Assembly (NCBI GenBank): GCA_030654225.1
Contig: JAURXY010000003.1
Coordinates: forward strand, 16,056 to 80,055
Source of the DNA: a bacterium
Lineage (GTDB): Bacteria; Patescibacteriota; Minisyncoccia; Moranbacterales; UBA2206
Direction: 5' to 3'
DNA: 64,000 bases
Part shown: positions 1-64,000 of the stretch, piece by piece
Position numbering within the stretch: position 1 is the first letter of the stretch
How the letters are laid out: every line of letters starts with the position of its first letter
The notes under the pieces: model-generated
What the model was told of the DNA's origin: nothing
What the model saw: the letters and a program-made list of their open reading frames with translations, nothing else
Database searches by the model: none
Program-made: the position numbers and the translations under genes

Positions 1-121
1 ACAATATGTGAAACTTTCCGACACAATAAAAGGCTTCAAAATGATTCTGGATGGACAAATGGATGAAGTGGCGGAACAAGACTTCTATATGAAGGGCAGT
101 ATAACTGAAGTTAAAAAATAA
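1..121 (+). CDS. atpD: F0F1 ATP synthase beta subunit, C-terminal fragment (5' end outside window)
   Basis: Frame ending TAA at 119-121 translates ...[32 protein letters not shown], matching the conserved AtpD C-terminus (..GFKeIleGk.D.lpEqaFYMvGsI.E). atpC follows immediately. Confidence 0.6.
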
Positions 122-135
122 ATTTTTAACTTCAG

Positions 136-163
136 AATTTCTAATTTCTAATTTCTAATTTCT
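136..163. repeat. Tandem heptamer repeat (AATTTCT)x4 in the atpD-atpC spacer
   Basis: Four perfect head-to-tail copies of aatttct read directly from the sequence, immediately before the atpC ATG at 165. Confidence 0.9.
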
Positions 164-164
164 A

Positions 165-605
165 ATGGAGAATTTAAAAATAAAATTCAAAATAGTCACT
201 CCTGAAAAAACTGTTTTCGAAGATGTTGTTGATCAGGCGACTTTGCCGACCACGGATGGGGAAATAACAATCCTGCCAAATCATCGTAGTTATATTTCCA
301 GTTTGAAAGCGGGAGAATTGATGCTTCGAAAAGGCGAGGAAGAAATTTTGCTTTCTATTTCTGGTGGATTTATTGAATTTCACGGCAATGAATTGATTAT
401 TTTGGCCGACACAGCTGAACGAGCGGAAGAAATTGATTTAGTTCGCGCCAAAGAAGGCCGAAAGAAAGCCGAAGAGCTGAAAAACCAAGTTGTTTCAATG
501 GATGAAAATGAATATGCTCGCGTAGCGGCCGCCATCCAAAAAGAATCCGCTCGAATTCGTGTGGCCAGAAAACATCACACAAGAAGAAGTATAAAAACAG
601 ACTAA
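165..605 (+). CDS. atpC: F0F1 ATP synthase epsilon subunit
   Basis: 146 aa. N-terminal beta-sandwich region (KIVTPEKTVFEDVVDQATLPTTDGEITILPNH) and C-terminal helical hairpin typical of AtpC. Directly follows the atpD 3' end. Confidence 0.85.
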   Translation: MENLKIKFKIVTPEKTVFEDVVDQATLPTTDGEITILPNHRSYISSLKAGELMLRKGEEEILLSISGGFIEFHGNELIILADTAERAEEIDLVRAKEGRKKAEELKNQVVSMDENEYARVAAAIQKESARIRVARKHHTRRSIKTD

Positions 606-616
606 TTTTTTATATT

Positions 617-1639
617 ATGAAAAGCAAAATAAATTTACTAATCGAACTTAACAAGAAACATTCCGAATTATTTTGCAGTCAAAAACTGGAGCGTGATTTA
701 TATAGAGCAAAACACCCAACCAATGTAGTGGCTTTTAAATGTATGGATGGACGCATCCATCTTCCGGTTATCACGCAAACTCCATTGGGAATCATCAGTC
801 CTTTTCGCAATATGGGTGGCAGATTTGATTTAGGTTGGCCACTTCTCAATGTTTCTTTTGATGAATCTGTAACTCAGGCGGTTAAAAAAGGATCGCGAAC
901 ATTAGTCCTGGTAACCTATCATTTTTCCAAAGGAGATGTTCACAGAGGCTGTGCCGGTTTCAATTATGATTGTGAAGAATCAAAGAGATCTACAGCAAAT
1001 TTCAGAGATCAGATAAGAAGAATTTATGGGGTGGAAAATCAAGTTGTCTTTCCGGTTTTGATTGGAATTGAAACTGACAAAGATGCTCTGATTTTGCATG
1101 GAGATAATGGAGAGGTTGTTGATGTAAGCACACTAAAAAAGTCAGACGAAGAAAGTTTGCTAACAATTATTCATAGGCTTTTTCCCAATATGCCGGAACG
1201 AATTGTTTTGGATTTCTTGCCAATTATTGCAGGAAATCTAAATCAAATCGGAGAAACAAAAAAACAAAAAATGGAAGCTCAGTTGGCTCATGGTGAATGG
1301 GTTTTGGCAGTGGGAAAAGGTTTTGATTGGCTTCACACTCCGAATATGGCGATGATTGTCGGGCCGTATGATCCTAATATTGGTGAGCCAATTAAGACCG
1401 CGGCGGGTATTATCAAATCCAATTGGGAATCAGGCAGGATTGAAAAAGGGATTGTTATTTTAGCCTCGGCTCTTTATAGTGATGCAGCTGATCGAGCAAG
1501 AACGCAAGAACGAGCGATTTTTATGAAAAAGCTATCGGAAGATATTATGGCTAAAAATTATCCGGAAATGATGAAATATATGAATTCAATAGCGGTGGTG
1601 GTAAACTCAAATACTATGAAAATGGAAGTGATTGAATAA
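617..1639 (+). CDS. Beta-class carbonic anhydrase-like protein (divergent, extended)
   Basis: 340 aa. CMDGR (beta-CA CxDxR zinc motif) then FRNMGGRF (like beta-CA FvxRNxGN), then about 58 residues later HRGC (HxxC zinc motif). Family assignment rests on motifs only. Confidence 0.4.
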   Translation: MKSKINLLIELNKKHSELFCSQKLERDLYRAKHPTNVVAFKCMDGRIHLPVITQTPLGIISPFRNMGGRFDLGWPLLNVSFDESVTQAVKKGSRTLVLVTYHFSKGDVHRGCAGFNYDCEESKRSTANFRDQIRRIYGVENQVVFPVLIGIETDKDALILHGDNGEVVDVSTLKKSDEESLLTIIHRLFPNMPERIVLDFLPIIAGNLNQIGETKKQKMEAQLAHGEWVLAVGKGFDWLHTPNMAMIVGPYDPNIGEPIKTAAGIIKSNWESGRIEKGIVILASALYSDAADRARTQERAIFMKKLSEDIMAKNYPEMMKYMNSIAVVVNSNTMKMEVIE

Positions 1640-1654
1640 TGCAGGTGCGCTCGG

Positions 1655-1685
1655 TTGACAATTTTTTTTAGGGGAGTAATATAAT
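1655..1685 (+). promoter_or_regulatory. Sigma70-like promoter candidate (TTGACA-N17-19-TATAAT) upstream of the NuoB-like operon
   Basis: TTGACA at 1655-1660 followed by aatata/tataat at 1678-1685, in the 120-bp gap before the 1763 CDS. Confidence 0.3.
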
Positions 1686-1762
1686 AGGTGTTTGAGATAA
1701 AATAACTTGGTATATTTTAATTTCGGGTAATTCCGCTTTTTTATTTGTTTTAATTTTCTATT

Positions 1763-2305
1763 ATGAAAGCTTTCAGATTAATAAATATTTTATTGTTTAG
1801 CAAGAAAGTTACTGAGAAAAAGAAAGCTTTTTTTTCGTCCGATAAAGACAAATCTTTTGAAAAAGCAGGGCGGGAGATAAAAGAAATTATTGGGAATCTG
1901 TATGGCGGAAGATCGTTGCGCATTAGAGCGGTGGATGCTGGTTCGACTAATGCCGAAGAAATAGAGCTGACTGCTCTTGGCAACGCCTATTATGATATTG
2001 ACCGATTTGGTTTGAGCTTTGTGGCTTCTCCGCGTCACGCCGATATGTTATTTGTGAGTGGTCCAGTGACGAGAAATCTTGAGAAAGCTTTGCTTACTAC
2101 CTATGAGGCTATGCCAAAGCCTTGCATCGTGGTGGCAATTGGAGACGGTGCTTGTACGGGTGGAATTTGGAAAGATTCTTATGCAGTGGTGGGTCCAGTA
2201 GAAAATGTGATCCCAGTACATTTGAAAATTCCTGGGGATCCGCCTTCGCCAACCGAGATGCTTGTTGGAATACTTCATGCGTTAAAGAATGGAAGCGTCA
2301 ACTAA
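1763..2305 (+). CDS. NuoB/hydrogenase-small-subunit-like protein lacking the N2 Fe-S ligand cysteines
   Basis: DIDRFGL..SPRHADMLFVSGPVTRNLEKAL...PKPCIVVAIGDGACTGGIW...VIPVHLKIPGDPPSP aligns to the NuoB/Ech small-subunit core. The CCxxE motif is replaced by AGSTNAEE and PGCPP by PGDPP. The true start may lie downstream of 1763. Confidence 0.7.
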   Translation: MKAFRLINILLFSKKVTEKKKAFFSSDKDKSFEKAGREIKEIIGNLYGGRSLRIRAVDAGSTNAEEIELTALGNAYYDIDRFGLSFVASPRHADMLFVSGPVTRNLEKALLTTYEAMPKPCIVVAIGDGACTGGIWKDSYAVVGPVENVIPVHLKIPGDPPSPTEMLVGILHALKNGSVN

Positions 2306-4301
2306 ATATATGCTAGAAAATTATATCATTTTTGGAATAGAAATTTATTTTGCCGGTTTGATTTTATCGGCGTTGTTAGCTTTTTTGAATAAATCTTTTA
2401 AGAGCGGAACAAAATTATTTATTTTTTCCAATGGAATTGGTTTTTTGTCAATAATTTTTTATTTTTTATTTTTTTCAAAAGAAACTCTTGTTCTCGCTCA
2501 ATTTAATTGGTTTTTTGAATTTACTCCAAGATTGAATTTTCTTTCCGCGCTTTTCTTTGCAATTATAAGTGGCGTTTCTTGCTTGGTGGGAATTTATAGT
2601 TTGCGATATTTGGAACTTTATAAAAATGATTATAGTCCTCATACAGTTCAATGTTTAATGTCCGGATTTGTTTTAGGAATGCAAGGTGTTCTTTTGTCGA
2701 ATAATGCCTTTGTTTTCTTGCTTTTTTGGGAAGTGATGTCGATCGCTTCATTTTTCTTGGTTTTTTCCGATAAAAAAGAGGAATCAATCAAAGCGGCCTT
2801 CACATACTTCATCATGACTCATTTAGGCGCTTCAGCAATTTTGGGTGGCTTTTTGATTCTAGGTCAAGGCACACTTATTTTTAATTTGGATAATATAACC
2901 ATTGCTTCTCAAAACTTATCGCCGAATTTTTCAAATTTGGCTTTCTTGCTTTTTGTTTTTGGCTTTGGTTCTAAAGCAGGATTGGTGCCTTTCCATGTGT
3001 GGCTTCCCGAAGCTCATCCTCAAGCTCCGAGTAATATTTCAGCGATGATGAGCGGACTGATGCTGAAAGTATCGGTCTATGGATTTATTATGATTATTTT
3101 GAATTTTGTCAATATTCCTGGTTGGGCGGGACTTATTGTTTTATTCCTAGGAATTTTGTCGGGGATGGTAGGGGTTTTATATGCAGTAGTAGAAAGAGAT
3201 ATGAAAAAAGCATTTGCTTATAGCAGTATAGAAAATATGGGCATTATTTTTACAATGCTCGGGCTAGCGATTTATTTATTATCTTTTGGTAACTATCAAA
3301 TAGTGGCTTATTCCATAATCGCTTTTGCTATTTTCCACGCGCTGAATCATGCCCTGTTTAAATCAGCGCTTTTTCTTTCCAGTGGAATAATAATAAACCG
3401 AGTGCATACTAAAAGTTTGGAAATGATGGGTGGGATTGCCAAGTTGATGCCGATTTTCAGCTTGGCTTTTCTTCTCGCTATTTTGGGATCTTTACCGTTG
3501 CCATTATTTGGAACTTTTTATGGAGAATGGGGTCTTATTCGAAACAGCTTAACCTTAATGGGGGAATCAAGTGTTAGCTCGAATACGGTTATTCTATTAC
3601 TAGCTGTTATTTCTTTTGTGGCGATGATCAGCGGGCTGGCGATTTTTGCGATGGTAAAAATTTTTGGTATTTCAATGTTAGGATTACCACATAACCCTCA
3701 TATGGAAAAAAGAAATGAGCGTGCCGATTTTCTTTTGATTGTGCCGGTGCTTTTTTTGGCCGGTGGAGTGATTGTTTTTGGTTTTTTGGCAAAATTTATT
3801 ATTTTTCATATAACAAATTATTTGCAAACAGTTAATTTTTATTCTGCTCATACAATAACTTCTCCGATGGATATTTCTTCATTCTGGATAAGTGGCGCGA
3901 TTATTTTTACTGGCTTGGTAGTATATATTTTCCAAAAAATATTATTAAAAAATAAAAAGGAGCGAAGTTATCACACTTGGGACTGTGGTCAACCAATTGA
4001 TGCAACAATGCAATATAGCGCCACCGCTTTTTCTGCTCCGATAAGATTTTTCTTTCTTTCCTTTATCGGTAGAAAAAAATCAATGCAGTCAACTCCTATA
4101 GTAGAAACAAATCCTTGGATCAGAAAATATAACTTTGAGCTGTCTATTCGTTCGACTTGGAATGATGCGCTGTATGCTCCGATTGCGAAAAGTTTGCATT
4201 TTATGGCTGAGAAAATACGCTTTATTCAAAATGGTCGCATCCAATATTATATTTTGTTTCTCCTCGGCGCTCTAATTATCACTTTAATTTTTGCTTTATG
4301 A
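2289..4301 (+). CDS. NuoL/MrpA/HyfB-like antiporter-type membrane subunit
   Basis: 670 aa polytopic protein with the family signature HVWLPEAHPQAPSNISAMMSGLMLKVSVYG. Overlaps the previous and next genes (operon). Confidence 0.75.
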   Translation: MEASTKYMLENYIIFGIEIYFAGLILSALLAFLNKSFKSGTKLFIFSNGIGFLSIIFYFLFFSKETLVLAQFNWFFEFTPRLNFLSALFFAIISGVSCLVGIYSLRYLELYKNDYSPHTVQCLMSGFVLGMQGVLLSNNAFVFLLFWEVMSIASFFLVFSDKKEESIKAAFTYFIMTHLGASAILGGFLILGQGTLIFNLDNITIASQNLSPNFSNLAFLLFVFGFGSKAGLVPFHVWLPEAHPQAPSNISAMMSGLMLKVSVYGFIMIILNFVNIPGWAGLIVLFLGILSGMVGVLYAVVERDMKKAFAYSSIENMGIIFTMLGLAIYLLSFGNYQIVAYSIIAFAIFHALNHALFKSALFLSSGIIINRVHTKSLEMMGGIAKLMPIFSLAFLLAILGSLPLPLFGTFYGEWGLIRNSLTLMGESSVSSNTVILLLAVISFVAMISGLAIFAMVKIFGISMLGLPHNPHMEKRNERADFLLIVPVLFLAGGVIVFGFLAKFIIFHITNYLQTVNFYSAHTITSPMDISSFWISGAIIFTGLVVYIFQKILLKNKKERSYHTWDCGQPIDATMQYSATAFSAPIRFFFLSFIGRKKSMQSTPIVETNPWIRKYNFELSIRSTWNDALYAPIAKSLHFMAEKIRFIQNGRIQYYILFLLGALIITLIFAL

Positions 4302-5893
4302 GCCAAATAATAATCATATTAATCCAAGTCATTTTTATTTTAGCCGTAGCTCCGCTTGCTTCAGGCTTGGTGCGTTTTTTTAAGGCGCGTCTTCAAGGTA
4401 GAGATGGAGCTTCGCCTTTTTTACCGTACGTTACTTTGGCTACATTATTGCGCAAAGAAATGGTTATATCAGAGACTACCTCTTGGATTTTTAGGATAGT
4501 GCCTTTTGTAGTTTTTGGAAGCGTTCTTTTTCTGTCCGCTTTTATGCCACTTATTTTCAGAGGAATGAGCGTGCCTTTTTTTAGTGATTTTTTGGTTATT
4601 GCTGGAGTATTGGTGATCGGTTCAATTTTTTTAGTGTTGGGAGGCTTGGATGCCGGTAGTGCTTTTGGAGGAATGGGATCTAGTCGGGAAATGACAATTT
4701 CTGCTCTCATCGAACCGGTTATGATTTTAGTTTTTTCCGCCGTTAGTTTTTCAACTAAGGAATTTACAATTGATGGAATGTTGTCTAGCCAGACATTATT
4801 CCAACCATATTTAATATTGACCATAGTAGCTTTGATATTAGTGGCATTAGCAGAAAATGCTCGTTATCCGGTGGATAATCCCGCTACTCATCTTGAGCTC
4901 ACGATGGTGCATGAAGCGATGCTTTTGGAATATTCCGGAAAATATTTAGCCATACTCGAATATGCTTCTGCTATAAAGTTAGTTATTTTTTCTTTACTTA
5001 TCTCAAATTTTGTTTTTCCTTCCTTGCTTGTGGGAGCAGTTTCATGGAGCATAGGTTCTCTGATGACTATTTTATTTTTTAGTCTAATAAAAATCATCAT
5101 AGCTATGTTAGCACTGGCCTTTATTGAATCCGTTCTGGTTAAGATGCGATTTTACAGAATGTCAGAATATTTTTCCGTAGCTTTTGTGGTGGCTTTTCTT
5201 GGCATGGGCGCAACACTTATGTCCAAATTTACTAATATGGTTATAGAATATCATACTATGTTTTCGCTTTTTACGGTGGTGTGTATCGTGATTCTTTTTG
5301 GTCGAGTGCGTTTGAAAGCGATTTTGCGTTACTATGCCTTTTCTTCTTTAGCCATTGCCGGAATTGCTTGGGGACTAATTCCTTTAGTTTCCGAAACGGA
5401 AAAAATTCATCTATGGTTATTTGCAATTTTCACAATTATTACCAAGGCAATAGCAGTGCCGTATGTCATTAACCGTTCCAGCCATGTCAAAAAAAGTTTG
5501 ACAAACCTACCTTCATTTTTGCGTCCGGGAAAGAGCTATTTTTTAGCAGTTATTCTTTTGGTTATAACCTATTTTACTTTGGAAAATGTTTCTATTATAG
5601 GGCTGGCTAAATGGAGTTCATTGCTCTATTGCGCCGTCACTTTGATTGTTTTAGGCATAGCAATGATGATTATCAAGCGAAATATTTTTTCTCAGATTAT
5701 CGGTCTTCTGGTGATTGAAAATGGTATTGCAGTTTTTGTTTTGGCTACTGTTGGATCTCTTCCAATTACGATTGAATTTGGCATTTTTGCAGTAACTGTT
5801 GCTACGGCATATATTTTGGCTATATTAAGTGGGCAAATTAGTGATTTATATGGAAGCACCGACACGGAAGATTTACGAGAACTAGCTGAATAA
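4298..5893 (+). CDS. NuoH/HycD-like membrane subunit with C-terminal extension (possible NuoK/HyfE-like fusion)
   Basis: N-terminus RFFKARLQGRDGASPFLPYVTLATLLRKE and RYPVDNPATHLELTMVHEAMLLEYSGKYLAILEYA match the NuoH/HycD signature (E.EL..G...EYsG). It is about 200 aa longer than NuoH. ATGA overlap with the upstream gene. Confidence 0.6.
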   Translation: MSQIIIILIQVIFILAVAPLASGLVRFFKARLQGRDGASPFLPYVTLATLLRKEMVISETTSWIFRIVPFVVFGSVLFLSAFMPLIFRGMSVPFFSDFLVIAGVLVIGSIFLVLGGLDAGSAFGGMGSSREMTISALIEPVMILVFSAVSFSTKEFTIDGMLSSQTLFQPYLILTIVALILVALAENARYPVDNPATHLELTMVHEAMLLEYSGKYLAILEYASAIKLVIFSLLISNFVFPSLLVGAVSWSIGSLMTILFFSLIKIIIAMLALAFIESVLVKMRFYRMSEYFSVAFVVAFLGMGATLMSKFTNMVIEYHTMFSLFTVVCIVILFGRVRLKAILRYYAFSSLAIAGIAWGLIPLVSETEKIHLWLFAIFTIITKAIAVPYVINRSSHVKKSLTNLPSFLRPGKSYFLAVILLVITYFTLENVSIIGLAKWSSLLYCAVTLIVLGIAMMIIKRNIFSQIIGLLVIENGIAVFVLATVGSLPITIEFGIFAVTVATAYILAILSGQISDLYGSTDTEDLRELAE

Positions 5894-5917
5894 TTTATTT
5901 TTAAGTCTTAAATTTTT

Positions 5918-7399
5918 ATGAATCCAAATATTCTAATCATTCCATTTATACTAGCTTTCATTTTTTCGGTTGTTGCAAAAAATGAAAAAGTAGCGCGACT
6001 AAGCAATCTAGTATTTTCTTTGATTGGAGGATCGGCTTTGATTTTTTATGCAACGTCTTTTCTTATTTTCTCTCAAAATAAATTAATAAGTTCATGGTGG
6101 AGAATGGATGATTTTTCTGCTTTAATGGTAATTCTTATTGCAATTATTTATATCTTTTGCGTGATAATTAGTTTTCGCTATATCGGACATGAGTATGAGG
6201 AAAAAATTATCACCCTGTATCAGTATAAGTTATATTTTGCATTGTTTCAGCTATTTGCATTGTGTATGATTCTGGTTATTTTCACTAATAATTCGTTATT
6301 GCTTTGGTTGGCGCTGGAAGGAACAACTCTTTTCTCCACTTTTTTAGTTGGATTGTATCGTAAAAAAACCAGCATAGAAGCCGCTTGGAAATATATGATT
6401 CTTTGCTCGACTGGCATTAGTTTGGGTTTGGTGGGGATTTTGCTTTTGAGCTATGGCGCTCATGTCGGCGGAGTGGCGGAAGGTAATATTTTTTTATTAA
6501 ATCATCTGGCTGATAATGCCCAACTTATTCCAAAAAATATCATAAAATTAGCTTTCATATTTTTATTCATTGGCTTTGGAACAAAAGTTGGTTTGGCGCC
6601 AATGCATACTTGGCTTCCGGATGCTCACAGCAAGGCGCCATCTCCTATCTCGGCTATTTTTTCAGCAGTTCTTTTGAATGTTGCGCTCTATGCCATCCTA
6701 CGTTTTAAATTTATTACTGATAGTGCTTTTATGGATGCATCTTGGACGAATAATTTATTTTTGATTTTCGGTTTTTGCTCGGTGATTTTAGCGGCATTTA
6801 TGATGCTTATTCAAACAAACTATAAAAGGATGCTGGCCTATTCCAGTATCGAGCATATGGGAATAATTCTTTTTTCTCTGGGGCTTTCTCCGATTGGTGC
6901 GGTGGCTGGCGTGATGCATATGATTGGACACACCTTTGCCAAGTCGGCTTTGTTTTTTGGAGCAGGTGAAATTTTGATTCGATGGAAAACGACAAAAATT
7001 TCCAAGATAAAAAATATGTTCAAATATGCAAGATATACTAGCATTCTTTTTATCCTAGGAATCGTGGCAATTATTGCTATTCCGCCTTCAGCTTTGTTTG
7101 TGAGTGAATATGGTATGTTTGCTCAAGCAATTATTTTCCATCCGGTGGCGTCCCTCTTTTTGTTTATTGCTTTGAGTATTATTGCCTATGCTATGCTGTC
7201 TATTTCGATCAGAATGATTTTTGACACTGAAGAAGAAGTTTCAGAAAATAAGCTGGGAAAAGAAAAATGGAACATCACGCATACGATAATTGTTTTGGAA
7301 ATTTGCGTGTTGATATTTTTAGCCTTTTGGTTTACAACTGGAAACGCAATGGAGATAACTAATAATATAGTAAAAGATTTTTTATTTATTAAACAGTAG
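5918..7399 (+). CDS. NuoM/NuoN/MrpD-like antiporter-type membrane subunit
   Basis: 493 aa membrane protein carrying HTWLPDAHSKAPSPISAIFSAVLLNVALYAILRF, the Mrp/NuoLMN family motif. Confidence 0.75.
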   Translation: MNPNILIIPFILAFIFSVVAKNEKVARLSNLVFSLIGGSALIFYATSFLIFSQNKLISSWWRMDDFSALMVILIAIIYIFCVIISFRYIGHEYEEKIITLYQYKLYFALFQLFALCMILVIFTNNSLLLWLALEGTTLFSTFLVGLYRKKTSIEAAWKYMILCSTGISLGLVGILLLSYGAHVGGVAEGNIFLLNHLADNAQLIPKNIIKLAFIFLFIGFGTKVGLAPMHTWLPDAHSKAPSPISAIFSAVLLNVALYAILRFKFITDSAFMDASWTNNLFLIFGFCSVILAAFMMLIQTNYKRMLAYSSIEHMGIILFSLGLSPIGAVAGVMHMIGHTFAKSALFFGAGEILIRWKTTKISKIKNMFKYARYTSILFILGIVAIIAIPPSALFVSEYGMFAQAIIFHPVASLFLFIALSIIAYAMLSISIRMIFDTEEEVSENKLGKEKWNITHTIIVLEICVLIFLAFWFTTGNAMEITNNIVKDFLFIKQ

Positions 7400-7408
7400 T
7401 TTTATTTT

Positions 7409-8971
7409 ATGAATATTCAAGAAATTATTAAAACTTTTGCAGGAAAAATAACAGATGTAGTCGAAAAGAATGATTTGATATGCGCCAAAGTATCTCGCGA
7501 TGATTTGGCTGATATTTCGACTAAATTATTTCAAGAGTATAAGCTACCGCTATCTCTTCTTTTCGGTACAGATAATCGCAAGAAAAATGGAAATTTTGAA
7601 GTGCATGTTATTTTTAGTTTAGATGACGAACATAAATGGTTGAAAATTTCCGCTGAAGTGCCTGAAAGTGATCTGCAATATCCTTCGTTAACAAAAACGA
7701 TTATGGTGGCGCATTGGTATGAAAGGTATTTACGAGACATGTTTGGCGTTGTTCCTGTTGGACATCCGGACTTGCGAAGATTAGTGCATCATGAAAATAT
7801 TCCAGAAAATACGCATCCTTTACGCAAAGATTTTCAGTGGAATACAAAATTATCCAAAGATAATGTGTCATATCCGATGCATCATGTGACTGGTGAAGGA
7901 ATATTTGAAATTCCGGTTGGACCAATTCATGCGGGTATCATTGAGCCGGGACATTTTCGTTTTAATGTGGCCGGAGAAAGAATTCTAACCCTAGAAGGAA
8001 AATTGTTTTTTACTCATAAAGGAGTGGAGAAATTATTAGAAGGAAAAAATATTGATGAAGCCTTGCCTTTCATTGAAAGAATCTCGGGAGATATGAGTGC
8101 TTCACATTCTTTGGCATATGTGCAGGCGGTGGAAAAAATCAGCGGTTGTGTTGTGTCAAAAAGAGTGCAAATGCTTCGAGCGATTATCACTGAATGTGAG
8201 AGAATCACGATGCATATTCATGATTTGGCCAATATTGGAGGAATGGGAACGGGCTTTAGTTTTATCGCTGCCAATGGATTTCGCATTAAAGAAAGAATGA
8301 TGCGCTTGTCAGCGGATATTTGTGGTAATCGCTTTTGGCGAGGAATGATTGTTCCGGGAGGAATAAAAAGTGATATTAAAAAAGAAAATTTAGAAAAAAT
8401 ATTAGAAATATCACAAGAAGCTTGGAACGAAATAAACAAAATTACTACCGTTGCTTTGGATGACGAAGGCTTTTTGGATCGCTTGCAATATACCGGCGAA
8501 CTTCCCAAAGAAGCAGCCGAGGCTTTTGGCGCAGTCGGTTTTCCGGCACGTGCTTCTGAAATTAATCGAGATGTGCGTCGAGATCATCCATATGCTTCAT
8601 ATGCAGACTTTCCAATCAAGGTTATTACTAAGAAAAGTACTGATGTTTTTGCCCGCTATCGAATAAGGATAAAAGAAATTGAGCAATCAATAATTTTGCT
8701 CAAAACTTTGGTGGAAAAAATAGAGGAAGGAAGTGTTTTTGAAAAATGCGAAGTGAAAGACGGTTTTGCGATTGGCGCTGTTGAATCTTGGAGAGGTGAA
8801 ATTGTTTGCGCTTTGCAAATTAAAAATGGCGTGATTGAAAGATGCTATCCGCGCGACCCGTCTTTTTGTAATTGGGCGCTTTTCGGTATTATGGGTCCTG
8901 GTAATATCGTTCCTGATTTTCCACTCATCAATAAGAGTTTGAATCTGTCGTATTCGGGGAATGATTTGTAA
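7409..8971 (+). CDS. NuoC-NuoD fusion-like / [NiFe]-hydrogenase large-subunit-like protein lacking Ni-Fe ligand cysteines
   Basis: N-terminal NuoC-like region (WYERYLRDMFGV...GHPDLRRLV) and NuoD/HycE-like region (GPIHAGIIEPGHFRF...). The N-terminal RxCGxC and C-terminal DPCxxC Ni-Fe motifs are absent (C-terminus reads RDPSFCNWALF). Confidence 0.75.
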   Translation: MNIQEIIKTFAGKITDVVEKNDLICAKVSRDDLADISTKLFQEYKLPLSLLFGTDNRKKNGNFEVHVIFSLDDEHKWLKISAEVPESDLQYPSLTKTIMVAHWYERYLRDMFGVVPVGHPDLRRLVHHENIPENTHPLRKDFQWNTKLSKDNVSYPMHHVTGEGIFEIPVGPIHAGIIEPGHFRFNVAGERILTLEGKLFFTHKGVEKLLEGKNIDEALPFIERISGDMSASHSLAYVQAVEKISGCVVSKRVQMLRAIITECERITMHIHDLANIGGMGTGFSFIAANGFRIKERMMRLSADICGNRFWRGMIVPGGIKSDIKKENLEKILEISQEAWNEINKITTVALDDEGFLDRLQYTGELPKEAAEAFGAVGFPARASEINRDVRRDHPYASYADFPIKVITKKSTDVFARYRIRIKEIEQSIILLKTLVEKIEEGSVFEKCEVKDGFAIGAVESWRGEIVCALQIKNGVIERCYPRDPSFCNWALFGIMGPGNIVPDFPLINKSLNLSYSGNDL

Positions 8972-8996
8972 TTTTAGTTGACAATCTGAGATTTAA

Positions 8997-9037
8997 AACA
9001 GCGTTTTCTGGTATTATTCGGAAAACGCTGTTTTTTC
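8997..9037 (+). terminator. Rho-independent terminator after the NuoCD-like gene
   Basis: Perfect 12-bp stem aacagcgttttc/gaaaacgctgtt with a 11-nt loop, followed by a T-run. Confidence 0.65.
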
Positions 9038-9091
9038 TTGAAATAAATGAAAAAATGAGATAGAATAGGAAAGTATTAATAAATCTATTTT

Positions 9092-11551
9092 ATGGAAAAA
9101 TATAATCCTGAGATTATTGAGAGAAAATGGCAAAAATATTGGGCTAAAAACCCTGATAATTTTAGCGCTAAAGATGAATCGGGGCAGGAAAAAGCCTTTA
9201 TATTAGACATGTTTCCCTATCCGTCGGGGACAGGGCTTCATGTGGGGCATGTGGAGAGTTATACGGCAACAGACATATATTCAAGGTATCTTCGAATGAA
9301 CGGGAAAAACGTGCTTCATCCACAGGGTTTTGATGCCTTTGGGCTACCGGCGGAAAACTATGCGATAAAGACGGGAATTCATCCAAAAGAGACAATTTCC
9401 AACGCGGTGGAGGTTTTCAAGCGTCAAATTAATTCACTCGGTTTTTCTTATGATTGGTCGCGGGAAGTCAATTCATCAGATCCAAAGTATTATAAATGGA
9501 CACAGTGGTTGTTTTTGTTGTTTTATAAAAATGGTTTGGCGTACAAGAAAAAAGCCAAGGTGAATTGGTGCCCTAAATGTCAAACGGTTCTCGCGAATGA
9601 ACAGGCAGAAAATGGCAAGTGCGAAAGATGCGAATCGGAAGTTATTCAAAAAGATCTTGAGCAATGGTTTTTCAAAATTACCGACTTTGTCGAGGATAAG
9701 GGAAAAACTTCAGGACTACTTTCGGGACTGGAAAAAATTGATTGGCCAAATTCAACAAAATCATTGCAAAAAAATTGGATTGGAAAATCCGTTGGCGCGC
9801 AGTTCAAAATGCAAATTGAAAATACTGATAAGTTTATTGAAGTTTATACTACAAGAATCGATACTGTTTTTGGAATGACTTATGCGGTGGTGGCGCCGGA
9901 ACATGAAATTGTCGCTTCACTCCTCAAAGTCGAAAGTCGAAAGTCAAAAGTGAAAAGGGAAATTCAAAATTTAAAAATAGAAAATTCAGATGAGATAGGG
10001 AAGTATGTGGAAGCTTCAAAGAAAAAAACGGACCTTGATCGAATGGAAGCTAAAGAGAAGACCGGAGTAGAAATTAAGGGGATAAAAGTTATCAACCCAT
10101 TTAATGGTGAGGCGTTGTCACTGTTTGTAGCAGATTATGTTTTGTCGCAATATGGAACAGGAGCGGTGATGGCTGTGCCAGCGCATGACGAACGCGATTT
10201 TGAATTTGCGAAAAAATATAATTTAGAAATTAAAGAAGTTATTTCTGGTGATAAGAAAGACAAAGAAATACTTACTGATGATGGAATTTTGATAAATTCT
10301 ACTGAGTATAATAATTTAGAATCTGGTGAAGCTCGAGAAAAATTGACGGCGTGGCTAGAAGAGAAAAAAATTGGGCAAAGAAAAATAAATTATAAACTTC
10401 GTGATTGGTTGGTAAGTCGTCAAAGGTATTGGGGTGCGCCGATTCCGATAATTTATTGTGAAAAATGCGGTGAAGTGCCGGTGCCGGAAAAAGATTTGCC
10501 GGTTGAACTTCCGGATGATGTGGATTTCAAACCGACTGGAGAGTCTCCGCTAAAATATTCCAAAAAATTTCAAGAAGTTAAATGTCCGAAATGTGGAGGG
10601 GAAGCCAAAAGAGAATCGGATACAATGGATACCTTTGTTTGTTCCAGTTGGTACTATTTGCGCTACGCTGATTCAAAAAATGAAAAAGAATTTGCTTCCA
10701 AAGAAAAATTGGAAAAGTGGCTTCCGGTTGATCTTTATGTTGGCGGAGCGGAACACAGTGTGCTTCATCTTCTCTATGCTAGATTTTTCACCAAGGTTTT
10801 GCATAATTTGGGATACCTAAATTTTGACGAACCATTTTTGAAACTGCGTCACCAAGGAACAATTTTGGCAGAGGATGGAACAAAAATGTCAAAATCAAAA
10901 GGCAATGTAGTCAATCCAGATGATGTAGTGAAAGAATTTGGTGCTGATGCACTGCGAATTTTTGAAATGTTTATGGGACCATTGGAAGATATGAAACCTT
11001 GGCAGACCAAAGGCATTGTGGGCGTGTATAGATTTTTGGAAAAAACATGGAAAATGCAAACAAGAATCAATGATCAAGAAACAGGAGACAGCAAATTAAA
11101 TAATCTAATTCATAAGACTATCAAAAAAGTTGGTAAAGATATTGAAGAAATGAGATTTAATACTGCTATTTCGGCTCTAATGATTCTTGCTAATGAAATG
11201 GAAAAACAAGAAAAAATCCAAATTACTAATTACCAATTACTAATTACACTTTTATCTCCTTTCGCACCTCATCTTGCTGAAGAACTTTGGGAAAAGTTAG
11301 GACACAGTGAATCAATTTTCAAAGAAGAGTGGCCCACATATGATCCGGAAATGATTAAGGACGAAGAAATAGAGCTTATTATTCAAATCAACGGAAAAGT
11401 GCGCGATAAGATAATTGTGAGTGCGGATATTTCAGAAGACGAAGCGAAAACGATTGTGCTTGAAAGAGAAAAAGTTAAAAGTTATATATTGGGAAGGGAA
11501 ATTAGAAAGATCATATTTGTTAAGGGGAGATTAATTAATATTGTTTTTTAG
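9092..11551 (+). CDS. leuS: Leucyl-tRNA synthetase
   Basis: 819 aa with a HIGH-type motif (PYPSGTGLHVGHVESY), KMSKS, and editing and anticodon-binding regions collinear with LeuRS. Confidence 0.95.
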   Translation: MEKYNPEIIERKWQKYWAKNPDNFSAKDESGQEKAFILDMFPYPSGTGLHVGHVESYTATDIYSRYLRMNGKNVLHPQGFDAFGLPAENYAIKTGIHPKETISNAVEVFKRQINSLGFSYDWSREVNSSDPKYYKWTQWLFLLFYKNGLAYKKKAKVNWCPKCQTVLANEQAENGKCERCESEVIQKDLEQWFFKITDFVEDKGKTSGLLSGLEKIDWPNSTKSLQKNWIGKSVGAQFKMQIENTDKFIEVYTTRIDTVFGMTYAVVAPEHEIVASLLKVESRKSKVKREIQNLKIENSDEIGKYVEASKKKTDLDRMEAKEKTGVEIKGIKVINPFNGEALSLFVADYVLSQYGTGAVMAVPAHDERDFEFAKKYNLEIKEVISGDKKDKEILTDDGILINSTEYNNLESGEAREKLTAWLEEKKIGQRKINYKLRDWLVSRQRYWGAPIPIIYCEKCGEVPVPEKDLPVELPDDVDFKPTGESPLKYSKKFQEVKCPKCGGEAKRESDTMDTFVCSSWYYLRYADSKNEKEFASKEKLEKWLPVDLYVGGAEHSVLHLLYARFFTKVLHNLGYLNFDEPFLKLRHQGTILAEDGTKMSKSKGNVVNPDDVVKEFGADALRIFEMFMGPLEDMKPWQTKGIVGVYRFLEKTWKMQTRINDQETGDSKLNNLIHKTIKKVGKDIEEMRFNTAISALMILANEMEKQEKIQITNYQLLITLLSPFAPHLAEELWEKLGHSESIFKEEWPTYDPEMIKDEEIELIIQINGKVRDKIIVSADISEDEAKTIVLEREKVKSYILGREIRKIIFVKGRLINIVF

Positions 11552-11623
11552 CAATGAACAATGAACAATGAACAATGAACAATAAATTCATTGATCTTTG
11601 ATCCTTGATTCTTGATCATTGAT
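11552..11623. repeat. Tandem short repeats (CAATGAA x4, then CTTGAT-type repeats) in the leuS-NTase spacer
   Basis: gcaatgaacaatgaacaatgaacaatgaacaataaattcattgatctttgatccttgattcttgatcattgat, read directly. The halves are partially reverse-complementary. Confidence 0.8.
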
Positions 11624-12304
11624 ATGCAAGCAGTCATACTCGCAGCGGGTCGGGGGAAAAGAATGGGAAATTTGACAATGGCCACAACTAAGCCGATGCT
11701 CAAAATCAAAGGTAAACCGATTTTGGAGCATAAAATAAATGCTTTGCCAAAGAAAATCAAAGAAATTATTTTTATCGTGGGCTATCGAAGTATGGATATA
11801 ATCTCGCATTTCAAAAGATATTATGGTGGTCGCAGAATTATTTATGTTTTTCAAACAAATCTAAATGGGACAGGCGGAGCGATTCATTTGGCTAAGAGTA
11901 TTTTGCGCGATAATTTTTTAGTTATATATGGTGATGATCTTTATAGTAAAAAGGATATTCAAAAAATGCTGAAACATGATTTGGCAGTGCTTGCTAAGGA
12001 AGTGGATGATCCGAGCAAGTTTGGTATTATTAAAAAAAATAAAAAAGGACATATTTTAGATATTATTGAAAAGCCTAAAAAATCAAAAGATAACTTAGCT
12101 GCTACGGGCGTGTTTATGTTAAACCGAAGTTTTTTTGATTACGAGTTAGTTTCTGTCGGCAATGGAGAATTTGGACTGCCGCAAACTATGGCTAAAATGG
12201 CAAAGGACCATAAGATAAAAGTGGAAAAAGCCACATATTGGCACGCCATTGGCAATCCGGAAGATTTAAAAAAAGCAGAAAAAGTTTTGCATAAATTTAT
12301 TTAA
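11624..12304 (+). CDS. Sugar-phosphate nucleotidyltransferase (GlmU N-terminal/RmlA-like NTP-transferase domain)
   Basis: MQAVILAAGRGKRMG...KPML (G-x-G-x-R NTP-transferase signature). The ATG at 11624 is preferred over the TTG at 11612. Sits directly upstream of glmM-glmS. Confidence 0.7.
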   Translation: MQAVILAAGRGKRMGNLTMATTKPMLKIKGKPILEHKINALPKKIKEIIFIVGYRSMDIISHFKRYYGGRRIIYVFQTNLNGTGGAIHLAKSILRDNFLVIYGDDLYSKKDIQKMLKHDLAVLAKEVDDPSKFGIIKKNKKGHILDIIEKPKKSKDNLAATGVFMLNRSFFDYELVSVGNGEFGLPQTMAKMAKDHKIKVEKATYWHAIGNPEDLKKAEKVLHKFI

Positions 12305-12308
12305 TTCT

Positions 12309-13649
12309 ATGAAATTATTTGGCACTGATGGAATTAGAGCTTTGGTAAATGAAGAAATAATGAGTCCAGAAATGGGAGTTAAAATGGGAATAGCTCTTGT
12401 TTTATATTGTCAAAAAAGAAATGCGCCTCTCAAAATTGTCATCGGACGAGACACACGAGAGTCGGGCGTGATGTTGGAAGAAGCGATAATTTGCGGAATA
12501 ATTTCTATGGGCGGGACAGCAGTTTTGGCCGGAATAATTCCAACTCCTGGTGTGGCCTATTCAGTTGGCGAAGAAAAGGCTGGCGCAGGAATAGTAATTT
12601 CTGCTTCGCATAATTCTTTTGAATATAATGGGCTAAAGCCTTTCAATGATGACGGCACAAAACTTACCGATGAAGAAGAATCGGAGTTGCAAAAATATAT
12701 TTTGGAAAGATCGGCAAAAAAAACAGGAACGAATTTTGTTTTGGGTCAAAAAATAATCCTAACTGATGCCAAAGAGAAATATGCAAATTTTCTCCTAAGC
12801 AAAGTTTCTAATTTAGAATTAGGCAATTTGAAAATAGTTTTAGATTGTGCTAATGGGGCGACATATGAAATAGCGTCAAAGGTATTTGGAAAAAAAGCAG
12901 AAGTCACAGAAGTTCTTTTCGCTAGTCCAAACGGAAAAAATATCAATAGTAATTGCGGTTCGCAACACATTGAAACGCTTAGGAAAAAAGTTATTGAAAA
13001 AAAAGCGGATCTTGGTTTGGCTTTTGATGGTGATGGGGACAGACTGATTGTAATTGATGAAAAAGGCAATGCGCTAAATGGCGATCAGATAATTTATCTT
13101 ATTGCTAAGATGATGCAGAAAAAAGGAGAATTGAAAAATGAGGCTGTTGTCACGACAGTTATGAGCAATATCGGATTTATCAGTAGTTTGAAAAAAATTG
13201 GAATTAAACATTTTGTTGCTGGTGTAGGTGATCGACAAGTCTCACAAGAGATGAAAAAAAGAGAAATTATTCTTGGCGGAGAAGAATCTGGCCATATTAT
13301 TATGTCTAATTTTCAACCAACAGGTGATGGAATCGCTTCGGGACTAATGTTGATTTCGGCGATAAATTATTTTAACGAAAAATTATCCAAACTAACTCAA
13401 GAAATAGTTTTATTTCCAAAAATTTTGGTCAATGTTTTGGTGAAAAATAAGCCCGAACTAGAAACTGTTCCTGAGATTATGGAGATTATAAGAAAAATAG
13501 AAAATATTTTAGGAGAGAATGGACGCGTGCTTGTGAGATATTCTGGCACGGAAAATTTGTGTCGAGTTATGATTGAAGGAAGAAACAAGGAAGAAATCAA
13601 AAATTACGCTGATCAAATTGTTAGGGTTATAAATAATCTTTTAAATTAA
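12309..13649 (+). CDS. glmM: Phosphoglucosamine mutase / phosphohexomutase
   Basis: LFGTDGIRA at the N-terminus and an SASHNS active-site serine loop. 446 aa alpha-D-phosphohexomutase architecture. Confidence 0.85.
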   Translation: MKLFGTDGIRALVNEEIMSPEMGVKMGIALVLYCQKRNAPLKIVIGRDTRESGVMLEEAIICGIISMGGTAVLAGIIPTPGVAYSVGEEKAGAGIVISASHNSFEYNGLKPFNDDGTKLTDEEESELQKYILERSAKKTGTNFVLGQKIILTDAKEKYANFLLSKVSNLELGNLKIVLDCANGATYEIASKVFGKKAEVTEVLFASPNGKNINSNCGSQHIETLRKKVIEKKADLGLAFDGDGDRLIVIDEKGNALNGDQIIYLIAKMMQKKGELKNEAVVTTVMSNIGFISSLKKIGIKHFVAGVGDRQVSQEMKKREIILGGEESGHIIMSNFQPTGDGIASGLMLISAINYFNEKLSKLTQEIVLFPKILVNVLVKNKPELETVPEIMEIIRKIENILGENGRVLVRYSGTENLCRVMIEGRNKEEIKNYADQIVRVINNLLN

Positions 13650-13661
13650 AAATAAAATATT

Positions 13662-15542
13662 ATGTGTGGAATTATTGCATATATTGGAAAACAAAAAGCT
13701 GTGCCGATTCTTTTAGAAGGACTCAAACAGCTGGAGTATCGTGGTTATGATAGCGCAGGAATTTCGGTTATTCAAAATGAAAAAATAATTACTTTGAAAG
13801 CAGTGGGGAAAGTAGTGGAATTGCAAAATAAAATTGGAGCACAAGATTTTCTCGGGAAAATTGGTATCGCTCATACTCGCTGGGCGACGCATGGCAAGCC
13901 AAGCGACAGAAATTCTCATCCGCATGGGGATTGCGAGAGTAATATTTTCTTGGTGCATAATGGAATAATTGAAAACTATCAAGATCTCAAAAAAATACTT
14001 CAAAAGAAAAAACATAAATTTGTTTCTGAAACTGATTCAGAAGTTTTGGCCCATCTCATTGAGGAATTTAACAAAAAACCCGCCTCGACTCGCGGGGACG
14101 CTTCGTCGACGCGAGGCGGGCTAGATTTCAAAAAATCAGTGCTGGAAGCTTTGAAACTTGTTCGGGGAACTTATGGCTTGGCGATTATAAATAAAAATGA
14201 GCCGGACAAGATAATCATTGCCAGAAATGGTTCTCCATTGATTTTGGGAATTGGCAAAGATGAATTTATCGTGGCGTCGGATGCTAGCGCTATTGTGCGC
14301 CACACCGACAAGGTGATTTATTTAGATGATGGAGAGATGGCTCAGATTAGTGCGGATGGTTTTGAAATTAGCAATATTAAAAACAAAATTGTTAGCAAAG
14401 AAATTTCCAAATTAAATTGGACACTGGAAGAATCAAAAAAGGGAGGATTTCCACATTTTATGCTCAAGGAAATTTTTGAGCAACCGGAAGTAATTGCCAA
14501 TGGTCTTCGTGGCAGAGTGGAACATTTTTTGTCGGAGGATAATTTTCCAATTCTTGGCGGGCTTCGTCCAATTGAAAAGAAATTGCGACGGATTAAAAAA
14601 ATTATCATTGTGGCTTGTGGCACTTCCTATTATTCCGGATTGGTGGGGGAATATATGCTCGAAGAATATGCTGGCATTCCAACGGAAGTGGAATACGCCA
14701 GCGAGTTTCGTTATCGAAAACCAATTCTAGATTCTTCGACAGCTGTAGTGGCTATTTCTCAATCAGGTGAAACAGCGGACACATTGGCGGCCATTCGTGA
14801 AGCTAAAAACAAGGGAGCGCTGACACTGGGAATTGTGAATGTGGTTGGTTCAACAATTGCGCGCGAAACTGATGCAGGAACGCATACACTATCTGGCCCT
14901 GAAATTGGAGTGGCTTCGACCAAAGCTTTCACTACACAGCTTGTAGTTTTGGTGCTGTGGACTTTGATGCTCGGACGACAAAGGGATATGTCGAGTGTAA
15001 TGAGCAAGAGAATTGCGCAGGAGCTAAAAAATATGCCAAAACTCATTGAGGGAATTTTGAAAAAATCAAAAGAAATAAAAAAGATTGCCAAGAAATATTC
15101 ATATGCCAAAGATTTTTTGTATCTTGGTAGGAAATATAACTTTCCAATTGCGTTGGAAGGAGCTTTGAAAATAAAAGAAATTTCCTATGTGCACGCAGAA
15201 GGATATGCGACAGGGGAGATGAAGCACGGACCGATTGCTCTCATTGAAGAAAATTTTCCTTCAATTTTCATTTGCCCGAAAGACAGTGTCTATGAAAAAA
15301 ATATTTCTGGTATGCAAGAAATAAAAGCGCGCGGTGGAAAAATAATTGCCATTGCCACGACGGGCGACAAAGAAATTGCGCGTATTGCCGATGACGTAAT
15401 TTATATTCCAAAAACTTTGGAAATGCTCACACCATTTATCTCGGTTATTCCTTTGCAACTTTTCGCCTATTATTTTGGTGTGGCCAAAGGATATGATGTG
15501 GACAAGCCAAGGAATCTTGCTAAATCAGTGACGGTGGAATAA
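13662..15542 (+). CDS. glmS: Glutamine--fructose-6-phosphate aminotransferase
   Basis: MCGIIAYIG (N-terminal Cys nucleophile) followed by two SIS domains, ending ..KSVTVE. Contains an in-frame GC-rich palindromic insertion encoding KKPASTRGDASSTRGGLD. Confidence 0.95.
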   Translation: MCGIIAYIGKQKAVPILLEGLKQLEYRGYDSAGISVIQNEKIITLKAVGKVVELQNKIGAQDFLGKIGIAHTRWATHGKPSDRNSHPHGDCESNIFLVHNGIIENYQDLKKILQKKKHKFVSETDSEVLAHLIEEFNKKPASTRGDASSTRGGLDFKKSVLEALKLVRGTYGLAIINKNEPDKIIIARNGSPLILGIGKDEFIVASDASAIVRHTDKVIYLDDGEMAQISADGFEISNIKNKIVSKEISKLNWTLEESKKGGFPHFMLKEIFEQPEVIANGLRGRVEHFLSEDNFPILGGLRPIEKKLRRIKKIIIVACGTSYYSGLVGEYMLEEYAGIPTEVEYASEFRYRKPILDSSTAVVAISQSGETADTLAAIREAKNKGALTLGIVNVVGSTIARETDAGTHTLSGPEIGVASTKAFTTQLVVLVLWTLMLGRQRDMSSVMSKRIAQELKNMPKLIEGILKKSKEIKKIAKKYSYAKDFLYLGRKYNFPIALEGALKIKEISYVHAEGYATGEMKHGPIALIEENFPSIFICPKDSVYEKNISGMQEIKARGGKIIAIATTGDKEIARIADDVIYIPKTLEMLTPFISVIPLQLFAYYFGVAKGYDVDKPRNLAKSVTVE

Positions 15543-15544
15543 TT

Positions 15545-15907
15545 ATGGATATTAGCTCAATCAAAAACACCCGAGAATTTTTTTGGACCAATCATTCTAA
15601 ATATAAACTTCTTCAATATGGCTTGAGTCCGACGGCAGTCAAGAGTGTTATCAGGCGACCTGATCGAACTGAAACCGGCATCGCGCCCAAAACTACGGCG
15701 GTGATGAAAAGGAAAGACACGAAAAAAACTAAAAAAGAGGTTTGGGTGATGATACAGAAACAAGGAACAAGAAACAAGGAACAAGAAACAAAAGAAAAAA
15801 ATACATCAAAAACAAAAATAATCTCGGCGTGGATTTATCCGGGGGTGAGTCCGAAAGGCAAGGATATTTATGTGCCGGAGGATGCGTGGGAGGCGCTCGA
15901 GATATAA
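15545..15907 (+). CDS. Hypothetical protein with low-complexity K/E/Q-rich insert
   Basis: 120 aa ORF translationally coupled to glmS. The insert QKQGTRNKEQETKEKNTSKTK is encoded by the acaaggaacaagaaacaag repeat. Confidence 0.4.
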   Translation: MDISSIKNTREFFWTNHSKYKLLQYGLSPTAVKSVIRRPDRTETGIAPKTTAVMKRKDTKKTKKEVWVMIQKQGTRNKEQETKEKNTSKTKIISAWIYPGVSPKGKDIYVPEDAWEALEI

Positions 15908-15928
15908 TTTTTTGTTTTTAATTAACTC

Positions 15929-16002
15929 GAATGCGCATTTTTTATCTAAAATTTTTCTAAGTTAATGGCTGATACGAAAAATTTTAGAAAAAATCCGCAT
16001 TC
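15929..16002. repeat. Long imperfect inverted repeat (~26-bp arms, 20-nt loop) in the intergenic region
   Basis: Left arm gaatgcgcattttttatctaaaattttt; right arm aaaaattttagaaaaaatccgcattc (its reverse complement with 3 mismatches). Confidence 0.7.
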
Positions 16003-16155
16003 TCAAACAGGAATTAAAAACAAAAAATTATCCCCCTCGCTTATATAGATAGGAAATGTTCAAGATTAACTCTTAAAATAGAGTTGAATTTTTTTGAAAA
16101 AATTGAAATTTCAAATTATGGCTTTATTTAAGGTAAAAAACTATATAGAATACTT

Positions 16156-17235
16156 ATGAATATCCAAAAAATCGAACAAATTCTAAAAGATCAGAAACAA
16201 CCAAAATTTCGGTTGGGGCAGATAAAAAAGGCCGTCTATCAAGATGGGATTTCGAGTTTTTCGGAAATTTCGACGATTCCGAAAGAGTTGAGAAGCGTTT
16301 TGGAAAAAGAGAAAATACTTTCATTTGAGGTGGAAAAGGTCTTGGTTTCCAAAGATGGTAATTCGGCTAAGGCACTCGTGAAATTGTCCGATGGCAACAA
16401 AATTGAAACAGTTTTGATTTCTCCAAAAGTTGATATTTGGTCAGTCTGCATTTCTTGCCAAGTTGGTTGTCCAATGAGTTGCGCTTTTTGTGCGACAGGG
16501 CAAGCGGGATTCAAAAGAAATTTGACGGCCGAAGAAATTGTTGATCAGGTTTTGTTTTGGAAACAATATTTGAAAAATGATTCAGCCCGCCCCCTCTCCT
16601 GTCGCGAGTACGCGACATCCTCTCCCAAAGGGAGAGGAGGCATATTGAATAATGTCGTCTATATGGGGATGGGGGAACCGTTTTTGAATTGGGAAGAGGT
16701 TTTAGAAAGTTTGAAAATATTATCTGATCCAAAAGGTATGGCTTTTGGTTCGCGTTCAATTTCAATTTCGACAGTGGGAATCCCTGGCGGGATAGAAAAA
16801 TTAACCGAAGATTTCCCACAAGTGAATCTGGCAGTGTCATTGCATTTTTCCCAAGATGAAAAAAGAGATGAGTTTATGCCGGCGAATAAAAATCTAAGTT
16901 TGGAAAAATTGAAAATTGAGTTGGAAAAATATTTCCAGATATCTAATCGAAAAGTTTTTTTGGAATATATTCTGTTTTCCAAAATTAATGATAGTGAGAA
17001 AGATGCTAAAAATTTATTAAAATATATTAACTCTTTCAAAAAATCGCAACTTTTGCATGTAAATTTGATTCGATACAATTCAACAGATAGTAAAGATAAG
17101 TTCATTTCTTCTAGCGCGGAACAAACCGTGAAATTTAGAAATTATCTACTTGAGAATAAAATTAACTGCACAATCAGAAGAAGCCTTGGTGCAGACATCG
17201 AAGGGGCTTGTGGGCAATTAGCAGGAAAAAAATAA
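16156..17235 (+). CDS. rlmN: 23S rRNA (adenine2503-C2)-methyltransferase, radical SAM
   Basis: CISCQVGCPMSCAFCATGQAGFKRNLTAEEI (CxxxCxxC radical-SAM motif plus the RlmN context) and C-terminal ..GACGQL. Contains an in-frame GC-rich palindromic insertion encoding SARPLSCREYATSSPKGRGG. Confidence 0.9.
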   Translation: MNIQKIEQILKDQKQPKFRLGQIKKAVYQDGISSFSEISTIPKELRSVLEKEKILSFEVEKVLVSKDGNSAKALVKLSDGNKIETVLISPKVDIWSVCISCQVGCPMSCAFCATGQAGFKRNLTAEEIVDQVLFWKQYLKNDSARPLSCREYATSSPKGRGGILNNVVYMGMGEPFLNWEEVLESLKILSDPKGMAFGSRSISISTVGIPGGIEKLTEDFPQVNLAVSLHFSQDEKRDEFMPANKNLSLEKLKIELEKYFQISNRKVFLEYILFSKINDSEKDAKNLLKYINSFKKSQLLHVNLIRYNSTDSKDKFISSSAEQTVKFRNYLLENKINCTIRRSLGADIEGACGQLAGKK

Positions 17236-17337
17236 AATCATTATATCACTTTTGTATTTTCTGTAATAAATTATGATGAACAATATTTTGCGGTCGCAAG
17301 AAATTGTTAATCACTATTTAAAGGGCAATGGCAAAAC

Positions 17338-17399
17338 AGAAGCTAAGCTTCGGGCTAACCCGAAGATTAGCTTCTGGAAGTTGATTGATTTCCTTTTTT
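17338..17399 (+). other. Nested perfect hairpin followed (after a gap) by a T-run. Terminator or structured leader between rlmN and dxs
   Basis: agaagctaa-gcttcggg-ctaa-cccgaag-a-ttagcttct (9-bp outer and 7-bp inner stems). ttcctttttt lies 18 nt downstream. Confidence 0.35.
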
Positions 17400-17414
17400 A
17401 GCGTAGAATAAAGA

Positions 17415-19283
17415 TTGCAAAATATGGAAGAAAAAAAGGCTAAAAAAATATTAGATGATATTAACTTTCCGGCGGATTTGAAAAAAACTCCGCCAGAAAA
17501 ATTGCCGGAACTTTGCGAAGAAGTCCGCAATTTTTTGATTGAGAGCGTTTCGCAATCTGGCGGACATTTTGGTTCAAATCTTGGAGTGGTGGAGCTCACA
17601 GTGGCTCTGCATTATACTTTTGATACCCCAAAAGACATTTTGATTTGGGATGTGGGTCATCAAGCTTATCCGCATAAAATGCTTACGGGGAGAAAAGATA
17701 AACTACATACTATTAGAAAATATGGCGGATTAGCCCCTTTTCCCAAAAAAACCGAAAGTGAATACGATGCGTGTAGTGTCGGTCACACTAGCACCTCAAT
17801 TAGTTCTGCTTGCGGTATGGCGCTTGCCAATAGAAACAAAAAAAATGCCCCACAAATTGTGGCAGTGATTGGAGATGGCGCACTGGCTGGAGGGATGGCG
17901 TTTGAAGCATTGAATCACGCGGGGGATGTTGGTGTCGATATGCTAGTGGTGCTCAACGACAATAAAATGTCGATTTCGCCCAATGTGGGTGGTTTGGAAA
18001 AATATCTGACAAAAATAATTTCATCATCTTCTTTTGTGAGCGTGCGCGAAAAAGGGCGGAAATTTTTCGGTCGGGTTCCAATTCTGGAAAAATTTTTGCG
18101 TCGAGCAGAAAAACAAGCCAAGGGAATGTTGGTGCCTTCCACGCTTTTTGAACAACTAGGTTTTGAATATTATGGGCCAATTGATGGGCATGATGTGAAA
18201 AATTTGGTGGAAGTTCTATCCAATCTAAAAAAGATTAGGGGTCCAAAATTTTTGCATGTAGTGACGACAAAGGGTAAGGGGTATGCGCAGGCCGAAAAGG
18301 ATGAATTTTCTTTGCACGCGGTGGCGCCTTTTGACTTGGAGACTGGCAAAAAAAATGGCAGTAGTACCAAAAAAATAACTTTCTCAGATGTTTTTTCTGA
18401 TTGGATTTGTGAAAAAGCGAGAAAAGATGAAAAGCTTCAGGCGATTACACCGGCAATGTGCGAGGGTTCAGGCCTTTCACAGTTTCGCAAAATTTTCCCT
18501 GAGCGTTTTCACGATGTAGGAATCGCTGAACAACACGCCGTCACTTTTTCGGCGGGTCTTTCTGCGCAAGGAGCCAAGCCGGTCGTTTCAATTTATTCTT
18601 CTTTTCTGCAAAGAGCCTATGATCAAATTATTCATGACGTGGCTTTGGAAAATATGGATGTGCTTTTTGCAATTGACAGAGCGGGCGTTGTGGGGCCGGA
18701 TGGTGCGACTCATAATGGCAGTTTTGATCTTTCATTTCTTCGGGCGGTCCCAAATTTAGTCATTATGGCGCCATCCTGCGAAAATGAATGCTTTGCTATG
18801 CTCAGTGCCGGATATAAGCATAAAGGGCCGGCGGTGGTGCGTTATCCTCGAGGAGGCGGAAGCGGAAAATATAATCAAGAGAAATATAATTCTCTCGAAA
18901 TTGGCAAAGCGAAAATTATTAGAGAAGGAAAAAAGGTGGCGATTTTGTCTTTTGGCACGATGCTAGAAAATTGCAAAAAAAACGCGGAAGAACTGGACGC
19001 GACCTTGGTGGACATGCGATTTGTCAAACCACTGGATGAAGAAATGCTGAAAAATTTAGCCGAGACGCATAAATATTTTGTCACCATCGAAGACAATACA
19101 ATTGCTGGCGGAGCAGGTAGTGCGGTTAACGAATTTTTAGCCAAAGAAAATTTGAAAGTGAAAGTTAAAAATCTTGGTCTTCCCGATAAATTTCTCGAAC
19201 ACGGAACCCGCGAAGAACTTCTCAAAGAAATTGGACTCGACGAAGAGGGGATTTTGAGAGTGGTTAAGAGTTTTATTTTATAA
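17415..19283 (+). CDS. dxs: 1-deoxy-D-xylulose-5-phosphate synthase
   Basis: 622 aa. GGHFGSNLGVVELTVALHYTFDTPKDILIWDVGHQAYPHK is the DXS TPP-binding N-terminal signature, followed by transketolase-like pyrimidine and C-terminal domains. Confidence 0.95.
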   Translation: MQNMEEKKAKKILDDINFPADLKKTPPEKLPELCEEVRNFLIESVSQSGGHFGSNLGVVELTVALHYTFDTPKDILIWDVGHQAYPHKMLTGRKDKLHTIRKYGGLAPFPKKTESEYDACSVGHTSTSISSACGMALANRNKKNAPQIVAVIGDGALAGGMAFEALNHAGDVGVDMLVVLNDNKMSISPNVGGLEKYLTKIISSSSFVSVREKGRKFFGRVPILEKFLRRAEKQAKGMLVPSTLFEQLGFEYYGPIDGHDVKNLVEVLSNLKKIRGPKFLHVVTTKGKGYAQAEKDEFSLHAVAPFDLETGKKNGSSTKKITFSDVFSDWICEKARKDEKLQAITPAMCEGSGLSQFRKIFPERFHDVGIAEQHAVTFSAGLSAQGAKPVVSIYSSFLQRAYDQIIHDVALENMDVLFAIDRAGVVGPDGATHNGSFDLSFLRAVPNLVIMAPSCENECFAMLSAGYKHKGPAVVRYPRGGGSGKYNQEKYNSLEIGKAKIIREGKKVAILSFGTMLENCKKNAEELDATLVDMRFVKPLDEEMLKNLAETHKYFVTIEDNTIAGGAGSAVNEFLAKENLKVKVKNLGLPDKFLEHGTREELLKEIGLDEEGILRVVKSFIL

Positions 19284-19665
19284 ACCCAAAATGTTTAAGT
19301 GTTGGTAGGATGTTTGGGGCAAGATCTTCTGGGAGATTATTGATATTTAGCCAGTCCCATTTTCGAATATCTTCTCCCGGAATTATTTCGCCAATTCTTT
19401 TGGCTAAAAAGTGAACCAAGATAACATCGAAATTCCCCTCGGGGGTTTCTTTTTTTGTGTGAAGTAGGAATGGTTTTTCGTCTAAAATTTCAATTTCAAT
19501 TCCTAATTCTTCTTTAGATCTTCTTTTTGCAGTTTCAATCAAGCTTTCATTTTCTTGAATTTTTCCACCACAAAATTTCCAAATATCTTCTTTATAATCT
19601 TTATCTAATAAGACTTTATTATTTTCCACGATCACTGGACCAGACGCGATGATTATTTTTGGCAT
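19273..19665 (-). CDS. NUDIX hydrolase
   Basis: 130 aa with a Nudix box (GGKIQENESLIETAKRRSKEELGIE). Confidence 0.8.
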   Translation of the reverse strand: MPKIIIASGPVIVENNKVLLDKDYKEDIWKFCGGKIQENESLIETAKRRSKEELGIEIEILDEKPFLLHTKKETPEGNFDVILVHFLAKRIGEIIPGEDIRKWDWLNINNLPEDLAPNILPTLKHFGFIK

Positions 19666-19701
19666 ATTTTTTATGAAATTAAAAATTATTTAGGTTTTAA
19701 T

Positions 19702-20736
19702 TTAAAATTTACCAATAGCATTGAAAAAAATAATAGATGCCCATAATAAAACAATAAAAACAAAAAATATTTTGTTGGATATACTCATCTTCTCTGATGC
19801 CTTAAAAATATCAATAAAGTATTTAATAGAAAATACAAAAAATACAAAAAACATTAATGGAATAGAGAGATAAAATATATTTGCTTCGCTGGGGCAGGTT
19901 TCCATTAAGCGACAGGACCCTATATTTTTTAGATAAATTAATGCAATTAAAGAATATATAACAAATATACCACTTATTAACACTAAATTACGCACATTTT
20001 TCTTGAGGGATATATTTGCACCAATAATTTTTTGTTGAGATGTTTGAGGTATAAAATAGGTCAATAGTGAAAAAATAATAATAACTAAGATAATGGAATA
20101 TAAATTTTGCTGGCTTTTTCCTGAAAAAAAGTATGAACCACATGATTTTATAGTATTATTAGATTTCTTGCATGCGTTGCTGTTTCTTGCTGTAATGGAA
20201 CAATTATCAAGGCAACTATCTTTATGAAGGCGACCAAATGAGGAAGTTTTCAAATTATCACAAAAATCACAATTGTTTTTTATTTTTGCTAATCTTATGC
20301 TCGTTCCTTCAATACAGTGTTCTACTGCAGCTTGTTTATCAAAAGCAGTGCTTTCTTTTGTTGGTTCGCCATATAGATTGATTGTGAATGTTGCGGGAAA
20401 AGCATTGATTGTTTGATTGCAAAAAGAGATATCATTTTTCTGGGTGGCAAAGTACGCATAACAATTCCCAACTGTTTCATAGGAAGATCGATTATGGCTA
20501 CGGTTATAGGCTAAAGTATCTTCAGATATATTGCAATCAAGAATGTTGGAAAATTCTTTGCTTACTTTATATCTATCTGAGCCGTAGTCGGATATGTTAT
20601 TATTATTTTTTTTGGAATTTATAAAAAAAGCTATCAATAAGCTTATAATAAAAATTGAAGAAACGAAAACAATCTTTATTAGCTGTTCCTTCTTGTTATT
20701 TGGGGAATAATTAAAATTTTGATTTATTTGTTCCAT
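19702..20736 (-). CDS. Hypothetical Cys-rich membrane protein
   Basis: 344 aa. N-terminal TM helix, a Cys-rich presumed extracytoplasmic region, and several C-terminal TM helices. No recognisable catalytic motif. Confidence 0.45.
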   Translation of the reverse strand: MEQINQNFNYSPNNKKEQLIKIVFVSSIFIISLLIAFFINSKKNNNNISDYGSDRYKVSKEFSNILDCNISEDTLAYNRSHNRSSYETVGNCYAYFATQKNDISFCNQTINAFPATFTINLYGEPTKESTAFDKQAAVEHCIEGTSIRLAKIKNNCDFCDNLKTSSFGRLHKDSCLDNCSITARNSNACKKSNNTIKSCGSYFFSGKSQQNLYSIILVIIIFSLLTYFIPQTSQQKIIGANISLKKNVRNLVLISGIFVIYSLIALIYLKNIGSCRLMETCPSEANIFYLSIPLMFFVFFVFSIKYFIDIFKASEKMSISNKIFFVFIVLLWASIIFFNAIGKF

Positions 20737-20766
20737 AATTTTGAAATTAAAAATAAATTTTTACAG

Positions 20767-21396
20767 TTATTTTTTAAAACTTAATTCACTAACGGATTCT
20801 TCAATTGCTTTTCTAATTATTTTTTCTAATTTTGAATAATTATGATCATCTGCAAGTTGCAAAGCTTTGATATAATTATTTCTTCCTGAAATTGTTTCGA
20901 CTTTTAGTTCGATTGGTGGCAAGTTTAAATTAAGTAGAATAATATTATTTAACAATCTGCCGATTCTCCCATTATAATCTTGAAACGGATGAATCCAAGA
21001 AAATCTATGATGTGCCCAAGCGATTAAAAAAATCAATTCATCGAGAAATTTACTGTCATCAATTTTTGGCAAATGGTGCGTTCTTATTTGCAAGTCTTGA
21101 GTAAATTCAAGCATAAGTTGCGGTACCAAATAAAATTTCGGTGGGATATGCTTTGAAACCTTAACTTCAATGTTTCGATATTGGCCACCCATTTTTGGAA
21201 AAATCCAATTAAAGCCAATTTTGTGAATTTGCTTTATGAATTCTGGCGTGAGAGGCAAATTGCCTTTTTCGTTTTCTTGCAAAATAAAATCCCATGCCTT
21301 CTTTATTCCTTCAATTTCTAAAGGAATTAATTTGGAGCGTGGGATAATACCGAAAGACGTTTCTTTGTAGCTGGTTTCGCCTTTTCTTTTTTTCAT
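20767..21396 (-). CDS. Fic/DOC family protein
   Basis: HPFQDYNGRIGR matches the FIC motif HPFx[DE]GNGRxxR (G to Y at position 6). Confidence 0.8.
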   Translation of the reverse strand: MKKRKGETSYKETSFGIIPRSKLIPLEIEGIKKAWDFILQENEKGNLPLTPEFIKQIHKIGFNWIFPKMGGQYRNIEVKVSKHIPPKFYLVPQLMLEFTQDLQIRTHHLPKIDDSKFLDELIFLIAWAHHRFSWIHPFQDYNGRIGRLLNNIILLNLNLPPIELKVETISGRNNYIKALQLADDHNYSKLEKIIRKAIEESVSELSFKK

Positions 21397-21406
21397 CGTA
21401 TTGAAA

Positions 21407-21583
21407 TTAAGCTTTTTGCAAAACTTTTTTTACCATTTTTTGCGTTACTTCAGAATTTTCACTTTTAGTCGTTCGATAAACCATTTTATTTATAAACATA
21501 CCAAAATAATCCTGACGCATTTTGCTTTTTGCTGGGGATTTTTGAAAACTTTTTAAAATTTGAATCATTTGTTGTTTTGACAT
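21407..21583 (-). CDS. Small ORF (58 aa) upstream of fic. Candidate FicA/VbhA-like antitoxin
   Basis: The minus-strand ORF MSKQQMIQILKSFQKSPAKSKMRQDYFGMFINKMVYRTTKSENSEV... contains TTKSEN, matching the [ST]xxxE[GN] inhibitory motif of class I Fic antitoxins. It lies 10 bp upstream of the fic gene on the same strand and is absent from the ORF track because it is under 60 aa. Confidence 0.4.
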   Translation of the reverse strand: MSKQQMIQILKSFQKSPAKSKMRQDYFGMFINKMVYRTTKSENSEVTQKMVKKVLQKA

Positions 21584-21631
21584 ATCTTAAGATTAGCATA
21601 ATTAGCTTGCCTTGTCCATTTTTTTAGGAGG

Positions 21632-23254
21632 CTATATTTTCTTCACCATATAACTATCTTTCAATTTATACCCCAATTTTCGATAATATCCACGCACGCC
21701 GACGCCGGAAATTACTACAATTCTATCAAGCCCAAATTCTTTTTTGGTGATTTTTTCGGCCTCGAGGATTAGTTTTTTTCCAAGACCGATGTGTTGAGGA
21801 GAAATATTATCTTTTTGGTTGATCTGATTCATTTTACCATAAGTATGCACTTCTCTTATTATAGCAGAATTTTTTAGAACATTCGGGGCTATGCTTTTTT
21901 CGTTATTTATTCTTAGGCGTAAAAGTGCGAAAAGCTTAGACCTCACCCCAGCCCTCTCCTTATCAAGGAGAGGGAGCGTTGAATATTCTAAAAATATTTC
22001 TTGGCCGTCGCTGGAGGGATAGTCAATGCGATGCAAAATTATTTTTTCTTTGAGACTATAATCGGATCGCACTTCACGACAACGAATGCAAGGGCAGGTG
22101 GAATTTTTGGCGATTAGTTGGCGGAGATTGGAAACTTTTGGTCCGGCGATAATGGAACTTTCGGGTACATCACGCACCAGGCGAGAGATGCGAATATAAG
22201 GTGGAATAATTTCATTTTTAACGCGCAGGATAAATTTTTCAAAACTTTTGTCGGTGAGTGCTTTATATTTCCCGGCTTTCCATATTTTATACAGTGGACT
22301 TTGGCGAATAACGACAGTCGGATAAATCTTGAGCATATCAGGTTGGAAATTATGATCAGAAAAAAGTTTTTCAAACATTTGAAAATCTTTTTTGATGCTG
22401 GAGCCGAGAAGCCCTGGCATAATATGATAGTTGATTTTGAAACCAAAATCTTTGAGCAGTTTTGTAGCTTCGATAGTTCTTTGGACATTGTGTCCGCGTT
22501 TATTTTTTTCTAATACATCGTCAAAAATACTTTGCACCCCGAGTTCCACTCGAGTGCATCCAAGATTTCTAAAATTAATCAATTCTTCTGCGTCGATATA
22601 ATCCGGTCGTGTTTCCAGTGTCAGTCCGATTATTCTATGTTTAGCCGTCTCGTTTTTCTTCTGTTCCGTTTTTAATTTTATTTCAATATTGTTTCTTGTT
22701 TCTTGATTCTTGTTTCTTGATTTCGGATAATCATTACAAGCCCGAAAACACTCCAAAACAAATTTATTTTGATAACTTTTTGGCAGATAGGAAAAAGTTC
22801 CGCCCATCACGATAATCTCTATTTTGTCAGTTTTGTGGCCGTTGAGTTCTAGGGCGTGAATTCTTCTTTGCACTTGAAGATAAGGATTAAATTTAGCGGA
22901 AATGGCGCGCATCACAGCTGGTTCATTTGAGAGATAGCTTTTGGGCATTTCCACTTCATCGGGGCAATAAATGCATTTGCCTGGACAAGGATAACTTTTA
23001 GTAAGCACTGCCACCACAGCCACGCCAGAATCGGTGCGAATTTTTTTGCTAAAAAGGCAATTTTCTAAATCCGGATTGCGTTTGATTTTTTTTTGAGTAA
23101 TCATTTTTTCATAAAGTTCGCGAATGTCAGCGTTGGTTGGGAGTGGCAGTCCCAAATTTTTGCAAATTTCTTTTTTGCGTTTCAAAAAGAGCTCAGGATT
23201 TGAAATCTTGGTTTGGGTTGCTAGTTTTATGAAATTGTCATAGGATTTAAGCAT
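21632..23254 (-). CDS. elp3: Elp3-like tRNA uridine(34) modification enzyme (radical SAM + GNAT acetyltransferase)
   Basis: 540 aa. Radical-SAM core (CPGKCIYCPDE) and C-terminal GNAT (HIGLGKKLILEAEKITKKEFGLDRIVVISGVGVRGYYRKLGY). Contains two in-frame repeat or palindrome insertions. Confidence 0.85.
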   Translation of the reverse strand: MLKSYDNFIKLATQTKISNPELFLKRKKEICKNLGLPLPTNADIRELYEKMITQKKIKRNPDLENCLFSKKIRTDSGVAVVAVLTKSYPCPGKCIYCPDEVEMPKSYLSNEPAVMRAISAKFNPYLQVQRRIHALELNGHKTDKIEIIVMGGTFSYLPKSYQNKFVLECFRACNDYPKSRNKNQETRNNIEIKLKTEQKKNETAKHRIIGLTLETRPDYIDAEELINFRNLGCTRVELGVQSIFDDVLEKNKRGHNVQRTIEATKLLKDFGFKINYHIMPGLLGSSIKKDFQMFEKLFSDHNFQPDMLKIYPTVVIRQSPLYKIWKAGKYKALTDKSFEKFILRVKNEIIPPYIRISRLVRDVPESSIIAGPKVSNLRQLIAKNSTCPCIRCREVRSDYSLKEKIILHRIDYPSSDGQEIFLEYSTLPLLDKERAGVRSKLFALLRLRINNEKSIAPNVLKNSAIIREVHTYGKMNQINQKDNISPQHIGLGKKLILEAEKITKKEFGLDRIVVISGVGVRGYYRKLGYKLKDSYMVKKI

Positions 23255-23427
23255 GGGGGGAGTTGGGGAATTGAATAATTAAAATTTTCTCTAAATTAAA
23301 CTCGAGTCCTAGAAATTCTTGCCAAAATTTTTCTGACAACCAACGGCGGAAACAGAAAAATTTTGGATAATTTCTGGACTCTCAAGCAGTAATTTATCGA
23401 AAATTTTAATCATTCAATTTATTTATT

Positions 23428-24093
23428 ATGGAGATGGAGGATAAAATTTTAAGAGACATTGAAAACGGTTATGATTTGATGGTGGAGAAATTTTCCAATA
23501 CTCGAAAATATTTTTGGAGGGATTTTGAATTTATTCGAGGATACATTCCTGATGATGGGAAAATTTTGGATTTTGGTTGTGGCAACGGGCGTTTTTTGGA
23601 AATGCTGAAAGACAGAAGGCAAGAATATTTTGGCGTGGATGTTTCACAAAAACTAATTGATATCGCCAAGGAGAAATATGCAAAAGAGGGGGTCAATTTT
23701 CAAAAAATATCCAGTTCGGACATTCTACCATTTCCTGACAATTTTTTCAACAGTGTCGTGTCCATTTCAGTTTTTCATCATTTTCCTTCTGGTCACGCGC
23801 AAAGGATGGCCAAAGAAATTTATCGCGTGACAAAGCCTGGCGGGATGGTCATAATCAGCGTTTGGAATTTATGGCAGAAGAGATATTGGAAATATTGGCT
23901 AAATCCAAAAAATCTTTGGGAAAAAAATATTAACATACCTTTCAAAAACAATCAAGAAGAAATCTTCAATCGCTTTCATCATATGTTTAGAAAAAAAGAA
24001 TTGGAAAAGCTTTTCTGGCAGGCTGGCTTCCAAATTGAAAAATCTCTTGTGCTTAACAAGAAAAATATTATTATAATAGGTAAGAAAATATAA
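23428..24093 (+). CDS. Class I SAM-dependent methyltransferase
   Basis: ILDFGCGNGRFLEML (motif I GxGxG) and the downstream Rossmann-fold pattern. Substrate unknown. Confidence 0.75.
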   Translation: MEMEDKILRDIENGYDLMVEKFSNTRKYFWRDFEFIRGYIPDDGKILDFGCGNGRFLEMLKDRRQEYFGVDVSQKLIDIAKEKYAKEGVNFQKISSSDILPFPDNFFNSVVSISVFHHFPSGHAQRMAKEIYRVTKPGGMVIISVWNLWQKRYWKYWLNPKNLWEKNINIPFKNNQEEIFNRFHHMFRKKELEKLFWQAGFQIEKSLVLNKKNIIIIGKKI

Positions 24094-24099
24094 CTTTTG

Positions 24100-24183
24100 T
24101 GCCCAAGGAGAGACTCGAACTCTCAAGAGATTACTCCCACGCGATTTTGAGTCGCGCGCGTATACCAATTCCGCCACTTGGGC
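24100..24183 (-). tRNA. tRNA-Leu (anticodon CAA)
   Basis: The reverse complement folds as GCCCAAG acceptor / GCG..CGC D-arm / CGCGA-CTCAAAA-TCGCG anticodon arm (CAA) / 15-nt variable arm / GAGAG-TTCGAGT-CTCTC T-arm / CTTGGGC-A. CCA is not encoded. Confidence 0.85.
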
Positions 24184-24238
24184 ATATTTATATTATTTTG
24201 TCATAAGATACATTTGTAGTATAATAGACTTATAGATT

Positions 24239-25030
24239 ATGGCAAAGATTATTTCATTAGTCAATCAAAAGGGCGGAGTGGGCAAAACTACCTCAGCCAT
24301 TAACCTAGCAACCTATTTGGCGGAGCTGGGCAAGTTTGTTTTGCTTGTGGACCTTGACCCACAAGGCAATGCTTCTTCTGGACTGGGACTAAATGTCAGA
24401 GAAATTGAAAAAAGTCTCTATCACTCAATGATACTCGGAGAACATCCGTCGAAAATCATTATGCGTACAGAAACTTTCGGCCATGATTTGATTCCTGCTT
24501 CGCAGGATTTGGCCGGAGCGGGGATTGAGCTTGTGCATATGGATAATCGTGAGTTTCGACTGTACAATGTTCTACGAGAAATTAGAACTAACTACGACTA
24601 CATTATAATTGATTCTCCACCAAGTCTCGGACTCCTCACAATTAATGGTCTGGTAGCGAGCGATGAAATTATTATTCCCGTGCAAACAGAATACTTTGCT
24701 TTGGAGGGTCTTAGTCAACTTCTAAATACTATTAATCTTATCAAAGAAAATCTTCAGCCTGAACTTAAGGTTATGGGCGCACTTCTCACGATGTATGACA
24801 AGCGAAATCGTTTGGCGCGTCAAGTAGTCAAAGAAGTGCAGGATCATTTTCCGGGGCATGTTTTTGAGAGTGTTATCCCTCGTTCAATTCGTTTGGCGGA
24901 AGCCCCAGGATTTGGCAAATCAATTTTGAGTTTTGATTCGCTTTCCAAAGGCGCGAGAGCTTACAAAAATCTAGCCAAAGAAATTATCGAACTAGATAAA
25001 AATAATAATAAAAAGGATTTTTCAGTTTAA
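24239..25030 (+). CDS. parA: Chromosome partitioning ATPase ParA/Soj
   Basis: Deviant Walker A NQKGGVGKTT, 263 aa, followed by parB. Confidence 0.9.
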   Translation: MAKIISLVNQKGGVGKTTSAINLATYLAELGKFVLLVDLDPQGNASSGLGLNVREIEKSLYHSMILGEHPSKIIMRTETFGHDLIPASQDLAGAGIELVHMDNREFRLYNVLREIRTNYDYIIIDSPPSLGLLTINGLVASDEIIIPVQTEYFALEGLSQLLNTINLIKENLQPELKVMGALLTMYDKRNRLARQVVKEVQDHFPGHVFESVIPRSIRLAEAPGFGKSILSFDSLSKGARAYKNLAKEIIELDKNNNKKDFSV

Positions 25031-25049
25031 AAAAATAAAAAATAAATTT

Positions 25050-25955
25050 ATGGCTCAGAATTATGGACTTGGTCGAGGACTGTCATCACTCATTCCTCAG
25101 AAATCAAAAAAAATTGATAAGCCAGCAGAAGATTTCAACTATTTTGGTGCTTCTGGAAAACCAATCGCGAACGTTTCTGAAGAGAAAAATGGCATAGAAG
25201 AAATTGAAATTTCAAAAATTGTGCCTAATCCCTATCAGCCACGAACGGTTTTTGATGAAGTAAAACTTCAAGAGTTGGCTGATTCTATAAAAGAACATGG
25301 AATAATTCAGCCGATCACAGTGAGTAAATCTGGTGGGCAATATGAAATTATTGCTGGTGAACGGCGTTTTCAGGCAGCTAAAATTGCCGGCCTCGCTGTT
25401 GTGCCGGTGATTATGCGAGAAACAACAACTGATCAACAAAAACTAGAATTGGCGATTATTGAAAATATTCAACGCCAAGATTTAAATCCAATTGAAGAGG
25501 CTAAATCATATTTGAAACTTACCAATGAATTCGCTCTTACACAAGAAGAGGTTGCAAAAAAATTAGGAAAAAATCGAAGTTCAGTAGCCAACAAAGTTCG
25601 ACTTTTGAATTTACCAATTGAAATTCAAAAAGCTCTAGTGGAAGGAAAAATTACGGAAGGACATTGTAAGTTGCTTTTGGCTATTCCTAACCCAGAAAAA
25701 CAAAGAGCTTTCTATGAACTGATAATCAAAAATGGTTTGACTGTGCGTCAAACGGAAGACAAAACCAAGGAAGTGACTGTCCACTCTCATAAAAGAAACA
25801 TTGTCGTTGACCCGGAAACCAAAAGCTTGGAAGACGAACTAATCGGCATCCTTGGCACCAAAGTCAAAATAAAAAAATCAGGTGGTGGTGGGCAGATTGT
25901 GATCGAATATTATTCCAAAGAAGAATTGAATAATATTTTGGGGAAGATAAAATAA
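25050..25955 (+). CDS. parB: Chromosome partitioning protein ParB/Spo0J
   Basis: ParB box GIIQPITV...YEIIAGERRFQAAKIAG plus an HTH. The final 90 bp are duplicated at 28756-28845. Confidence 0.9.
   Translation: MAQNYGLGRGLSSLIPQKSKKIDKPAEDFNYFGASGKPIANVSEEKNGIEEIEISKIVPNPYQPRTVFDEVKLQELADSIKEHGIIQPITVSKSGGQYEIIAGERRFQAAKIAGLAVVPVIMRETTTDQQKLELAIIENIQRQDLNPIEEAKSYLKLTNEFALTQEEVAKKLGKNRSSVANKVRLLNLPIEIQKALVEGKITEGHCKLLLAIPNPEKQRAFYELIIKNGLTVRQTEDKTKEVTVHSHKRNIVVDPETKSLEDELIGILGTKVKIKKSGGGGQIVIEYYSKEELNNILGKIK
25866..25955 (+). repeat. Direct repeat copy A (3' end of parB)
   Basis: 90 bp matching 28756-28845 with 4 mismatches. Confidence 0.9.
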
Positions 25956-25988
25956 ATTTATAAATAATTATTTTTAATAAACAAAACT

Positions 25989-26552
25989 ATGAAAAAAACA
26001 TTGCTAATTTTGGGGGTAGTCGTAGTTATTGTTGGTGGTTATATTTGGCTAACGTATAATAAACTCATAACTGCCAATGAAAACATTGACAATCAATGGG
26101 CGCAAGTGGAAACGCAATATCAAAGACGAATAGATTTAATTCCAAATCTTGTTGAGTCCGTTAAGGGCGTGATGAATCAAGAACAAAAAATATTTGGTGA
26201 TTTAGCTGAGGCTAGAACTCGCTATGCAGGCGCAACAAATGCTAATCAGAAAGTTGAAGCTGCTACTCAAGTGGATAGCGCTTTTGCTAGACTTTTAGCA
26301 GTAATGGAAAATTATCCACAATTAAAATCATCCGATAATGTACAAACACTCATGGCGCAATTAGAAGGAACAGAGAATAGAATTAGCGTTGAAAGAAAAA
26401 GATATAATGATTCAGTCAAAGATTTCAATGTTATGATCAAAAGAATTCCAGACAAATGGATTGCAAATTCTTTAGGATTTTCAGAAAAAAATTATTTTGA
26501 AGCTACGAAGGGATCTGAAAATGCTCCAAAGGTTGATTTAAAAAACAACTAA
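25989..26552 (+). CDS. lemA: LemA family protein
   Basis: N-terminal TM helix then NENIDNQWAQVETQYQRRIDLIPNLVESVKG, characteristic of the LemA family. Confidence 0.85.
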   Translation: MKKTLLILGVVVVIVGGYIWLTYNKLITANENIDNQWAQVETQYQRRIDLIPNLVESVKGVMNQEQKIFGDLAEARTRYAGATNANQKVEAATQVDSAFARLLAVMENYPQLKSSDNVQTLMAQLEGTENRISVERKRYNDSVKDFNVMIKRIPDKWIANSLGFSEKNYFEATKGSENAPKVDLKNN

Positions 26553-26555
26553 AAA

Positions 26556-27575
26556 ATGATTTCTAGAATCATAAAATTTTCGCTACTTCTTTTTATATTT
26601 TTTGCTTTTCCAGTAAAAGCTTATTATAATCCGGGAACTCCAACCGGATTTGTTAATGATTATGCAGGAATATTAAGCGCAGAACAAAAACAAACGCTGG
26701 AAAGCAAGCTTTCACAATTTGAAAAAAACTCAAGCAATGAAATTTCTGTGGTGACTGTCCCAAGCTTGAAGGATGATACAGTTGAAAATTTTGCAGTTGA
26801 ACTTTTCAAGGACTGGGGCATTGGCAAAAAAGATAAAGATAATGGCGTGTTGGTTTTGGTCGCACTTTCTGACAAGAAAATGAGAATTGAGGTTGGCTAT
26901 GGTCTAGAAGGCACGCTTACGGATGCACAGGCTAGCTGGATAATTAGCGATATAATGAGACCAGCTTTTCAAAAAAGTGATTATTATTCTGGAATAAATG
27001 GAGCAGTGGATAAAATTGTTGCTTCAATTAACGGAGAAAATATTATTCTTCAAGATGCTAAGCAAAAAGTAAAAATTCAAGAGATAGAAAAAAAATTAAG
27101 AGAGTCGCAACCGATTGTTGATTCTGTATATTCAATAAAACATCCCATTGGAATCCTAGGTGTTCTGCAATTTATTATTGGGATTCTTTTGTTAACACTT
27201 CTTTTGATAACTGTTTATTCTGGATTTTATATTCCTTATATATTAGTAAGGTTAATTCTTGGTGTATTAGGTAAAAATAAAAGCTGGGTAGCAGGTGGGA
27301 TATTCGGAGGAATGATTGGAACTTCAATTGGAATTTTAAAAGAAAGTTTGTATAATGGATTACTTTGGTCTTTTATTCTTATACCAATTAGCCTTCTGCT
27401 TGATTTTTATCTTTCGAAATATAATACATTTTGGAAAAAAGATCTTAAGAGCTTATTAAAAACAAAAGGTGGTAAAAAAGGTGGATTTTGGTCAGGAGGG
27501 TCCTCCGGTGGTGGAGGTTTTGGTGGATTTGGTGGCGGGAGTTCCGGAGGCGGAGGCGCTAGCGGAGGTTGGTAA
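26556..27575 (+). CDS. TPM-domain protein with C-terminal TM segments and Gly-rich tail
   Basis: Signal/TM then YAGILSAEQKQTLESKL...SVVTV...GVLVLVALSDKKMRIEVGYGLEG (TPM fold signature). The C-terminus reads GGSSGGGGFGGFGGGSSGGGGASGGW. LemA-TPM pairs are a common gene neighbourhood. Confidence 0.8.
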   Translation: MISRIIKFSLLLFIFFAFPVKAYYNPGTPTGFVNDYAGILSAEQKQTLESKLSQFEKNSSNEISVVTVPSLKDDTVENFAVELFKDWGIGKKDKDNGVLVLVALSDKKMRIEVGYGLEGTLTDAQASWIISDIMRPAFQKSDYYSGINGAVDKIVASINGENIILQDAKQKVKIQEIEKKLRESQPIVDSVYSIKHPIGILGVLQFIIGILLLTLLLITVYSGFYIPYILVRLILGVLGKNKSWVAGGIFGGMIGTSIGILKESLYNGLLWSFILIPISLLLDFYLSKYNTFWKKDLKSLLKTKGGKKGGFWSGGSSGGGGFGGFGGGSSGGGGASGGW

Positions 27576-27634
27576 ATATGATATACTAAATTTAGAAGGA
27601 AGGTAGTATTTAATTAAAATAATTTAATAAAAAA

Positions 27635-28192
27635 ATGAAGATCTCAATGAGCAAAACGAGGGAACAGTTCCCCCTGAGTACGAAAAAAGTTCTCAAGAAA
27701 ACCGTAGCAGGAACATTAATTTGGTCAATATTATTATTTATAATCTGGCTTTTTGTCACTGTTGCTGTTGTTGTAAATAATAAAAGCTCTGCGGGGATAG
27801 CAGGAATAATAACATTGGCAATCTTTGGATTAATGGCCTTAATTATATTCGGGACATATTTTTATCAAAAGTGGTATTATTCGGTGTATTTTTATGATCT
27901 TACGGATGATTTTATTATCATTAAAAAAGGACCAATCACACCAAGCGAAATTACAATTCCATACGAAAGAGTGCAGGATGTTTATGTCGATCAGGATTTA
28001 CTGGATAGATTATTTGGAATTTATGATGTTCATTTGTCTAGTGCGACGATTTCCTCTGGCATGGAAGCTCATATAGATGGTGTAGAAAAAGTGGCGGCCG
28101 ATGGTTTGCGTGGATTTTTATTACAAACTGTTCAACAAAAAATTGGTAGAAAAAATAATCAAAATTTAAACAATAATCAACCTAATCAATAA
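27635..28192 (+). CDS. Membrane protein with bacterial PH (bPH_2/YdbT-like) domain
   Basis: Two TM helices then ITIPYERVQDVYVDQDLLDRLFGIYDVHLSSA, typical of bPH_2/DUF304. Confidence 0.6.
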   Translation: MKISMSKTREQFPLSTKKVLKKTVAGTLIWSILLFIIWLFVTVAVVVNNKSSAGIAGIITLAIFGLMALIIFGTYFYQKWYYSVYFYDLTDDFIIIKKGPITPSEITIPYERVQDVYVDQDLLDRLFGIYDVHLSSATISSGMEAHIDGVEKVAADGLRGFLLQTVQQKIGRKNNQNLNNNQPNQ

Positions 28193-28196
28193 AAAT

Positions 28197-28748
28197 ATGG
28201 AAAATATTTCACAAGTAATAACAGAAAAAAATTATCCCATCACAAAGCTTTGGATTTTTAAAGCCCCTATCATTATCATTTTATTAAATGTGGTTGCTTT
28301 ATTTTTTGGTTATTATTTTCCTTATCTTGTTTTAGCTATACCTATTATGTTAATTGTTAATCCTCTAATTAGAGCAAATTTTCATTATTCACTGGATGAT
28401 AAATTTTTCGATATAAAACAAGGAGTTATATCAAAAAAGCGAAGAAGCTTGCCTTATGGAGTTATTCAGAATGTTTTTGTTAAACAAGATTTATTTGATA
28501 GAATTTTTGGATTGGCTACTTTGAGAGTTGAAAACGCTTCGCAGGCAGGTGGTGGCAGTGGTGAACGCTGGTGGAACAAGAGCTATGGTTCAAAAGCTAC
28601 TGCTTATGGACAAAATGAGGGCGTTGGTTCTTCTGGGAATAAAGTGAATATCCCAGGACTTAAGAAACAAAACGCAGAAGACTTAAAAAGTTATATTCTT
28701 CAAAAGATAAAAGAAAATCCAATTGAAGATAGCCAATCAGGATTATAA
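28197..28748 (+). CDS. Membrane protein with bacterial PH (bPH_2/YdbT-like) domain, paralog
   Basis: Two TM helices then LPYGVIQNVFVKQDLFDRIFGLATLRVENA. Paralogous to the preceding gene. Confidence 0.6.
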   Translation: MENISQVITEKNYPITKLWIFKAPIIIILLNVVALFFGYYFPYLVLAIPIMLIVNPLIRANFHYSLDDKFFDIKQGVISKKRRSLPYGVIQNVFVKQDLFDRIFGLATLRVENASQAGGGSGERWWNKSYGSKATAYGQNEGVGSSGNKVNIPGLKKQNAEDLKSYILQKIKENPIEDSQSGL

Positions 28749-28755
28749 TATTATA

Positions 28756-28845
28756 AAAATAAAAAAATCAGGTGGTGGTGGGCAAATTGTGATTGAATAT
28801 TATTCCAAAGAAGAACTGAATAATATTTTAGGGAAGATAAAATAA
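28756..28845 (+). repeat. Direct repeat copy B (non-coding duplicate of the parB 3' end)
   Basis: aaaataaaaaaatcaggtggtggtgggcaaattgtgattgaatattattccaaagaagaactgaataatattttagggaagataaaataa is 86/90 identical to 25866-25955. Lies outside any annotated gene. Confidence 0.9.
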
Positions 28846-29038
28846 TTAGATGTTAGAAAAAATTATTCAAGTAGCTGTTGAATTTTATAAAAAAATTATT
28901 GGCGTATATTGGCCGACTTATTTTTCGTGGCTCACAGAAAAACTAAGTGGAACGGAACCATTTGCAACGCTTTTAATTTCAATCTTTCTAATTTTCGCAC
29001 TTATAATTTATATTTGGTTTCGTAACCGCAACGACTAA

Positions 29039-30517
29039 CTAAATCATCCCTTCTTTCTTCATAAACTTTTTGATATGTGATTTGGCGGCGGAGGTTTTGA
29101 CGAAGCGAAGCCAGTCTCGGCTGGGGTTTTTGTGATCTTTAGTGGTGAGTATTTCAAGTACGTCCCCATTTCTTACTTTATAGTCCAGTGGCACCATCTT
29201 ACCATTTGCTTTGGCGCTCATAGCGCGGTCACCAATTTCACTGTGCACCCTATAGGCAAAATCAATAGGGGCGGCTTCTTCGGGCAGATCAATAACATCA
29301 CCTTTCGGAGTAAAAGCAAAAATGTGATTTTTGAAAAAATCAATCTTGAGACTTTCTATAAATTCTTTGTCATCCTTGCCAAGTTCATTTTGCCATTCGC
29401 GCAGTTGTTTTACCCAAGCAATTTCTTTCTCCGGAACCTTGGCTTTTTCGCGAAAGAAGAAATTTTTGAAAGTTTTTTTCTTTTCAGAATATATCCAATG
29501 GGCGGCAATTCCAAATTCTGCTTCATCATCCATTTGTTTGGTGCGAATTTGAATTTCCAAAAAATTTCCGGCTGGTCCAAAAATTGTAGTGTGAATGGAT
29601 TGATAGCCATTAGGTTTTGGCAAGGAAATGTAGTCCTTAATGCGTCCAACTAGCGGTCTATATTTTTTGTGTACAATGCCCAGTGTTTCATAGCAATTGA
29701 CAATTTCTGGTACGATGATTCGAATGCCAGCTAAATCATAAATTTTTCCAATGTCCATATCATGTTTTTTGAGTTTTTGGAAAAGACTGTACAGTCGTTT
29801 GGATCGGCCAAAAATTTCGAGGACTTGAATTTTTTCTTGAGACAATTCTTTTTTTAGCTCTGCTACCATAACATCAATGTATTTTTTCATAGCTTCTTTT
29901 TGTTCGGCGGATATTTTGGCAGTATACTGATAGTTTTCTTTATCCAAAAATTTGAAAGCCAAATCTTCTAGGTTGCCTTTCATCTCTCCAATTCCCAGTC
30001 GATTGGCAATGGGCGCAAAAACATCCAGCGTTTCTCTGGCAATTCGCTCTTGTTTTTCTGGTGGCAAACTTTCGAGCGTTTCCATGTTATGCAACCGATC
30101 AGCTAGTTTGATTATCACCACGCGAATATCTTCAGCCATAGCCAAAAACATTTTGCGAAGATTTTCCAAATAATTTTCTTCTTTTGCTCCGCGCAATTTT
30201 ATTTTTCCAAGCTTTGTTACCCCATCAACCATTTTGGCAATTTCCGGTCCGAAATTTTTTTCTATTTCTTCCAATGTGACTTGGGTGTCTTCTGGAACAT
30301 CATGCAAGAGTCCCGCGGAAATTGTTTTTGAGCCCATTCCCATATGGGCTAGATTTAAGGCGGTATGTAATGAGTGCTGAATATAGTCTTCGCCCGATTT
30401 TCTTTTTTGACCAATATGTGCATTAAGAGCTGTCTGATAAGCACTTCTAATCAAAGCTTCTCGACGAGAATCCATAGTAAGTTTGGAATTTTTTATTACA
30501 TCTTCAATAGTTATCAT
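29039..30517 (-). CDS. rel: Bifunctional (p)ppGpp synthetase/hydrolase, short RelA/SpoT homolog
   Basis: HD hydrolase (HSLHTALNLA...LLHDVPEDT), synthetase (YDLAGIRIIVPEIVNCYETLGIVHKKYRP...YQSIHTTIFGP) and TGS regions. 492 aa. Confidence 0.9.
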   Translation of the reverse strand: MITIEDVIKNSKLTMDSRREALIRSAYQTALNAHIGQKRKSGEDYIQHSLHTALNLAHMGMGSKTISAGLLHDVPEDTQVTLEEIEKNFGPEIAKMVDGVTKLGKIKLRGAKEENYLENLRKMFLAMAEDIRVVIIKLADRLHNMETLESLPPEKQERIARETLDVFAPIANRLGIGEMKGNLEDLAFKFLDKENYQYTAKISAEQKEAMKKYIDVMVAELKKELSQEKIQVLEIFGRSKRLYSLFQKLKKHDMDIGKIYDLAGIRIIVPEIVNCYETLGIVHKKYRPLVGRIKDYISLPKPNGYQSIHTTIFGPAGNFLEIQIRTKQMDDEAEFGIAAHWIYSEKKKTFKNFFFREKAKVPEKEIAWVKQLREWQNELGKDDKEFIESLKIDFFKNHIFAFTPKGDVIDLPEEAAPIDFAYRVHSEIGDRAMSAKANGKMVPLDYKVRNGDVLEILTTKDHKNPSRDWLRFVKTSAAKSHIKKFMKKEGMI

Positions 30518-30532
30518 AAGAAGTAGTACATT

Positions 30533-32782
30533 CTAGTCTTGATTTTCTTTTTCAAAATCACATTCCTTAGCGGAACATTTGATTTTATTTTTCGCCGCAA
30601 AAACCAGAAGGCCTTTGCATTTAGGGCAAATTTCTCCATTGGGTTTGTTCCAAATAGCAAAATCACATTTAGGATAAGTATTGCAACCATAGAAACTGCG
30701 CCCGCGCTTAGATTTTCGTTCAACGATTTCTCCCACGCCACACTTAGGACAATTTACGCCAGTTTTATTTTCGATTTTTTTGATATTTTTGCAATTAGGA
30801 TAGGCGCTGCAACCCAGAAACATTCCAAATTTACCTCTTTTTATTGCCATTGGTGCGCCACAAAGTTCACAAGCTTCTTTGCCATTTTCTTTTTCAATGC
30901 CTTCTTCAATCTTTTTTTCATCTTCTGTTTTTTCAGTATGCTTGCAATTTGGATAATTGGAACAAGCCACAAATTTTCCAAAGCGACCAAATTTCACAAT
31001 CAAATCCCCGCCACATTCTGGACAACTTGTCCCAAGTTTTTCTTGAAAACTTTCCTTGGTCACTTCTTTGGTTTTTTCTTTGAGATTTTTGTGAAATGGT
31101 ACATAAAAATCTTTGATCACCGGCACCCATTCTTTTTTACCTTCAGCAATTTCATCTAAGTCTTCTTCCATTTTTGCGGTAAATTTATAATCAACAATTT
31201 GGGAAAAATGCTCTGCCAAAAGATCACTAACAACAAAACCTATTTCCAGTGGAAAGAGTTTTCTATTTTCATCTTTCTCTACATATTTTCTGTCGATGAT
31301 AGTGGAAATGGTTGGCGCATAAGTGGATGGTCGGCCAATGCCAAATTCTTCCATAGTTTTAATAAGGGCAGCTTCGCTGTAGCGGGCGGGCGGGGTGGTA
31401 AATTTTTGCTCAGGCTTAATTTCAACTAAATCAACCTTTTCTTTTTCTTCTAGTTCCGGCAAAATATTTTCGGTAACAGGCATTTTGTCTCCATAAATTT
31501 TTAGATAGCCATCAAATCTAATGGTGGAGCCATTGGCACGCAAAGTATAAATATCCGGGGAATTTTTTTGAAAAGCTCTGATATCTACTGCGACACTGTC
31601 TAAGATCGCACTAGCCATTTGAGAAGCTATCATTCTTTGCCAAATTAATTTATATAGTCGGTATTGTTTTGAATCTAGATATTCTTTTATCGACTCTGGA
31701 TCATGTTCGGGAAAAGTTGGACGGATAGCCTCATGAGCTTCCTGCGCACCCTTGGATTTATTTTTGAAAAAACGCGGACTAGCTAGGGCATATTCTTTTC
31801 CAAAAAGAGTTTCAATTTTTTTCGTAGCAGAAATCAAGGATTCCATAGAAAGATTCAAACTGTCAGTTCGCATATAGGTAATTAGTCCAACAGAACCAGC
31901 GGAACCGATATTTATTCCTTCGTATAATTTTTGGGCAATAGCCATAGTTTGTTTGGCGCTGTAGCCAAGGCGACTATTAGCGTCTTGTTGCAAGGTGGAA
32001 GTAGTGTAGGGAGGAAGGGGATTTTTTTGAACTTCTTTTTTAGAAACATTTTCTATTTCAAAGTCAGCTTTTTCTAGAAAACTTTTCATCGCTCCGGCTT
32101 GTTTTTTATCCTTTATTCCCATCTTGCCAAAAGCTTTGCCATTTTCTTTGGAAAGTTTGGCTTCGAAAATTTCATCAGCGCCAGATTTTTGTTTTTTCAA
32201 ATTAGCTATTATGGTCCAATATTCTTCTGGTTTGAAAGCCTTAATTTCTTTTTCGCGTTCAACGATAAGACGCAGTGCCACAGATTGAACACGGCCAGCT
32301 GAGAGTCCGCGTCTAATTTTTTTCCATAAAAATGGAGAAAGCTCATAACCAACTAAGCGATCTAAAACTCTCCTTGCTTGTTGTGCATCAACTAAATTTA
32401 AATCTATTGAACGAGGATTGGCCAGCGCTTTTTCAATGGCAGTTTTGGTTATCTCATGAAAAACTATGCGCTGAGTATTTTTTTCGGATAACCCTAAGGC
32501 TTCTTGCAGATGCCAAGAAATGGCTTCTCCTTCACGGTCTTCGTCAGTTGCGAGAATTACTTCATTAGCTTTCTTGGCTAATTTTTGAAGTTCGGAAACT
32601 CTAGGTAAAGCTTTGGAAGGAATGGTATATTCTGGGGTAAAATTGTTCTTGATATCAATGCCCATTTCTTTTTGAGGCAAATCGCGAACATGTCCATAGG
32701 ATGATTTCACGATAAAACTTTTTCCTAGGAATTTAGAAATAGTTTTGGCTTTAGTTGGAGACTCTACGATAACTAGCTTCAT
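30533..32782 (-). CDS. topA: DNA topoisomerase I
   Basis: TOPRIM N-terminus MKLVIVESPTKAKTISKFLG...GHVRDLP, a type IA core, and C-terminal C4 zinc ribbons. 749 aa. Confidence 0.95.
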   Translation of the reverse strand: MKLVIVESPTKAKTISKFLGKSFIVKSSYGHVRDLPQKEMGIDIKNNFTPEYTIPSKALPRVSELQKLAKKANEVILATDEDREGEAISWHLQEALGLSEKNTQRIVFHEITKTAIEKALANPRSIDLNLVDAQQARRVLDRLVGYELSPFLWKKIRRGLSAGRVQSVALRLIVEREKEIKAFKPEEYWTIIANLKKQKSGADEIFEAKLSKENGKAFGKMGIKDKKQAGAMKSFLEKADFEIENVSKKEVQKNPLPPYTTSTLQQDANSRLGYSAKQTMAIAQKLYEGINIGSAGSVGLITYMRTDSLNLSMESLISATKKIETLFGKEYALASPRFFKNKSKGAQEAHEAIRPTFPEHDPESIKEYLDSKQYRLYKLIWQRMIASQMASAILDSVAVDIRAFQKNSPDIYTLRANGSTIRFDGYLKIYGDKMPVTENILPELEEKEKVDLVEIKPEQKFTTPPARYSEAALIKTMEEFGIGRPSTYAPTISTIIDRKYVEKDENRKLFPLEIGFVVSDLLAEHFSQIVDYKFTAKMEEDLDEIAEGKKEWVPVIKDFYVPFHKNLKEKTKEVTKESFQEKLGTSCPECGGDLIVKFGRFGKFVACSNYPNCKHTEKTEDEKKIEEGIEKENGKEACELCGAPMAIKRGKFGMFLGCSAYPNCKNIKKIENKTGVNCPKCGVGEIVERKSKRGRSFYGCNTYPKCDFAIWNKPNGEICPKCKGLLVFAAKNKIKCSAKECDFEKENQD

Positions 32783-32811
32783 AAATTTTTATTATTAGAG
32801 ATTGGAAATTA

Positions 32812-32960
32812 TATAGGACTTACGCACTTCTCTTCAAATCTATTGTTCGCTGAAATTACAAAAAAATAAACTAAGATTATAGATAGTAATTATAGATTTC
32901 AATCCTGCCATTGTACTGGCTACATAAATAGATTTTCAGAAAAATGCGTAAGTCCTATTA
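32812..32960. repeat. ~150-bp intergenic element bounded by 15-17-bp inverted repeats (TATAGGACTTACGCA ... TGCGTAAGTCCTATTA)
   Basis: Left IR at 32812-32826 and right IR at 32945-32960 are reverse complements. The right IR overlaps the dprA stop codon, and the element sits upstream of the topA start. Confidence 0.6.
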
Positions 32961-34076
32961 TAGTTGAATATAATTTTGTCCGCCAATGTTTTTTACCCAG
33001 CCTTTAATTTCCATCATTGAAAGTGTGCCGGAACACATTGCTGTTTGCAGTTTAGCTAGTTTAGCAATATTGTCAATGTGAAGCGGATCAGTGGAAAGGA
33101 TTTTTAGCAGTATTTTTTCTTCAGCAGTCGTTGGATTTTTTGGAGATAATTCTTTTCTCACAGTTTCTTTGTTTAAATCTAATTCTTCCAGGATATCTTT
33201 TATCCCCGTAACAACGCGGGCACCAGATTTTATGAGATTATTGGTGCCGAAAGATAGTGGGGAAAAGATTGAACCCGGCACAGAAAAAATTTCTCGATTA
33301 TATTCCAGGGCCATATTAGCTGTTATAAGTGAACCGCTTTTTTCTCCCGCTTCAATTACGATTGTTCCAAGTGTAAGCCCAGCGATAATTCTGTTTCTAG
33401 CAGGAAAAGTCATTGGTCCGGCAGGCATTTCCAACGGATATTCGCTAACAAGGGCTCCACTTCTCATTATTTCACGAGATAAATTGAAATTATTTCTTGG
33501 ATAAATATTTATATCATCTAAACTGTTGCCAAGAACAGCAATAGTTTGCCCGGCATTGTCCAGTGCACCTCGGTGAGCGAAGGTGTCAATGCCAAGCGCC
33601 ATTCCACTCACAACTACAACGCCAGCGCTAGCTAAATCTTTGGCGAGGCTAGTGGCAATTTGCGAACCATAAGCAGTGTATCTTCTTGAGCCAACAATGG
33701 AAATCATCGGAGAGGCATTTATATTAAATTCTCCTTTTGTATAAATAATATATGGAGGGTTGTTAATTTCTTTGAGAAGGGCAGGGTAGAGCGAATCGGG
33801 AAGGGTAATCATCTGGATATTTTCTTTTTGCATTTTTTCCCATTCAAAATCAGGGTTAATATTGGCTTTTTCCAAGAATATTTTTTCGGCTAATTTTTCT
33901 CCAACAGCACTATTTTTAAGATCTTCTAGGCTGGCGTGCCAAATATTTTCACCAGTTTCGAAAAAATTCAAAAGCATCTGCATTTTTTTTGCTCCAACTC
34001 CAGCGATTTTGTTTAGCGCGTTCAAATATTTCATAAGTTCTCTTTCAATGTAGCACAAAAGTGAAAAACTTGACAA
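32958..34076 (-). CDS. dprA: DNA processing protein DprA/Smf
   Basis: ISIVGSRRYTAYGSQIATSLAKDLASAGVVVVSGMALGIDTFAHRGAL is the DprA Rossmann-like core. Confidence 0.9.
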   Translation of the reverse strand: MSSFSLLCYIERELMKYLNALNKIAGVGAKKMQMLLNFFETGENIWHASLEDLKNSAVGEKLAEKIFLEKANINPDFEWEKMQKENIQMITLPDSLYPALLKEINNPPYIIYTKGEFNINASPMISIVGSRRYTAYGSQIATSLAKDLASAGVVVVSGMALGIDTFAHRGALDNAGQTIAVLGNSLDDINIYPRNNFNLSREIMRSGALVSEYPLEMPAGPMTFPARNRIIAGLTLGTIVIEAGEKSGSLITANMALEYNREIFSVPGSIFSPLSFGTNNLIKSGARVVTGIKDILEELDLNKETVRKELSPKNPTTAEEKILLKILSTDPLHIDNIAKLAKLQTAMCSGTLSMMEIKGWVKNIGGQNYIQL

Positions 34077-34111
34077 ATATTCAATCTATGCTAGAATAGT
34101 CTACTAATATG

Positions 34112-34149
34112 CGATGCGAATCTACGAATGACATGCGAATCTACGAATA
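34112..34149 (+). promoter_or_regulatory. Dispersed element: tandem ATGCGAATCTACGAAT dimer
   Basis: gatgcgaatctacgaatgacatgcgaatctacgaataaa. The same 38-bp dimer recurs at 36516-36553 and 50651-50688, with variants at 43207-43245, 50046-50084 and 50205-50243. Confidence 0.6.
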
Positions 34150-35222
34150 AATTCAAAGGAATGATTAAAAATAAACTAAAAAATTCAGAAATTGTGAGCA
34201 GAAGCGACAAAAAATCGCTATTTTTAGGTTTATCAAACGATTTGCTTTCTGGGTTGAATCAACGATCTCGAGAAATAGTGCAGAAAAGATTTGGTCTTTT
34301 GAATGGAAACCGAGAAACACTGGATAAAATTGGGCGTCACTATGGGATAACAAGAGAAAGAGTGCGACAGATAATTTTTGAAGCGCTTCGAAATATCTCC
34401 GCCAAAACGGAACATGAAAGCTTTGTGAGCGCCGAAGAAAAAATAATTTTTACAATTAACCAAAACGATGGTATAATAAAAGTAAGTGAAATTATTGAAA
34501 AATTTAATTCCACTGGACAAGCGGAAGCGAACGCTATAAAGTTTTTTGCTCTTTGTTCTAAGAGAATTTTAGAAGCTGAAGAAAAAAATGTTTTTGAAAA
34601 GATTTGGACAGTTTCTGAAGATATACTTTCTGAGGTGAAGAAAACTTTAACTGAAGCTGAAAAAATTGTCAAAGAAGAAAAGAGGTTGTTTAGTGACGAG
34701 GAAATTATCGAGAAACTTTTTTCTGCTTTGCCACATTTGCCAAAAGGAAAAATTCTAAACTTTCTCAAAACCTCAGCTAACATCAAGAAAAATAAGTTTG
34801 GCAAGAGAGGCATGAAAAATTGGGCGGAAGTTTCCCCAAAAGGAACGCGAGAAAGGGTACATCTAGTTCTCAAGGAACACAAAAAACCCTTGCATTTTGT
34901 GGAAATCGCCAGTCTTATTGACAAATTTGAATTAGGCAAGAGAAAAGCTCATCCGCAAACTGTGCACAATGAATTAATCAAGGATGAAAGATTCGTTTTG
35001 ATTGGAAGAGGAATCTATGCACTCCGCGAATGGGGATATTCTGAAGGGACAATTCAGGAAGTGATCAAGAGTATTTTGAAGGAAAAGAAAAAACCTCTGA
35101 AAAAAGAAGAGATAATTGAAGAAGTTTTGAGAATTCGAAAAGTAAAAAAAACTACGATTAGTATCAATTTGAATAATGCTAAAATTTTTGAGAGAAAAAA
35201 CGAGACTTATACTATAAAATAA
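34128..35222 (+). CDS. Sigma-70 region-4 (HTH) domain protein with uncharacterised C-terminal domain
   Basis: LSGLNQRSREIVQKRFGLLNGNRETLDKIGRHYGITRERVRQIIFEALRNI matches sigma-70 region 4.2. The start is probably the MIKNK ATG at 34161. About 250 further aa have no recognisable motif. Confidence 0.55.
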   Translation: MTCESTNKFKGMIKNKLKNSEIVSRSDKKSLFLGLSNDLLSGLNQRSREIVQKRFGLLNGNRETLDKIGRHYGITRERVRQIIFEALRNISAKTEHESFVSAEEKIIFTINQNDGIIKVSEIIEKFNSTGQAEANAIKFFALCSKRILEAEEKNVFEKIWTVSEDILSEVKKTLTEAEKIVKEEKRLFSDEEIIEKLFSALPHLPKGKILNFLKTSANIKKNKFGKRGMKNWAEVSPKGTRERVHLVLKEHKKPLHFVEIASLIDKFELGKRKAHPQTVHNELIKDERFVLIGRGIYALREWGYSEGTIQEVIKSILKEKKKPLKKEEIIEEVLRIRKVKKTTISINLNNAKIFERKNETYTIK

Positions 35223-35240
35223 AAATTTCATTTTAATGTC

Positions 35241-36512
35241 ATGAACAACGCTTCGGACATCTTCGCAATATTTGTAGCCTTGTGGCAAGCCATCAGTTTT
35301 TTTTGGTGGATTATATTGCCGATAATGTTTTGGTATATTTTCAAAATTATTTGGAAAGACTTCACTCTTGTCAAATCTGTTATTTCTTGGCGAAGGCTTC
35401 AGCAGTGGACATTTGTGGAGATAATTCCTCCACGAGAGATTGAAAAAGGTCCCAAAATGATGGAAACTATTTTTTCCAGTATGGCTGGAGTCTTGTCGAC
35501 ATACAACACTTTTGATGAATATTTAAAAGGAGCTTGGGAACACGACCGTTTTAGTTTGGAAATTGTGGGAGAAGAAGGAAAGCTCCATTTCTATATCCGC
35601 ACGCAAAAAAGATTTTTGGGACTTGTGGAAGCTAATATCTATGCACAATATCCAGACGCAGAAGTTTTGGAGGTGCCCGACTATACGGCAAATTTTCCGA
35701 AAATTATTCCCAACAAAGATTGGGATCTTTGGGGGACTGATTTTGAATTTGTAGCCAAAGGTCCGATTCCAATTAAGACTTATGACAGATTTGAAGAAAC
35801 TGTTTCAGGAGAAATGAATGATCCAATGTCGGCTATTGCGGAAATAATCGGATCGCTTGGTCCTGGGCAGCACATTTGGCTTCAATACGTTTTGCAACCC
35901 TTGCCAGAGCCAGAAGCAAAAAAGAAAGAGCATATGGATGTGTTAAAAAAACTCAAAGGAGAAAAAGTGGTTGAGGTAATGGGACTTGGCGGACATCTGA
36001 TAGACGTTTTTTCTAATTTAACCAAGGGCTTGTCGGCTCCCGTAGAATTTGCAGCAGCAAAAAAAGAAGAATTGGGGCCATTGGAATTTCGACTTTCTCC
36101 GGGGGAAAAAGATCTTTTGAAAGCTACTGAAGAAAATCTAGGGAGAAATCTTTTCAAAACAAAAATGCGCTATATTTATTTGGCAAAAAAAGATAGTTGG
36201 GATGGATCATATAAAACTTCTTTTATCGGGGCATTGAAACAATTTAATGATTTGAATTTTAATCAGTTTAAGCCGGAAGATATTTCTAAAACTTATGGAA
36301 AAATATTTTTTACTGAGCCAAGAGCTAATATAAGGAAAAGAAAACTTCTGAATCGCTATAGATTTCGTAATATGGATGGAGTGAATATGATTTTTTCTAC
36401 CAAAGAATTGGCGACAGTGTTTCATTTCCCTGATATGGGAGTAAAATCACCTGCGGTACAAAGAACTGCGGGAAGATTGGGTAGTGCGCCGGCTAATTTA
36501 CCAATAGAATAA
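35241..36512 (+). CDS. Hypothetical membrane-anchored protein (2 N-terminal TM helices)
   Basis: 423 aa, N-terminal FAIFVALWQAISFFWWIILPIMFWYIF then a soluble domain. No recognised motif. Located immediately upstream of the VirD4-like ATPase. Confidence 0.45.
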   Translation: MNNASDIFAIFVALWQAISFFWWIILPIMFWYIFKIIWKDFTLVKSVISWRRLQQWTFVEIIPPREIEKGPKMMETIFSSMAGVLSTYNTFDEYLKGAWEHDRFSLEIVGEEGKLHFYIRTQKRFLGLVEANIYAQYPDAEVLEVPDYTANFPKIIPNKDWDLWGTDFEFVAKGPIPIKTYDRFEETVSGEMNDPMSAIAEIIGSLGPGQHIWLQYVLQPLPEPEAKKKEHMDVLKKLKGEKVVEVMGLGGHLIDVFSNLTKGLSAPVEFAAAKKEELGPLEFRLSPGEKDLLKATEENLGRNLFKTKMRYIYLAKKDSWDGSYKTSFIGALKQFNDLNFNQFKPEDISKTYGKIFFTEPRANIRKRKLLNRYRFRNMDGVNMIFSTKELATVFHFPDMGVKSPAVQRTAGRLGSAPANLPIE

Positions 36513-36515
36513 ACC

Positions 36516-36553
36516 GATGCGAATCTACGAATTTAATGCGAATCTACGAACAA
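36516..36553 (+). promoter_or_regulatory. Dispersed element: tandem ATGCGAATCTACGAA dimer
   Basis: gatgcgaatctacgaatttaatgcgaatctacgaacaa, 35 nt upstream of the ATPase start codon. Confidence 0.6.
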
Positions 36554-36587
36554 AATACGAAAAATTTTATTAATTACAAAAATTACA

Positions 36588-38450
36588 ATGGGTGATATTA
36601 ACTTATTTGCTAAAACTAATTTTAGGAATCAAGAAAGAAGTTTTGGGATAAAAACAGATGACCGTAGGCGTCATATGTATGTGATTGGAAAGACTGGAAT
36701 GGGAAAATCTAACATGTTGGAAAACATGGCGATTCAAGATATTCAAGCTGGCCGGGGAATGTGCTATGTTGATCCGCACGGTGAAGGCGCAGAAAAAATG
36801 CTTCGAGCTATTCCGGCTAATCGCATAAATGATGTGGTCTATTTCAATCCGGCGGACAAAGAATTTCCAATTGCTTTTAACATTCTGGAATCAGTCGAGG
36901 AGGACAAAAAACATTTGGTGGCTTCTGGCATGATGGGAGTTTTCAAAAAAATCTGGCCAGATGTTTGGAGTCCAAGAATGGAATATATTTTGAACAATAC
37001 GATTTTGGCACTACTAGATTATCCTGGTTCGACAATGCTTGGAGTGAATCGAATGATGAGTGACAAAGATTATAGAAAAAGAGTTTATCCAAAGATAAAA
37101 GATCCGGTGGTGAAATCTTTTTGGCTGAATGAATTTGATAAATGGGAAGATAAATTCAGAAAAGAAGCCGTAGCGGCTATTCAAAACAAAGTGGGACAAT
37201 TTTTGTCATCTTTTGTCATTCGTCATATCGTAGGGCAACCAAAATCTTCCATTGATATGCGAGATATTATGGATAATGAGAAAATTTTAATTGTTAATCT
37301 TTCTAAGGGGAGAATTGGAGAGGATGCCATGAGACTTTTGGGCGGAATGATTGTGACTAAAATTCAGTTGGCGGCAATGGGACGAGTAGAAATTCCAGAA
37401 AATGAAAGAAAAGATTTTTTTCTTTATGTGGATGAATTTCAAAATTTCGCCACTGAATCTTTTGCTAATATTTTGTCCGAAGCTAGAAAATATCGTTTAG
37501 CTTTAATTTTAGCGCATCAATATGTCAATCAGTTGATTTTTGATGGCAATACCACAGTGCGAGATGCCATTTTTGGCAACGTTGGAACAATCGTTTCTTT
37601 TCGCGTTGGAGCGGAAGATGCTGAGGCTTTGGAAAAAGAATTCGATCCTGTTTTTTTAATGAACGATATTGTGAATCTTTCCAAATATCAAATGTATTTG
37701 AAGCTCATGATCGATGGTATTGCCGGAGATGCTTTCAGCGCTACTTCTCTTCCGCCGATAAGTCTAGCTGATACTGAAAATAATGAAGGAAAGGCAATAG
37801 CTGTTTCGCGTGAACGCTATGGAAAATCCAGAAAAGAAGTGGAAGAAAAAATTGCGCGTTGGAGCGGAATGTTTGATTTTGAAGAATTTGAAAATGAAGG
37901 AGGCGGAGAAAAGGTTGACACGGAAAAGCCTAAAGAAAAAAATATTATTATTCCTAATCCACAAGCGAAAAAATCAAGATTAAATAACGTAGAAAGAGAT
38001 AGTAATAGTATAAAAAATGAGGCAGTGATTAAGGCTGTAATTCCAGTTGAAAAAATTATTAACACTGAAATTAAGGAAGAGAAAAAAATGTACGACGCCG
38101 TTTGTAGTAATTGTGATGAAAAAATTCAAGTGCCATTTGCGCCTGATCCGAAACGACCAACTTTTTGCAAGGAATGTCTCAAGGAATATCAAAGAGCCAG
38201 AGCGGTAAATCAAAAAGAAAAAGAAGAAAAGCAAAGTTATGTAGCGAAAAGAGAGATTACTCCGAAATATTCGCGAGATGAAGAGAGACAGCAAAATTCA
38301 AAACCGGATGTGATTGTTTCCTGCGACAAGCCGATGAGTCTTTCTCAAATGTCGCATATTGCACCCAAAAAATTCAAGTCTCTTCGAAAAAAATCGGAAG
38401 TTAATTTAGCTGACGTGAGAAATTTGATAAACCAAACAAAAAATAATTAA
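36588..38450 (+). CDS. AAA-like ATPase of the TraD/TraG/VirD4 (type IV coupling protein, DUF87-like) family with C-terminal zinc ribbon
   Basis: Walker A HMYVIGKTGMGKSN, Walker B FFLYVDEFQNF, and the RLALILAHQ motif characteristic of the TraG/VirD4 C-terminal domain. C-terminal CSNCDEKIQ...CKEC zinc ribbon. No N-terminal TM region. Confidence 0.6.
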   Translation: MGDINLFAKTNFRNQERSFGIKTDDRRRHMYVIGKTGMGKSNMLENMAIQDIQAGRGMCYVDPHGEGAEKMLRAIPANRINDVVYFNPADKEFPIAFNILESVEEDKKHLVASGMMGVFKKIWPDVWSPRMEYILNNTILALLDYPGSTMLGVNRMMSDKDYRKRVYPKIKDPVVKSFWLNEFDKWEDKFRKEAVAAIQNKVGQFLSSFVIRHIVGQPKSSIDMRDIMDNEKILIVNLSKGRIGEDAMRLLGGMIVTKIQLAAMGRVEIPENERKDFFLYVDEFQNFATESFANILSEARKYRLALILAHQYVNQLIFDGNTTVRDAIFGNVGTIVSFRVGAEDAEALEKEFDPVFLMNDIVNLSKYQMYLKLMIDGIAGDAFSATSLPPISLADTENNEGKAIAVSRERYGKSRKEVEEKIARWSGMFDFEEFENEGGGEKVDTEKPKEKNIIIPNPQAKKSRLNNVERDSNSIKNEAVIKAVIPVEKIINTEIKEEKKMYDAVCSNCDEKIQVPFAPDPKRPTFCKECLKEYQRARAVNQKEKEEKQSYVAKREITPKYSRDEERQQNSKPDVIVSCDKPMSLSQMSHIAPKKFKSLRKKSEVNLADVRNLINQTKNN

Positions 38451-38456
38451 GGAAAA

Positions 38457-39530
38457 ATGATAAAAAATGGAAAAAAAGTATTGTTAGGCATGTCAGGCGG
38501 TGTCGATTCCTGTGTGTCAGCAGCCCTGCTTAAAAAGCAGGGTTTTGATGTTAGGGGAATATATTTACAAATGTGGAAAGTTGATGGAGAAAAGAGTAAT
38601 GCAAAAGCAATTAAGGATGCGCAAAAAATTGCCAAAATTTTGGATATCCCGTTGGAAATTATGGATGTACGAAAAAAATTCAAAAAAGAAGTGGCAGGAT
38701 ATTTTTTGAAAGAATATTTGGCGGGACGCACGCCTAATCCGTGTATTTTTTGCAATGAAAATTTGAAATTTAAAACGTTGTTTGAAATGGCGAATAAACT
38801 AAAAATTGACTACATTGCCACTGGCCATTATGCAAGAATCATGAAGCATGAAACATGTAGCATGAAGCAGAAGAAATATAAATTATTAGAAGCGAAAGAT
38901 AGAAATAAGGATCAGTCATATTTTCTATATCGTCTGAAACAAAAGCAGTTGGCCAGAATTATTTTTCCTCTGGGAGAAATAGAAAAAACTGAAACGAGAA
39001 AATTGGCCAAGAAGTTTGGTCTGCCGGTTTTTGACAAAGCGGAATCGCAAGACATTTGTTTTTTGGCAAATATGTCAGTCGAGGAATTTTTGACGAAAAA
39101 TATGAAATTGAAAAAAGGGAAAATAATTGATACGAGCAGGCAAGTTATCGGAGAGCATCTGGGACTTCCTCTCTACACACTTGGTCAACGCAAGGGAATA
39201 AATATCGGTGGAACAGGGCCGTATTATGTGACAAAAAAAGATGTTAAAAAAAATTGTATAATTGTGACTAACAAAAAAGAGGATTTGTCTTTATTCTCTA
39301 AATTTGTTAATCTAGAGGAGTTAAATTGGATTTTGGCTGTGCCTAAATTTCCGGCCAAAGTTTTAGCGAGAATTAGATATCGAAGTTCTCTAATTCCAGC
39401 GGTGATAAAAAAACAAAAAAATGGATGCCGGGTTGTTTTTGATGAGATTCAGCGCGCAGTGACGCCTGGGCAATCAATTGTGTTTTATAATAAAAAATCA
39501 GAAATTTTAGGTGGGGGAATAATAAAATAA
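38457..39530 (+). CDS. mnmA: tRNA-specific 2-thiouridylase
   Basis: PP-loop VLLGMSGGVDSCVSAALL...IYLQMW and conserved catalytic Cys residues. 357 aa. Confidence 0.9.
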   Translation: MIKNGKKVLLGMSGGVDSCVSAALLKKQGFDVRGIYLQMWKVDGEKSNAKAIKDAQKIAKILDIPLEIMDVRKKFKKEVAGYFLKEYLAGRTPNPCIFCNENLKFKTLFEMANKLKIDYIATGHYARIMKHETCSMKQKKYKLLEAKDRNKDQSYFLYRLKQKQLARIIFPLGEIEKTETRKLAKKFGLPVFDKAESQDICFLANMSVEEFLTKNMKLKKGKIIDTSRQVIGEHLGLPLYTLGQRKGINIGGTGPYYVTKKDVKKNCIIVTNKKEDLSLFSKFVNLEELNWILAVPKFPAKVLARIRYRSSLIPAVIKKQKNGCRVVFDEIQRAVTPGQSIVFYNKKSEILGGGIIK

Positions 39531-39539
39531 TAAAAATTT

Positions 39540-39809
39540 ATGTACGGAAATAATGATTTGAGCGATGAAGATAAAAAAAGGCAACTAAATGCTTTAAATA
39601 TGCAACTGAGCATGCTTGACAGTGATCAGAAGAAATTTTCCAATGAAAAAAATATTTTGGAAGCGGAAATTAGAAAAATCAAGATGAATGGTGAAAGACT
39701 GCGCATTGATTTAAGTGAAAAACAAAAAAGATTTGAAACGGTGAATTTTCAATTTTCGCAAAATGAAGATGAGATAAAGAGACTAAAAAGAAAATTAACC
39801 TCATTATAA
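39540..39809 (+). CDS. Hypothetical coiled-coil protein
   Basis: 89 aa, highly charged heptad-like sequence. No motif. Confidence 0.3.
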   Translation: MYGNNDLSDEDKKRQLNALNMQLSMLDSDQKKFSNEKNILEAEIRKIKMNGERLRIDLSEKQKRFETVNFQFSQNEDEIKRLKRKLTSL

Positions 39810-39890
39810 TTTTTAATTCACCCTGTTAAGTAATTTTTTATTAAAAAATTAATTTTGCAAAGCAAAATTTACTAAACAGGGTAAAAAAAT

Positions 39891-40145
39891 ATGATATCAA
39901 ATTTAACGAACATCGTGATCTCATCTATTAGTAATCAAAAAGAAGAAATTGCTGAAAAATTTAACAATTATGAAAGTAAAGTGAAGGATATTGAAAGAGA
40001 AATAAACAACGAAAAAGTAGATGTTTCTAACAGAGAAGAAATACTTGCAAAAGCTATGGGTATGCTGGAAGAATTGTTTGGCTCTTATGTAACGAATGAT
40101 AATTACAGAAAAATAAAAACAGAACTTGGTTATAAGATAAGGTAA
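39891..40145 (+). CDS. Hypothetical coiled-coil protein
   Basis: 84 aa, charged. No motif. Confidence 0.3.
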   Translation: MISNLTNIVISSISNQKEEIAEKFNNYESKVKDIEREINNEKVDVSNREEILAKAMGMLEELFGSYVTNDNYRKIKTELGYKIR

Positions 40146-40150
40146 TCTTT

Positions 40151-42118
40151 ATGACAGCCAACGAATTACGAACAAAATATTTGGAATTTTTCAAACAACG
40201 GGGACATCAGATTGTGCCAAGTGGTTCTTTGATTCCGGAAAATGATCCTACGACGCTTTTTACGGGTTCGGGAATGCAACCGATGATTCCCTATCTTATG
40301 GGAGAAAAGCATCCTTTGGGAGGTAGAATTGCTGATTCACAAAAAAGTTTTCGTTCGGGAGACATCGAAGAAGTGGGCGACAATCGTCATACTACTTTTT
40401 TCGAAATGTTGGGGAATTGGTCGTTGGGAGATTATTTCAAAAAAGAACAAATTGGTTGGATGTTTGAATTTTTGACTAAAGAAATTGGCCTAGATCCGGA
40501 AAAAATTTATGTGACAGTTTTTCGTGGGGATGAAAGCTTGAAAATTCCTCGCGATGACGAATCGGTGGTTTATTGGCAAGAATTGTTCAAAAGCATAAAT
40601 ATCGAAGCTTTGGCAGTGGACAATGCGGAGATTGGCGGAATGCAAAATGGGCGAATTTTCTATTATCCAGTGGAAAAAAATTGGTGGAGTCGCGCCGGCG
40701 TGCCGAACAATATGCCACTTGGAGAACCAGGAGGACCGGATAGCGAAATGTTTTGGGATTTTGGAGCGGAACTGAAAATTCACGAAAATTCGCAATGGAG
40801 AAATCAACAATGTCATGTTAATTGTGATTGTGGGAGATTTTTGGAAATCGGAAATAATGTTTTTATGCAATATATCAAAACTCAAACTGGTTTCGAACTT
40901 TTGAAACAACAAAATGTTGATTTTGGCGGAGGACTAGAAAGAATTTTGGCGGCGACAAATGGCAATCCAGATATATTCCTCACGGATATTTTTGCAAAAG
41001 CTAAAGCGGAAATTGAAAAATTATCTGGGAAAAAATATGAAGATAACAGGGAAGCTTTTCGGGTGATTTTGGATCATCTTCGCGCGGCGACATTCTTGAT
41101 TGCTGATGGCGCCTATCCTAGCAACAAAGATCAAGGATATTTTGTGCGACGGCTAATTCGCCGAGCAGTGCGATTTGCGCATAAATTAGGAATAGAAAAA
41201 AACTTTTGTTCTGATATCGCTAAAATTTATATCCAATATTATCAAGGTGCCTATCCTGATTTATTAGAGAAATCAGAAAAGATTTTAGAAGAGTTGGAAA
41301 AAGAGGAGGATAAATTTAGGAGGACTTTTGCTAAAGGAGAGAAAATTCAGGACAAAGAAACTCAGCAACTTTATTATGATCTTATTCTTAAGGAAAAAGC
41401 TTTGCATGCAGGATTATCTGATGAAGAGGTGATTAATTTATTGAAAGATAAGGGCATACCAACTAGCGCTATTAATTTATCTGCTGAAATAGCATTTAAT
41501 TTGGAGACGACACATGGTTATTTTCATGATTTATTCTTTGATAATTTGAAAGAGGAAATACCAGGTGCAAACAAAAAAATTAACAATATAAATAAAAAAT
41601 TTGAAGAAAAACTTGAAAAACATCAAGAACTTTCTCGTACTGCTTCAGCTGGGAAATTCAAGGGTGGATTAGCTGATCACAGTGAAAAAATAACGGCGCT
41701 TCACACGGCGACGCATTTGATGCTGGCGGGACTACGAAAAGTTCTCGGGGAAAATGTTCATCAAAAAGGATCAAACATCACAGAGGAACGAATTCGTTTT
41801 GATTTTTCGCATTCCGACAAAATGACGGATGAGCAAAAAAAAGCCGTCGAGGATTATGTGAACGAAGCGATTAATTCTAAGACTGATGTCGTGATGGAAG
41901 AAATGACGCTTTCCGAAGCGAGAGAGAAGGGCGCCGAAGGGGCATTTGAAAATAAATATGGTGAGCGAGTGAAAGTATATTCAATCTTTGGATTTTCCAA
42001 TGAGATTTGTGGCGGTCCGCATGTCCGAAACACCGGCGATATCGAAGGCGTTTTCAAAATCACAAAAGAAGAAAGTTCTTCTACTGGAGTGCGCAGAATC
42101 AAAGCAATTATCTCCTAA
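40151..42118 (+). CDS. alaS: Alanyl-tRNA synthetase (short form lacking the C-terminal C-Ala/DHHA1 region)
   Basis: Class II catalytic core (FFKQRGHQIVPSGSLIPENDPTTLFTGSGMQ), editing domain HxxxH (HTATHLM) and CGGPHV. Only 655 aa, versus about 870 for canonical AlaRS. Confidence 0.9.
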   Translation: MTANELRTKYLEFFKQRGHQIVPSGSLIPENDPTTLFTGSGMQPMIPYLMGEKHPLGGRIADSQKSFRSGDIEEVGDNRHTTFFEMLGNWSLGDYFKKEQIGWMFEFLTKEIGLDPEKIYVTVFRGDESLKIPRDDESVVYWQELFKSINIEALAVDNAEIGGMQNGRIFYYPVEKNWWSRAGVPNNMPLGEPGGPDSEMFWDFGAELKIHENSQWRNQQCHVNCDCGRFLEIGNNVFMQYIKTQTGFELLKQQNVDFGGGLERILAATNGNPDIFLTDIFAKAKAEIEKLSGKKYEDNREAFRVILDHLRAATFLIADGAYPSNKDQGYFVRRLIRRAVRFAHKLGIEKNFCSDIAKIYIQYYQGAYPDLLEKSEKILEELEKEEDKFRRTFAKGEKIQDKETQQLYYDLILKEKALHAGLSDEEVINLLKDKGIPTSAINLSAEIAFNLETTHGYFHDLFFDNLKEEIPGANKKINNINKKFEEKLEKHQELSRTASAGKFKGGLADHSEKITALHTATHLMLAGLRKVLGENVHQKGSNITEERIRFDFSHSDKMTDEQKKAVEDYVNEAINSKTDVVMEEMTLSEAREKGAEGAFENKYGERVKVYSIFGFSNEICGGPHVRNTGDIEGVFKITKEESSSTGVRRIKAIIS

Positions 42119-42185
42119 AGCGAAGCTTTAGGAAAAAGGCTTAAAATAGGGCAAAATCGGCTCTATTTTTTTGTGTGGGCAAAAA

Positions 42186-42214
42186 GATTGACAAAAGGCT
42201 AATTCTATGCTACA
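42186..42214 (+). promoter_or_regulatory. Sigma70-like promoter TTGACA-N17-TACAAT
   Basis: TTGACA at 42186-42191, 17-nt spacer, TACAAT at 42209-42214, upstream of the 42378 gene. Confidence 0.45.
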
Positions 42215-42377
42215 ATTTATAGTTAAAAATCGTACATTAAAAATCCAACCAAAACTCGATTGCCCGGTTTTTGCCTTTAGTTAGTGATCTAATTTGAGGC
42301 AGAAATCGGGGAATTGAAAAACTGAAATGGCCATTTCGGCCGAATTTTAATTTAATGTTATTTTGAGGAGATGAAAA

Positions 42378-43100
42378 ATGAAGAAAATGACGATGATCGT
42401 GTTGGCAATGGTGGTTTTTTTTGGTTTTAATATTTGCGTTACTCAGGCGGAGCAACAACGAATGTATTTTCAATTAGAATCAGGGCAGGAAGTACAAAAA
42501 TTTGTTAATTTTTCCTTCAATGCGTCTTGGGGTTGCCAAACTTACCGATTCATTTCGGGCGATCCAAATTTTGGAAATAAGCCTTATTGGGAAGAAATCC
42601 CCCCCGGTTCATATTCGGGTCCTGGCATGGGTCTTTACCGTTTTATTGCGGAAGGATCAAAGGGAGAGGTAAATATTTCTGGTGAAACAACTATGTTGTC
42701 TGGCTACCAAGACATTAGAGATTTACAAGACATAAGTCTCTTCGTAAAGGATTCTTGGGTGCCATTTAATCTGGGATTTCTTCCGATGTGTAAGGATGGT
42801 GCTTTATTATACACCTATAGCTGGGTAAACCCAGGATGGGGCACTTCAATTTGTCATAAGCAAGCAGATGAGTATACGACTATTTTCAAGAAATTAGTTG
42901 GTGTTGTTATTTTCAGCAGCGCCGGATTTTTGGAAAAAGTTGTTCTGGCTAATTCCAATACAATAAATGACATGTGGATAAATACTGGTGAAATTGCCTT
43001 ATTGATCCACTATGAAGGCAACAACTGGCCAGCCGAAAATAAGATTTTTTCGATGGCCGTAAAGAATATTAATCAAAACATCAAAAATTCATCGAACTGA
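42378..43100 (+). CDS. Hypothetical secreted protein
   Basis: Signal peptide MKKMTMIVLAMVVFFGFNICVTQA. 240 aa, no motif recognised. Confidence 0.5.
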   Translation: MKKMTMIVLAMVVFFGFNICVTQAEQQRMYFQLESGQEVQKFVNFSFNASWGCQTYRFISGDPNFGNKPYWEEIPPGSYSGPGMGLYRFIAEGSKGEVNISGETTMLSGYQDIRDLQDISLFVKDSWVPFNLGFLPMCKDGALLYTYSWVNPGWGTSICHKQADEYTTIFKKLVGVVIFSSAGFLEKVVLANSNTINDMWINTGEIALLIHYEGNNWPAENKIFSMAVKNINQNIKNSSN

Positions 43101-43110
43101 GGATTCGATT

Positions 43111-43150
43111 AAGAGGGCTCGCGTTGTAGTATCGCGCGAGCCCTCTTTTT
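43111..43150 (+). terminator. Rho-independent terminator
   Basis: GC-rich 13-bp stem aagagggctcgcg/cgcgagccctctt followed by a T-run. Confidence 0.7.
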
Positions 43151-43206
43151 GCGTCTCAATTCTTGCAAACAACTAATAATAATGCTAAATTTAGGATAAT
43201 AGTAGT

Positions 43207-43245
43207 GATGCGCTTGCCTGCCGGTAGGCAGGAATCTACGAATAT
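43207..43245 (+). promoter_or_regulatory. Dispersed ATGCG/AATCTACGAAT element interrupted by a 20-bp perfect hairpin
   Basis: gatgcg-[cttgcctgccggtaggcagg]-aatctacgaatat. The hairpin cctgcc/ggcagg is inserted between the motif halves. Located 20 nt upstream of the 43266 gene. Confidence 0.5.
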
Positions 43246-43265
43246 AATTCTAAGAACTAAAAAAT

Positions 43266-43607
43266 ATGAAAATAGTTGAAGAAAAAATAACTTTGGAAGA
43301 GCTGAAGGAGATGTCTGGAAAAATGTTTGGAAATTTGGTGAAAGCGGTGGTGGATATTGAAAAAGAAATTATGGTTGTGGATGCTGGTTTGCATGCTGAT
43401 GAAGAGGCATTACTTTTGGAAAATGGTTCCGAGCAGAAAAACCTTTGGGGAATAAATCTTTATCCAGAAATGACGGGAGAGGACTTTGTGGAATTTGATT
43501 CAATGATAAACTTGCGTCCATCACAAAATAATCGCAGTCGGGGAGTTGATGACACAGAAATTCAAAAGAAAATAATACAAATAGTTGATAAATTAGTAAA
43601 AAAATAA
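43266..43607 (+). CDS. Hypothetical protein
   Basis: 113 aa acidic protein. No motif. Confidence 0.45.
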   Translation: MKIVEEKITLEELKEMSGKMFGNLVKAVVDIEKEIMVVDAGLHADEEALLLENGSEQKNLWGINLYPEMTGEDFVEFDSMINLRPSQNNRSRGVDDTEIQKKIIQIVDKLVKK

Positions 43608-43613
43608 ATTAGC

Positions 43614-43940
43614 ATGCAACATACTGACCTAACAAACAATAGATGGCAAGAATTTTCATTTTTTGAACAAATGGCGAACGTCGGCAGTGAAGTTGAACGG
43701 GCGATAAAATGGAAAAACAAGGAAAATTTGGAATATAGCCGAATGGCTTTGGAACGAGCTTTGGAACTGCTTGATCTTACAATTTCTGATCCAAAAAATA
43801 AAAAAGGATTGAAAGAAATATTGCGCGTGCGAGAAGCTTTGGCGGATTATTTCGCGTTTAGCAACGAGTATAAATCAACGGATAAAAGTTGGCAAAATTA
43901 TTTCTACTCTTTTAATTTTGCAGCACGCTTAGGAATTTAA
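43614..43940 (+). CDS. Hypothetical protein
   Basis: 108 aa. No motif. Confidence 0.4.
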   Translation: MQHTDLTNNRWQEFSFFEQMANVGSEVERAIKWKNKENLEYSRMALERALELLDLTISDPKNKKGLKEILRVREALADYFAFSNEYKSTDKSWQNYFYSFNFAARLGI

Positions 43941-43960
43941 TAAAAATAAGATAAAATTTT

Positions 43961-45178
43961 ATGACAAAAGTTATTACTGATGAAAAAATGATTGACGAGG
44001 TTTTGGAAAGAGGGGTGGAGCAAATTTTTCCGGATAAAAAAACACTCAAAGAAAAATTGATGAGCGGAGAAAGAATCCGGCTGTATTGTGGCTATGATCC
44101 GACGGCGCCATCACTTCACATTGGAAACGCGGTGACAATCAACAAGCTTTCTCAATTCCAAAAACTTGGTCATGAAATTATTTTTCTCATAGGTGATTTT
44201 ACTTGCATGATTGGAGATCCGACGGATAAATTAGCTACGCGAAAAAAAATGACGCGCGAAGAAATTTTGGAAAATGCTAAAGGATATCAAAAACAAGCGA
44301 GCGGATATTTGAAGTTTGATGGAGAAAATCCAGCGCAGATTATGTATAACAGCGAATGGAATGACAAATTAACTTTCAAAGAACTAATTGAACTTTCTTC
44401 TAACTTTACGGTTCAGCAAATGATTCAGCGTGATATGTTTCAAAAAAGAATGGCAGAGGAAAAACCAATTTATTTGCATGAATTTCTCTATCCTTTGACG
44501 CAAGGTTATGATAGCGTGGTGATGAATGTGGATTTGGAAATTGGCGGGAACGATCAAATGTTTAATATGTTGGCTGGCAGAACTTTGCAAAAAAATATTA
44601 ATAACAAGGAAAAATTTGTTGTGACGCTAAAACTCTTGGCGGATGAGACTGGCAAGAAAATGGGCAAAAGTGAAGGCAACGCAGTTTTTTTGGATCAAGC
44701 TCCGCAGGATATGTATGGCGCAGTGATGAGTTGGACAGATGGAACAATCGCTGTGGGTTTTGAAATGGCGACCAATGTTTCAATGCAAGAAGTAAAAGAA
44801 GTTGAGGAAGCTTTGAAAGATGAAAAAAATAATCCGCGAGACTACAAAATGAAATTGGCTTATGAAATGGTGAAAATAAATTATGGTGAAGAAGCAGCCG
44901 ATAAAGCGCAGGAAAATTTTGTCAGGACTGTGCAGAAAAAAGAAGTGCCAGATGTTGTAGTGGAAGAAAATGGAAATAATGGAGAAAAGCTGATTGATTT
45001 TATAGTGCGAGCAAAATTAGCTTCAAGTAATGGTGATGCCAAAAGAAAAATTGAACAAGGTGGAGTTTCGATTGATGGGGAAATCGTGAAAGACATTCAA
45101 ATAAAAATTTCGAAAGATATGAATGGAAAAATTTTGAAAGTTGGCAAGAGAGAATTTCGAAAGATAATCGTGAAATAA
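43961..45178 (+). CDS. tyrS: Tyrosyl-tRNA synthetase
   Basis: HIGN (class I HIGH), KMGKS (KMSKS), and a C-terminal S4-like domain. 405 aa. Confidence 0.92.
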   Translation: MTKVITDEKMIDEVLERGVEQIFPDKKTLKEKLMSGERIRLYCGYDPTAPSLHIGNAVTINKLSQFQKLGHEIIFLIGDFTCMIGDPTDKLATRKKMTREEILENAKGYQKQASGYLKFDGENPAQIMYNSEWNDKLTFKELIELSSNFTVQQMIQRDMFQKRMAEEKPIYLHEFLYPLTQGYDSVVMNVDLEIGGNDQMFNMLAGRTLQKNINNKEKFVVTLKLLADETGKKMGKSEGNAVFLDQAPQDMYGAVMSWTDGTIAVGFEMATNVSMQEVKEVEEALKDEKNNPRDYKMKLAYEMVKINYGEEAADKAQENFVRTVQKKEVPDVVVEENGNNGEKLIDFIVRAKLASSNGDAKRKIEQGGVSIDGEIVKDIQIKISKDMNGKILKVGKREFRKIIVK

Positions 45179-45469
45179 TTGTATAATAGACAAGAAACCC
45201 CGCACCAATTTCGATAAGATTTTATTTTAAGAAATAGTCTTAATTGCGAATACGCCTACGGCTTGGATTTTAATAAAAAAATTGTTTGATATTAGAATTG
45301 GTGAGGGGTAAAGTTATCCACAGGTCTTGCATTATTTTCAAAAAACTGTAGAATTATTTTATTAATTAAATTAAATAAAAAGCTGGGCAGTATTTTTAGG
45401 TTTTTTTCGCTTCGCATTAGAATTGTTATGAATGTGAGGTTTACTGTCGGGCTAAATAAAAGGTAAGAG

Positions 45470-45913
45470 ATGGCAGAGAAAAAAAAATCAGTCGGCAAGA
45501 AAAGTGCCAAGACAATTAATTTTGGATTGCACCTCACTCTTGACGGCTACGGTGGAAATCCGGATAAGCTAAATGACGGGAATTTAGTGAAAAAAATTCT
45601 AGACGAGCTCCCGGGAAAAGTAGGCATGCATAAAATTTATGGACCAGTGACGATGGATTGTCCCGAATTCAACGAAAAGGATTCTGGGGGGCATAGTGGT
45701 TTTGTGATGATCGCAGAGAGTCACATTAGTTGCCACACTTTTCCGTGGCGGAAATTTGTGAGTATCGATGTGTACACTTGCGGAAGTTCAATGGACAAGA
45801 AGTTTATCGTGAACTATTTCAAAAAAGCGTTTGAACTCAAAAAAGTGGAATTGAACTTCATAAAACGCGGAACAAAATTTCCAGCCAAGGATTTGGTAGC
45901 GAAAGAAAAATAA
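45470..45913 (+). CDS. speH: S-adenosylmethionine decarboxylase proenzyme-like (SpeH/class 1B type)
   Basis: GHSGFVMIAESHISCHTFPWRKFVSIDVYTCG matches the AdoMetDC core (sG...laESHisiHTwPE...DiftCG, with the autoprocessing ES site). Confidence 0.7.
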   Translation: MAEKKKSVGKKSAKTINFGLHLTLDGYGGNPDKLNDGNLVKKILDELPGKVGMHKIYGPVTMDCPEFNEKDSGGHSGFVMIAESHISCHTFPWRKFVSIDVYTCGSSMDKKFIVNYFKKAFELKKVELNFIKRGTKFPAKDLVAKEK

Positions 45914-45929
45914 TCTTGAATATATAAAA

Positions 45930-45969
45930 AAGGCGAGGTCTTACTCAATGGAGTAGCCTCGCTTTTTTT
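45930..45969 (+). terminator. Rho-independent terminator after speH
   Basis: Stem ggcgagg...cctcgc followed by 7 T. Confidence 0.6.
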
Positions 45970-45995
45970 GTATGATGATACAGTTTTTTGAAATT

Positions 45996-46307
45996 TTAAA
46001 ATGGTAGCTCGACTAAACTCCCTTGCTCTTTCGCCCATTTGGCCATATATTCAAATTTCTTCTCCGATGTAGGTCCCAATGGGGTTGTTCTGGGTAAATT
46101 CATAGCCTCAGTTGGATTTTCTGAATACCCTATTTTTTGTTCGCGCAAAATCTCACGAAACACCCAACCCCACTTGTAATCGATTGAGTCCTGAGGAATT
46201 ACCCCTTCCATCTCCAGTTGATGAGTAAAATCGCTTAAATGACGCAATGCATACTTTTTCATGGTTGCCTCCTTATTGCAAATAATATAGGTTAATTTCC
46301 AGACCAC
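45996..46307 (-). CDS. Hypothetical protein
   Basis: 103 aa ORF. The likely start is the internal MKKYALRH (about 88 aa). No motif. Confidence 0.4.
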   Translation of the reverse strand: MVWKLTYIICNKEATMKKYALRHLSDFTHQLEMEGVIPQDSIDYKWGWVFREILREQKIGYSENPTEAMNLPRTTPLGPTSEKKFEYMAKWAKEQGSLVELPF

Positions 46308-46485
46308 ATTCCCTAAGAAAATTTATATAAATTGTTTCAACAATTATTTGTTAAGGAATAAACTACATTATCATAGATTTATTGTTCTGTCAAAACAAAT
46401 TTCGGGTATGGGAATATCGCTTTTTGATTTCTAAGATCTGTGGTATAATTATGGTAGTTAATAAAAACAAAATTATTTTTTTTCA

Positions 46486-47754
46486 ATGTCTATTTTTTCT
46501 AAAATTGCAGGATTAGGAAAGCCTTCTTCGGAATTTATCGTATCCTTGGATATTGGTACGGAAGTGGTCAAAGTTTTGGTTTTCAAAATTGATCCGGAAA
46601 CGGGAGCGGGAATAGTTCGTGGTGTGGGCAGATCGCGCCAAGGCTTGAAAGACATGCACAGCGGAGCCGTCTCTGATATTTCTGGCGTGATTGTCAATTG
46701 TCGAGAAGCCATTGCAATGGCGCAAAATATGGCCGGCGCGAAAAAAGTTGAAAAAGCGATTATCGGCATTGCGGGGGAATTGGTCAAAGGCACCACAACC
46801 ACAGTGCATTATGAAAGAATTAATCCGGAAATCAGAATTGATTTGCCAGAACTAAAAAACATCATTCAAAAAGTTCAAAGAAAAGCTTTTGATAGGATCA
46901 GAAGTCAGTTGTCTTGGGAAACAGGACACAGTGAAATAGAAATTGAGCTAATTAATGCGGTGATTGTGGATGTTAGAATTGATGGATACAAAGTTTCTAA
47001 TCCAGTCGGATTTCAAGGACGCGATGTTTCAATGTCTATTTTCAATGCTTATGCGCCAATGATGCATCTCGGAGCGCTCACTAAAATCGCAGAAGAACTT
47101 GATCTTAATCTTTTGAATATCGCAGCTGAGCCATATGCCGTAGCTCGCTCAATGGGCGTGGAAGATTCTTTGGATTTTAGTGCAATTTTCATCGACATTG
47201 GTGGCGGAACAACAGATGTTGCTGTGGTGCGAAATGGCGGACTAGAAGGCACGAAAATGTTTGGCTTGGGTGGACGAGCTTTCACTAAAAGATTAGCGCA
47301 AGAACTCAATATTGGTTTTGAAGAAGCAGAAATGCTCAAAATTAAATATGCCGAAGGAAAATTAGGGAGGGATGTGAGTGTGAAAATTGAAAAAATTCTT
47401 TCGGATGATTGCGATGTGTGGCTTCGCGGAATTGAATTAACCTTGTCGGAATTTTCTGAATCAGACATTTTGCCACATCGTTTTTTTCTGTGCGGAGGAG
47501 GTTCTGGACTGCCTGGGATAAAGAAATCTCTGATGAGTACGCACTGGAGAAAAAATTTGCCTTTTGCAAAATCAATTGAAGTTGGATATCTGCAACCAAA
47601 AGATGTGGTAAATATTATTGATGAAACAGGACAGCTCAAAGATCCACAAGACATCACACCAATGGGGCTAGCTAATTTGGCGTTAGATTTAGCCGGAGAA
47701 GAAAAAGTAATTGCCGGAATACTTCGGCGAACAGTGAAAATGATGCAGAAGTAA
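46486..47754 (+). CDS. Actin-fold ATPase, FtsA/PilM-like
   Basis: SLDIGTEVVKVLVF (phosphate-1) and FIDIGGGTTDVAVV (phosphate-2/adenosine motif), 422 aa. ftsA versus pilM was not resolved, and no ftsZ follows. Confidence 0.6.
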   Translation: MSIFSKIAGLGKPSSEFIVSLDIGTEVVKVLVFKIDPETGAGIVRGVGRSRQGLKDMHSGAVSDISGVIVNCREAIAMAQNMAGAKKVEKAIIGIAGELVKGTTTTVHYERINPEIRIDLPELKNIIQKVQRKAFDRIRSQLSWETGHSEIEIELINAVIVDVRIDGYKVSNPVGFQGRDVSMSIFNAYAPMMHLGALTKIAEELDLNLLNIAAEPYAVARSMGVEDSLDFSAIFIDIGGGTTDVAVVRNGGLEGTKMFGLGGRAFTKRLAQELNIGFEEAEMLKIKYAEGKLGRDVSVKIEKILSDDCDVWLRGIELTLSEFSESDILPHRFFLCGGGSGLPGIKKSLMSTHWRKNLPFAKSIEVGYLQPKDVVNIIDETGQLKDPQDITPMGLANLALDLAGEEKVIAGILRRTVKMMQK

Positions 47755-47775
47755 ATTTAAATAATATAAAAAATT

Positions 47776-49668
47776 ATGCACCAGACATTTTATATCGATA
47801 TTGATGAAGAAATAACTTCTATCGTAGAGAGACTCAAGAAAGCCCGAGCGAGTGAAATTATTATAGTCGCACCTAAAAGAGCGTTGCTTATTCAAAGCAT
47901 CGTGAATTTGCGCATTCTCAAAAAAGAAGCGGATGAAAATGATATTCAACTAATGATGGTGACTCAAGATAAGCTTGGGAAAATTCTCATCGAGAAAGCT
48001 GGAATTTTTGTTCAACAAAAAATGGATAATATTTCTGATGAGGAAATCAATCTTAATGAAGAAGATATGGCAGGCGCTCAGAATTATTCCAACGAAAATG
48101 AGATGAATGGAATACGGGAAAGTCAAAATCGACTAAGCAAGATTGGCTCAGAAAATTATTTTAGCGAAGAGGAAAAGGCGCAGTATTTGCAGGCTAATTT
48201 GGAAAAAAACAGAAAAATTAAGGTGATCAAGAAAGATGAACCAATACAAGAAAAATTAATTAACAAAGAGTTGGTATCTGGAGTGGGAAAGATTTCCGGA
48301 AAAAAAGGGATAAGAGTGAGTCTGGATATTTCTACTCGATCAAGTGTTGCTGAAGAGCCAGAAATTATTGAAAAAAGCAGTACGAAAGAAAATGATGGAA
48401 TACAGGAGAAAAAAATAGAGAATTTTTTCTTTCAAAAGAATGATTTTGAAAATAATTCAAGAAAGTCACATGCTGAAGAATTTGGAAATTATGATTTATC
48501 CAAAAAAGATCATAGGGGTTTTTTGATTTTTGGATTAATTTCATCTTTGGCAGTGCTGGCTATCATCGCTTATTTATTTTTGCCAAAAGCTACTTTGAAA
48601 ATTACTGCCAAAGTGAAAACTCAATCAGTTGATTCTAATATAACCGGTAGCATAACGGCCGTTTCTTCTGATTTTGAAAAAGAAATTATTCCAGCCAAGA
48701 TAGTTTCAGCTGAAAGTTCTATTACTGAAAATTTCAAGGCTTCTGGGGATAAATCAGTTTCTAACCAAAAATCGCGAGGTAAAATTACAATTTACAATGA
48801 ATATAACGCTAGTCCACAACCTCTCGTGGCAACAACTAGATTTCTAAGTAGCAACGGAAAAATTTTTAGATTAGTAACGGGAGTGACAATTCCTGGAATG
48901 GAAACGGTTAGGGGAGAAACAAAGCCAGGAACAGTGGAGGCAACCGTGGTTGCAGATACGGCAGGAGAAAGTTTCAATATCGGTCCAGATAAATTTTCAA
49001 TTCCCGGCTTTGAAGGTAGCGGAGCAGAGAAATATACTAAATTTTATGCTAAATCAGATACGGCAATGTCAGGCGGAGGAAGTGGAAATCAAACAGCTAA
49101 TTATATAACCGATAGTGATGTGACTTCCGCCAAAGCCAAGTCTCTCACAAAATTGAATGAAGAAATTAAAAATAAATTAAAAGAATCCGCGGGAGAAGAT
49201 GTGGTTATCTTGGACGACGCGACGCAAGGCGACGAACCAATCTATAAGTTGTCTAATTCAAGTGGAGACGTGGTGGATACGTTTCAAATTACTATGCAAA
49301 CAAAAGTTAAGGCGATTGTGGTCAGCAAAAAAGATCTAAATGAAATGGTGGCGAAAATGATTTCCAAGGCAGGCGATGGTAAGGCAGGTATAGATAGCGC
49401 TTCTATGAAGTTAGATTTTGGAAAATCCAGTGTTGATTTTTCGGCTGGAACCATTGATATAAAATTTCATGCCGTTGGCGAAATTATTCCAAATCTCAAT
49501 TTAGAAGCTATGAAAAAAGAGATTTTAGGAAAAAATAACGAGGATTTAACGGCTTATCTAAGTACATTTTCCGATATCAAGGATGCCAATGTGGAATATC
49601 GGCCGTCATTTATAAATAGTCGCATTCCGCAAATAGAAAGTCGAGTAGAGATAATACTTGACAAATAA
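47776..49668 (+). CDS. Hypothetical bitopic membrane protein (cytoplasmic N-domain, single TM, ~370-aa exported domain)
   Basis: 630 aa with a TM helix at FLIFGLISSLAVLAIIAYLFL. No motif. Directly downstream of the FtsA/PilM-like gene. Confidence 0.45.
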   Translation: MHQTFYIDIDEEITSIVERLKKARASEIIIVAPKRALLIQSIVNLRILKKEADENDIQLMMVTQDKLGKILIEKAGIFVQQKMDNISDEEINLNEEDMAGAQNYSNENEMNGIRESQNRLSKIGSENYFSEEEKAQYLQANLEKNRKIKVIKKDEPIQEKLINKELVSGVGKISGKKGIRVSLDISTRSSVAEEPEIIEKSSTKENDGIQEKKIENFFFQKNDFENNSRKSHAEEFGNYDLSKKDHRGFLIFGLISSLAVLAIIAYLFLPKATLKITAKVKTQSVDSNITGSITAVSSDFEKEIIPAKIVSAESSITENFKASGDKSVSNQKSRGKITIYNEYNASPQPLVATTRFLSSNGKIFRLVTGVTIPGMETVRGETKPGTVEATVVADTAGESFNIGPDKFSIPGFEGSGAEKYTKFYAKSDTAMSGGGSGNQTANYITDSDVTSAKAKSLTKLNEEIKNKLKESAGEDVVILDDATQGDEPIYKLSNSSGDVVDTFQITMQTKVKAIVVSKKDLNEMVAKMISKAGDGKAGIDSASMKLDFGKSSVDFSAGTIDIKFHAVGEIIPNLNLEAMKKEILGKNNEDLTAYLSTFSDIKDANVEYRPSFINSRIPQIESRVEIILDK

Positions 49669-49827
49669 TTGGGGAAGCGATATTATGGTAGGGAAGTTAA
49701 AAATAAAGTTTCAATATATAGAGGGAATTTTTCGGTTTTCAGGAATTTGGATTGATAGTTTAGTCCCAAGACACAAGTGAAATTTTTTCACTGGTCTTGC
49801 GAAATTCCGTCTATTTTTTGTTTTATA

Positions 49828-50046
49828 ATGAATAATAAAGAATTAGTTAAATTAGAAGGAGAAGTTGTGGAAAATTTGCCTAGCACAACGTTCAAGGTAA
49901 AATTGGATAATGGCCATGAAATCTTGGCTCATATTTCTGGAAGAATGCGAGTGAACTATATTCGTCTTATTCCAGGAGATAGAGTTATTGTTGAAATGAG
50001 TCCATACGACCTAACCAAAGGTAGAATTACTCAAAGATTAAAATAG
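49828..50046 (+). CDS. infA: Translation initiation factor IF-1
   Basis: [72 protein letters not shown] is the S1-like IF-1 fold. The start is the internal ATG of the 49777 ORF. Confidence 0.9.
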
Positions 50047-50084
50047 CATGCGAATAGCGCGCTACGAATGCGCCCATGCGAATG
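50046..50084 (+). promoter_or_regulatory. Dispersed-element variant ATGCGAAT-[AGCGCGCTACGAATGCGCCC]-ATGCGAAT (infA-rpmJ spacer)
   Basis: Read directly. Ends 8 nt before the rpmJ ATG. Confidence 0.5.
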
Positions 50085-50091
50085 AAATAAT

Positions 50092-50205
50092 ATGAAAGTA
50101 AGAGCATCAGTAAAAAAAATTTGTGATAAATGTAAAATTGTTAAAAGAAACAAAAAGATTTTTGTTATTTGTTCTAATCCAAAGCATAAACAACGTCAAG
50201 GATAG
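50092..50205 (+). CDS. rpmJ: 50S ribosomal protein L36
   Basis: Translates to [37 protein letters not shown] (37 aa, C-x2-C...C-x4-H zinc ribbon). Missing from the ORF track because it is under 60 aa. Confidence 0.85.
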
Positions 50206-50243
50206 CATGCGAATAGCGCACTACAAATGCGCCCATGCGAATT
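50205..50243 (+). promoter_or_regulatory. Dispersed-element variant ATGCGAAT-[AGCGCACTACAAATGCGCCC]-ATGCGAAT (rpmJ-rpsM spacer)
   Basis: Near-identical copy of 50046-50084. Confidence 0.5.
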
Positions 50244-50256
50244 TATAAAAACAATT

Positions 50257-50643
50257 ATGTTACGAATTTCCGGAGTTAATATTCCAGATGAAAAAAGAAT
50301 AGTGATTTCTCTAACCTATATATATGGGATAGGTAATGCTGTGGCAGCTAAAATTTTGAAAGAGCTTGGCATTTCTCCAGATAAAAGAACCAAAGATTTG
50401 AATGACGAAGAGCAAAATGCTATTCGAACTTACATTGAGAAAAAAATAAAATCTGAAGGAGAGCTTAAGCATGAAGTACGAAACAATATCAAGAGACTCA
50501 AGGAAATTGGTTGTTATCGCGGAACTCGTCATCAAAAAGGTTTGCCAACCAGAGGACAAAGAACTAAAACGAACAATCGAACTGTACGAGGCAATGTGAG
50601 ACGAACAATGGGATCTGGCCGAGTAAAGACTGAAAAGACTTAA
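50257..50643 (+). CDS. rpsM: 30S ribosomal protein S13
   Basis: [26 protein letters not shown]...[21 protein letters not shown]. The start is the internal ATG of the 50227 ORF. Confidence 0.92.
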
Positions 50644-50650
50644 AAAAGCG

Positions 50651-50688
50651 ATGCGAATCTACGAATGACATGCGAATCTACGAATTAT
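50651..50688 (+). promoter_or_regulatory. Dispersed element: tandem ATGCGAATCTACGAAT dimer (rpsM-rpsK spacer)
   Basis: atgcgaatctacgaatgacatgcgaatctacgaattat, identical to the copy at 34113-34149. Confidence 0.6.
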
Positions 50689-50716
50689 TTTTTTAAAAAA
50701 GTTGATAATTTAAATT

Positions 50717-51187
50717 ATGGCTGAAGAAAAAAAATTAAAAACTGAAGAGAAAAAAGAATCAGAAACAAAAACTGAAGTTTTGGAAGTGGAAAAAAACGAA
50801 GAAGAAGTAGCTAAGAAAAAAATCAAGAAAGCTAAACGACAAATTTCTAAGGGCCGAGCGACAGTTAAGTGTTCATATAACAACACCATGGTGAGTGTGG
50901 CTGACTTGACCGGTTGCGTTTTAGGTTGGGCAAGTTCAGGAATGCTTGGTTTTAAAGGAGCAAAAAAGGCCACTCCATATGCTGCTACTCAAGTGGTGGC
51001 TAATGTAAGTGAAAAAGTAAAAAAATACGGACTAACAGAATTGGAAGTTTTTGTCAAAGGTGTGGGAAGTGGTAGAGAAGCTTCTATCCGCGCGCTGGCT
51101 AATAATGGATTTGATTTAACATTAATCAAGGATGTGACCCCGATTCCACACAATGGATGTCGGGCGAAAAAACCTAGACGAATATAA
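50717..51187 (+). CDS. rpsK: 30S ribosomal protein S11 (with K/E-rich N-terminal extension)
   Basis: Core ..ATVKCSYNNTMVSVADLTGCVLGWASSGMLGFKGAKKATPYAA..PHNGCRAKKPRR. Confidence 0.92.
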   Translation: MAEEKKLKTEEKKESETKTEVLEVEKNEEEVAKKKIKKAKRQISKGRATVKCSYNNTMVSVADLTGCVLGWASSGMLGFKGAKKATPYAATQVVANVSEKVKKYGLTELEVFVKGVGSGREASIRALANNGFDLTLIKDVTPIPHNGCRAKKPRRI

Positions 51188-51192
51188 AGTTT

Positions 51193-51825
51193 ATGGCACG
51201 AGATATACAAGCAAAATGTAGAAAATGCAGAAGGGCTGGAGAAAAGCTTTTTATTAAAGGTGACAGGTGTAACGGACCTAAATGCGCTATGGTAAAACGG
51301 GCTTATGCACCGGGAGTTCATGGCAAAAAAATAAAACGCGGACTTAGCGAATACGGAATGCAACTTGCAACAAAACAGAAGATAAAAAGAATGTATGGTG
51401 TTCTAGAAAAACAATTCAGAAAACATTTTGAAGAGGTAAAAGGAAAAAAAGGAATCACGGGAGATTTGCTGTTGGCTCGCTTGGAAATGCGCCTAGACAA
51501 TGTGGTATATCGAATGGGCTTGGCTAGTTCTAGATCCGGGGCTCGTCAATTAGTTAATCACGGGCTAATTAGCGTGGAAGGAAAAAAAGTGACTATTCCG
51601 TCATATGAAACTAAAATCGGGCAAACTATTGGACTAAATAAGGCTAAAACAGAACGAAATTATTTCAAAAATATAGATCAAGCTTTGAAAAATAAAAAAG
51701 ATTTTCCAGCTTGGATAAGTTTTGACGCGGATAAAAAAGAAGGAAAAGTCACGGGGCAACCACAAAGAATGGATATTGGGGTAAATGTTGACGCCCAAAT
51801 TATAGTGGAATATTATTCTCGATAA
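51193..51825 (+). CDS. rpsD: 30S ribosomal protein S4
   Basis: MARDIQAKCRKCRRAGEKLFIKGDRC (zinc-ribbon-type N-terminus) and an S4 RNA-binding domain. Confidence 0.92.
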   Translation: MARDIQAKCRKCRRAGEKLFIKGDRCNGPKCAMVKRAYAPGVHGKKIKRGLSEYGMQLATKQKIKRMYGVLEKQFRKHFEEVKGKKGITGDLLLARLEMRLDNVVYRMGLASSRSGARQLVNHGLISVEGKKVTIPSYETKIGQTIGLNKAKTERNYFKNIDQALKNKKDFPAWISFDADKKEGKVTGQPQRMDIGVNVDAQIIVEYYSR

Positions 51826-51839
51826 ATTAAAATAACAGA

Positions 51840-51915
51840 AAAATACAGAATACAACAGAATAACACAGAAAAAATTCTGTGTCGTTCTGAAAAATTCTGT
51901 GTCGTTCTGAAAATT
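51840..51915 (+). repeat. Intercistronic repeats before rpoA: 8-bp hairpin plus a 20-bp direct repeat x2
   Basis: acacagaa-aaaa-ttctgtgt hairpin, then (aaaaattctgtgtcgttctga)x2. Confidence 0.7.
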
Positions 51916-51917
51916 AT

Positions 51918-52883
51918 ATGCAAATATCACTTCCTCAAAAACCTAAATATGTTTCTTCGGATAAGAAAACAGCTACTTTCGAAATTGAAGGTTGCTATCC
52001 GGGATATGGAACAACATTAGGCAACGCTCTTCGCAGAGTACTTTTGTCTTCTCTTTCTGGGGCGGCTATCGTTTCTGTTAAGATAAAAAATGTTAAACAT
52101 GAATTTTCCACTATCCCAAATGTAGCGGAAGATATTATTCAGATTATCTTGAACTTGAAGCAAGTGAGATTCAAGCTTTTCGGGGAAGAAAGCGTGAAAG
52201 TTAATTTGAAAGTTAAGGGTGAAAAGAAAATAACTGCTGATATGATAGAATGTCCTTCCAATGTGGAAGTGGTTAATGGCGATGCTTTCATTGCTTCTAT
52301 CACTAGTCCAAAAGGTGAAGTTGAAATAGAAATGGAAATTTCTAGTGGAATTGGTTATATCCCAGTGGAGCAACAAGATCGCGAGAAAAAAGAAGTGGGT
52401 GTGATTGCGGTGGACGCAATTTATACTCCGATTCGAAGAGTTAATTATACTATTTCTAATATGCGCGTGGGAAAAAGAACTGATTTTGAAAAAATAAGTT
52501 TGGAAATTGCAACTGACGGAAGCATTGATCCGCAAGAAGCTTTTTTGAAATCAGTAGAAATTCTCGTGGAACAATTCTCAATCCTTAAGGATTTGGAAAA
52601 AGCTGGTAAGGAAAAAGAAGCGGTTATCGAAGAAAAAAAGGAAGTTGAAGTAGAGGTGAAAAAAGTAGAAAAAGATCCAAATATAGTTGAAATTGCTGAC
52701 CTAAAGAGTCTTTCCACTAGAACTCTAAATGTTTTAGAAAAAGCAAAAATCAAAAATGTTGGTGATATTGTAAAATTAAACGAGGACGAAATTACTAATT
52801 TGGATGGCATGGGAGCAAAAGGCATCAAAGAAATCAAAAAAGCCGTAGGTGATTTCGGGCTAAATTTAAAGAAAGTAGAGTAG
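51918..52883 (+). CDS. rpoA: DNA-directed RNA polymerase alpha subunit
   Basis: N-terminal domain GNALRRVLLSSLSGAAIV... and a C-terminal alphaCTD helix-hairpin-helix. 321 aa. Confidence 0.92.
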   Translation: MQISLPQKPKYVSSDKKTATFEIEGCYPGYGTTLGNALRRVLLSSLSGAAIVSVKIKNVKHEFSTIPNVAEDIIQIILNLKQVRFKLFGEESVKVNLKVKGEKKITADMIECPSNVEVVNGDAFIASITSPKGEVEIEMEISSGIGYIPVEQQDREKKEVGVIAVDAIYTPIRRVNYTISNMRVGKRTDFEKISLEIATDGSIDPQEAFLKSVEILVEQFSILKDLEKAGKEKEAVIEEKKEVEVEVKKVEKDPNIVEIADLKSLSTRTLNVLEKAKIKNVGDIVKLNEDEITNLDGMGAKGIKEIKKAVGDFGLNLKKVE

Positions 52884-52905
52884 ACTAACTAGATTTTTTA
52901 CGATT

Positions 52906-53268
52906 ATGCAACACAAGAATAAAACAAAGGAATTTGGCAGAACAACAAGTCAAAGAAAGGCAATGTATAAAACAATGCTAGGGAGTTTGATTATGCGAGA
53001 GAAAATTCAAACAACTGAGGCAAAAGCTAAAGAGCTCAAAGCCAGAATTGACAAGGTGATCAACAAAGCTAAAATTGGCAATGATGAAAAGAAAAAGCTT
53101 AGCATCCGAAGAGATTTGGTCAAATATATTCCAGAAATTGCTATCAAAAAGATCACCGGAGAATTTTTGAAAAAATTTGAAAAGAAAAATTGTGGCTATA
53201 CAAGAGTGATAAAATTAGCTCCAAGAAAAAGTGATGGAGCCAGAGTTGCAGTAATTGAATTTATATAA
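52906..53268 (+). CDS. rplQ: 50S ribosomal protein L17
   Basis: GRTTSQRKAMYKTMLGSLIMREKIQTTEAKAKELK. Confidence 0.9.
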   Translation: MQHKNKTKEFGRTTSQRKAMYKTMLGSLIMREKIQTTEAKAKELKARIDKVINKAKIGNDEKKKLSIRRDLVKYIPEIAIKKITGEFLKKFEKKNCGYTRVIKLAPRKSDGARVAVIEFI

Positions 53269-53270
53269 TT

Positions 53271-53657
53271 ATGAAAACAATCAACAGAAAATATCATTTA
53301 TTTGATGCGAAAAAAGAAAATCTTGGAAGAATGGCAACAAAAATTGCGACAATTCTTCGTGGTAAAAACAAAGTTGATTTCACTCCAAATATCGACGGTG
53401 GTGATTTTGTGGTGGTTATAAATTCTGACAATCTGCAAGTGACTGGCAATAAACTAGATGGAAAGTTGTACCATCATTATAGCGGATATCCTGGAGGAAT
53501 TAGAAGCGTAAAACTCAAAGATCAAATTGAAAAAGATTCTCGAGAAGTCATCAAAATGGCAGTTTATGGAATGTTGTCAAAAAATAAATTGAGAGATTTG
53601 ATGATAAAGAGACTTTTGATATACAAAGATGATAAGCATGAGCACAAGATTTCCTAA
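53271..53657 (+). CDS. rplM: 50S ribosomal protein L13
   Basis: GRMATKIATILRGKNKVDFTPNIDGGDFVVVIN...HYSGYPGG. Confidence 0.9.
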   Translation: MKTINRKYHLFDAKKENLGRMATKIATILRGKNKVDFTPNIDGGDFVVVINSDNLQVTGNKLDGKLYHHYSGYPGGIRSVKLKDQIEKDSREVIKMAVYGMLSKNKLRDLMIKRLLIYKDDKHEHKIS

Positions 53658-53680
53658 TTATATTAGTAGAGAAAAAAATT

Positions 53681-54142
53681 ATGCCAACAAAGAAAATTGT
53701 AAAAAAAGAAGATAAGATAGTTGAAAAAAAAGAAGTTGCCAAGAAAGGAACTTATTTTTATGCAGTCGGCAGAAGAAAAACTGCTATAGCTAGAGTCAAG
53801 ATTTTTCCATCTGACATTGCTCAAAATACACTCGTGATAAATGAAAAGAAATTCGAAGAATATTTTCCAGTGAGTCGCTGGCGAGATTTGGCGAAAGCCC
53901 CCTTAGCTTTAGCAGGTGAAGGTGCAAAATTTAGCGTAGAAGCAAAGGTTTATGGTGGCGGAATAAGTGCACAGGCTGACGCAGTAAAACTTGGAATTGC
54001 TAGAGCGCTTGTGCTTTTTGACAAAGAATTGAAAAAAGCTTTGAAGGGAGAAAAATATCTAACCCGTGATCCGCGAGAAGTGGAACGCAAGAAATTCGGC
54101 CTCAAAAAAGCTAGAAAAGCCCCTCAATGGGCGAAACGATAG
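53681..54142 (+). CDS. rpsI: 30S ribosomal protein S9
   Basis: YFYAVGRRKTAIARVKIFP...GGGISAQADAVKLGIARAL...KKARKAPQWAKR. Confidence 0.9.
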   Translation: MPTKKIVKKEDKIVEKKEVAKKGTYFYAVGRRKTAIARVKIFPSDIAQNTLVINEKKFEEYFPVSRWRDLAKAPLALAGEGAKFSVEAKVYGGGISAQADAVKLGIARALVLFDKELKKALKGEKYLTRDPREVERKKFGLKKARKAPQWAKR

Positions 54143-54166
54143 GAAATTTTATTTATGTATTTCTCA

Positions 54167-54200
54167 AAATACCCCCGACAAAGTCGGGGGTATTTTTTTG
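54167..54200 (+). terminator. Rho-independent terminator after the ribosomal operon
   Basis: Stem acccccgac/gtcgggggt with a 4-nt loop, followed by an 8-T run. Confidence 0.8.
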
Positions 54201-54416
54201 CTATAAAATTGATTTTAGAGTAAAATAAGAGATAGAAAATAAAAAAAGGCTCCTTAGGTACTAACACCTTTCGGATCCTTTTCGTCTTTATGCATAAAAT
54301 ATACACCCAAATCAGCGAAATGTCAACAGTATCAACTAAACCTATTCATAATACACTTATTTAGACTAAATATTCCACAAAATTTGCGAACACATCCTTT
54401 GGCTTATTAGGAAAAA

Positions 54417-54444
54417 GGGGGTAGAATGGAAGTGTTAAGTAATC
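54417..54444 (+). promoter_or_regulatory. Conserved ~28-bp element GGGGGTAGAATGGAAGTGTTAAGTAATC (copy 1)
   Basis: Nearly identical to 56000-56027. The GTTAAGTAA core also occurs at 56050-56060, 61331-61340 and 61343-61354. Confidence 0.6.
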
Positions 54445-54776
54445 TGATGAATTGCGTAATATAAATAATTCGGGGTGGTGGTGAATCAAAATTGAAAAAC
54501 ATTCTCAAAACCGTGAAAATGCACTAATTTTAACCACATTTTCACGATTATGTTGACAAAAACGTGAAATCTCTAGAAAAAGGCGTTTGGAAGATTGGGG
54601 TTGAAAATTAGAAAAAATCATAAAAAAGAAATTGAATTACAAGAAAAATTACCAGTTTTTGTGAAAAACTAAGCATAAATAAGCCATCTTAGCGGATAGT
54701 TTAAGCTACTTGACTAGTGTAAACAAAAATGATATATTAGTTTATGCTAGTATATTAGAGTAAACTAAATAACTTT

Positions 54777-55922
54777 ATGAAAAATATAATTGGAATAAAG
54801 AAAAAACACATAAAGGGATATAACTATCTTTCCCTTTTTTCTTTTCCTTCAAATGAGATAAGAAATGCTATTCCGAATTCGCTGATTCAAAAATCAAATC
54901 ATGCGCAATTTCTTTTAGGAAAACTTTCTGGAATTACAATATTACTCCCGGATGTCAATTATTTTATAAGCTCGTATGTCATGAAAGATGCGGCGTCTTC
55001 TTCTCAAATCGAAGGAACAAAAGCGACTATGATTGATGCTTTGGAATATGTTGCTGATTCGATGAGCGAAAGCGACACGGACGCAGACGATATTGCTCAT
55101 TATATACAGGCTTTAAATTATGGCCTAGACAGATTAAAGCAAGAAAATTTTCCTTTCACCCTTCGTTTTATAAGAGAGTTGCATGGCAAATTGATGCAAA
55201 AAGCGCGATCAACTCATTTTGCTGATCCTGGTGAATTTCGCAAGTCTCAAAATTGGATTGGCGGAACAAGACCTGATAATGCAAGTTTTGTGCCACCTGC
55301 TCCAGAAGAAATTGCCAGTGCACTTGGTGATCTTGAAAAGTTTATCCATTCTTCATTTGCCCATCCGGTCGTGGACGCTGGTTTATTGCATGCGCAATTT
55401 GAAACTATCCATCCATTTTTGGACGGCAATGGTCGCACAGGAAGGCTTTTGATTACTTTTTATCTAATTCATCATAAATATCTTGAGTTGCCGGCATTAT
55501 TTTTGTCGTCTTATTTTAAAAAATATCAAAAAGTTTATTATCAGAGACTTGGTAAATATCATAATGGCAATATTTTGCCATGGCTTGAATTTTTTACGGA
55601 TGCGGTAATTGAAACGGCAAATGAGGCAATAGAAATATCAAAAAAGGTGACGAAATTACGCGATCGAGATTTGATTATTATTTCAAGATTTAGCAAAAAA
55701 ACTTCAGATATTGCTGTAAAGGTTGTGCAGAGGTTATATAAAGATCCAATAGTTTCATCTACTACTATCCAAGAGTGGATTGGTCAAACAAAACCGGGTG
55801 CGCTTAAATTTATTGATAAACTTATTGAGTCGGATATTTTAGTGCTTCATCGCAAAGGAGAAGGAACACGTCCATCATTATATGCACATAAAGAATATCT
55901 AAAAATTTTTGCTGAAAAATAA
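54777..55922 (+). CDS. Fic/DOC family protein (long form with C-terminal wHTH-like region)
   Basis: Canonical FIC motif HPFLDGNGRTGRLL. 381 aa. Confidence 0.8.
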   Translation: MKNIIGIKKKHIKGYNYLSLFSFPSNEIRNAIPNSLIQKSNHAQFLLGKLSGITILLPDVNYFISSYVMKDAASSSQIEGTKATMIDALEYVADSMSESDTDADDIAHYIQALNYGLDRLKQENFPFTLRFIRELHGKLMQKARSTHFADPGEFRKSQNWIGGTRPDNASFVPPAPEEIASALGDLEKFIHSSFAHPVVDAGLLHAQFETIHPFLDGNGRTGRLLITFYLIHHKYLELPALFLSSYFKKYQKVYYQRLGKYHNGNILPWLEFFTDAVIETANEAIEISKKVTKLRDRDLIIISRFSKKTSDIAVKVVQRLYKDPIVSSTTIQEWIGQTKPGALKFIDKLIESDILVLHRKGEGTRPSLYAHKEYLKIFAEK

Positions 55923-55999
55923 TTGGATTTTAAAATTAGAAAATATCACAAAAAAAGAAAAAGCCCATCACGGGCTTTTTCTTTACGAAAGGGGGGATT

Positions 56000-56060
56000 G
56001 GGGGTAAGATATAAGTGTTAAGTAACCCGCCTCATCGGCGGACAAGCATGTTAAGTAACA
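56000..56060 (+). promoter_or_regulatory. Conserved element GGGGGTAAGATATAAGTGTTAAGTAACC (copy 2) plus a second GTTAAGTAACA
   Basis: Read directly. Lies upstream of the AbrB-like/MTase operon. Confidence 0.6.
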
Positions 56061-56078
56061 AAACTAAAAACAAATAAT

Positions 56079-56261
56079 ATGCCTACGCGAAAAATTGAGG
56101 AGAAAAATGTGAGGAAATTAACCCGCATGGGGAGAGCGGGAAGTAGTCTCGGGATGACCATCCCGAAAGAAATTGTCCAGGAACTTGGTTGGCGAGAACG
56201 TCAGAAAGTGGTTGTGAAAAAGTTGGGGAATAAATTAATCATTGAGGATTGGAAGAAATAA
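56079..56261 (+). CDS. AbrB/MazE/SpoVT-type swapped-hairpin DNA-binding protein (antitoxin/controller-like)
   Basis: 60 aa: RKLTRMGRAGSSLGMTIPKEIVQELGWRERQKVVVKKLGNKLIIE is the typical SpoVT-AbrB fold pattern. Directly upstream of the MTase. Confidence 0.55.
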   Translation: MPTRKIEEKNVRKLTRMGRAGSSLGMTIPKEIVQELGWRERQKVVVKKLGNKLIIEDWKK

Positions 56262-56270
56262 ATAAGAATT

Positions 56271-57494
56271 ATGGCGAACAGCAATCTTACAAACGCAAAA
56301 AAAGCCAAGAATGATGAGTTCTATACTCAATTTGGAGATATTCAAAAAGAGATTGAGGCATATTTGGAATATGACAAAAATGTATTCCGAAATAAAGTAG
56401 TATATTGCAACTGCGATGATCCGTTTGAAAGCAATTTCTTTCGCTATTTCGTGCTTAATTTCAACAAACTTGGATTGAAACAGCTTATCACAACTAGTTA
56501 TAAACCCTCGCCAGTAGCCAACACGCAACTAGCGCTATTTGGCGATGATAAAACTCTCACAAAATTAAAAGGCCGTCCAAAAATAAATGCTAACAAATTT
56601 ATTATCAACGAAGTGCACGACATAGATGGTGATGGAGAATTTAATTTGAAGGATATCGCTCAACAACTAAAAGATAACAAAAACAATGAATGGGAGCCAC
56701 TCATCGGCGACGGTGATTTTCGTAGCGATGAATGCTTGGATTTACTTAAAGCGTCAGACATTGTAGTAACGAATCCGCCCTTTAGTTTGTTTCGCGAATA
56801 CGTTAATCAACTTTTTGAGCACAACAAAAAACTTGTCATTATTGGAAATATGAATGCGATTACATATAAGGAAATTTTCCCCCTGATTAAAGCAAATAGA
56901 TTGTGGCTTGGAGCAACTGGAAATGGAAGTGATATGGTTTTTGCCGTACCAAGCGGTATTGAGATTGCAGAGAGTGACAGACAAAAGGCAGCTCGACTAG
57001 GTTATGTAGGTGATTATACAAGACTTGGAAACTCTTGCTGGTTTACAAATCTTGATCATGGTAGGCGTCATAGACCACTACCACTAATGACGGGGGCAGA
57101 TATTATAAAGTTCAGTGCAAAAAAACCGTTTGAAAAATACGACAATTATAATGCAATAGAAATTTCTTTTGTTAAAAATATCCCTAGTGATTATGATGGA
57201 GTGATGGGTGTGCCGATTAGTTTTCTTGATAAATATAATCCCGACCAGTTTGAAATTTTAGGAGCTACTCAAAGAGGTTGTCATAATGAGGTTCCTGACA
57301 CAAAAAAATATGATGATTACTGGGAAGTAAGACAGAGTGGCAAGAAAACAGGATCTTCTGGTGGGAAAACAAATGAAAATGCTAATTTAGTTGGGAATGA
57401 TGGGAAGAAGAATTATTTTATAAATAACGAAGGCCGAATAATTCAATCCGCTTATCAAAGAATTTTTATTAAACATAAGAAAGTCAAAAAATAA
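56271..57494 (+). CDS. N6-adenine (or N4-cytosine) DNA methyltransferase, gamma-class motif order
   Basis: EFYTQ (motif X-like), ...CDDPFESNFF (motif I-like), VVTNPPFSLF (motif IV, NPPF). Confidence 0.75.
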   Translation: MANSNLTNAKKAKNDEFYTQFGDIQKEIEAYLEYDKNVFRNKVVYCNCDDPFESNFFRYFVLNFNKLGLKQLITTSYKPSPVANTQLALFGDDKTLTKLKGRPKINANKFIINEVHDIDGDGEFNLKDIAQQLKDNKNNEWEPLIGDGDFRSDECLDLLKASDIVVTNPPFSLFREYVNQLFEHNKKLVIIGNMNAITYKEIFPLIKANRLWLGATGNGSDMVFAVPSGIEIAESDRQKAARLGYVGDYTRLGNSCWFTNLDHGRRHRPLPLMTGADIIKFSAKKPFEKYDNYNAIEISFVKNIPSDYDGVMGVPISFLDKYNPDQFEILGATQRGCHNEVPDTKKYDDYWEVRQSGKKTGSSGGKTNENANLVGNDGKKNYFINNEGRIIQSAYQRIFIKHKKVKK

Positions 57495-57496
57495 CT

Positions 57497-58363
57497 ATGA
57501 AAGAATTTTTTAAGAGTAGTTTGTTTTGGTTGTTGCCGTTGATTCTTTTTTTAATGGCATTATACAGAGAATGGGAAAATGATAACAACCTTGGAAAAGA
57601 AATTAGAAAAATTTTTTGTAACAAAAAGTTTAAAGGAAAAAAGGTTTCGATAAGACAGCCAGATATATTTCTTTATTATATCCTTCAACGTTCTTTAAAT
57701 TATTTATTCAGGGGAATTGTCCTTAGGCATATTTTAAATTATTATCTAGTGTTCCCTCTTACAATAATTTTTTCACTATTTTTATATTATCGATATGAAG
57801 TTGACGATCAGAGTTTGATATTGTTTATAACATTCATGTCTATACTTTGGTATTCCAAAGAAACTTTTGATTCCAGGCAAGAACAAAAAAATGCAAATAG
57901 AATTGCGAAAAAAGCAAATGAAATTGCAATTGGAAGACCCGTTCTATCAATTATAAAAAATTATGGTGATACGATTGAACTTAGAAATGATGGAACTAAT
58001 ATAGCTTACAATATTTGGATTAAATTTTATTATAAGGAAAGAGAAAATATTAAAAATGACAAGATTAAATTTCCAATTTTAGGTAGGGGACTATTTTACC
58101 GGATTGACATTAACAACGGAGCGTTTAATATTCTGTTGAGCGAAAATTCAAAAAAATTAATTGATTTAATAGATGGAGAAAAGAAAAATGAAAATGATCA
58201 GCTGATTCCAGATGAAAATTTAGGAGTGATTATTGAATATAGCGATTCCTCAAGTAAAGAAGGGAGACAGTATTTTGATTATTGGAAAGTAGATAAGGAT
58301 ATCTTATTGAGTCATAATGAAGGAAGATTTAGATTAGAGAAAATGAATATTGTAAATAAATAA
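57497..58363 (+). CDS. Hypothetical membrane protein, translationally coupled to the MTase
   Basis: 288 aa with 3-4 predicted TM helices in the N-terminal half. No motif. The start lies 3 bp after the MTase stop. Confidence 0.45.
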   Translation: MKEFFKSSLFWLLPLILFLMALYREWENDNNLGKEIRKIFCNKKFKGKKVSIRQPDIFLYYILQRSLNYLFRGIVLRHILNYYLVFPLTIIFSLFLYYRYEVDDQSLILFITFMSILWYSKETFDSRQEQKNANRIAKKANEIAIGRPVLSIIKNYGDTIELRNDGTNIAYNIWIKFYYKERENIKNDKIKFPILGRGLFYRIDINNGAFNILLSENSKKLIDLIDGEKKNENDQLIPDENLGVIIEYSDSSSKEGRQYFDYWKVDKDILLSHNEGRFRLEKMNIVNK

Positions 58364-58575
58364 AACCATGCGAAGTAAGTCTGAGATCTTGAACTAATTT
58401 ATTTTATGAATAAACAAGACAAAAACAACCATCTCAAACGGTGAGACTAAGATCGAAGTGCATGTTGAGTGTGAGACGATGTGGCAACTGTTCGGAAATT
58501 CCGAACAACTTAGCATAAAAAGATTTCTTACATACTGCCTAATATTCTAAAAATTATAAACTAACTAAAAAAAAT

Positions 58576-59745
58576 ATGAAAACAATTTTAAAAACCGACA
58601 TTACTGTCAAAGATATTTGCGAAGGATTTGTTTATAACGAACTTGAGGGCAAAGGACTTTTTGGTTTGTCTGGCAAATTAACCATTCAACCGGAATATCA
58701 GCGTAATTATATTTATGCCTCCGATGGTGGGAAAAGAGAAATTGCTGTTATCGAATCAATACTTAAGGGTTATCCAATAGGTTTGATTTATTTTAATGTG
58801 GTTTCTGAAAGTGGTCTGGAAGTTTTGGACGGGCAACAGCGCATCACTAGTCTCGGACGATTTTTGACTGATAAATTTGCAATCAAAGATGAAAATGGCA
58901 TGGAACAATATTTTTCAGGTCTTGCAAAAGATAAACAATCCAAAATATTAAAGACAACACTAACTATTTATGAATGTAAAGGCGAAGAAAGTGAGATAAA
59001 AGAATGGTTTCGAACGATTAATATTGCCGGTGTTCCGCTTAATAATCAAGAACTTCTCAATGCAGTTTATTCTGGTCCGTTTGTTACGCTTGGCAAAGAA
59101 GAATTTTCAAACAGCCAAAACGCCAATATTCAAAAATGGAGCGCTTATGTATCGGGTAGCGCCAACCGACAAGAATTTTTGGAATGCGCATTGGACTGGG
59201 TTAGTAAATGCAATATCGGCGATTATATGAGCAGTCATCGCAATGATAAAAATATTACTGAATTAAAAACCTATTTTAACAGTGTGATTGATTGGGTATC
59301 TAATGTATTTACTGATATTGAGAGCGAGATGAAAGGTATTGAATGGGGACGATTGTATGAGCAGTATCACAAGAAAGCTTATGATCCTGTTAAAGTGTCG
59401 GCAGAAGTGAAAAAACTTTACGGTGATCCGTATATCAAAAATCGAAAAGGTATTTTTGAATATATTCTCGGTGGATCCGTCAACACAAAATTACTTGAGG
59501 TTAGAATTTTTGATGAAGCAATTAAAAAAGCAGTTTATGTAACACAAACTACTAAAGCAGAGAAAAAAGGCAAATCAAATTGCTCGCATTGTGCTATTGG
59601 ACACGATGCTAACAAAAGCAAGATTTGGAAGCTAGATGAAATGGACGCCGATCATGTGGCGGCATGGAGCAAGGGTGGTGCGACTTCAATAAAAAACTGT
59701 GAAATGTTGTGTAAGACGCATAATAGAGCAAAGGGGAATCGGTAA
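58576..59745 (+). CDS. GmrSD-like type IV restriction endonuclease (DUF262 ParB-like NTPase + C-terminal HNH/DUF1524 nuclease)
   Basis: DGQQRITSL (DUF262 hallmark) and a C-terminal H-N-H pattern: [51 protein letters not shown]. Confidence 0.8.
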
Positions 59746-59776
59746 AAAACTAAAAGCGTAATTAATAAGCTTTGGA

Positions 59777-60286
59777 ATGAATAAAAATATGATAGATGAT
59801 AATCTAAAGCTAATAATAGAGAGTGTTTCTGATGAAAAGTTCAACGAAACTATATCTAAAGGAGCTTTAAAATTAAATGATAATCAAATTCAAACAGTGT
59901 CTTTTATTTTTTGGCTTTGTTATATGGCTGAAAATGATTTGAATGATGTGTTAAAACAGGCGTGGCAATTATCAACTGAAATAACGAATCCAGAAATTAG
60001 CGAGTCTGATCAAAAAATATTATTGAAAACATTTTCAAAAAAAGATAACTTTGACATTAATAATTTAGAATATTTTGCAGACAAAATAAAAATACACGAA
60101 GCAATGTGTGACGATAATCTTACAAAATTATTATGGAAATTAAATGAGCTAAGAAATGATATAAGTCATAATCGCATTAATAAGTTGGGATATAACGGCC
60201 AGAGCTTATTTTTAAGAGAAATAAAAGAAAAAATATTATTTGACTATTTTGAATTGTTTGAACATTATAAACCAATAAAATTATGA
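59777..60286 (+). CDS. HEPN-domain protein (Abi/Swt1-like, Rx4-6H)
   Basis: 169 aa all-alpha. LRNDISHNR matches the HEPN Rx4H motif near the C-terminal helix. Confidence 0.45.
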   Translation: MNKNMIDDNLKLIIESVSDEKFNETISKGALKLNDNQIQTVSFIFWLCYMAENDLNDVLKQAWQLSTEITNPEISESDQKILLKTFSKKDNFDINNLEYFADKIKIHEAMCDDNLTKLLWKLNELRNDISHNRINKLGYNGQSLFLREIKEKILFDYFELFEHYKPIKL

Positions 60287-60343
60287 TTTCACTGCTTCCT
60301 TCATATCTTTCGCTTCGATATGAAAGCGAAGTAAGAAAATAAC

Positions 60344-61201
60344 ATGAAAAATTATCGTCTTGCCATTGATGGTGATCGTTATGAGCAATACTATTGGAGT
60401 TTATTTATTCAAAACAATTTTCAAAGCTATGAGGATTTTTGGATAGAGAATATTGTTCTGCTAACCAATCGACCGCAAGATATTCATTTCAAAACTGATC
60501 AGGAATTAGCAAAAATTGGAAAAACAGACAACGATATTTGCATTGCTCAACTTCATTATTCAATTTTGAGGCATTTGGCTCGAGCGTTTGATATTTGGAA
60601 CAAGGACCGTGTTGATCTTGACGATTTGACTGACGGGATGACTCGATTGTGTGGTGCACTTGATGTCACGTTTGAATTATTGGAAAGATTTGAAAACCCT
60701 TCTAATTATGATTCTTGGCTTGCAAGAAAAAATAATGGCAATCTAGGTGGTGAAGATGCTCGAAAGAATTGGAAAGAAAAATATCCTGAAAATATAAAAT
60801 TAATTAGATATTATAGAAATCATCTTGTTCACGGGAGGATGACGCCTGGAATAATAGAACATATTTTTTATTTTCCAAAAATAAGTATGGAAGAGAAATA
60901 TTTTGATTGGAGAGAAATAACTTTCAAAAATGAAATGGAAAAAAATAAAAATAATTTTATGTCGGCAAAAGAAATTTTGGAATTGGCGTGGCATGAAGTG
61001 GTTGACTATCTTGATAACCAATGGAGAATTCACTTGTTAAAACAGGAAAATCCTGATAAGGATATAGACAAATCAAATCTTATTTCAAAGAAGACTGCTA
61101 GTGGCGTATGGTCTAAAGGCACAAAAGTTTTCAATACATCTGCAACGCAACTTAGTGGCTCAGTGTATGAAACAGGCAAGGACGAAAAAATAATTTTTTA
61201 A
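60344..61201 (+). CDS. Hypothetical protein, possible second HEPN-like protein
   Basis: 285 aa. YYRNHLVHGR contains an Rx4H pattern. No other motif. Confidence 0.35.
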   Translation: MKNYRLAIDGDRYEQYYWSLFIQNNFQSYEDFWIENIVLLTNRPQDIHFKTDQELAKIGKTDNDICIAQLHYSILRHLARAFDIWNKDRVDLDDLTDGMTRLCGALDVTFELLERFENPSNYDSWLARKNNGNLGGEDARKNWKEKYPENIKLIRYYRNHLVHGRMTPGIIEHIFYFPKISMEEKYFDWREITFKNEMEKNKNNFMSAKEILELAWHEVVDYLDNQWRIHLLKQENPDKDIDKSNLISKKTASGVWSKGTKVFNTSATQLSGSVYETGKDEKIIF

Positions 61202-61534
61202 TCGCTTTATTACATCTTTGGTTTGAGAGTGATTTGTTTTCGGGGTATAATAGAAAAAAGAGGTCAACTACATTTTTGAATAAATGGGGTCAGGTACCTT
61301 TTTCAGAAATAAATTTAAGAAATAATTTTTGTTAAGTAATATGTTAAGTAACACTTTTTTCAAAGGAATCTTAATAAAACTAAAAACTAAAGAAATAAAA
61401 ACGATCTATAGTCAAAAATTGGTGGACTTGGAGGAACTCAAAAAATCAGCACCTAGGAAGGTTTTTTCGGGGGAGCTATAAAACGCTTTATATCAAGCAC
61501 TATTTTGACAGTGTGCACAGGCAGTGTGCAGATA

Positions 61535-61564
61535 TTGACAACTATGCACAAAAAATGGTAAAAT
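61535..61564 (+). promoter_or_regulatory. Promoter-like TTGACA-N18-TGgTAAAAT with flanking TGTGCA(C/T)A repeats
   Basis: TTGACA at 61535-61540, extended -10 tggtaaaat at 61556-61564. Four TGTGCANA-type repeats lie between 61513 and 61575. Confidence 0.35.
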
Positions 61565-61602
61565 TTGTGCATAATAAAAAATATCTACACAATAAGACGA
61601 TA

Positions 61603-61636
61603 TTTCAGAAACAAAAAAAGACGGAAATTAATCCGT
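61603..61636. terminator. Bidirectional intrinsic terminator (serves rpmE on the minus strand)
   Basis: Stem agacgga/tccgtct with an A-run upstream and a T-run downstream. rpmE ends at 61660. Confidence 0.65.
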
Positions 61637-61659
61637 CTTTTTTGCTATAAAAAGCTATA

Positions 61660-61953
61660 TTATTTTTTCTTTTTAGAAAATACTTTCTTGATTTCGGCCT
61701 TGGTTTTGACAACTTTTTCTTTCTTTGGTTTTTTGGCTACTTTTTTGGCGGCGGCTTTTTCAGCTAATTTTTTGAAGCGATCAACTCGGCCCGTAGCGCC
61801 CATTTCTTTCTTTTTGCCAGTGTATAGCGGGTGGCAAGCTCCACAAATTTCAATTTTCATTTCTGGCACTGTTGAACCGGTTTCAATCACGCTACCGCAA
61901 GAACAGGTTATTTTTGCGTCAGAATAGTACTTAGGATGAATGTTTTTCTTCAT
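61660..61953 (-). CDS. rpmE: 50S ribosomal protein L31
   Basis: MKKNIHPKYYSDAKITCSCGSVIETGSTVPEMKIEICGACHPLYTGKK (C4 zinc motif), with a K/A-rich C-terminal tail. Confidence 0.9.
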   Translation of the reverse strand: MKKNIHPKYYSDAKITCSCGSVIETGSTVPEMKIEICGACHPLYTGKKKEMGATGRVDRFKKLAEKAAAKKVAKKPKKEKVVKTKAEIKKVFSKKKK

Positions 61954-62183
61954 AAGGTTAGGTAAGTTTTAGTTGTTTATACTAAGGTAATTTAGCATAG
62001 CCTTTGAGAATTGACAAGGGGCGCCGTGGATGATATATTAGATAAGTCGTTTTATTTCAAATAAGACGGCTAAAACACATACTTTCTCTGGATTCCGTCC
62101 TGATCCCCAAAAAGGGATTTTAGGAGTCCAGCTTTTTAGTAAGCCAAGAGAGAGTAGCGGGATAATTAATTAAGGAAAAAACA

Positions 62184-62999
62184 ATGGAAGAAAATAAGAA
62201 AGAATCGACCGTAATGGTTGATCAAAACGCTCCAGCTAAACAGCCGGTAGTTGATTGTTTCTCTGATTTAGATTTTTCTAAATTGGAAGTGACGCTCGAA
62301 GAAATGTTTAAGAACGGTGTTCATTTCGGACATCACAAATCAAGGAAGAGTCCAAAGATGAATAAATTTATCTTTGCAACCAAAGATAATATTAATATTT
62401 TGAATTTGGAAAAAACCAAAGAGAGACTTGAAGAGGCCATGAAATTTATTTCTAAGATAATTTCCGAAAATCAAGAAATACTTTTCGTTGGAACAAAAAA
62501 ACAAGCCAAAAAAATAGTAGAATCAGCTGCCAAGAAATGTGGTATGCCAAGCGTCACAGAAAGATGGTTGGGTGGAACTTTCACTAATTTTTCAGTAATT
62601 TCTGGTCGCACTAGATATCTTCGCGAAGGATCAGAAAAACAACAAAAAGGTGAGTTTGCTAAATACACCAAATTTGAACAAATGAAAAAAGCGGAAGAAC
62701 TGGAAAGATTGGAAAACAAGATGGGAGGAATAAGAGAAATGATGAAACTACCAGGGGCTATTTTTATCGCTTCAGTAATGGAAGATAACATTGCCTTGAA
62801 AGAAGCGAAGAACAAGGGCATTCCAGTTATCGCTTTGGTGGACACTAATATTGATCCAACGGATGTGGATTATCCAATTCCAGCTAATGAAGACGCCGTT
62901 TCATCTTTGAAATTGATGTTAGCTTATATCACAAAAGCAGTTTTGGATGGCAAGGAAAGAAAAGAAAAATCAATCATTGAAGAAAAAGTAATTAGTTAA
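62184..62999 (+). CDS. rpsB: 30S ribosomal protein S2
   Basis: GVHFGHHKSRKSPKMNKFIFATKDNINILNLEKT... and the conserved C-terminal flavodoxin-like region. N-terminal extension. Confidence 0.92.
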   Translation: MEENKKESTVMVDQNAPAKQPVVDCFSDLDFSKLEVTLEEMFKNGVHFGHHKSRKSPKMNKFIFATKDNINILNLEKTKERLEEAMKFISKIISENQEILFVGTKKQAKKIVESAAKKCGMPSVTERWLGGTFTNFSVISGRTRYLREGSEKQQKGEFAKYTKFEQMKKAEELERLENKMGGIREMMKLPGAIFIASVMEDNIALKEAKNKGIPVIALVDTNIDPTDVDYPIPANEDAVSSLKLMLAYITKAVLDGKERKEKSIIEEKVIS

Positions 63000-63008
63000 A
63001 AAAAGAGC

Positions 63009-63587
63009 ATGTTAGATAAAATAAAAAAATTAAGAGAACAAACGGGAGCAGGAATGGTTGACATCAAAAAGGCTTTGGAAGAAGCAAGTGGCGATGAGGC
63101 AAAAGCTATTGAAATACTTCGTAAGCGCGGAAAAGAAAAAGCCTTGAAAAAATCCGAACGAACTACCCAAGAAGGAGTTGTGGTAAGCTACATCCATTCA
63201 AATAAAAAAGTAGGCGCTATAATCAAACTTCTTTGTGAAACTGATTTCGTGGCTAAGAATGAAGAATTTGGAAAATTAGCACAGGACATTGCTATGCATA
63301 TCACAGCCATGAATCCAAAATACATAAAACCAGAAGATGTTCCTGCGGAAATTGTGGATAAGGAAAAAGAAATTTGGATCGAACAATTGAAAAATGAAGG
63401 CAAGAGCGAAAACTTGATGCCAAATATTTTGGCCGGAAAAGAAAAGAAATTCCGCGAGGAACTATCGCTTATGACACAACCATTTGTCAAAAATCCAGAT
63501 CAAACTATTGGTGATTTAGTGAAAGAAAAAATTGGAAAAATTGGAGAAAATATTCAGGTGGGAAAGTTTTATCGAATAGAACTATAA
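63009..63587 (+). CDS. tsf: Elongation factor Ts (short form)
   Basis: MLDKIKKLREQTGAGMVDIKKALEEASGDEAKAIEILRKRG is the UBA-like N-terminus and TS signature. 192 aa. Follows rpsB as in most bacteria. Confidence 0.9.
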   Translation: MLDKIKKLREQTGAGMVDIKKALEEASGDEAKAIEILRKRGKEKALKKSERTTQEGVVVSYIHSNKKVGAIIKLLCETDFVAKNEEFGKLAQDIAMHITAMNPKYIKPEDVPAEIVDKEKEIWIEQLKNEGKSENLMPNILAGKEKKFREELSLMTQPFVKNPDQTIGDLVKEKIGKIGENIQVGKFYRIEL

Positions 63588-63594
63588 AAACTAT

Positions 63595-64000
63595 ATGGCT
63601 AATGTTTTAGTTTCTATATATTCTTGGGAAAATCCTAAGATTTATAGAAGCAATATTGAACTGAAAAAAGATGACAAGGTTATTGTTCCAATGGAAAATG
63701 GGAATGAACTTGGAATAGTTTTGGAAATTGATGTTAAAACTAAGGATGATTTGAAAGAAGAAGTGGTGAGAAAAGCAACTAAAAGAGACGCGGAAACTTA
63801 TGAAAAATATGAAAAAGAAAAAGATACTTTGCTGGATAGATGTCGAAAAGAGATAAAAGAAAGTCAACTGCCAATGAAGGTAATTGATGTTAGAATAAGT
63901 TTGGATGGTAAGCAGGCTACTTTTGTTTTTACGGCTGATGGCCGAGTGGATTTTCGAGAATTAGTCAAGGTTCTTTCCAAGGATTTCAAAAAATCGATTA
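63595..64000 (+). CDS. PSP1/RicT (YaaT)-like domain protein, 5' portion (runs off the window)
   Basis: Translation MANVLVSIYSWENPKIYRSNIELKKDDKVIVPMENGNELGIVLEI...RVDFRELVKVLSKDFKKSI matches the PSP1 C-terminal domain pattern (GD.VIVe.erG.e.G.V ... DyRVDFRELVK.L...f...I). Not in the ORF track because there is no stop within the window. Confidence 0.55.
   Translation, partial: MANVLVSIYSWENPKIYRSNIELKKDDKVIVPMENGNELGIVLEIDVKTKDDLKEEVVRKATKRDAETYEKYEKEKDTLLDRCRKEIKESQLPMKVIDVRISLDGKQATFVFTADGRVDFRELVKVLSKDFKKSI

Follow-up and report, generated by a model that had tools for sequence, protein, structure and literature searches.

A duplicated parB 3' end brackets a putative lineage-specific gene insertion in an uncultured Moranbacteria genome

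In a 64-kb stretch of DNA (hereafter, the window) from an uncultured Moranbacteria genome (Patescibacteria), four genes lie directly downstream of parB and are bracketed by two copies of the last 90 nt of that gene. Comparison with related genomes shows that this block is a derived insertion, a gene gain specific to this lineage. We consider it likely, with a probability of roughly 70%, that it arose by a one-off microhomology-mediated insertion in which a template switch or an ends-in gap repair re-copied 90 nt of parB. Read in this way, the block would be a real but ordinary scar of gene gain and not a mobile element.

Results

The parB gene of the window (25050..25955, + strand) encodes an intact chromosomal ParB/Spo0J-type protein of 301 residues, with matches above cut-off to the Pfam domains ParB_N, HTH_ParB and ParB_C (PF02195, PF17762 and PF23552), a match to the NCBIfam model parB_part and parA immediately upstream. 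The protein is 83-98% identical in amino acids to ParB of related Moranbacteria MAGs. The initial annotation had reported that the last 90 bp of this gene recur with 4 mismatches outside any gene, and sequence comparison within the window bears this out. Positions 25866..25955 (copy 1) and 28756..28845 (copy 2), both on the + strand, form a gap-free direct repeat with 86/90 identical positions, a match far beyond chance, and the second copy falls in none of the listed ORFs of 50 aa or more. The borders are sharp, as the 60 nt flanking each side are without similarity, and the repeat is the longest and the best in the whole 64 kb, in which no third copy was found even when up to 20 substitutions were allowed. 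Copy 1 comprises the last 29 codons plus the TAA of parB, corresponding to part of the ParB_C dimerisation domain, and completes the gene. Copy 2 is an orphan tail placed between the stop codon of the last inserted gene (28746-28748) and a conserved 62-aa membrane ORF (28850..29038, + strand), and it retains the ancestral right-hand junction (TAA, 4 nt and the ATG of the 62-aa ORF). The four mismatches, at repeat positions 30, 39, 61 and 75, are all synonymous in the parB frame, the longest exact run common to both copies is 29 nt, and the 7-mer AAAATAA is present at both ends of the 90-mer.

The inserted segment measures 2890 bp (25956..28845, equivalently 25866-28755, + strand), is made up of four genes preceded by a 33-nt leader and accompanied by a single copy of the 90-mer, and is absent from all relatives. 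The first two genes, all four being on the + strand, are lemA (25989..26552; 187 aa; Pfam LemA, 3.3e-54, 183 bits) and a gene for a TPM-domain membrane protein with a Gly-rich C-terminus (26556..27575; 339 aa; Pfam TPM_phosphatase, 1.8e-44, 151 bits). They are followed by two genes for bPH_2 proteins (Pfam bPH_2), the first YdbS/YdbT-like and of 185 aa (27635..28192) and the second of 183 aa (28197..28748), which are only 28% identical to each other and are therefore old paralogues. The Pfam matches for the LemA, TPM_phosphatase, bPH_2 (50 and 62 bits), ParA and ParB domains all exceed the curated gathering cut-offs. Since the four new genes are co-oriented and separated by short spacers, they are probably co-transcribed with parAB. 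The "membrane stress" label given to this cargo follows from family annotation alone and should be read as putative.

Homologues in other genomes show that the cargo is made of two modules. The lemA product is 88% identical in amino acids to its counterpart in L081 and 80% to that in L085, the two other contexts in which lemA and the TPM gene were found as a pair and in which, as in the window, lemA is immediately followed by the TPM gene. Leaving the source record aside, the TPM protein has no better homologue than one at 53% identity, which suggests that no orthologue exists in close relatives. The bPH_2 pair, in turn, recurs as a conserved two-gene unit in four further contexts; its first protein is 90-93% identical to the products of partial genes on L100/L101 and 81% identical to that on L102, and its second protein is 90% identical to P0242 (L100/L101). 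In none of the other genomes examined are lemA-TPM and bPH-bPH adjacent. The earlier description of a four-gene cassette exactly bracketed by the repeat thus stands as far as the bracketing is concerned, but the "cassette" itself is a composite of two independent two-gene modules. These modules may have arrived in separate events, and a single-event model is perhaps too simple.

The state of the site before the insertion could be read from related genomes. Empty sites were found in L002, L087-L091, L093-L095 and L097-L099, which represent six distinct close relatives (L002/L093, L087-L090, L091/L097, L094, L095/L099 and L098) whose ParB proteins show 88-97% identity along their full length, in addition to one partial contig. 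Each has a single copy of the tail in the order parB, 4 nt, 62-aa ORF and then convergent relA-topA-dprA. The 62-aa ORF, which has no Pfam or NCBIfam match, lies directly 3' of parB in these genomes; in L002, L087-L091, L094, L095, L097 and L098 its amino acid identity is 69-81% and the spacer is again 4 nt, and copy 2 together with the 62-aa ORF of the window is colinear with the parB end and 62-aa ORF of L002. Compared with these empty sites, the window has lost no recipient sequence but has 90 nt in duplicate. A single tail copy per locus was also seen in 8/8 metagenome loci matching a degenerate tail pattern, no second copy was detected in L001-L003 or L087-L091, and none of the 80 loci fetched by ParB similarity carries cassette genes (lemA, TPM or bPH) near parB. 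Of the alternatives put forward in the initial annotation, the first, in which the genes were inserted at a site overlapping the parB terminus with target duplication, is supported by the single-tail empty sites of six distinct relatives, and no relative was found that carries the cassette free of flanking repeats.

The surroundings of the site are themselves conserved. The relA/spoT gene (29039..30517, - strand; Pfam HD_4, RelA_SpoT and TGS), the convergent ancestral neighbour of parB and now the flank of the insertion site, faces parB in 28 of the 80 loci retrieved for their ParB similarity, most of which are from Patescibacteria; topA and dprA usually come next, and the order parB-relA-topA-dprA is kept in many Patescibacteria loci. 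The same neighbourhood as the insertion includes dprA, a natural-transformation gene.

Both copies of the tail carry synonymous states that mark this lineage: no relative has the TCA that both show at codon 5, and only L003 otherwise has their ATA at codon 2. These shared window-specific states indicate that resident sequence was duplicated in this lineage and not imported. They also bear on the converse history, in which the cassette and both repeats would be ancestral and one repeat would have recombined with the other in the relatives, removing the block precisely and leaving exactly the empty site that they show. Such a history is extremely unlikely, as it needs at least 6 independent precise losses in addition to the absence of the block from distant Patescibacteria in which parB faces relA, and it fits poorly with derived states shared by the copies and unique to this lineage and with a closest TPM homologue only 53% identical. 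Moreover, the copies differ by 4.4% while parB differs by about 10% in nucleotides from its nearest relatives, and the duplication is therefore younger than those splits.

We also considered that the contig could be a chimera joining strains or organisms, produced during assembly or binning, so that the second tail copy would not be real. The arrangement is present in one assembly only, the contig index yielded no exact hit to ParB, to the 62-aa ORF or to a 100%-identical TPM record (P0001), and an exact search of the metagenome collection did not recover the occupied junction. Nevertheless, an artefact of this kind is very unlikely. The two copies have 4 differing sites and no shared exact run above 29 nt, a stretch too short to misguide an assembler working with the usual k sizes, so a collapse or false join is improbable, and building the contig requires both novel junctions to be present in the reads. 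All genes are intact, the junctions are tight (spacers of 33 nt on the left and 7 nt on the right), the window-specific synonymous states are found in both copies alike, and the microhomology described below is a biological signature and not a feature of assemblers.

The right-hand junction provides the most direct indication of how the block was joined. In L100/L101, which hold the closest relative of the bPH_2 pair, the 13 nt after the stop codon of the second bPH_2 gene (AAAATAAAAAAAT) are identical to the first 13 nt of the repeat, which lie inside parB (25866..25878, + strand; codons K-I-K-K-S) and would be the landing site of a right-hand illegitimate join. Homology of the window to L100/L101 (83% in nucleotides) extends to 28768 whereas homology to the parB tail begins at 28756, and the overlap is this same 13-mer, the kind of short identity by which microhomology-mediated recombination is recognised, although here it is read from a relative only 83% identical and not from the donor itself. 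Across 805 kb of AT-rich loci, counting both strands, the sites of interest aside, there are 12 instances of the 13-mer, or about 7.5e-6 per position, so the probability of finding it by chance within about 20 nt of that stop is roughly 1e-4 to 5e-4. The window has 7 extra nt (TATTATA) between the stop codon of the second bPH_2 gene and the 13-mer, which correspond, in comparison with L100, to an 8-nt tandem duplication around that stop (ATTATAAT followed by ATTATAAA; 28742..28757, + strand). At the left junction, AT-rich similarity amounts to 5 nt at most. A second, weaker candidate for the landing site, at the stop codon, is the AAAATAA shared by the two ends of the 90-mer.

These observations are consistent with the following model. 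In an ancestor with the order parB, 4 nt, 62-aa membrane ORF and convergent relA-topA-dprA, the lemA-TPM and bPH_2 pairs, 2.8 kb in all, would have been joined exactly at the parB stop codon by illegitimate, microhomology-mediated recombination, with no transposase or integrase at work. The left join would have formed around AAAATAA / TAAAT, where parB ends, and the right join through the A-rich stretch natively 3' of the bPH_2 pair, AAAATAAAAAAAT, pairing with the 13-nt match in parB that sits 90 nt upstream of the parB stop. The last 90 nt of parB would have been copied twice because the point of return lay behind the point of departure. This could have taken place during replication, by a template switch out at the stop codon and back at the 13-mer, or else by an "ends-in" invasion with gap repair followed by Campbell-type resolution. 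In either case, copy 1 would leave parB intact and copy 2 would preserve the native upstream sequence of the 62-aa gene. What the sequences show is the repeat, the empty sites, the derived state, the modular origin, the lack of mobility genes and the 13-nt identity at the junction; the exact recombination pathway, the source of the DNA and its route (e.g., natural transformation), co-transcription with parAB and reversibility are what we infer.

A single homologous crossover could produce the same outline if a circular DNA carrying the cassette plus some 90 bp of parB tail had integrated in the manner described by Campbell. Target-derived direct repeats flanking an insert, as found here, are the classic product of such an event, both copies encode the same peptide, and target duplications of 109-950 bp have been observed after single crossovers of re-circularised molecules (PMC3240628). 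Yet the circle would already have to carry this lineage's own parB tail, with the TCA at codon 5 that is in no relative, there is no apparent source for such a circle, and the crossover alone leaves unexplained why the repeat starts at the native 13-mer of the bPH_2 pair. For these reasons we regard this route as unlikely, although it merges with the insertion model preferred here if that microhomology join had formed the circle in the first place.

The parB 3' end could alternatively have served as the attachment site of a small mobile element that replaced the end of the gene with the help of an integrase acting in trans. The duplication of the parB 3' end at the far side of the insert, the intact target gene and the flanking direct repeats would all agree with this, and the parB stop is a recurrent breakpoint, with a different insert in L003/L092 and a break of synteny in L001/L096. 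Despite this, we give site-specific integration hardly any credence. No integrase, recombinase or rve domain was found in or near the block in a Pfam scan of all its ORFs and of ORFs of at least 150 aa across about 16-43 kb. The cargo consists of two housekeeping-like modules known from unrelated chromosomal contexts, and its native flank shares microhomology with the junction. Furthermore, recurrent use with a duplicated core is not seen, as no relative has two tail copies, the insert of L003 has a repeat of only 9 nt and L001 has none within 10 kb.

A transposon or insertion sequence was rejected, given that there is no transposase domain in 16-43 kb and there are no terminal inverted repeats; the only inverted repeats near the block ends are AT-rich (25 nt, 76% complementary) and are among 65 such pairs in 7 kb. 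Target duplications made by insertion sequences are short and of fixed length, typically 2-15 bp, and the 90 bp duplicated here lie beyond that range. The PADLOC models of known and candidate anti-phage defence systems gave no match, and no viral carrier was found.

Discussion

The insertion resembles the illegitimate joins of homology-facilitated illegitimate recombination (HFIR) and related template-switch insertions; most HFIR joins use microhomologies of 3-10 bp (PMC3240628). The likeness is that there is no dedicated recombinase, a short identity lies at the novel junction (13 nt here) and kilobase-scale foreign DNA stands beside intact host genes. Classical HFIR, however, combines a long homologous anchor with a deletion in the recipient and yields deletions rather than duplications (PMC3240628), while in the window no long anchor is demonstrable and 90 nt are duplicated, not deleted, which suggests that the return join lay upstream of the point of departure, as in a template switch or ends-in gap repair. 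Owing to this duplication and the lack of a recipient deletion, we do not file the event as classical HFIR.

With Campbell-type insertion-duplication it shares the order target segment, insert, target segment as direct repeats and a presumed reversibility through them, and duplications of 109-950 bp are reported after single-crossover integration of a circularised molecule (PMC3240628), compared with 90 nt here. It differs in having no known circular donor with a parB tail and in the coincidence of the repeat start with the microhomology of the cargo flank, so that the homology may come from gap repair instead of being pre-existing. As in the islands and prophages that occupy gene 3' ends (tRNA/tmRNA-type sites), the target is intact and its 3' end is present twice, with the displaced copy at the far end of the insert, but in the present case there is neither an integrase nor an excisionase, relatives show no recurrent element at the site, the cargo amounts to four ordinary membrane-protein genes and microhomology marks the junction.

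Regarding the cargo, the two bPH_2 genes of the window are adjacent and co-oriented, like ydbS-ydbT of B. subtilis, an operon of the sigma-W regulon (PMC3498285), although the encoded proteins are short and single-domain (183-185 aa) in contrast to the 493-aa, three-domain YdbT. The homologues DdE/DdF have been implicated in leaderless-bacteriocin transport (PMC8657885).

Since the repeats had been proposed to mediate excision or amplification, we note that RecA-type recombination between the copies could plausibly delete the block and restore the wild-type site, with only 29 nt of uninterrupted identity available for it.

As for copy 2, it is most likely a young, decaying relic of which the last 12-15 nt alone, in the start region of the 62-aa gene, are plausibly functional. 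The A at repeat position 30 and the C at position 61 are unique to copy 2, as expected of such a relic. A purely neutral relic does not predict that all differences should be synonymous, and under neutrality of copy 2 this pattern has a probability of about 0.02-0.05 (range 0.01-0.11), which is weakly significant; as two of the four sites are polymorphic among relatives, the signal is weakened to P ~0.11. It is rather improbable that copy 2 is kept for a function, be it as the region from which transcription or translation of the 62-aa gene starts or as a mini-ORF that is itself translated. Such a role would agree with the synonymous differences, with the lower synonymous variability of the last 10 parB codons in relatives (3/9 vs 157/220, Fisher p = 0.023), with a weak promoter-like match in the tail (TTGAAT-16-TAAAAT, 9/12) whose -10 element ends up 6 nt before the downstream ATG, and with a frame open from 28711 with a TTG at 28723. 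On the other hand, the 62-aa gene is intact in L003/L092 although no more than about 12 nt of parB tail precede it, and the 90 nt are therefore not required. The -35-like hexamer is changed to CTGAAT in copy 2, many chance matches are as good as the promoter-like one (32 found vs 21 expected), the synonymous signal is weak, with two of its sites being population polymorphisms, and copy 2 shows no stable RNA fold (z = 0.04) and no Rfam family.

Within this, it is highly improbable that the orphan tail is translated as a mini-ORF of about 40 aa, from the TTG at 28723 to the TAA at 28845 and overlapping the end of the second bPH_2 gene, although its translation would explain why all four differences are synonymous. 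If it were, a free C-terminal dimerisation fragment of ParB could modulate ParB dimerisation or, alternatively, translation of the mini-ORF could be coupled to the downstream 62-aa gene.

Layout of the duplicated parB tail

The last 29 codons of parB together with the stop codon (25866-25955; copy 1) occur again at 28756-28845 (copy 2), forming a gap-free direct repeat of 90 nt with 86 of 90 positions identical; the 90-bp repeat with 4 mismatches that the initial annotation had read from the sequence is thus present exactly as described. The repeat has sharp borders, is the best and the longest of the 64-kb window, and has no third copy there. None of the 4 mismatches changes an amino acid in the parB frame, and the longest uninterrupted identity between the copies is 29 nt. 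Pfam analysis identified parA (24239-25030), an intact parB with N, HTH and C domains (25050-25955), lemA (25989-26552), a TPM-domain gene (26556-27575) and two bPH_2 genes (27635-28192 and 28197-28748). Copy 2 starts 7 nt past the stop codon of the second bPH_2 gene and ends 4 nt ahead of an unannotated 62-aa ORF (28850-29038), beyond which Pfam places the convergent relA/spoT, topA and dprA genes. The genes of the block share one orientation, and the spacers in front of them measure 33, 3, 59 and 4 nt.

The sole Rfam match in the window is a single tRNA gene on the minus strand (24100-24183), between a methyltransferase gene and parA. Although parAB are present, a search of the whole window (1-64000, duplicated segment included) for the Bacillus-type parS consensus TGTTNCACGTGAAACA, allowing up to 2 mismatches, found none.

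Relatives carry the site without the block

Comparison loci were collected by scanning one genome per species for ParB, which yielded L001-L080, and relatives were added through the contigs of RelA homologues and through a degenerate parB-tail DNA pattern searched in metagenomes. The scan places the window among Candidatus Moranbacteria / Moraniibacteriota (Patescibacteria), with L001 (UBA12116), L002 and L003 as the nearest ParB relatives (98%, 89% and 83% identical, respectively). Several MAG records among L001-L080 carry Gammaproteobacteria or other-phylum labels.

An empty site with a single 90-mer, the check proposed in the initial annotation, was found in six distinct sequence types (L002/L093, L087-L090, L091/L097, L094, L095/L099 and L098), all of which show parB with one tail copy and, after a spacer of 4 nt, the 62-aa ORF, followed by an oppositely oriented relA. 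Window positions 28754-29033 are colinear with the parB end and 62-aa ORF of L002, so that copy 2 retains the ancestral surroundings on the right and copy 1 those on the left. Among the 80 fetched ParB loci, parB faces relA, usually followed by topA and dprA, in 28, and lemA, TPM or bPH genes lie near parB in none. The empty sites and the lack of cargo genes at these 80 loci indicate that the block is a derived insertion of 2890 bp, and the proposal of an insertion with target duplication at the parB terminus is supported by the single tail copy in the empty sites of relatives. No other orphan parB tail was found, the degenerate-tail pattern matching 8 metagenome loci with one copy apiece, and an exact search of the metagenome collection with the occupied junction (28740-28772) gave 0 matches. 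The parB-facing-relA order, usually with topA and dprA, is kept down to ~42-50% ParB identity (for example in L007, L010, L014, L016 and L037).

Copy 2 is a young duplicate of the resident parB tail

The codon TCA at codon 5 is present in both copies and in no relative, and ATA at codon 2 is present in both copies and otherwise in L003 only. These lineage-specific synonymous states common to both copies indicate that resident sequence was duplicated, and they rule out that copy 2 is an imported foreign parB allele. Since the copies diverge by 4.4% and parB differs from its nearest relatives by ~10% at the nucleotide level, the duplication is younger than the splits from those relatives. The arrangement is known from one assembly only, and exact look-ups of ParB, the 62-aa ORF and a 100%-identical TPM record (P0001) matched no contig; an assembly collapse or chimera is unlikely, because the two copies are not identical and have no more than 29 exact nt in common, the reads must contain both novel junctions, all ORFs are intact and the lineage-specific states are common to both copies.

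Two of the differences, at repeat positions 30 and 61, are found in copy 2 alone; the remaining two sites vary among relatives. Given that one third of the possible transitions in these codons are synonymous, the all-synonymous pattern has a P that ranges from 0.012, counting all four changes, to 0.11, counting the two informative ones, which is suggestive but weak. Across eight relatives, 3 of 9 synonymous sites vary in the last 10 parB codons (25926-25955) compared with 157 of 220 elsewhere (Fisher p = 0.023), and a weak promoter-like match (TTGAAT-16-TAAAAT) overlaps the same codons. Together, this reduced variability and the promoter-like match suggest that the extreme 3' end of parB may double as an overlapping start signal of the 62-aa gene. 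The 90-nt tail is not needed by this gene, as it is intact in L003/L092 with only ~12 nt of parB tail upstream. For copy 2, neither an Rfam match nor a stable RNA fold (z = 0.04) was found, and we concluded that it is mainly a young relic.

The cargo consists of two separate modules

The four genes had been described as one cassette; they do lie between the copies, but they belong to two modules, lemA-TPM and the bPH_2 pair, which are found apart elsewhere. The lemA-TPM pair follows fusA in another Moranbacteria MAG (L085), and relocation from a native site of this kind was considered as a possible source; fusA itself is absent from the window. The closest relative of the pair, L081 (LemA 88% but TPM only 53% identical in amino acids), occupies 2449-3426 of a 4-kb contig on which an rve-family (IS-type) transposase lies two genes downstream, which hints that this module can sit in mobile contexts elsewhere. 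The bPH_2 pair, with its 4-5-nt spacing kept, occurs in four other contexts (L100/L101, L102-L105, L106/L107 and L108), across which the second gene is 79-90% identical and in none of which lemA-TPM lies beside it. No paralogue of the four genes is present in the window, none of them matched the known or candidate anti-phage defence systems of PADLOC, and no viral carrier of the bPH gene was found in IMG/VR. Foreign composition was considered and rejected as an argument, the GC3 of the cargo (0.21-0.29, versus 0.28-0.37 in neighbours) being only mildly different and not decisive.

By family annotation the cargo encodes small membrane proteins. The ydbS-ydbT genes of B. subtilis belong to the sigma-W regulon (PMC3498285) and YdbS/YdbT-like pairs have been implicated in the export of leaderless bacteriocins (PMC8657885), precedents that, with the annotation, make a role at the cell envelope plausible. 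No usable account of LemA-TPM operon function was found in the literature.

The junctions favour microhomology-mediated illegitimate recombination

Neither the block nor the sequence up to ~10 kb away encodes an integrase or a transposase, and the block ends lack meaningful terminal inverted repeats, showing only AT-rich pairs at chance level (such as 25957-25981 versus 27609-27633, 76%). Target duplication by a transposon was rejected on the absence of a transposase and on length, 90 bp being far beyond such duplications.

The right junction could be read against L100/L101, the nearest relative of the bPH_2 pair (83% nt identity), whose homology to the window passes the bPH_2 stop codon and ends at 28768, when parB homology has already begun at 28756. 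The overlap is the 13-nt sequence AAAATAAAAAAAT, common to the native 3' flank of the cargo, as read in L100/L101, and to the parB codons K-I-K-K-S. A count over 805 kb of AT-rich loci (both strands, sites of interest excluded) gave 12 occurrences of this 13-mer, and the chance of finding it within ~20 nt of the second bPH_2 stop is roughly P = 1e-4 to 5e-4. At the left junction, the lemA leader resembles L081 and L085 as far as the parB stop, with at most ~5 nt of AT-rich identity. The missing mobility machinery and the 13-nt identity favour, on sequence evidence, a microhomology-mediated illegitimate recombination as the origin of the insertion. At the same junction, an 8-nt tandem duplication (ATTATAAT followed by ATTATAAA, 28742-28757) surrounds the second bPH_2 stop and accounts for 7 extra nt relative to L100/L101.

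The 7-mer AAAATAA is present at both the start and the end of the 90-mer, so that an A-rich cargo flank could have had two pairing sites: the stop codon (7 nt), which would give no duplication, and a point 90 nt upstream (13 nt), which would give one; in the proposed event the better of these pairings, the 13-nt match 90 nt upstream of the parB stop, would have been used. In one version, a replication template switch would leave the parB template at the stop codon, copy the cargo and come back at AAAATAAAAAAAT. In the other, a linear fragment would undergo ends-in invasion followed by gap repair and crossover, which is mechanistically the same as Campbell-type insertion-duplication. In experiments, single crossovers of re-circularised molecules produced target duplications of 109-950 bp, and the illegitimate joins of homology-facilitated illegitimate recombination (HFIR) usually involve 3-10 bp of microhomology (PMC3240628). 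As classical HFIR yields deletions, whereas the event in the window yields a duplication, we do not class it as HFIR proper.

Consequences of the insertion

parB is intact and the 62-aa gene retains its native upstream sequence. Co-orientation and short spacers make it likely that the four cargo genes are co-transcribed with parAB. Recombination at any point along the two copies would remove the block and restore the wild-type site with the same ParB, at a rate expected to be low because the longest identity is only 29 nt.

Rather than a mobile cassette, the block is best read as the one-off scar of an illegitimate recombination by which a single Moranbacteria lineage acquired two accessory membrane-protein modules behind parB. 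Events of this kind are known, and the present one adds an instance without revealing a new mechanism or genetic element. It is a clean natural example of a streamlined uncultured Patescibacteria genome gaining genes without mobile-element machinery, in which both junctions, the empty site and the junction microhomology are all visible. The presence or absence of the four membrane-protein genes also offers a testable, potentially reversible polymorphism for population studies.

Other variation at and near the site

In L003/L092, a 143-aa ORF without Pfam match separates parB from the 62-aa ORF (L003 10909-11357), and the only repeat at its flanks is a direct 9-mer, ATAAAATAR; this insert may have arisen by a similar event on a smaller scale. 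In L001/L096, of which L001 is the closest ParB relative (98% of amino acids), synteny stops exactly at the parB stop. Past it (L001 10907-20903) lie over 10 kb of unrelated genes, among them an ATP-grasp enzyme, a phosphopantetheinyl transferase and ORFs resembling, by eye, NRPS-type adenylation and thioesterase genes, with no 62-aa ORF or relA within reach (>10 kb). No second parB tail was found within reach in either pair of loci. The junction downstream of parB, where it heads the conserved parB-relA-topA-dprA neighbourhood, thus tolerates repeated change, with three states in close relatives.

An indel relative to L001 at 19691-21632, between the dxs side and a radical-SAM gene, comprises two minus-strand genes (a 344-aa ORF without Pfam match and a Fic/DOC protein); L087 and L091 have other genes there. 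Direct repeats of more than 10 nt are absent from the flanks of this indel, which argues that long flanking duplications are not general in this genome.

Two genes with DNA-uptake or transfer functions lie near the insertion site, dprA (32958-34076) and an ORF resembling a type IV secretion coupling protein (36588-38450; TrwB/TraG domains plus zinc finger), in a conserved neighbourhood also present in L087-L090. A repeat family with tandem ATGCGAATCTACGAAT units occupies at least 3 sites with 81-92% identity (34106-34153, 36509-36556 and 50643-50690), and a related pair lies at 50043-50083 and 50202-50242. Its first copy, just past the end of dprA, spans the start of a sigma-70-like ORF (34128-35222), and its second spans the end of the ORF at 35241-36512.

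Follow-up and report, generated by a model that had tools for sequence, protein, structure and literature searches.

Intercistronic octamer arrays in a 64-kb bacterial sequence: probable solo arms of a Patescibacteria-wide repeat family with GxxExxY nuclease cassettes

Introduction

A short conserved sequence built on CGAAT recurs in a 64,000-nt stretch of bacterial DNA (GCA_030654225.1, JAURXY010000003.1:16056-80055; hereafter the window), both upstream of unrelated genes and between the genes of the infA-rpmJ-rpsM-rpsK operon. Are these copies sites at which the adjoining genes are controlled, or members of a mobile repeat family that are carried along in the transcripts? An earlier note on this DNA favored a role as RNA processing site, translational operator, or target of a DNA-binding regulator, and remarked in addition on a resemblance to a small mobile or repeat element. 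The analysis described here indicates that this last part of the first reading is the one that holds.

Results

Copies of the Repeat in the Window

All six copies reported earlier were recovered within 1-3 nt, including the variant with a hairpin insert (43208-43243) and the two half-site variants (50048-50083 and 50207-50242), and their extents and surroundings are given in Table 1. The 16-mer ATGCGAATCTACGAAT begins at 34114, 34133, 36517, 50651, and 50670 in its exact form and at 36536 with one mismatch (..GAAC); these 6 matches compare with 0.07 expected, and none of 100 shuffles gave six or more. The sequence GCGATGCGAATCTACGAATGACATGCGAATCTACGAAT is identical in 38 of 38 nucleotides between 34111-34148 and 50648-50685, and the dimer at 36517 has the spacer TTA in place of GAC. 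At 43208-43243 the 16-mer is interrupted after ATGCG by the 20-nt hairpin CTTGCCTGCCGGTAGGCAGG (43213-43232, CCUGCC-GGUA-GGCAGG), and the two half-site variants share the order ATGCGAAT-AGCGC(G/A)-CTAC(G/A)AAT-GCGCCC-ATGCGAAT. Throughout the window ATGCGAAT occurs 12 times, always on the + strand (4.4 expected), CTACGAAT seven times (1.2 expected), and TRCGAAT 24 times on the + strand and once on the − strand.

The six copies are all intergenic, run in the same direction as the downstream gene, and end 8-36 nt 5' of its start codon. With genes assigned by Pfam, the infA-rpmJ, rpmJ-rpsM, and rpsM-rpsK spacers are all filled by copies, as the earlier note had it. The elements are co-transcribed with the flanking genes, in agreement with their proposed location in 5' UTRs and intercistronic RNA; the promoter at 34070-34097, directly 5' of the first copy, shows that this copy is transcribed as a leader. 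Since the copies lie in transcribed RNA, they may have side effects at the RNA level. The predicted folding of the window dimers is poorer than that of shuffled sequences (z = +1.3 to +1.6).

Table 1. Copies of the repeat in the window and the promoter next to the first of them
Feature	Position	Strand	Composition	Context
Sigma-70-type promoter, TG-extended	34070..34097	+	TTGACA-16-TAGAAT	Outside the element; just 5' of copy 1
Type-1 solo arm	34111..34148	+	GCG + two ATGCGAATCTACGAAT 16-mers, GAC between	5' UTR of sigma70_r4/HARE-HTH gene (start 34164); 14 nt 3' of the promoter's TAGAAT box
Type-1 solo arm	36513..36551	+	ACCG + two 16-mers, spacer TTA, second ending GAAC	Immediately 3' of TAA stop of 423-aa gene; VirD4-like gene 36 nt on
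Single 16-mer split after ATGCG	43208..43243	+	Nested 20-nt mini-palindrome 43213-43232	5' of DUF5674 gene; terminator and -10-like GATAAT precede
Type-2 arm	50044..50083	+	TAG(infA stop)-C-ATGCGAAT-AGCGCG-CTACGAAT-GCGCCC-ATGCGAAT	rpmJ start 8 nt on
Type-2 arm	50203..50242	+	TAG(rpmJ stop)-C-ATGCGAAT-AGCGCA-CTACAAAT-GCGCCC-ATGCGAAT	rpsM start 14 nt on
Type-1 solo arm	50648..50685	+		rpsM-rpsK spacer; rpsK start 31 nt on

Several readings of the copies as small signals were rejected. The mini-ORF ATG-CGA-ATC-TAC-GAA-TGA (MRIYE*) ends at a stop that the 3-nt spacer provides and that is missing at 36517, and the arrays of relatives have no ATG. An alternative ribosome-binding site was considered; the Shine-Dalgarno sequence is nearly absent across the window genes, and therefore its lack is not specific to the element-bearing ones. 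The hexamer geometry does not suit a promoter, whether classical or ECF-type, or a sigma-dependent pause, and the copies lie inside operons; a T-loop mimic (U-R-C-G-A) would miss its closing pair. Other unit families with the same architecture (ACAGAAT/ATTCTGT, CAATGAA, AATTTCT, and TTATAAC) were seen in the window and in relatives. No exact match to the protein encoded at 43266-43607 is on record.

Comparison of Orthologous Spacers

In strains with 87-95% identical coding DNA, the same spacers are 8 nt long and empty, hold another arrangement of the units, or hold another repeat. The three ribosomal-operon spacers are unalignable among strains in which RpsM is 100% and coding DNA 91-95% identical, whereas the infA leader, adjoining these variable spacers, is conserved in the same strains; between strains at this distance the spacer alleles reassort. 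The spacer at 36513-36587 is 8 nt and empty in the relative L127 (TAA taaaaaat ATG), where the flanking protein has 92% amino-acid identity. Among 65 CPR relatives it mostly measures 2-20 nt, and in L204 it is occupied by a full palindrome, 95 nt long, built from the unit family of the window copies, so that empty, solo-arm, and full-palindrome states are all seen at orthologous spacers. At the site of the first copy, L127, L204, and L141 keep the promoter and have an unrelated 65-nt UTR instead of the arm, and in the rpmJ-rpsM spacer the relatives have unrelated repeats. The rpsM-rpsK spacer contains CTACGAAT-TACGAAT-TTACGAAT-GTACGAAT-ATACAAAT in L001 and an inverted CGAAT/ATTCG arrangement in L002. 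One palindrome differs between L001 and L002 by loss or gain of its centre.

Comparison of the spacers shows elements that have been gained, lost, resized, and swapped between close strains. Absence from orthologous positions had been named in advance as an observation that would speak against control sites, and it was found in strains as close as those above. Because the orthologous spacers are empty, rearranged, or hold another repeat, the reading of the copies as RNA processing sites, translational operators, or gene-specific regulator sites is unsupported. Covariation, suggested as a further check, amounts at the small type-2 stem to one compensatory change only (GCGC:GCGC to GCAC:GTGC, in L138).

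The Repeat Family

The unit of the family is the octamer MTRCGAAT, mostly paired as ATGCGAAT-CTACGAAT; it is an 8-bp near-palindrome (ATTCGAAT-like) that recurs, directly or inverted, at a spacing of 8-11 bp. Such octamers, AT-rich and in tandem, make up the arms, with CTAC/GTAG inside every second unit. At least 117 stretches contain the exact pattern CGAATCTACGAAT-N0-12-ATGCGAAT; they come from Saccharibacteria, Microgenomates, Parcubacteria, and other CPR phyla, in lineages of 35-58% GC. Among the matches listed, nearly all sources are Patescibacteria phyla and about 92% are intergenic. The pattern gave no match among 2.9 million viral contigs, and a phage origin was accordingly dismissed; an occurrence in DPANN archaea was rejected as well, since the 'Pacearchaeota' contig with the element encodes bacterial RecO, RlmN, and GatB. 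Rfam has no match to the repeats, even at E = 10, and the literature searched for the motif and for CPR repeats contained nothing on the family.

The palindromic architecture is the commonest class (61 spacers). Full palindromes of 90-110 nt, in which a CGAAT array is followed by an ATTCG array, span the distance from stop codon to start codon and have predicted folding energies of -30 to -60 kcal/mol. One-armed arrays are in the sense orientation in 20 spacers and antisense in 17; the co-orientation with the downstream gene proposed from the window therefore stands for its six copies and fails in general. Copies in one genome are also alike outside the core: L025 has six alike elements within 8 kb, one of which contains the mini-palindrome of 43213-43232 as an insert, and this mini-palindrome recurs in other CPR loci. 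The type-2 module is present in nine genomes. In L025 and L114 it is joined to the type-1 dimer in a composite palindrome, the module making up the 5' arm and the reverse complement of the dimer the 3' arm. Of 12 copies of this asymmetric module, 11 (from five of six genomes) run in the direction of transcription, and convergent spacers are depleted in arrays (5/116 versus 11.8% expected, p = 0.009), two observations that may point to a connection with transcription or with gene starts.

In two sets, of 49 and nine palindromes, the termini vary and none is constant; their flanks gave no target-site duplication (a TA duplication was considered and dropped) and no recurrent dinucleotide. The genes that adjoin the arrays are ordinary housekeeping genes, and the 25 most frequent of 115 Pfam families among 86 downstream neighbour proteins include no transposase family.

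GxxExxY Nuclease Cassettes

The same arrays flank a gene of the GxxExxY family (130 aa, PF13366, E = 8e-18), wedged between adjacent housekeeping genes in cassettes of about 0.5 kb. Arrays occur in 15 of the 16 spacers that flank this gene and in six of 241 background spacers (Fisher p = 1.2e-18). Eight independent insertion sites were identified: HK|RR, sufS|sufU, 5' of rplA, before PPDK, DsbA|POR, ligA|gatC, recJ|rnhA, and one between unnamed genes. The inverted terminal arrays of the cassettes are 25-53 nt long, 76-95% complementary, and have the outer ends TATAAT(G/T)C(G/A)AAYC. The topA|dprA junction is found in three states, empty, with a hairpin, and with a nuclease gene, and in L044 the inverted repeat around a divergent homolog is a different one. 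The 64-kb window itself has no nuclease gene.

The product is a predicted nuclease with the signature of the PD-(D/E)XK superfamily, D...(D/E)-x-K on an alpha-beta-beta-beta-alpha-beta core; D69 and E79-x-K81 are invariant in 34 sequences. Its AF2 model is a confident PD-(D/E)XK fold (pLDDT 90) and matches Cas4 and lambda exonuclease weakly; no sequence relatives were found in the PDB. The best 120 homologs listed are 65-91% identical; those with a named source are nearly all labelled Patescibacteria, many are on contigs of 1-3 kb, and no relatives were found on plasmids. A 2012 survey of the PD-(D/E)XK superfamily describes GxxExxY (PF13366) as a large family of unknown function (PMC3424549), and the searched literature added nothing relevant to that description.

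Discussion

The copies in the window are probably solo arms of a mobile or selfish repeat family that extends throughout Patescibacteria in gene-carrying, gene-less (MITE-like), and solo-arm forms. Most likely they are passengers in mRNA, not required control sites, and are dispensable. For the mobility and the role of the nuclease we infer the following scheme. The octamer arrays would be bound, as repeated sites at the ends of the element, by a protein acting in trans, most likely the nuclease that they flank, which would cut or copy the unit into new spacers directly 3' of stop codons; internal deletion of a cassette would then produce the gene-less palindromes, and loss of one arm the solo arrays. 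Alternatively, the nuclease could be a homing gene directed at palindromes that were already there, or mere cargo. Selfish DNA would not usually be so exactly conserved across a superphylum, and a host function could be the source of this conservation. The six window copies are all the same kind of arm, an observation that was counted against a mobile family, as were the lack of a nuclease gene in the window and the failure to find target-site duplications or a constant terminus.

A close parallel is offered by the REP/BIME elements of Enterobacteria and Pseudomonas with their RAYT partner (the REPtron). Both families consist of many short intergenic imperfect palindromes, mostly located between co-directional genes and co-transcribed with them; both contain the tetranucleotide GTAG/CTAC; and in both a small nuclease-type gene lies between inverted repeats, with many gene-less copies for each gene-carrying one. 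However, the gene here is of the PD-(D/E)XK type (GxxExxY, PF13366), whereas RAYT is an HUH/Y1 protein (IS200-like, PF01797), and the Y1 family is absent from the 25 most frequent of the 115 Pfam families in the 86 downstream neighbours, a sample in which a single match could be missed. In contrast to REP, a single GC-rich hairpin of 20-40 nt with a 5' GTAG tag that is confined to a genus or family, the arms described here are tandem arrays of 2-6 AT-rich octamers, with CTAC/GTAG within every second unit; arms often occur alone as direct arrays, and the distribution is superphylum-wide.

Other mobile systems share particular traits with the family. MITEs such as the Correia elements of Neisseria are likewise about 100 nt long, have terminal inverted repeats, lie between genes inside operons, vary in presence between strains, and give hairpins in mRNA, those of Correia being substrates of RNase III. 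With terminal inverted repeats and 90-110-nt palindromes in 61 spacers, the family is within the MITE range of size and copy number (less than about 300 bp, many copies), but neither target-site duplications nor defined termini were found, it has no known DDE transposase partner, and its unit number and spacing vary. The gene-carrying partner that MITEs have would correspond to the GxxExxY nuclease at eight sites, if it indeed mobilises the arrays. Free-standing homing endonuclease genes (seg/mob of T4-like phages) are also small nuclease genes that are co-oriented and polymorphic between conserved genes, as are the eight cassettes between housekeeping genes and the three-state topA|dprA junction; unlike them, the cassettes are bounded by long arrays in inverted repeat and are far outnumbered by gene-less derivatives. 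Ends composed of several short direct or inverted motif copies are known from the subterminal motifs of Ac/Ds and En/Spm and the end sites of Tn7 and Mu, where they bind the element's own protein. The likeness is one of design only, since these elements have DDE or hAT transposases and target duplications. In TIGR-Tas systems tandem units with two variable spacers and box C/D bounds adjoin a tas (Nop-domain) gene (PMC12045711; bioRxiv 10.64898/2026.09.09.750476); this identity was rejected for the present elements, which are dispersed and have neither variable spacers nor a tas gene nearby.

A host cis-acting RNA element of 5' UTRs and intercistronic regions (a processing site, e.g., for RNase III, a stabiliser, or an operator for a conserved CPR RNA-binding protein) appears rather unlikely. 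It would explain why every copy is in transcribed sequence beside a gene start and why the 16-mer halves around the hairpin at 43213-43232 become adjacent only upon folding of the strand, and it is consistent with the compensatory change in L138, the co-orientation of type-2 modules, the paucity of arrays in convergent spacers, and the folding energy of the full palindromes. However, a conserved cis-regulatory RNA, such as the ribosomal-protein leaders in Rfam, is maintained at orthologous positions with covariation, whereas these elements are missing or replaced where the true infA leader is kept, and one-armed arrays occur on either strand. The window dimers fold worse than shuffles, Rfam is silent, and hairpins are equally possible in single-stranded DNA. 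Nor is there a sense-strand preference for RNA pairing: which strand is stabler depends on how the element, not the gene, is oriented. In L026 the sense strand would have A-C mismatches, the G-U-tolerant strand is often antisense to genes, and among 34 (-,-) spacers the greater stability lies with the antisense strand in 21 and with the sense strand in nine, a comparison biased by the search pattern used. Duplex-DNA operator arrays for a CPR-wide global regulator or nucleoid protein that tunes neighbour transcription, on the pattern of MetJ with its tandem 8-bp met boxes or of the omega repressor with its heptad arrays, we regard as unlikely. The spacing of the near-palindromic units, their independence of orientation, which fits duplex recognition, their conservation across CPR phyla, and their association with gene starts all agree with it, but most copies lie inside operons without room for a promoter, the 20-nt insert at 43213 would disrupt a duplex site, and no candidate regulator was identified. 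Close strains show extreme turnover, and at the same gene pair a site is absent from most relatives; moreover, whole elements are copied within a genome together with their loops, for which convergence of binding sites does not account.

Replication slippage or template switching in AT-rich, repair-poor genomes could create minisatellite-like arrays and quasi-palindromes without dedicated machinery. The other unit families of the same architecture and the variable palindrome centre in L001 and L002 accord with such an origin, yet the same 21-38-nt sequence in phylum-level lineages is beyond slippage alone, and the tight association with one nuclease gene family would be left unexplained; we consider it improbable. 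Accumulation of DNA-uptake-signal-like sequences by biased uptake and recombination is suggested by the near-universal competence machinery of CPR, by a short motif conserved across a clade in both orientations, often as inverted pairs between genes, and by spacer alleles that reassort by recombination. It is highly improbable, however, as the motifs form clustered arrays in place of dispersed single sites and are nearly confined to intergenic DNA, and a link to nuclease cassettes would not be expected.

A broader proposal, which we offer tentatively and with more doubt than belief, is that the GxxExxY (PF13366) nucleases are engines of previously unrecognised nuclease-driven mobile cassettes with octamer-array ends. 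Gene-less derivatives of these cassettes would have colonised operon spacers across the Patescibacteria radiation, and possibly other phyla with other repeats, driving rapid spacer turnover and perhaps being co-opted as operon punctuation. If true, this would give the GxxExxY proteins a testable function and name their likely DNA substrate. One repeat family would span the entire radiation and account for the hypervariable intercistronic spacers of tiny CPR genomes and the assembly breaks there, and such spacers should not be interpreted as conserved regulatory RNAs. Finally, MTRCGAAT arrays would serve as a sequence marker for mis-binned CPR contigs, of which the 'Pacearchaeota' contig is an example.

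Repeat copies in the window

The sequence description in the earlier note was borne out, and the copies are present as it described. The 16-mer ATGCGAATCTACGAAT occurs six times in the window (once with one mismatch), as three dimers, all on the + strand, with 0.07 copies expected. An identical 38-nt block, including the GCG prefix and the GAC spacer, is found at 34111-34148 and 50648-50685, and the core TRCGAAT is present 24 times on the + strand and once on the - strand. Genes adjoining the copies are infA, rpmJ, rpsM, rpsK and those for a sigma70_r4/HARE-HTH protein, a VirD4-like ATPase and a DUF5674 protein. The genome has a GC content of about 36%; Shine-Dalgarno sequences are nearly absent in the window genes, and the sequence upstream of start codons is A/T-rich.

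Copies of the repeat in the window
Feature	Position	Strand	Description
16-mer dimer	starts 34114/34133	+	match to ATGCGAATCTACGAAT
16-mer dimer	starts 36517/36536	+	match to ATGCGAATCTACGAAT
16-mer dimer	starts 50651/50670	+	match to ATGCGAATCTACGAAT
split variant	43208-43243		single 16-mer, broken after ATGCG by a 20-nt hairpin
variant ATGCGAAT-AGCGC(G/A)-CTAC(G/A)AAT-GCGCCC-ATGCGAAT	50048-50083		begins one base past the infA TAG stop
variant ATGCGAAT-AGCGC(G/A)-CTAC(G/A)AAT-GCGCCC-ATGCGAAT	50207-50242		begins one base past the rpmJ TAG stop

The 20-nt mini-palindrome C(C/T)TGCCTGCCGGTAGG(C/T)AGG at 43213-43232 is a nested insertion, also found at three other loci (L025:~7790, L117:1778, L092:3800-3835 and 6191). 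At L025 it lies in one of six otherwise alike elements, after TGCG as in the window 16-mer, and it resembles an independent, very small dispersed element.

Distribution and anatomy of the family

The CGAAT/ATTCG repeat family is multi-copy and clade-wide. Scanning one genome per species for the exact pattern CGAATCTACGAAT-N0-12-ATGCGAAT gave at least 117 stretches, with about 3.5 chance matches estimated; 2.9 million viral contigs yielded no match. Nearly all of the matches listed are from Patescibacteria (Saccharibacteria, Roizman-, Moran-, Falkow-, Kerfeld-, Doudna-, Wolfe-, Yanofsky-, Peri- and Paceibacteria), with GC contents among them of 35 to 58%. The label Pacearchaeota of one element-bearing contig (L017, DAOSAR010000001.1) is almost certainly wrong and the contig bacterial, because it encodes typical bacterial RecO, ClpB, RlmN and GatB. 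Some element-bearing loci are labelled Gammaproteobacteria (e.g., L016, L038, L071); the genes checked in L016 (RseP, GalU, kinases) are uninformative about the label.

The unit is M-T(86%)-R-CGAAT, most commonly spaced by 8 nt, then by 9 and by 10-11 nt. Among the matches listed, about 92% are intergenic, between gene pairs that are co-directional in 83 cases, divergent in nine and convergent in one; arrays are rarer in convergent spacers than the background predicts (p = 0.009). A typical element is an imperfect palindrome of 90-110 nt occupying the whole spacer and reading, in mRNA sense, stop codon, a few nucleotides, CGAAT array, loop, ATTCG array, 0-15 nt and ATG. The two window forms are the two arms of one composite element: at L025 (six alike copies within 8 kb) and L114, the module with GCGCCC lies on the 5' side, and the 3' arm is the dimer in reverse complement. 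The outer end of an arm mostly points towards the adjoining gene boundary. The earlier observation that all copies share the orientation of the downstream gene holds in the window; it is not a general rule, since among one-armed arrays those of 20 spacers run sense and those of 17 run antisense. Genes beside the arrays are ordinary housekeeping ones, with ribosomal proteins numerous, and the 25 Pfam families met most often in these neighbours include no transposase family.

Turnover at orthologous sites

The expectation that the copies are conserved control sites was contradicted by close relatives: the family is polymorphic at orthologous sites, which show insertions, deletions and replacements. 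The window RpsM protein occurs unchanged in a Rifle groundwater CPR genome (LBSI01000010.1) and eight metagenome contigs, strains that share 91-95% identity with the window in coding DNA, whereas their three repeat-bearing ribosomal-operon spacers cannot be aligned with it. One strain group carries CTACGAAT-TACGAAT-TTACGAAT-GTACGAAT-ATACAAAT in its rpsM-rpsK spacer, another has a mixed inverted CGAAT/ATTCG arrangement there, the infA-rpmJ spacer measures 0-13, 45 or 97 nt, and spacer alleles reassort among strains. In contrast, the 160-nt infA leader (49669-49827) is about 95% conserved, like coding DNA. The same units thus keep reappearing, in arrangements that change much more rapidly than the surroundings. 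The leader follows a promoter, TTGACA-17-TATTAT (49658-49686), contains one hairpin with a compensatory change (gacaC...Ggtc versus gacaG...Cgtc) and has no match in Rfam; a structured leader with a regulatory function is one possibility.

When metagenomes were scanned with the 423-aa protein (gene at 35241-36509), 80 syntenic loci came up, and 65 of them were examined. The spacer orthologous to the 36517 dimer is 2-20 nt in most of these; it is TAA-taaaaaat-ATG at L127 (protein 92% identical), a 95-nt full palindrome of CTAAT/CGAAT units at L204 (87%), and other arrays in a few. At the 34114 copy, relatives keep the promoter TTGACA-16-TAGAAT, but the 65-nt UTR after it differs and contains a small hairpin; in the window, this UTR and the first codons are replaced.

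Cassettes of a GxxExxY nuclease gene

The arrays of the family are also the inverted ends of nuclease-gene cassettes. Locus L034 carries, between the genes for a histidine kinase and the cognate response regulator, a gene for a 130-aa PD-(D/E)XK protein (PF13366, E = 8e-18); a 53-nt array lies on each side of it, and the two arrays are 94% complementary. Local search added homologues at L042 (at a sufS-sufU junction, with an array on either side), L141 and L044, and database search yielded 188 close homologues; the best 120 of 188 are 64-91% identical, many on 1-3 kb contigs, and nearly all source-named ones are 'GxxExxY protein [Patescibacteria]'. Seven homologues traced to contigs gave, with L034 and L042, eight independent insertion sites, where 15 of 16 flanking spacers are arrays, C(G/A)AAT upstream and ATT(C/T)G downstream, against 6 of 241 spacers in CPR loci not selected by motif (Fisher p = 1.2e-18). 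These terminal arrays measure 25-53 nt and are complementary at 76-95%; their outer ends read TATAAT(G/T)C(G/A)AAYC and enclose the TAA stop of the upstream gene.

Residues D69 and E79-x-K81 of the protein are invariant, and its structure model is confident (pLDDT 90), with a weak resemblance in fold to Cas4 and lambda exonuclease; no sequence relative was found among solved structures. The family is listed as 'Unknown' in a PD-(D/E)XK survey (PMC3424549). The C-terminal tails of some members (P0002, P0011, P0017, P0103, P0106; L207:1386-1422), e.g., NSHNS or SNASNEYSNASN, are translated from the ATT(C/T)G array that lies downstream, into which the reading frame thus continues. The cassette picture fits two further cases: the divergent homologue at L044 is flanked by a different inverted repeat, and the topA-dprA junction exists in three states, namely a 175-nt spacer in the window (32783-32957) with a long hairpin and 13-nt perfect ends TAGGACTTACGCA...TGCGTAAGTCCTA, an 18-nt spacer at L204, and a GxxExxY-like gene beside three CGAAT units at L141.

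Origin and possible role of the repeats

From the clade-wide multiplicity, the orthologous polymorphism and the arrays as cassette ends, we infer that the arrays are probably, on balance, end-binding sites for a trans-acting protein, itself probably the GxxExxY nuclease. Internal deletion of cassettes would then yield the gene-less palindromes, and half-deletion the solo arms of the window. Two observations count against this reading: no target-site duplication or fixed terminus was found at the palindromes, and no nuclease gene lies within the window. In design the family comes closest to the REP/RAYT 'REPtron', where inverted repeats likewise enclose a small nuclease-type gene and gene-less copies are numerous, and it is also near to MITEs such as Correia elements. 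The CPR family differs from both in its nuclease family, tandem-octamer arms, lack of target duplications and superphylum-wide range. TIGR-Tas arrays were rejected as the identity on comparison with their published descriptions, and no description of the repeat family was found in Rfam or the searched literature.

A host role would fit three further points that weigh against the reading: exact superphylum-wide conservation, the orientation bias of the GCGCCC modules (11 of 12 copies) and the scarcity of arrays in convergent spacers. An element acting as RNA, which the earlier note had favoured among other options, is nevertheless unlikely: as RNA, the dimers are less stably folded than their shuffled counterparts (z = +1.3 to +1.6), only the small GC hairpins of the variant copies form, and Rfam gives no match to the repeats even at E = 10. 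Operator arrays acting as duplex DNA are rather improbable given the polymorphism at orthologous sites. Pure slippage is very doubtful beside the inverted arrays at nuclease genes, and a drive resembling that of uptake signals is about as doubtful.

Other arrays and surroundings

Further unit arrays were observed. The rpsD-rpoA spacer (51829-51913) holds a different palindrome, ACAGAA(T) repeats followed by two TTCTGTGTCGTTCTG copies (-32.7 kcal/mol); the same family is in the rpmJ-rpsM spacer of L002, and the rpsD-rpoA site of L001 has a TACGAA/TTCGTA palindrome. At 136-166, 4.4 tandem copies of AATTTCT lie directly upstream of a start codon; an AATTTCT array also follows the orthologous 423-aa gene in an unrelated CPR metagenome locus (L205), and L198 has four TTATAAC copies at a comparable site. 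The spacer after an 819-aa gene ending at 11551 (11552-11623) consists of 4.6 copies of CAATGAA and an imperfect inverted array (TCATTGA/TCTTTGA...), folds at -16.9 kcal/mol and reaches up to the next ATG.

GC skew is positive across the whole window, and the + strand holds nearly all genes. Finally, the trio of the sigma70_r4/HARE-HTH protein, the 423-aa protein without a Pfam match and the VirD4/TrwB-like ATPase (34164-38450) is conserved as a syntenic block in most of the 65 diverse CPR metagenome loci examined, and probably belongs to the type IV secretion-like system of Patescibacteria that is the subject of discussion in PMC12102498.

Follow-up and report, generated by a model that had tools for sequence, protein, structure and literature searches.

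In the 64-kb stretch of DNA analyzed here (the window), which comes from a Moranbacteria/CPR bacterium (ultra-small), two adjacent genes, ORF2 and ORF3, very probably encode the halves of one split type IV coupling protein (T4CP). Together with ORF1, which is co-oriented with them, they are real open reading frames that form a conserved operon (Table 1), and in Patescibacteria this three-gene module is a core chromosomal operon that is vertically inherited.

Table 1. Features of the module and its surroundings (window coordinates)
Feature	Position	Strand	Remarks
dprA, divergent neighbor	32958..34076	-	probable real start near 34034
dprA promoter-like site	34076-34047	-	
Putative sigma-70-type operon promoter	34070..34097	+	TTGACA, 16 nt, TG-n-TAGAAT
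ATGCGAATCTACGAAT dimer, copy 1	34114..34148	+	within ORF1 5' leader
ORF1	34161..35222	+	353 aa from corrected start; mechanical ORF from 34128
ORF1 Sigma70_r4	34242-34397	+	aa 39-90; Pfam E 4.7e-14
ORF1 HARE-HTH winged helix	34860-35033	+	aa 245-302; Pfam E 1.7e-9
ORF2	35241..36512	+	423-aa DUF8128 (PF26449) protein
ORF2 hydrophobic stretch	35259-35354	+	aa ~7-38
ATGCGAATCTACGAAT dimer, copy 2	36517..36551	+	ORF2-ORF3 junction insert; second unit ends in C
Fifth TACGAAA heptamer	36556		after dimer copy 2
ORF3	36588..38450	+	620 aa, TM-less; predicted TrwB/VirD4-type coupling-protein ATPase
ORF3 Walker A GKTGMGKS	36687-36710	+	
ORF3 Walker B FFLYVDEF	37416-37439	+	
ORF3 motif RKYRLALILAHQ	37485-37520	+	
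ORF3 zinc ribbon CxxC-x17-CxxC	38082-38186	+	C-terminal; zf_Tbcl_2 5.3e-11, TIGR04272 2.8e-12
ORF3 basic tail PMSLSQMSHIAPKKF	38331-38375	+	conserved
ATGCGAATCTACGAAT dimer, copy 3	50651..50685	+	between rpsM and rpsK

ORF3 Is Predicted to Be a Coupling-Protein ATPase

ORF3, which NCBI names 'type IV secretion system DNA-binding domain-containing protein', scored 38.9 bits against the Pfam model TrwB_AAD_bind (cut-off 20.5) and also exceeded the cut-offs of T4SS-DNA_transf and TraG-D_C; DUF87 stayed below its cut-off. When the ORF3 family profile was compared with TrwB by hhalign, the match extended over 251 columns, from Walker A to Walker B (probability 93.9%, E 1.5e-7), whereas VirB4 sequences matched the profile at the P-loop only. 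In Foldseek searches with a structure model of low confidence (mean pLDDT 57), TrwB (6.5e-8), DotL, and Cag-beta ranked above the C-terminal domain of VirB4 (3.9e-6) and HerA (4.9e-6), and no FtsK family member was found among the Pfam, NCBIfam, or PDB matches. Judged by these profile and model comparisons, ORF3 is predicted to be a TrwB/VirD4-type ATPase and not a HerA, FtsK, or VirB4 protein. The original prediction had placed it in the VirD4/TraG family by its Walker motifs and the motif listed in Table 1, had noted the CxxC ribbon and the absence of a TM segment, all of which we confirm, and had proposed that clustering with HerA or FtsK would speak against this placement; because ORF3 groups with the T4CPs, the placement stands.

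A search for a hydrophobic or membrane segment in ORF3 found none. The protein has a helical insert between its Walker motifs and a low-complexity linker ahead of the zinc ribbon, which is lineage-specific. With TrwB (R388), VirD4, DotL, and Cag-beta, its best structural and profile matches, ORF3 shares the P-loop domain, the helical insert, the R..HQ motif, and TraG-D_C, but it differs from these canonical coupling proteins in having no N-terminal TM domain of its own, in its low identity to them (~17-18%), in the added zinc ribbon, and in the absence of adjacent relaxase or mating-pair genes.

ORF2 Is More Than a Membrane Anchor

ORF2 had been described as a 2-TM protein of unknown function. 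It is predicted to be a membrane protein, but it belongs to a known family, DUF8128, of which we found no mention in the literature searched, and it has one continuous hydrophobic stretch at its N-terminus, which was modeled as a single helix, so that a pair of TM helices is not clearly present; most members of the family likewise have a single uncharged run. The anchor is followed by a conserved alpha/beta domain of ~370 aa, predicted from the positive-inside rule to be cytoplasmic and unrelated to the usual N-terminal TM domain of T4CPs, and the protein has a conserved C-terminal tail (ELATxxHFP...APxNLP). When a model of ORF2 was compared with the PDB by Foldseek, the best 13 matches were all to TrwK/VirB4, with TM-scores of only 0.32-0.38, and there were no other significant matches; a sequence-profile comparison of DUF8128 with TrwK, TrsD, and TrsE found no similarity.

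The Two Halves Occur as Single Proteins

A patescibacterial contig (L143) carries an 854-aa ORF that consists of a TM segment, a DUF8128-like part (aa 95-409), and an ATPase (aa 412-831), the last of which is 45% identical to ORF3. Collinear DUF8128-ATPase fusion proteins are also encoded on 18 Bacillaceae plasmids. That of Bacillus sp. F19 (869 aa) matched the DUF8128 profile with a probability of 98.4-98.5% (E 1.5e-15 to 7e-15) and the ORF3 profile with a probability of 99.6% (E 7e-25), and in blastp ORF3 was closer to it (3e-31) than to TrwB (2.6e-6). For the Bacillaceae fusions compared with the module (CP085711 417514-420123; NZ_OX419581 39108-41849), in which both halves are homologous to and collinear with ORF2 and ORF3, the probabilities were 97.7-98.5% with the DUF8128 profile and 99.6-99.7% with the ORF3 profile, and the blastp value with ORF3 was ~1e-31. 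The fusions, which are annotated only as 'DUF87 domain-containing protein' and have no NCBIfam name, differ from the module in being single polypeptides with an acidic C-terminus, without an N-terminal TM segment or a zinc ribbon, and in being plasmid-borne, beside Replic_Relax and TcpC/D/E/F conjugation genes and without a sigma-4/HARE-HTH partner. In the two Bacillaceae plasmids inspected, the fusion gene adjoins a relaxase-like (Replic_Relax) gene in a cluster that contains tcpC, and in one of the two (L170) the cluster also contains tcpD, tcpE, and tcpF (TcpF, 7.5e-124). The fusion gene thus occupies the position of the coupling protein in the tcp cluster.

The proposal that ORF2 is the split-off membrane anchor of a T4CP accordingly gains from the grouping of ORF3 with T4CPs, from synteny, and from the fusions in L143 and the Bacillaceae, and is amended by the large additional domain that ORF2 carries. 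T4CPs without a TM domain that are paired with a membrane protein from a gene of its own form a recognized subclass, as exemplified by TraJ/TraI of pIP501 (PMC7434980). There, as for TraG-TraJ of R27-type plasmids, a soluble VirD4-family ATPase obtains its membrane attachment from the product of a neighboring gene, and the module would follow the same principle. The likeness to TraJ/TraI is one of working principle. In place of a small membrane protein, the module has ORF2, whose 423 aa include a large and conserved cytoplasmic domain, and it is chromosomal, vertically inherited, and without a relaxase. The layout of a membrane segment, an alpha/beta N-domain, and an ATPase of the FtsK-HerA superfamily is also seen in VirB4 (TrwK) with VirB3 and in archaeal CedB/CedD, whose N-domains are reported to superpose on that of VirB4 and to be required in DNA import (PMC11868833), but the ATPase half of the module is T4CP-type and not VirB4- or HerA-type.

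Conservation of the Operon and Its Control Region

ORF3 lies immediately 3' of ORF2 in 69 of 71 Moranbacteria loci and in 48 of 64 distant Patescibacteria loci, and ORF1 lies immediately 5' of ORF2 in 63 of 67 and 41 of 67 such loci, respectively. Among contigs that reach far enough, the three genes are collinear in all of 80 genome loci, and the trio was also present in five distant relatives looked up independently, including Kerfeldbacteria; the three genes are therefore syntenic in relatives, as the split-protein proposal had called for. The trio is not invariant, since 12 of 64 distant loci have the DUF8128 gene without the ATPase gene and 13 distant loci have secF in place of ORF1 immediately 5' of the DUF8128 gene. 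Across 11 divergent genomes the median identity of ORF3 was 68.8%, as compared with 64.9% for topA, 55.2% for mnmA, and 51.3% for alaS. We did not find the module in phage records, and viral contigs yielded one partial match only, to the C-terminal tail.

The promoter-like site upstream of the operon is the best in the region (11 of 12 matches plus the TG), and the same sequence is kept in the close relatives L001-L005. Meanwhile, the ATGCGAATCTACGAAT dimer that precedes the first and third genes is real (six matches versus 0.89 expected, a number reached in none of 100 shuffles), but it is a dispersed intergenic repeat. At the ORF1-leader site L001, L003, and L004 have a hairpin element, L002 has ATGCGAAT-hairpin-ATGCGAAT, and L005 has nothing; the ORF2-ORF3 gap is 7-8 nt and repeat-free in L001 and L005 and holds different inserts in L002, L003, and L004. 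Since the dimer is missing or replaced at both sites in the closest relatives and recurs between rpsM and rpsK, it is not an operon-specific signal, and the idea that it serves the two genes as a shared regulatory element falls away.

ORF1 had been assigned to start at an ATG (34128) that falls within copy 1 of the repeat. We rejected this start; the ATG at 34161 has AAGGA just upstream, agrees with the N-termini of homologues, and is evidently the true start, as judged from the sequence. A sigma-70 region 4 helix-turn-helix was correctly recognized in ORF1, but it is not the only recognizable part: a HARE-HTH winged helix, the best conserved part of the protein, is also present, the conservation profile peaks at TRERVRQI as well, and the C-terminal part contains an additional winged-helix-like stretch, whereas sigma region 2 is absent. 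ORF1 has more than 6500 homologues, and both PF04545 and PF05066 were present in 120 of 120 among the matches listed.

Alternative Functions

The original prediction raised DNA uptake because dprA is adjacent. An unlikely alternative is that the module serves natural transformation as its cytoplasmic motor, a membrane-tethered DUF8128/T4CP-like ATPase that takes the place of Firmicutes ComFA, pulls incoming single-stranded DNA through ComEC, and passes it to DprA/RecA, with ORF1 binding DNA. The divergent dprA gene, whose promoter-like site overlaps that of the operon, fits this alternative, as does the presence of comEC right next to the module, or next to its DUF8128 gene, in L014, L081, L113, L154, and L162, in the last two of which pilM follows comEC. 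A TM segment, an N-domain, and an ATPase are arranged in the same way in the archaeal DNA importers CedB/CedD (PMC11868833). ComEC, DprA, and ComFC are given as the conserved CPR com genes, and neither the com genes nor the t4cp homologue is essential in S. epibionticum (PMC10633639, PMC12102498). However, dprA adjoins the module in only 22 of 166 loci, all within one Moranbacteria clade, and belongs to the context of the module and not to its conserved parts; comEC (5 of 166 loci) and pilM (9 of 166) are near it at about the frequency that a rough estimate gives for chance. Indeed, competence or pilus genes of any kind were near it in ~36 of 166 loci (22%), which is close to chance by an estimate that is rough (a ±8-gene window, a small genome, and non-independent loci). 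Moreover, the nearest homologues with an informative context are conjugative, which points to export and not import.

We consider it somewhat less probable still that the module is a stand-alone housekeeping translocase, FtsK/SpoIIIE-like or of another kind, that might segregate chromosomes at division or take part in SecDF-linked protein export, with ORF1 as its transcriptional regulator. Its conservation at a housekeeping level and vertical inheritance would suit such a role; secD-secF lies 5' of the module in 40 of 86 distant loci (with secF immediately adjacent in the 13 noted above), mnmA and alaS continue the operon directly, a search for terminator-like sites in between having found none, and parAB and ftsA lie in the same window. 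Against this, ORF3 is specifically T4CP-like, with FtsK absent from its matches, adjacency to SecDF may reflect inherited gene order, and the T4CP homologue of S. epibionticum is reported to be non-essential (PMC12102498), which argues against an essential role in division. The most common neighbors, secDF on the 5' side and mnmA/alaS on the 3' side, are uninformative about DNA, and we count them against a role in transfer.

We regard it as very improbable that the genes are a defense system, such as an anti-phage ATPase of the MADS or HerA type under a sigma-like regulator, or what is left of a mobile element, such as a decayed ICE. In favor of this, the PADLOC mad8 profile (6.8e-19) fits the ORF3 core better than does any Pfam T4CP model, the sigma-4 of ORF1 matches MzaA, and the Bacillaceae homologues are carried on plasmids. 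Against it, further MADS or MZA genes are absent, the chromosomal position of the module is the same across dozens of genomes, its divergence parallels that of housekeeping genes, and we found neither an integrase nor a repeat boundary nor a shift in composition in its surroundings. Moreover, T4CP homologues are reported from 96% of Patescibacteria genomes (PMC12102498), whereas defense systems and ICE remnants are patchy.

A Probable Domesticated Coupling Protein in Patescibacteria

We therefore return to the split coupling protein and, with some preference, view the module as a chromosomally domesticated, relaxase-less version of it that recruits and energizes transfer of DNA or nucleoprotein to an envelope channel. 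ORF2 would provide the single membrane anchor and the cytoplasmic N-domain, and ORF3 the P-loop motor with its helical insert, zinc ribbon, and basic tail. The N-terminus of ORF3 may be a docking site for, or a continuation of, the conserved C-terminal tail of ORF2, and the complex may be a hexameric NTPase tethered to the membrane. TrwA, TraM, and PcfF serve plasmid T4CPs as DNA-binding adaptors and/or autoregulators, and ORF1 may be akin to them; that ORF1 could be merely a transcription factor counts against the adaptor role.

Our confidence in the cargo and the channel is much lower than in the identity of the split T4CP. The channel would be encoded elsewhere. Against this reading, neither the window nor the 8-10 kb around the module in each of 166 loci was found to contain a relaxase gene or any T4SS gene, VirB4 and VirB6 included. 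By homology, the Patescibacteria T4SS is the best candidate, if a tentative one, and ComEC is a doubtful second. According to Quinonero-Coronel et al. (2025; PMC12102498), 2,918 of 3,035 Patescibacteria genomes encode T4CP homologues (96%, versus 80% for VirB4), only 148 of 5,713 such homologues are near virB4, and in S. epibionticum the T4CP homologue is non-essential and the T4SS genes are essential; the difference in essentiality and the wider occurrence of the T4CP count against coupling to the T4SS.

Finally, we note that ORF3, likewise encoded away from virB4, is almost certainly one of the 'orphan' Patescibacteria T4CP homologues counted in that report, the available part of which considers exaptation possible and contains no description that we found of the DUF8128 partner, the sigma-4/HARE-HTH gene, the split/fusion relationship, or the zinc ribbon. 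The module is, as first proposed, not a conjugative element; being a vertically inherited chromosomal operon without a relaxase, it would no longer serve plasmid transfer.

ORF3 Is a Coupling Protein-Like ATPase without a Membrane Anchor of Its Own

ORF3, the last gene of the three-gene module, encodes a protein with significant similarity to the type IV coupling proteins (T4CPs). In addition to TrwB_AAD_bind (see the table), the Pfam models T4SS-DNA_transf (PF02534) and TraG-D_C (PF12696) both matched above their cut-offs, and the protein also matched the NCBIfam model TIGR04272, a CxxC-x17-CxxC domain. Translation confirmed the coordinates of the Walker A, Walker B, RKYRLALILAHQ, and zinc-ribbon motifs, with Walker A beginning at residue 34, and no transmembrane segment was detected (no 19-residue window had a Kyte-Doolittle value above 1.6). 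The original prediction, which described ORF3 as a VirD4/TraG-like ATPase lacking a transmembrane segment, was correct. When a profile built from 30 sequences of the ORF3 family was compared with PDB sequences, only DotL and TrwB were matched. The hhalign alignment of this profile with TrwB (probability 93.9%, E 1.5e-7, 251 columns) ran from Walker A to Walker B, passing through the region of ~240 residues that separates the two motifs and that is predicted to be helical at aa 105-230, where the confidence of the model is only 55-80. The AlphaFold model of ORF3 is poor (pLDDT 57 overall, ~60-85 in the core); with it, Foldseek returned TrwB (6.5e-8), DotL, and Cag-beta, which accounted for the best 21 matches, followed by the VirB4 C-terminal domain (3.9e-6) and HerA (4.9e-6). 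As judged by sequence comparison, the NTP-binding domain of ORF3 is homologous to that of TrwB, and the further comparisons all favored a coupling protein.

We also considered the possibility that ORF3 is an ATPase of the VirB4, HerA, or FtsK type, but these matches were weaker or were confined to the P-loop. A C-terminal ATPase domain of the VirB4 type was ruled out by hhalign matches to the VirB4 proteins TrwK and TrsE that covered the P-loop only (34-44 columns) and by a score for AAA_10 (VirB4-like) of 15.6 bits, below its cut-off of 27.5. Clustering with HerA or FtsK, which would have refuted the original prediction, was not observed: DUF87 (HerA) reached 20.4 bits against a cut-off of 23.2, HerA came behind all of the coupling proteins in the Foldseek search, and FtsK was absent from the Foldseek matches.

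ORF3 thus has the TrwB-type nucleotide-binding domain in common with the canonical coupling proteins (VirD4, TraG, TraD, and TrwB) but differs from them in having no N-terminal transmembrane domain of its own and in its genetic context, as the translations of the 64-kb window revealed no relaxase, no mating-pair-formation genes (VirB4, VirB6, and the like), no other type IV secretion system (T4SS) gene, and no pilus gene. Coupling proteins that lack a transmembrane segment and rely on a membrane protein encoded by an adjacent gene are a recognized subclass, as exemplified by TraJ/TraI of pIP501 (PMC7434980). The module resembles this type in that the gene for a soluble coupling protein lies beside that for a membrane protein, ORF2.

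Features of the module and of the surrounding sequence (nucleotide positions are those of the window; aa, residues of the protein)
Feature	Position	Strand	Remarks
ORF1, as mechanically called	34128-35222		co-oriented with ORF2 and ORF3
ORF2	35241-36512		co-oriented with ORF1 and ORF3
ORF3	36588-38450		co-oriented with ORF1 and ORF2
Promoter-like site facing ORF1	34070-34097	+	TTGACA, 16 nt, TG-n-TAGAAT
Promoter-like site facing dprA	34076-34047	-	back to back with the ORF1 site
Sigma70_r4 in ORF1	aa 39-90		Pfam
HARE-HTH in ORF1	aa 245-302		Pfam, 1.7e-9
TrwB_AAD_bind (PF10412) in ORF3	aa 23-341		Pfam, 38.9 bits, cut-off 20.5
zf_Tbcl_2 in ORF3	aa 499-533		Pfam, 5.3e-11
T[AG]CGAAT / ATGCGAAT elements	34114-34148, 36517-36562, 43237, 45245, 50049-50083, 50208-50242, 50651-50685		also in loci L002, L003, L006, and L043
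Element with terminal inverted repeats	~45190-45310		~120 nt, between tyrS and the next gene
Direct repeat of the parB end	25866-25955 and 28756-28845		90 nt, 96% identical
Hydrogenase/Mrp-like cluster	1763-8971		beside atpC
Fic/methyltransferase region	54777-61201		between rpsI and rpsB

ORF2 Is a DUF8128 Protein with a Putative N-Terminal Anchor

PF26449 (DUF8128) is on record for a protein identical to ORF2 (P0001) and for all of the homologues listed; ORF2 had no match in the Pfam and NCBIfam copies that we used, the Pfam copy being one without the PF26449 model. The family is large (1,585 clusters at 50% identity, E <= 1e-3), and 67 diverse members matched neither other Pfam families nor PDB sequences. 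DUF8128 is mentioned in no paper of the literature that we searched. ORF2 had been described as a protein with two transmembrane segments. The inferred product has a single continuous hydrophobic stretch (aa ~7-38), which AlphaFold modeled as one long helix, and most members of the family have a single uncharged run. We read this as one N-terminal anchor; the second segment of the earlier description was not confirmed. Given the Lys/Arg residues that follow the anchor, the positive-inside rule would place the ~370 remaining residues in the cytoplasm.

The AlphaFold model of ORF2 (pLDDT 72.7) gave 13 PDB matches at E <= 1e-3, all of which were TrwK/VirB4 chains of the R388 T4SS (2.6e-5 to 7.8e-4, with TM-scores of only 0.32-0.38); the next matches were to unrelated alpha/beta proteins. 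Absent from this Foldseek list were any structure of the VirB4 C-terminal domain alone, TrwB, HerA, and other RecA-like ATPases, and ORF2 has no P-loop; hence the match is presumably to the N-terminal domain of VirB4. Because the TM-scores are low and hhalign found nothing between the DUF8128 profile and TrwK, pSK41 TrsD, or TrsE, we infer only weakly that ORF2 may resemble this domain, and then at the level of the fold.

Counterparts of ORF2 and ORF3 Are Fused in Other Bacteria

A single patescibacterial ORF of 854 aa (locus L143) consists of a transmembrane segment, a DUF8128-like domain (aa 95-409, matching ORF2 aa 75-423), and an ATPase (aa 412-831) that is 45% identical to ORF3 aa 6-422 and in which Pfam detected TrwB_AAD_bind, T4SS-DNA_transf, and TraG-D_C. 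The junction corresponds exactly to the end of ORF2 (APxNLP) and the beginning of ORF3 (..DDRRRH). A tblastn search of plasmids with ORF2 also identified a gene of a Bacillus sp. F19 megaplasmid annotated as "DUF87 domain-containing protein." The DUF8128 profile matched aa 54-314 of its product (probability 98.4-98.5%, E 1.5e-15 to 7e-15), and the ORF3 profile matched aa 345-704 (probability 99.6%, E 7e-25); in blastp, ORF3 matched the plasmid protein at 3e-31 as compared to 2.6e-6 for TrwB. The fused protein is encoded on 18 Bacillaceae plasmids. Downstream of its gene on the F19 plasmid come a gene for a Replic_Relax (PF13814) protein and one for TcpC; on a 63.6-kb plasmid of B. subtilis, the genes that follow are one of the replication-relaxation type, a tcpC-like gene, tcpD, tcpE, and a gene for a TcpF/VirB4-like ATPase (NF052333, 7.5e-124). 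The fusion thus stands where a conjugation locus of the Tcp type has its coupling protein.

As judged by these alignments, ORF2 and ORF3 correspond to the two parts of a single type of protein, and the fusions, taken at the level of sequence, prove that the two are functionally linked. The original prediction had proposed that ORF2 may be the split-off membrane anchor of a coupling protein. The fusions support the split but indicate that the detached part is an entire conserved N-terminal domain, which carries the anchor here, rather than the transmembrane domain of a classical coupling protein.

ORF1 Combines a Sigma-4 Helix-Turn-Helix with a HARE-HTH Domain

The product of ORF1, the first gene of the module, contains, besides the two domains listed in the table, another stretch that resembles a winged helix. 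The search for homologues gave more than 6,500, and the pair PF04545 and PF05066 was present in all of the 120 listed. Conservation among 114 sequences was highest in the sigma-4 recognition helix (TRERVRQI) and in HARE-HTH. The ATG at 34128 sits within a repeat discussed below; the N-termini of homologues line up with ATG 34161, which has AAGGA upstream.

Two possible identities for ORF1 were rejected. It scored 37.6 bits with TIGR04567, the model for the RNA polymerase delta subunit RpoE, below the cut-off of 42, and whereas RpoE has an N-terminal HARE-HTH domain and an acidic tail, the HARE-HTH domain of ORF1 is not N-terminal and its C-terminus is basic. Nor is ORF1 a sigma factor, because sigma region 2 is missing and only Sigma70_r4 was found; NCBIfam sigma models matched over the last ~60 residues only, at no more than 50 bits, when the cut-offs of the full-length sigma models exceed 240. 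We favor a role for ORF1 as a DNA-binding adaptor, an autoregulator, or both. In having a gene for a putative DNA-binding protein directly upstream of that for the coupling protein, the module mirrors the trwA-trwB arrangement of R388; in the R388 record, the gene in the position of trwA is annotated only as "hypothetical protein."

The Module Is Conserved in Gene Order

The three genes are collinear wherever the contig reaches in 80 genome loci from Moraniibacteriota, Paceibacterota, Minisyncoccota, and the "Parcubacteria group," down to 38-45% identity; the relA-topA-dprA flank is retained in the closer relatives only. Five distant DUF8128 representatives (~30% identical to ORF2; one from Kerfeldbacteria) also have genes for a Sigma70_r4(+HARE-HTH) protein, a DUF8128 protein, and a T4CP-like protein in this order, with different flanks (secD-secF upstream in four). 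In locus L081, recO lies upstream of the trio and comEC follows it. We then collected 80 further metagenome loci, seeded from the most distant DUF8128 subfamily, called their ORFs, and clustered 1,839 neighboring proteins. An ORF3-type gene lies directly after the DUF8128 gene in 69 of 71 Moranbacteria and 48 of 64 distant loci, and an ORF1-type gene directly before it in 63 of 67 and 41 of 67, respectively. In 13 distant loci secF takes the place of ORF1, and in 12 no ATPase is within reach. From these counts, DUF8128 and the ATPase constitute the invariant core, with ORF1 as a frequent third member. No VirB4-like protein was present among the 1,839 neighboring proteins, within 8-10 kb, at the 166 loci compared.

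We note that some distant Patescibacteria have a stand-alone DUF8128 gene with no adjacent ATPase gene. In two loci (L154, 1539-6846; L162, 3987-9115) it is followed directly by comEC (DUF4131+Competence), the Lactamase_B part of ComEC, pilM, small pilus-assembly-like genes, and ligA, and in another (L125) dus-dnaG-rpoD separate it from pilM. In three others (L121, L131, and L136), an ORF1-type gene and the DUF8128 gene are followed, in place of the ATPase, by genes for a GT4 glycosyltransferase, a DUF4012 protein of 770-965 aa, and a DUF11 protein, which hints that some DUF8128 paralogues act in a cell-envelope context.

The Module Has the Signature of a Core Locus

The window is a chromosome segment of low GC content (~36%) from Candidatus Moranbacteria (Patescibacteria/CPR); near-identical ORF2 and ORF3 proteins are recorded from Moraniibacteriota MAGs and identical ones from a "bacterium" MAG. 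Upstream of the module, on the opposite strand, lie the housekeeping genes relA/spoT, topA, and dprA. Downstream, mnmA starts 6 nt past the ORF3 stop codon and is followed by two small ORFs and alaS. As identified by eye from translations, the genes elsewhere in the window include atpC, a hydrogenase-4/Mrp-like cluster, leuS, glmM/glmS, dxs, parA/parB, ftsA, a ribosomal-protein operon, and a small restriction/Fic island.

In 11 genomes whose ORF2 is less than 70% identical to that of the window, the divergence of the module tracked that of housekeeping genes, the median identities being 75% for relA, 68.8% for ORF3, 64.9% for topA, 59.9% for dprA, 57.3% for ORF2, 55.2% for mnmA, 51.3% for alaS, and 49.9% for ORF1. 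We found no composition break, integrase, or boundary repeat around the module. A defense function in a MADS or MZA system was entertained on the basis of PADLOC: the mad8 (MADS) profile matched the core of ORF3 (36588-37700) with 66.5 bits (6.8e-19), above any Pfam T4CP model, and the sigma-4 helix-turn-helix of ORF1 matched MzaA. ORF1 and ORF2 had no MADS matches, no companion defense genes were present, and the mad1-mad8 set was absent, so that the likeness was at the level of domains only and such a system was ruled out. Mad8 itself may belong with the ORF3 clade as a small, soluble, T4CP-like NTPase. A phage or viral origin was rejected, as the phage collection gave no match and viral contigs gave a single one, which was partial and concerned the C-terminal tail.

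In a survey of Patescibacteria (PMC12102498), 2,918 of 3,035 genomes are reported to encode T4CP homologues (5,713 genes, of which only 148 are near virB4) and 2,417 to encode VirB4; the homologue of S. epibionticum is described there as non-essential, unlike the T4SS genes, and the authors let stand the possibility that such homologues have been exapted. On the strength of the housekeeping-like divergence, the lack of signs of a mobile element or defense system, and this literature, we conclude that the module is vertically inherited and domesticated.

A strong promoter-like site faces ORF1 and is kept in the five closest relatives. Its -35 hexamer overlaps that of the site facing dprA (34047-34097), so that a protein bound to either site could influence its neighbor. 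The listed TTG start of dprA (34076) is probably too far upstream, and the gene probably starts at an ATG near 34034.

Three other features of the window came to our attention. The final 90 nt of parB, including the stop codon, recur 2.9 kb downstream, and the two copies bracket a block of four genes (lemA, a TPM-domain protein gene, and two membrane-protein genes), an arrangement that an insertion or a duplication may have left behind. From translations, the cluster beside atpC resembles a membrane-bound group-4 [NiFe]-hydrogenase/Mrp-type complex (a small subunit, three large polytopic antiporter-like subunits, and a NuoCD-like large subunit) in a CPR genome. Also from translations, the region between rpsI and rpsB contains genes for a Fic protein, a DNA methyltransferase-like protein, and a DUF262/HNH-like protein together with several ORFs of unknown identity, and is probably a restriction or defense island.

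The Repeats Are Not Specific to the Module

The tandem 16-mer repeat ATGCGAATCTACGAAT, found in the ORF1 leader and the ORF2-ORF3 junction, was considered as a regulatory signal shared by the operon. The dimer is real, but it is one of a group of short intergenic elements with a preferred strand: of the T[AG]CGAAT copies in the window, 24 are on the + strand and 1 is on the - strand, and 17 fall in the ~12% of sequence that is intergenic. The units are tandem 16-mers or flank a GC hairpin and always read in the same direction as the genes beside them. The gap between rpsM and rpsK contains a third, identical dimer, and infA and rpmJ are followed by related units of the form ATGCGAAT-hairpin-ATGCGAAT. 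The positions of the elements differ between close relatives, in which the ORF1 leader carries another element or none, and the ORF2-ORF3 gap, 75 nt in the window, is 7-8 nt in two close relatives (L001 and L005) and has other inserts in L002, L003, and L004. Because of the rpsM-rpsK copy, and because relatives with 77-97% identity in ORF2 lack the dimer or have another sequence in its place at both sites, we ruled out an operator specific to the operon and a promoter that its genes share, and the repeat is no regulatory signature of the module. Rfam gave no match for it; an RNA-level signal and a mobile mini-repeat are possibilities. The repeat also creates false ATG starts, at 34128 for ORF1 and at 50227 for rpsM.

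A separate element of ~120 nt, between tyrS and the next gene, is bounded by inverted repeats (CCCGCACCAATT ... AATTGGTGAGGGG) and has GCCTACGGC at its center. Copies that appear related by eye are present in the ORF2-ORF3 junctions of L002 and L004 (about 9270-9440). Its appearance is that of a MITE or of a small structured RNA.

Discussion

Our analysis indicates that the original observation was largely right, and the reading of ORF2 and ORF3 as a split coupling protein is supported and sharpened. Beyond the observed domain identities, the pairing of ORF2 with ORF3, their fusions, and the conjugation genes around the fused relatives, we envisage that ORF2 and ORF3 would together form a membrane-tethered hexameric motor whose cargo would be DNA or nucleoprotein. 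Homology favors the T4SS of Patescibacteria as the channel with which the motor would work; no VirB4-like gene lies within 8-10 kb of the module in the 166 loci.

The adjacency of dprA had suggested DNA uptake. This argument was not supported: dprA is near the module in 22 of the 166 loci, all from one clade, comEC in 5, and pilM in 9, and competence or pilus genes are near it in ~22% of loci, about what a rough estimate gives for chance; the gene neighborhood shows no enrichment of competence genes over that estimate. The commonest neighbors, secDF and mnmA/alaS, are uninformative. The idea of uptake gains some color from the five loci in which comEC directly flanks the module or a DUF8128 gene (with pilM next in two) and from the archaeal DNA importers CedB/CedD, which have a layout of transmembrane segment, VirB4-like N-terminal domain, and ATPase (PMC11868833). 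A more far-reaching scheme, which we regard as improbable, is that the DUF8128/T4CP-like pair with ORF1 is a relaxase-independent motor for DNA translocation in the core biology of Patescibacteria, supplying the cytoplasmic motor that ComEC-dependent uptake would otherwise lack or feeding DNA or nucleoprotein to an essential T4SS, with DUF8128 a true VirB4-type N-terminal domain and the clade a VirB4-VirD4 intermediate of ancestral two-domain architecture.

Some elements of this picture were known: DUF8128 and "T4SS DNA-binding domain-containing protein" are families in databases, and orphan coupling proteins have been counted in the literature. In the literature that we searched we found no description of the operon, of the split/fusion relationship, of the link to Bacillaceae plasmid coupling proteins, or of a possible VirB4-like N-terminal domain.

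Patescibacteria represent a large share of bacterial diversity and depend on host cells. T4CP homologues are present in nearly all of them, and the literature leaves their role open. Our findings mean that, at least in the Parcubacteria-type lineages sampled, these homologues and DUF8128 are the two halves of a conserved machine, which is usually co-encoded with a sigma-4/HARE-HTH DNA-binding protein and which comes from a common stock with an uncharacterized type of coupling protein of Bacillaceae conjugative plasmids. The module is thereby a concrete, testable unit, and DUF8128 gains its first functional context. If the VirB4-like fold of DUF8128 is true, it would bear on the origin of coupling proteins from VirB4.
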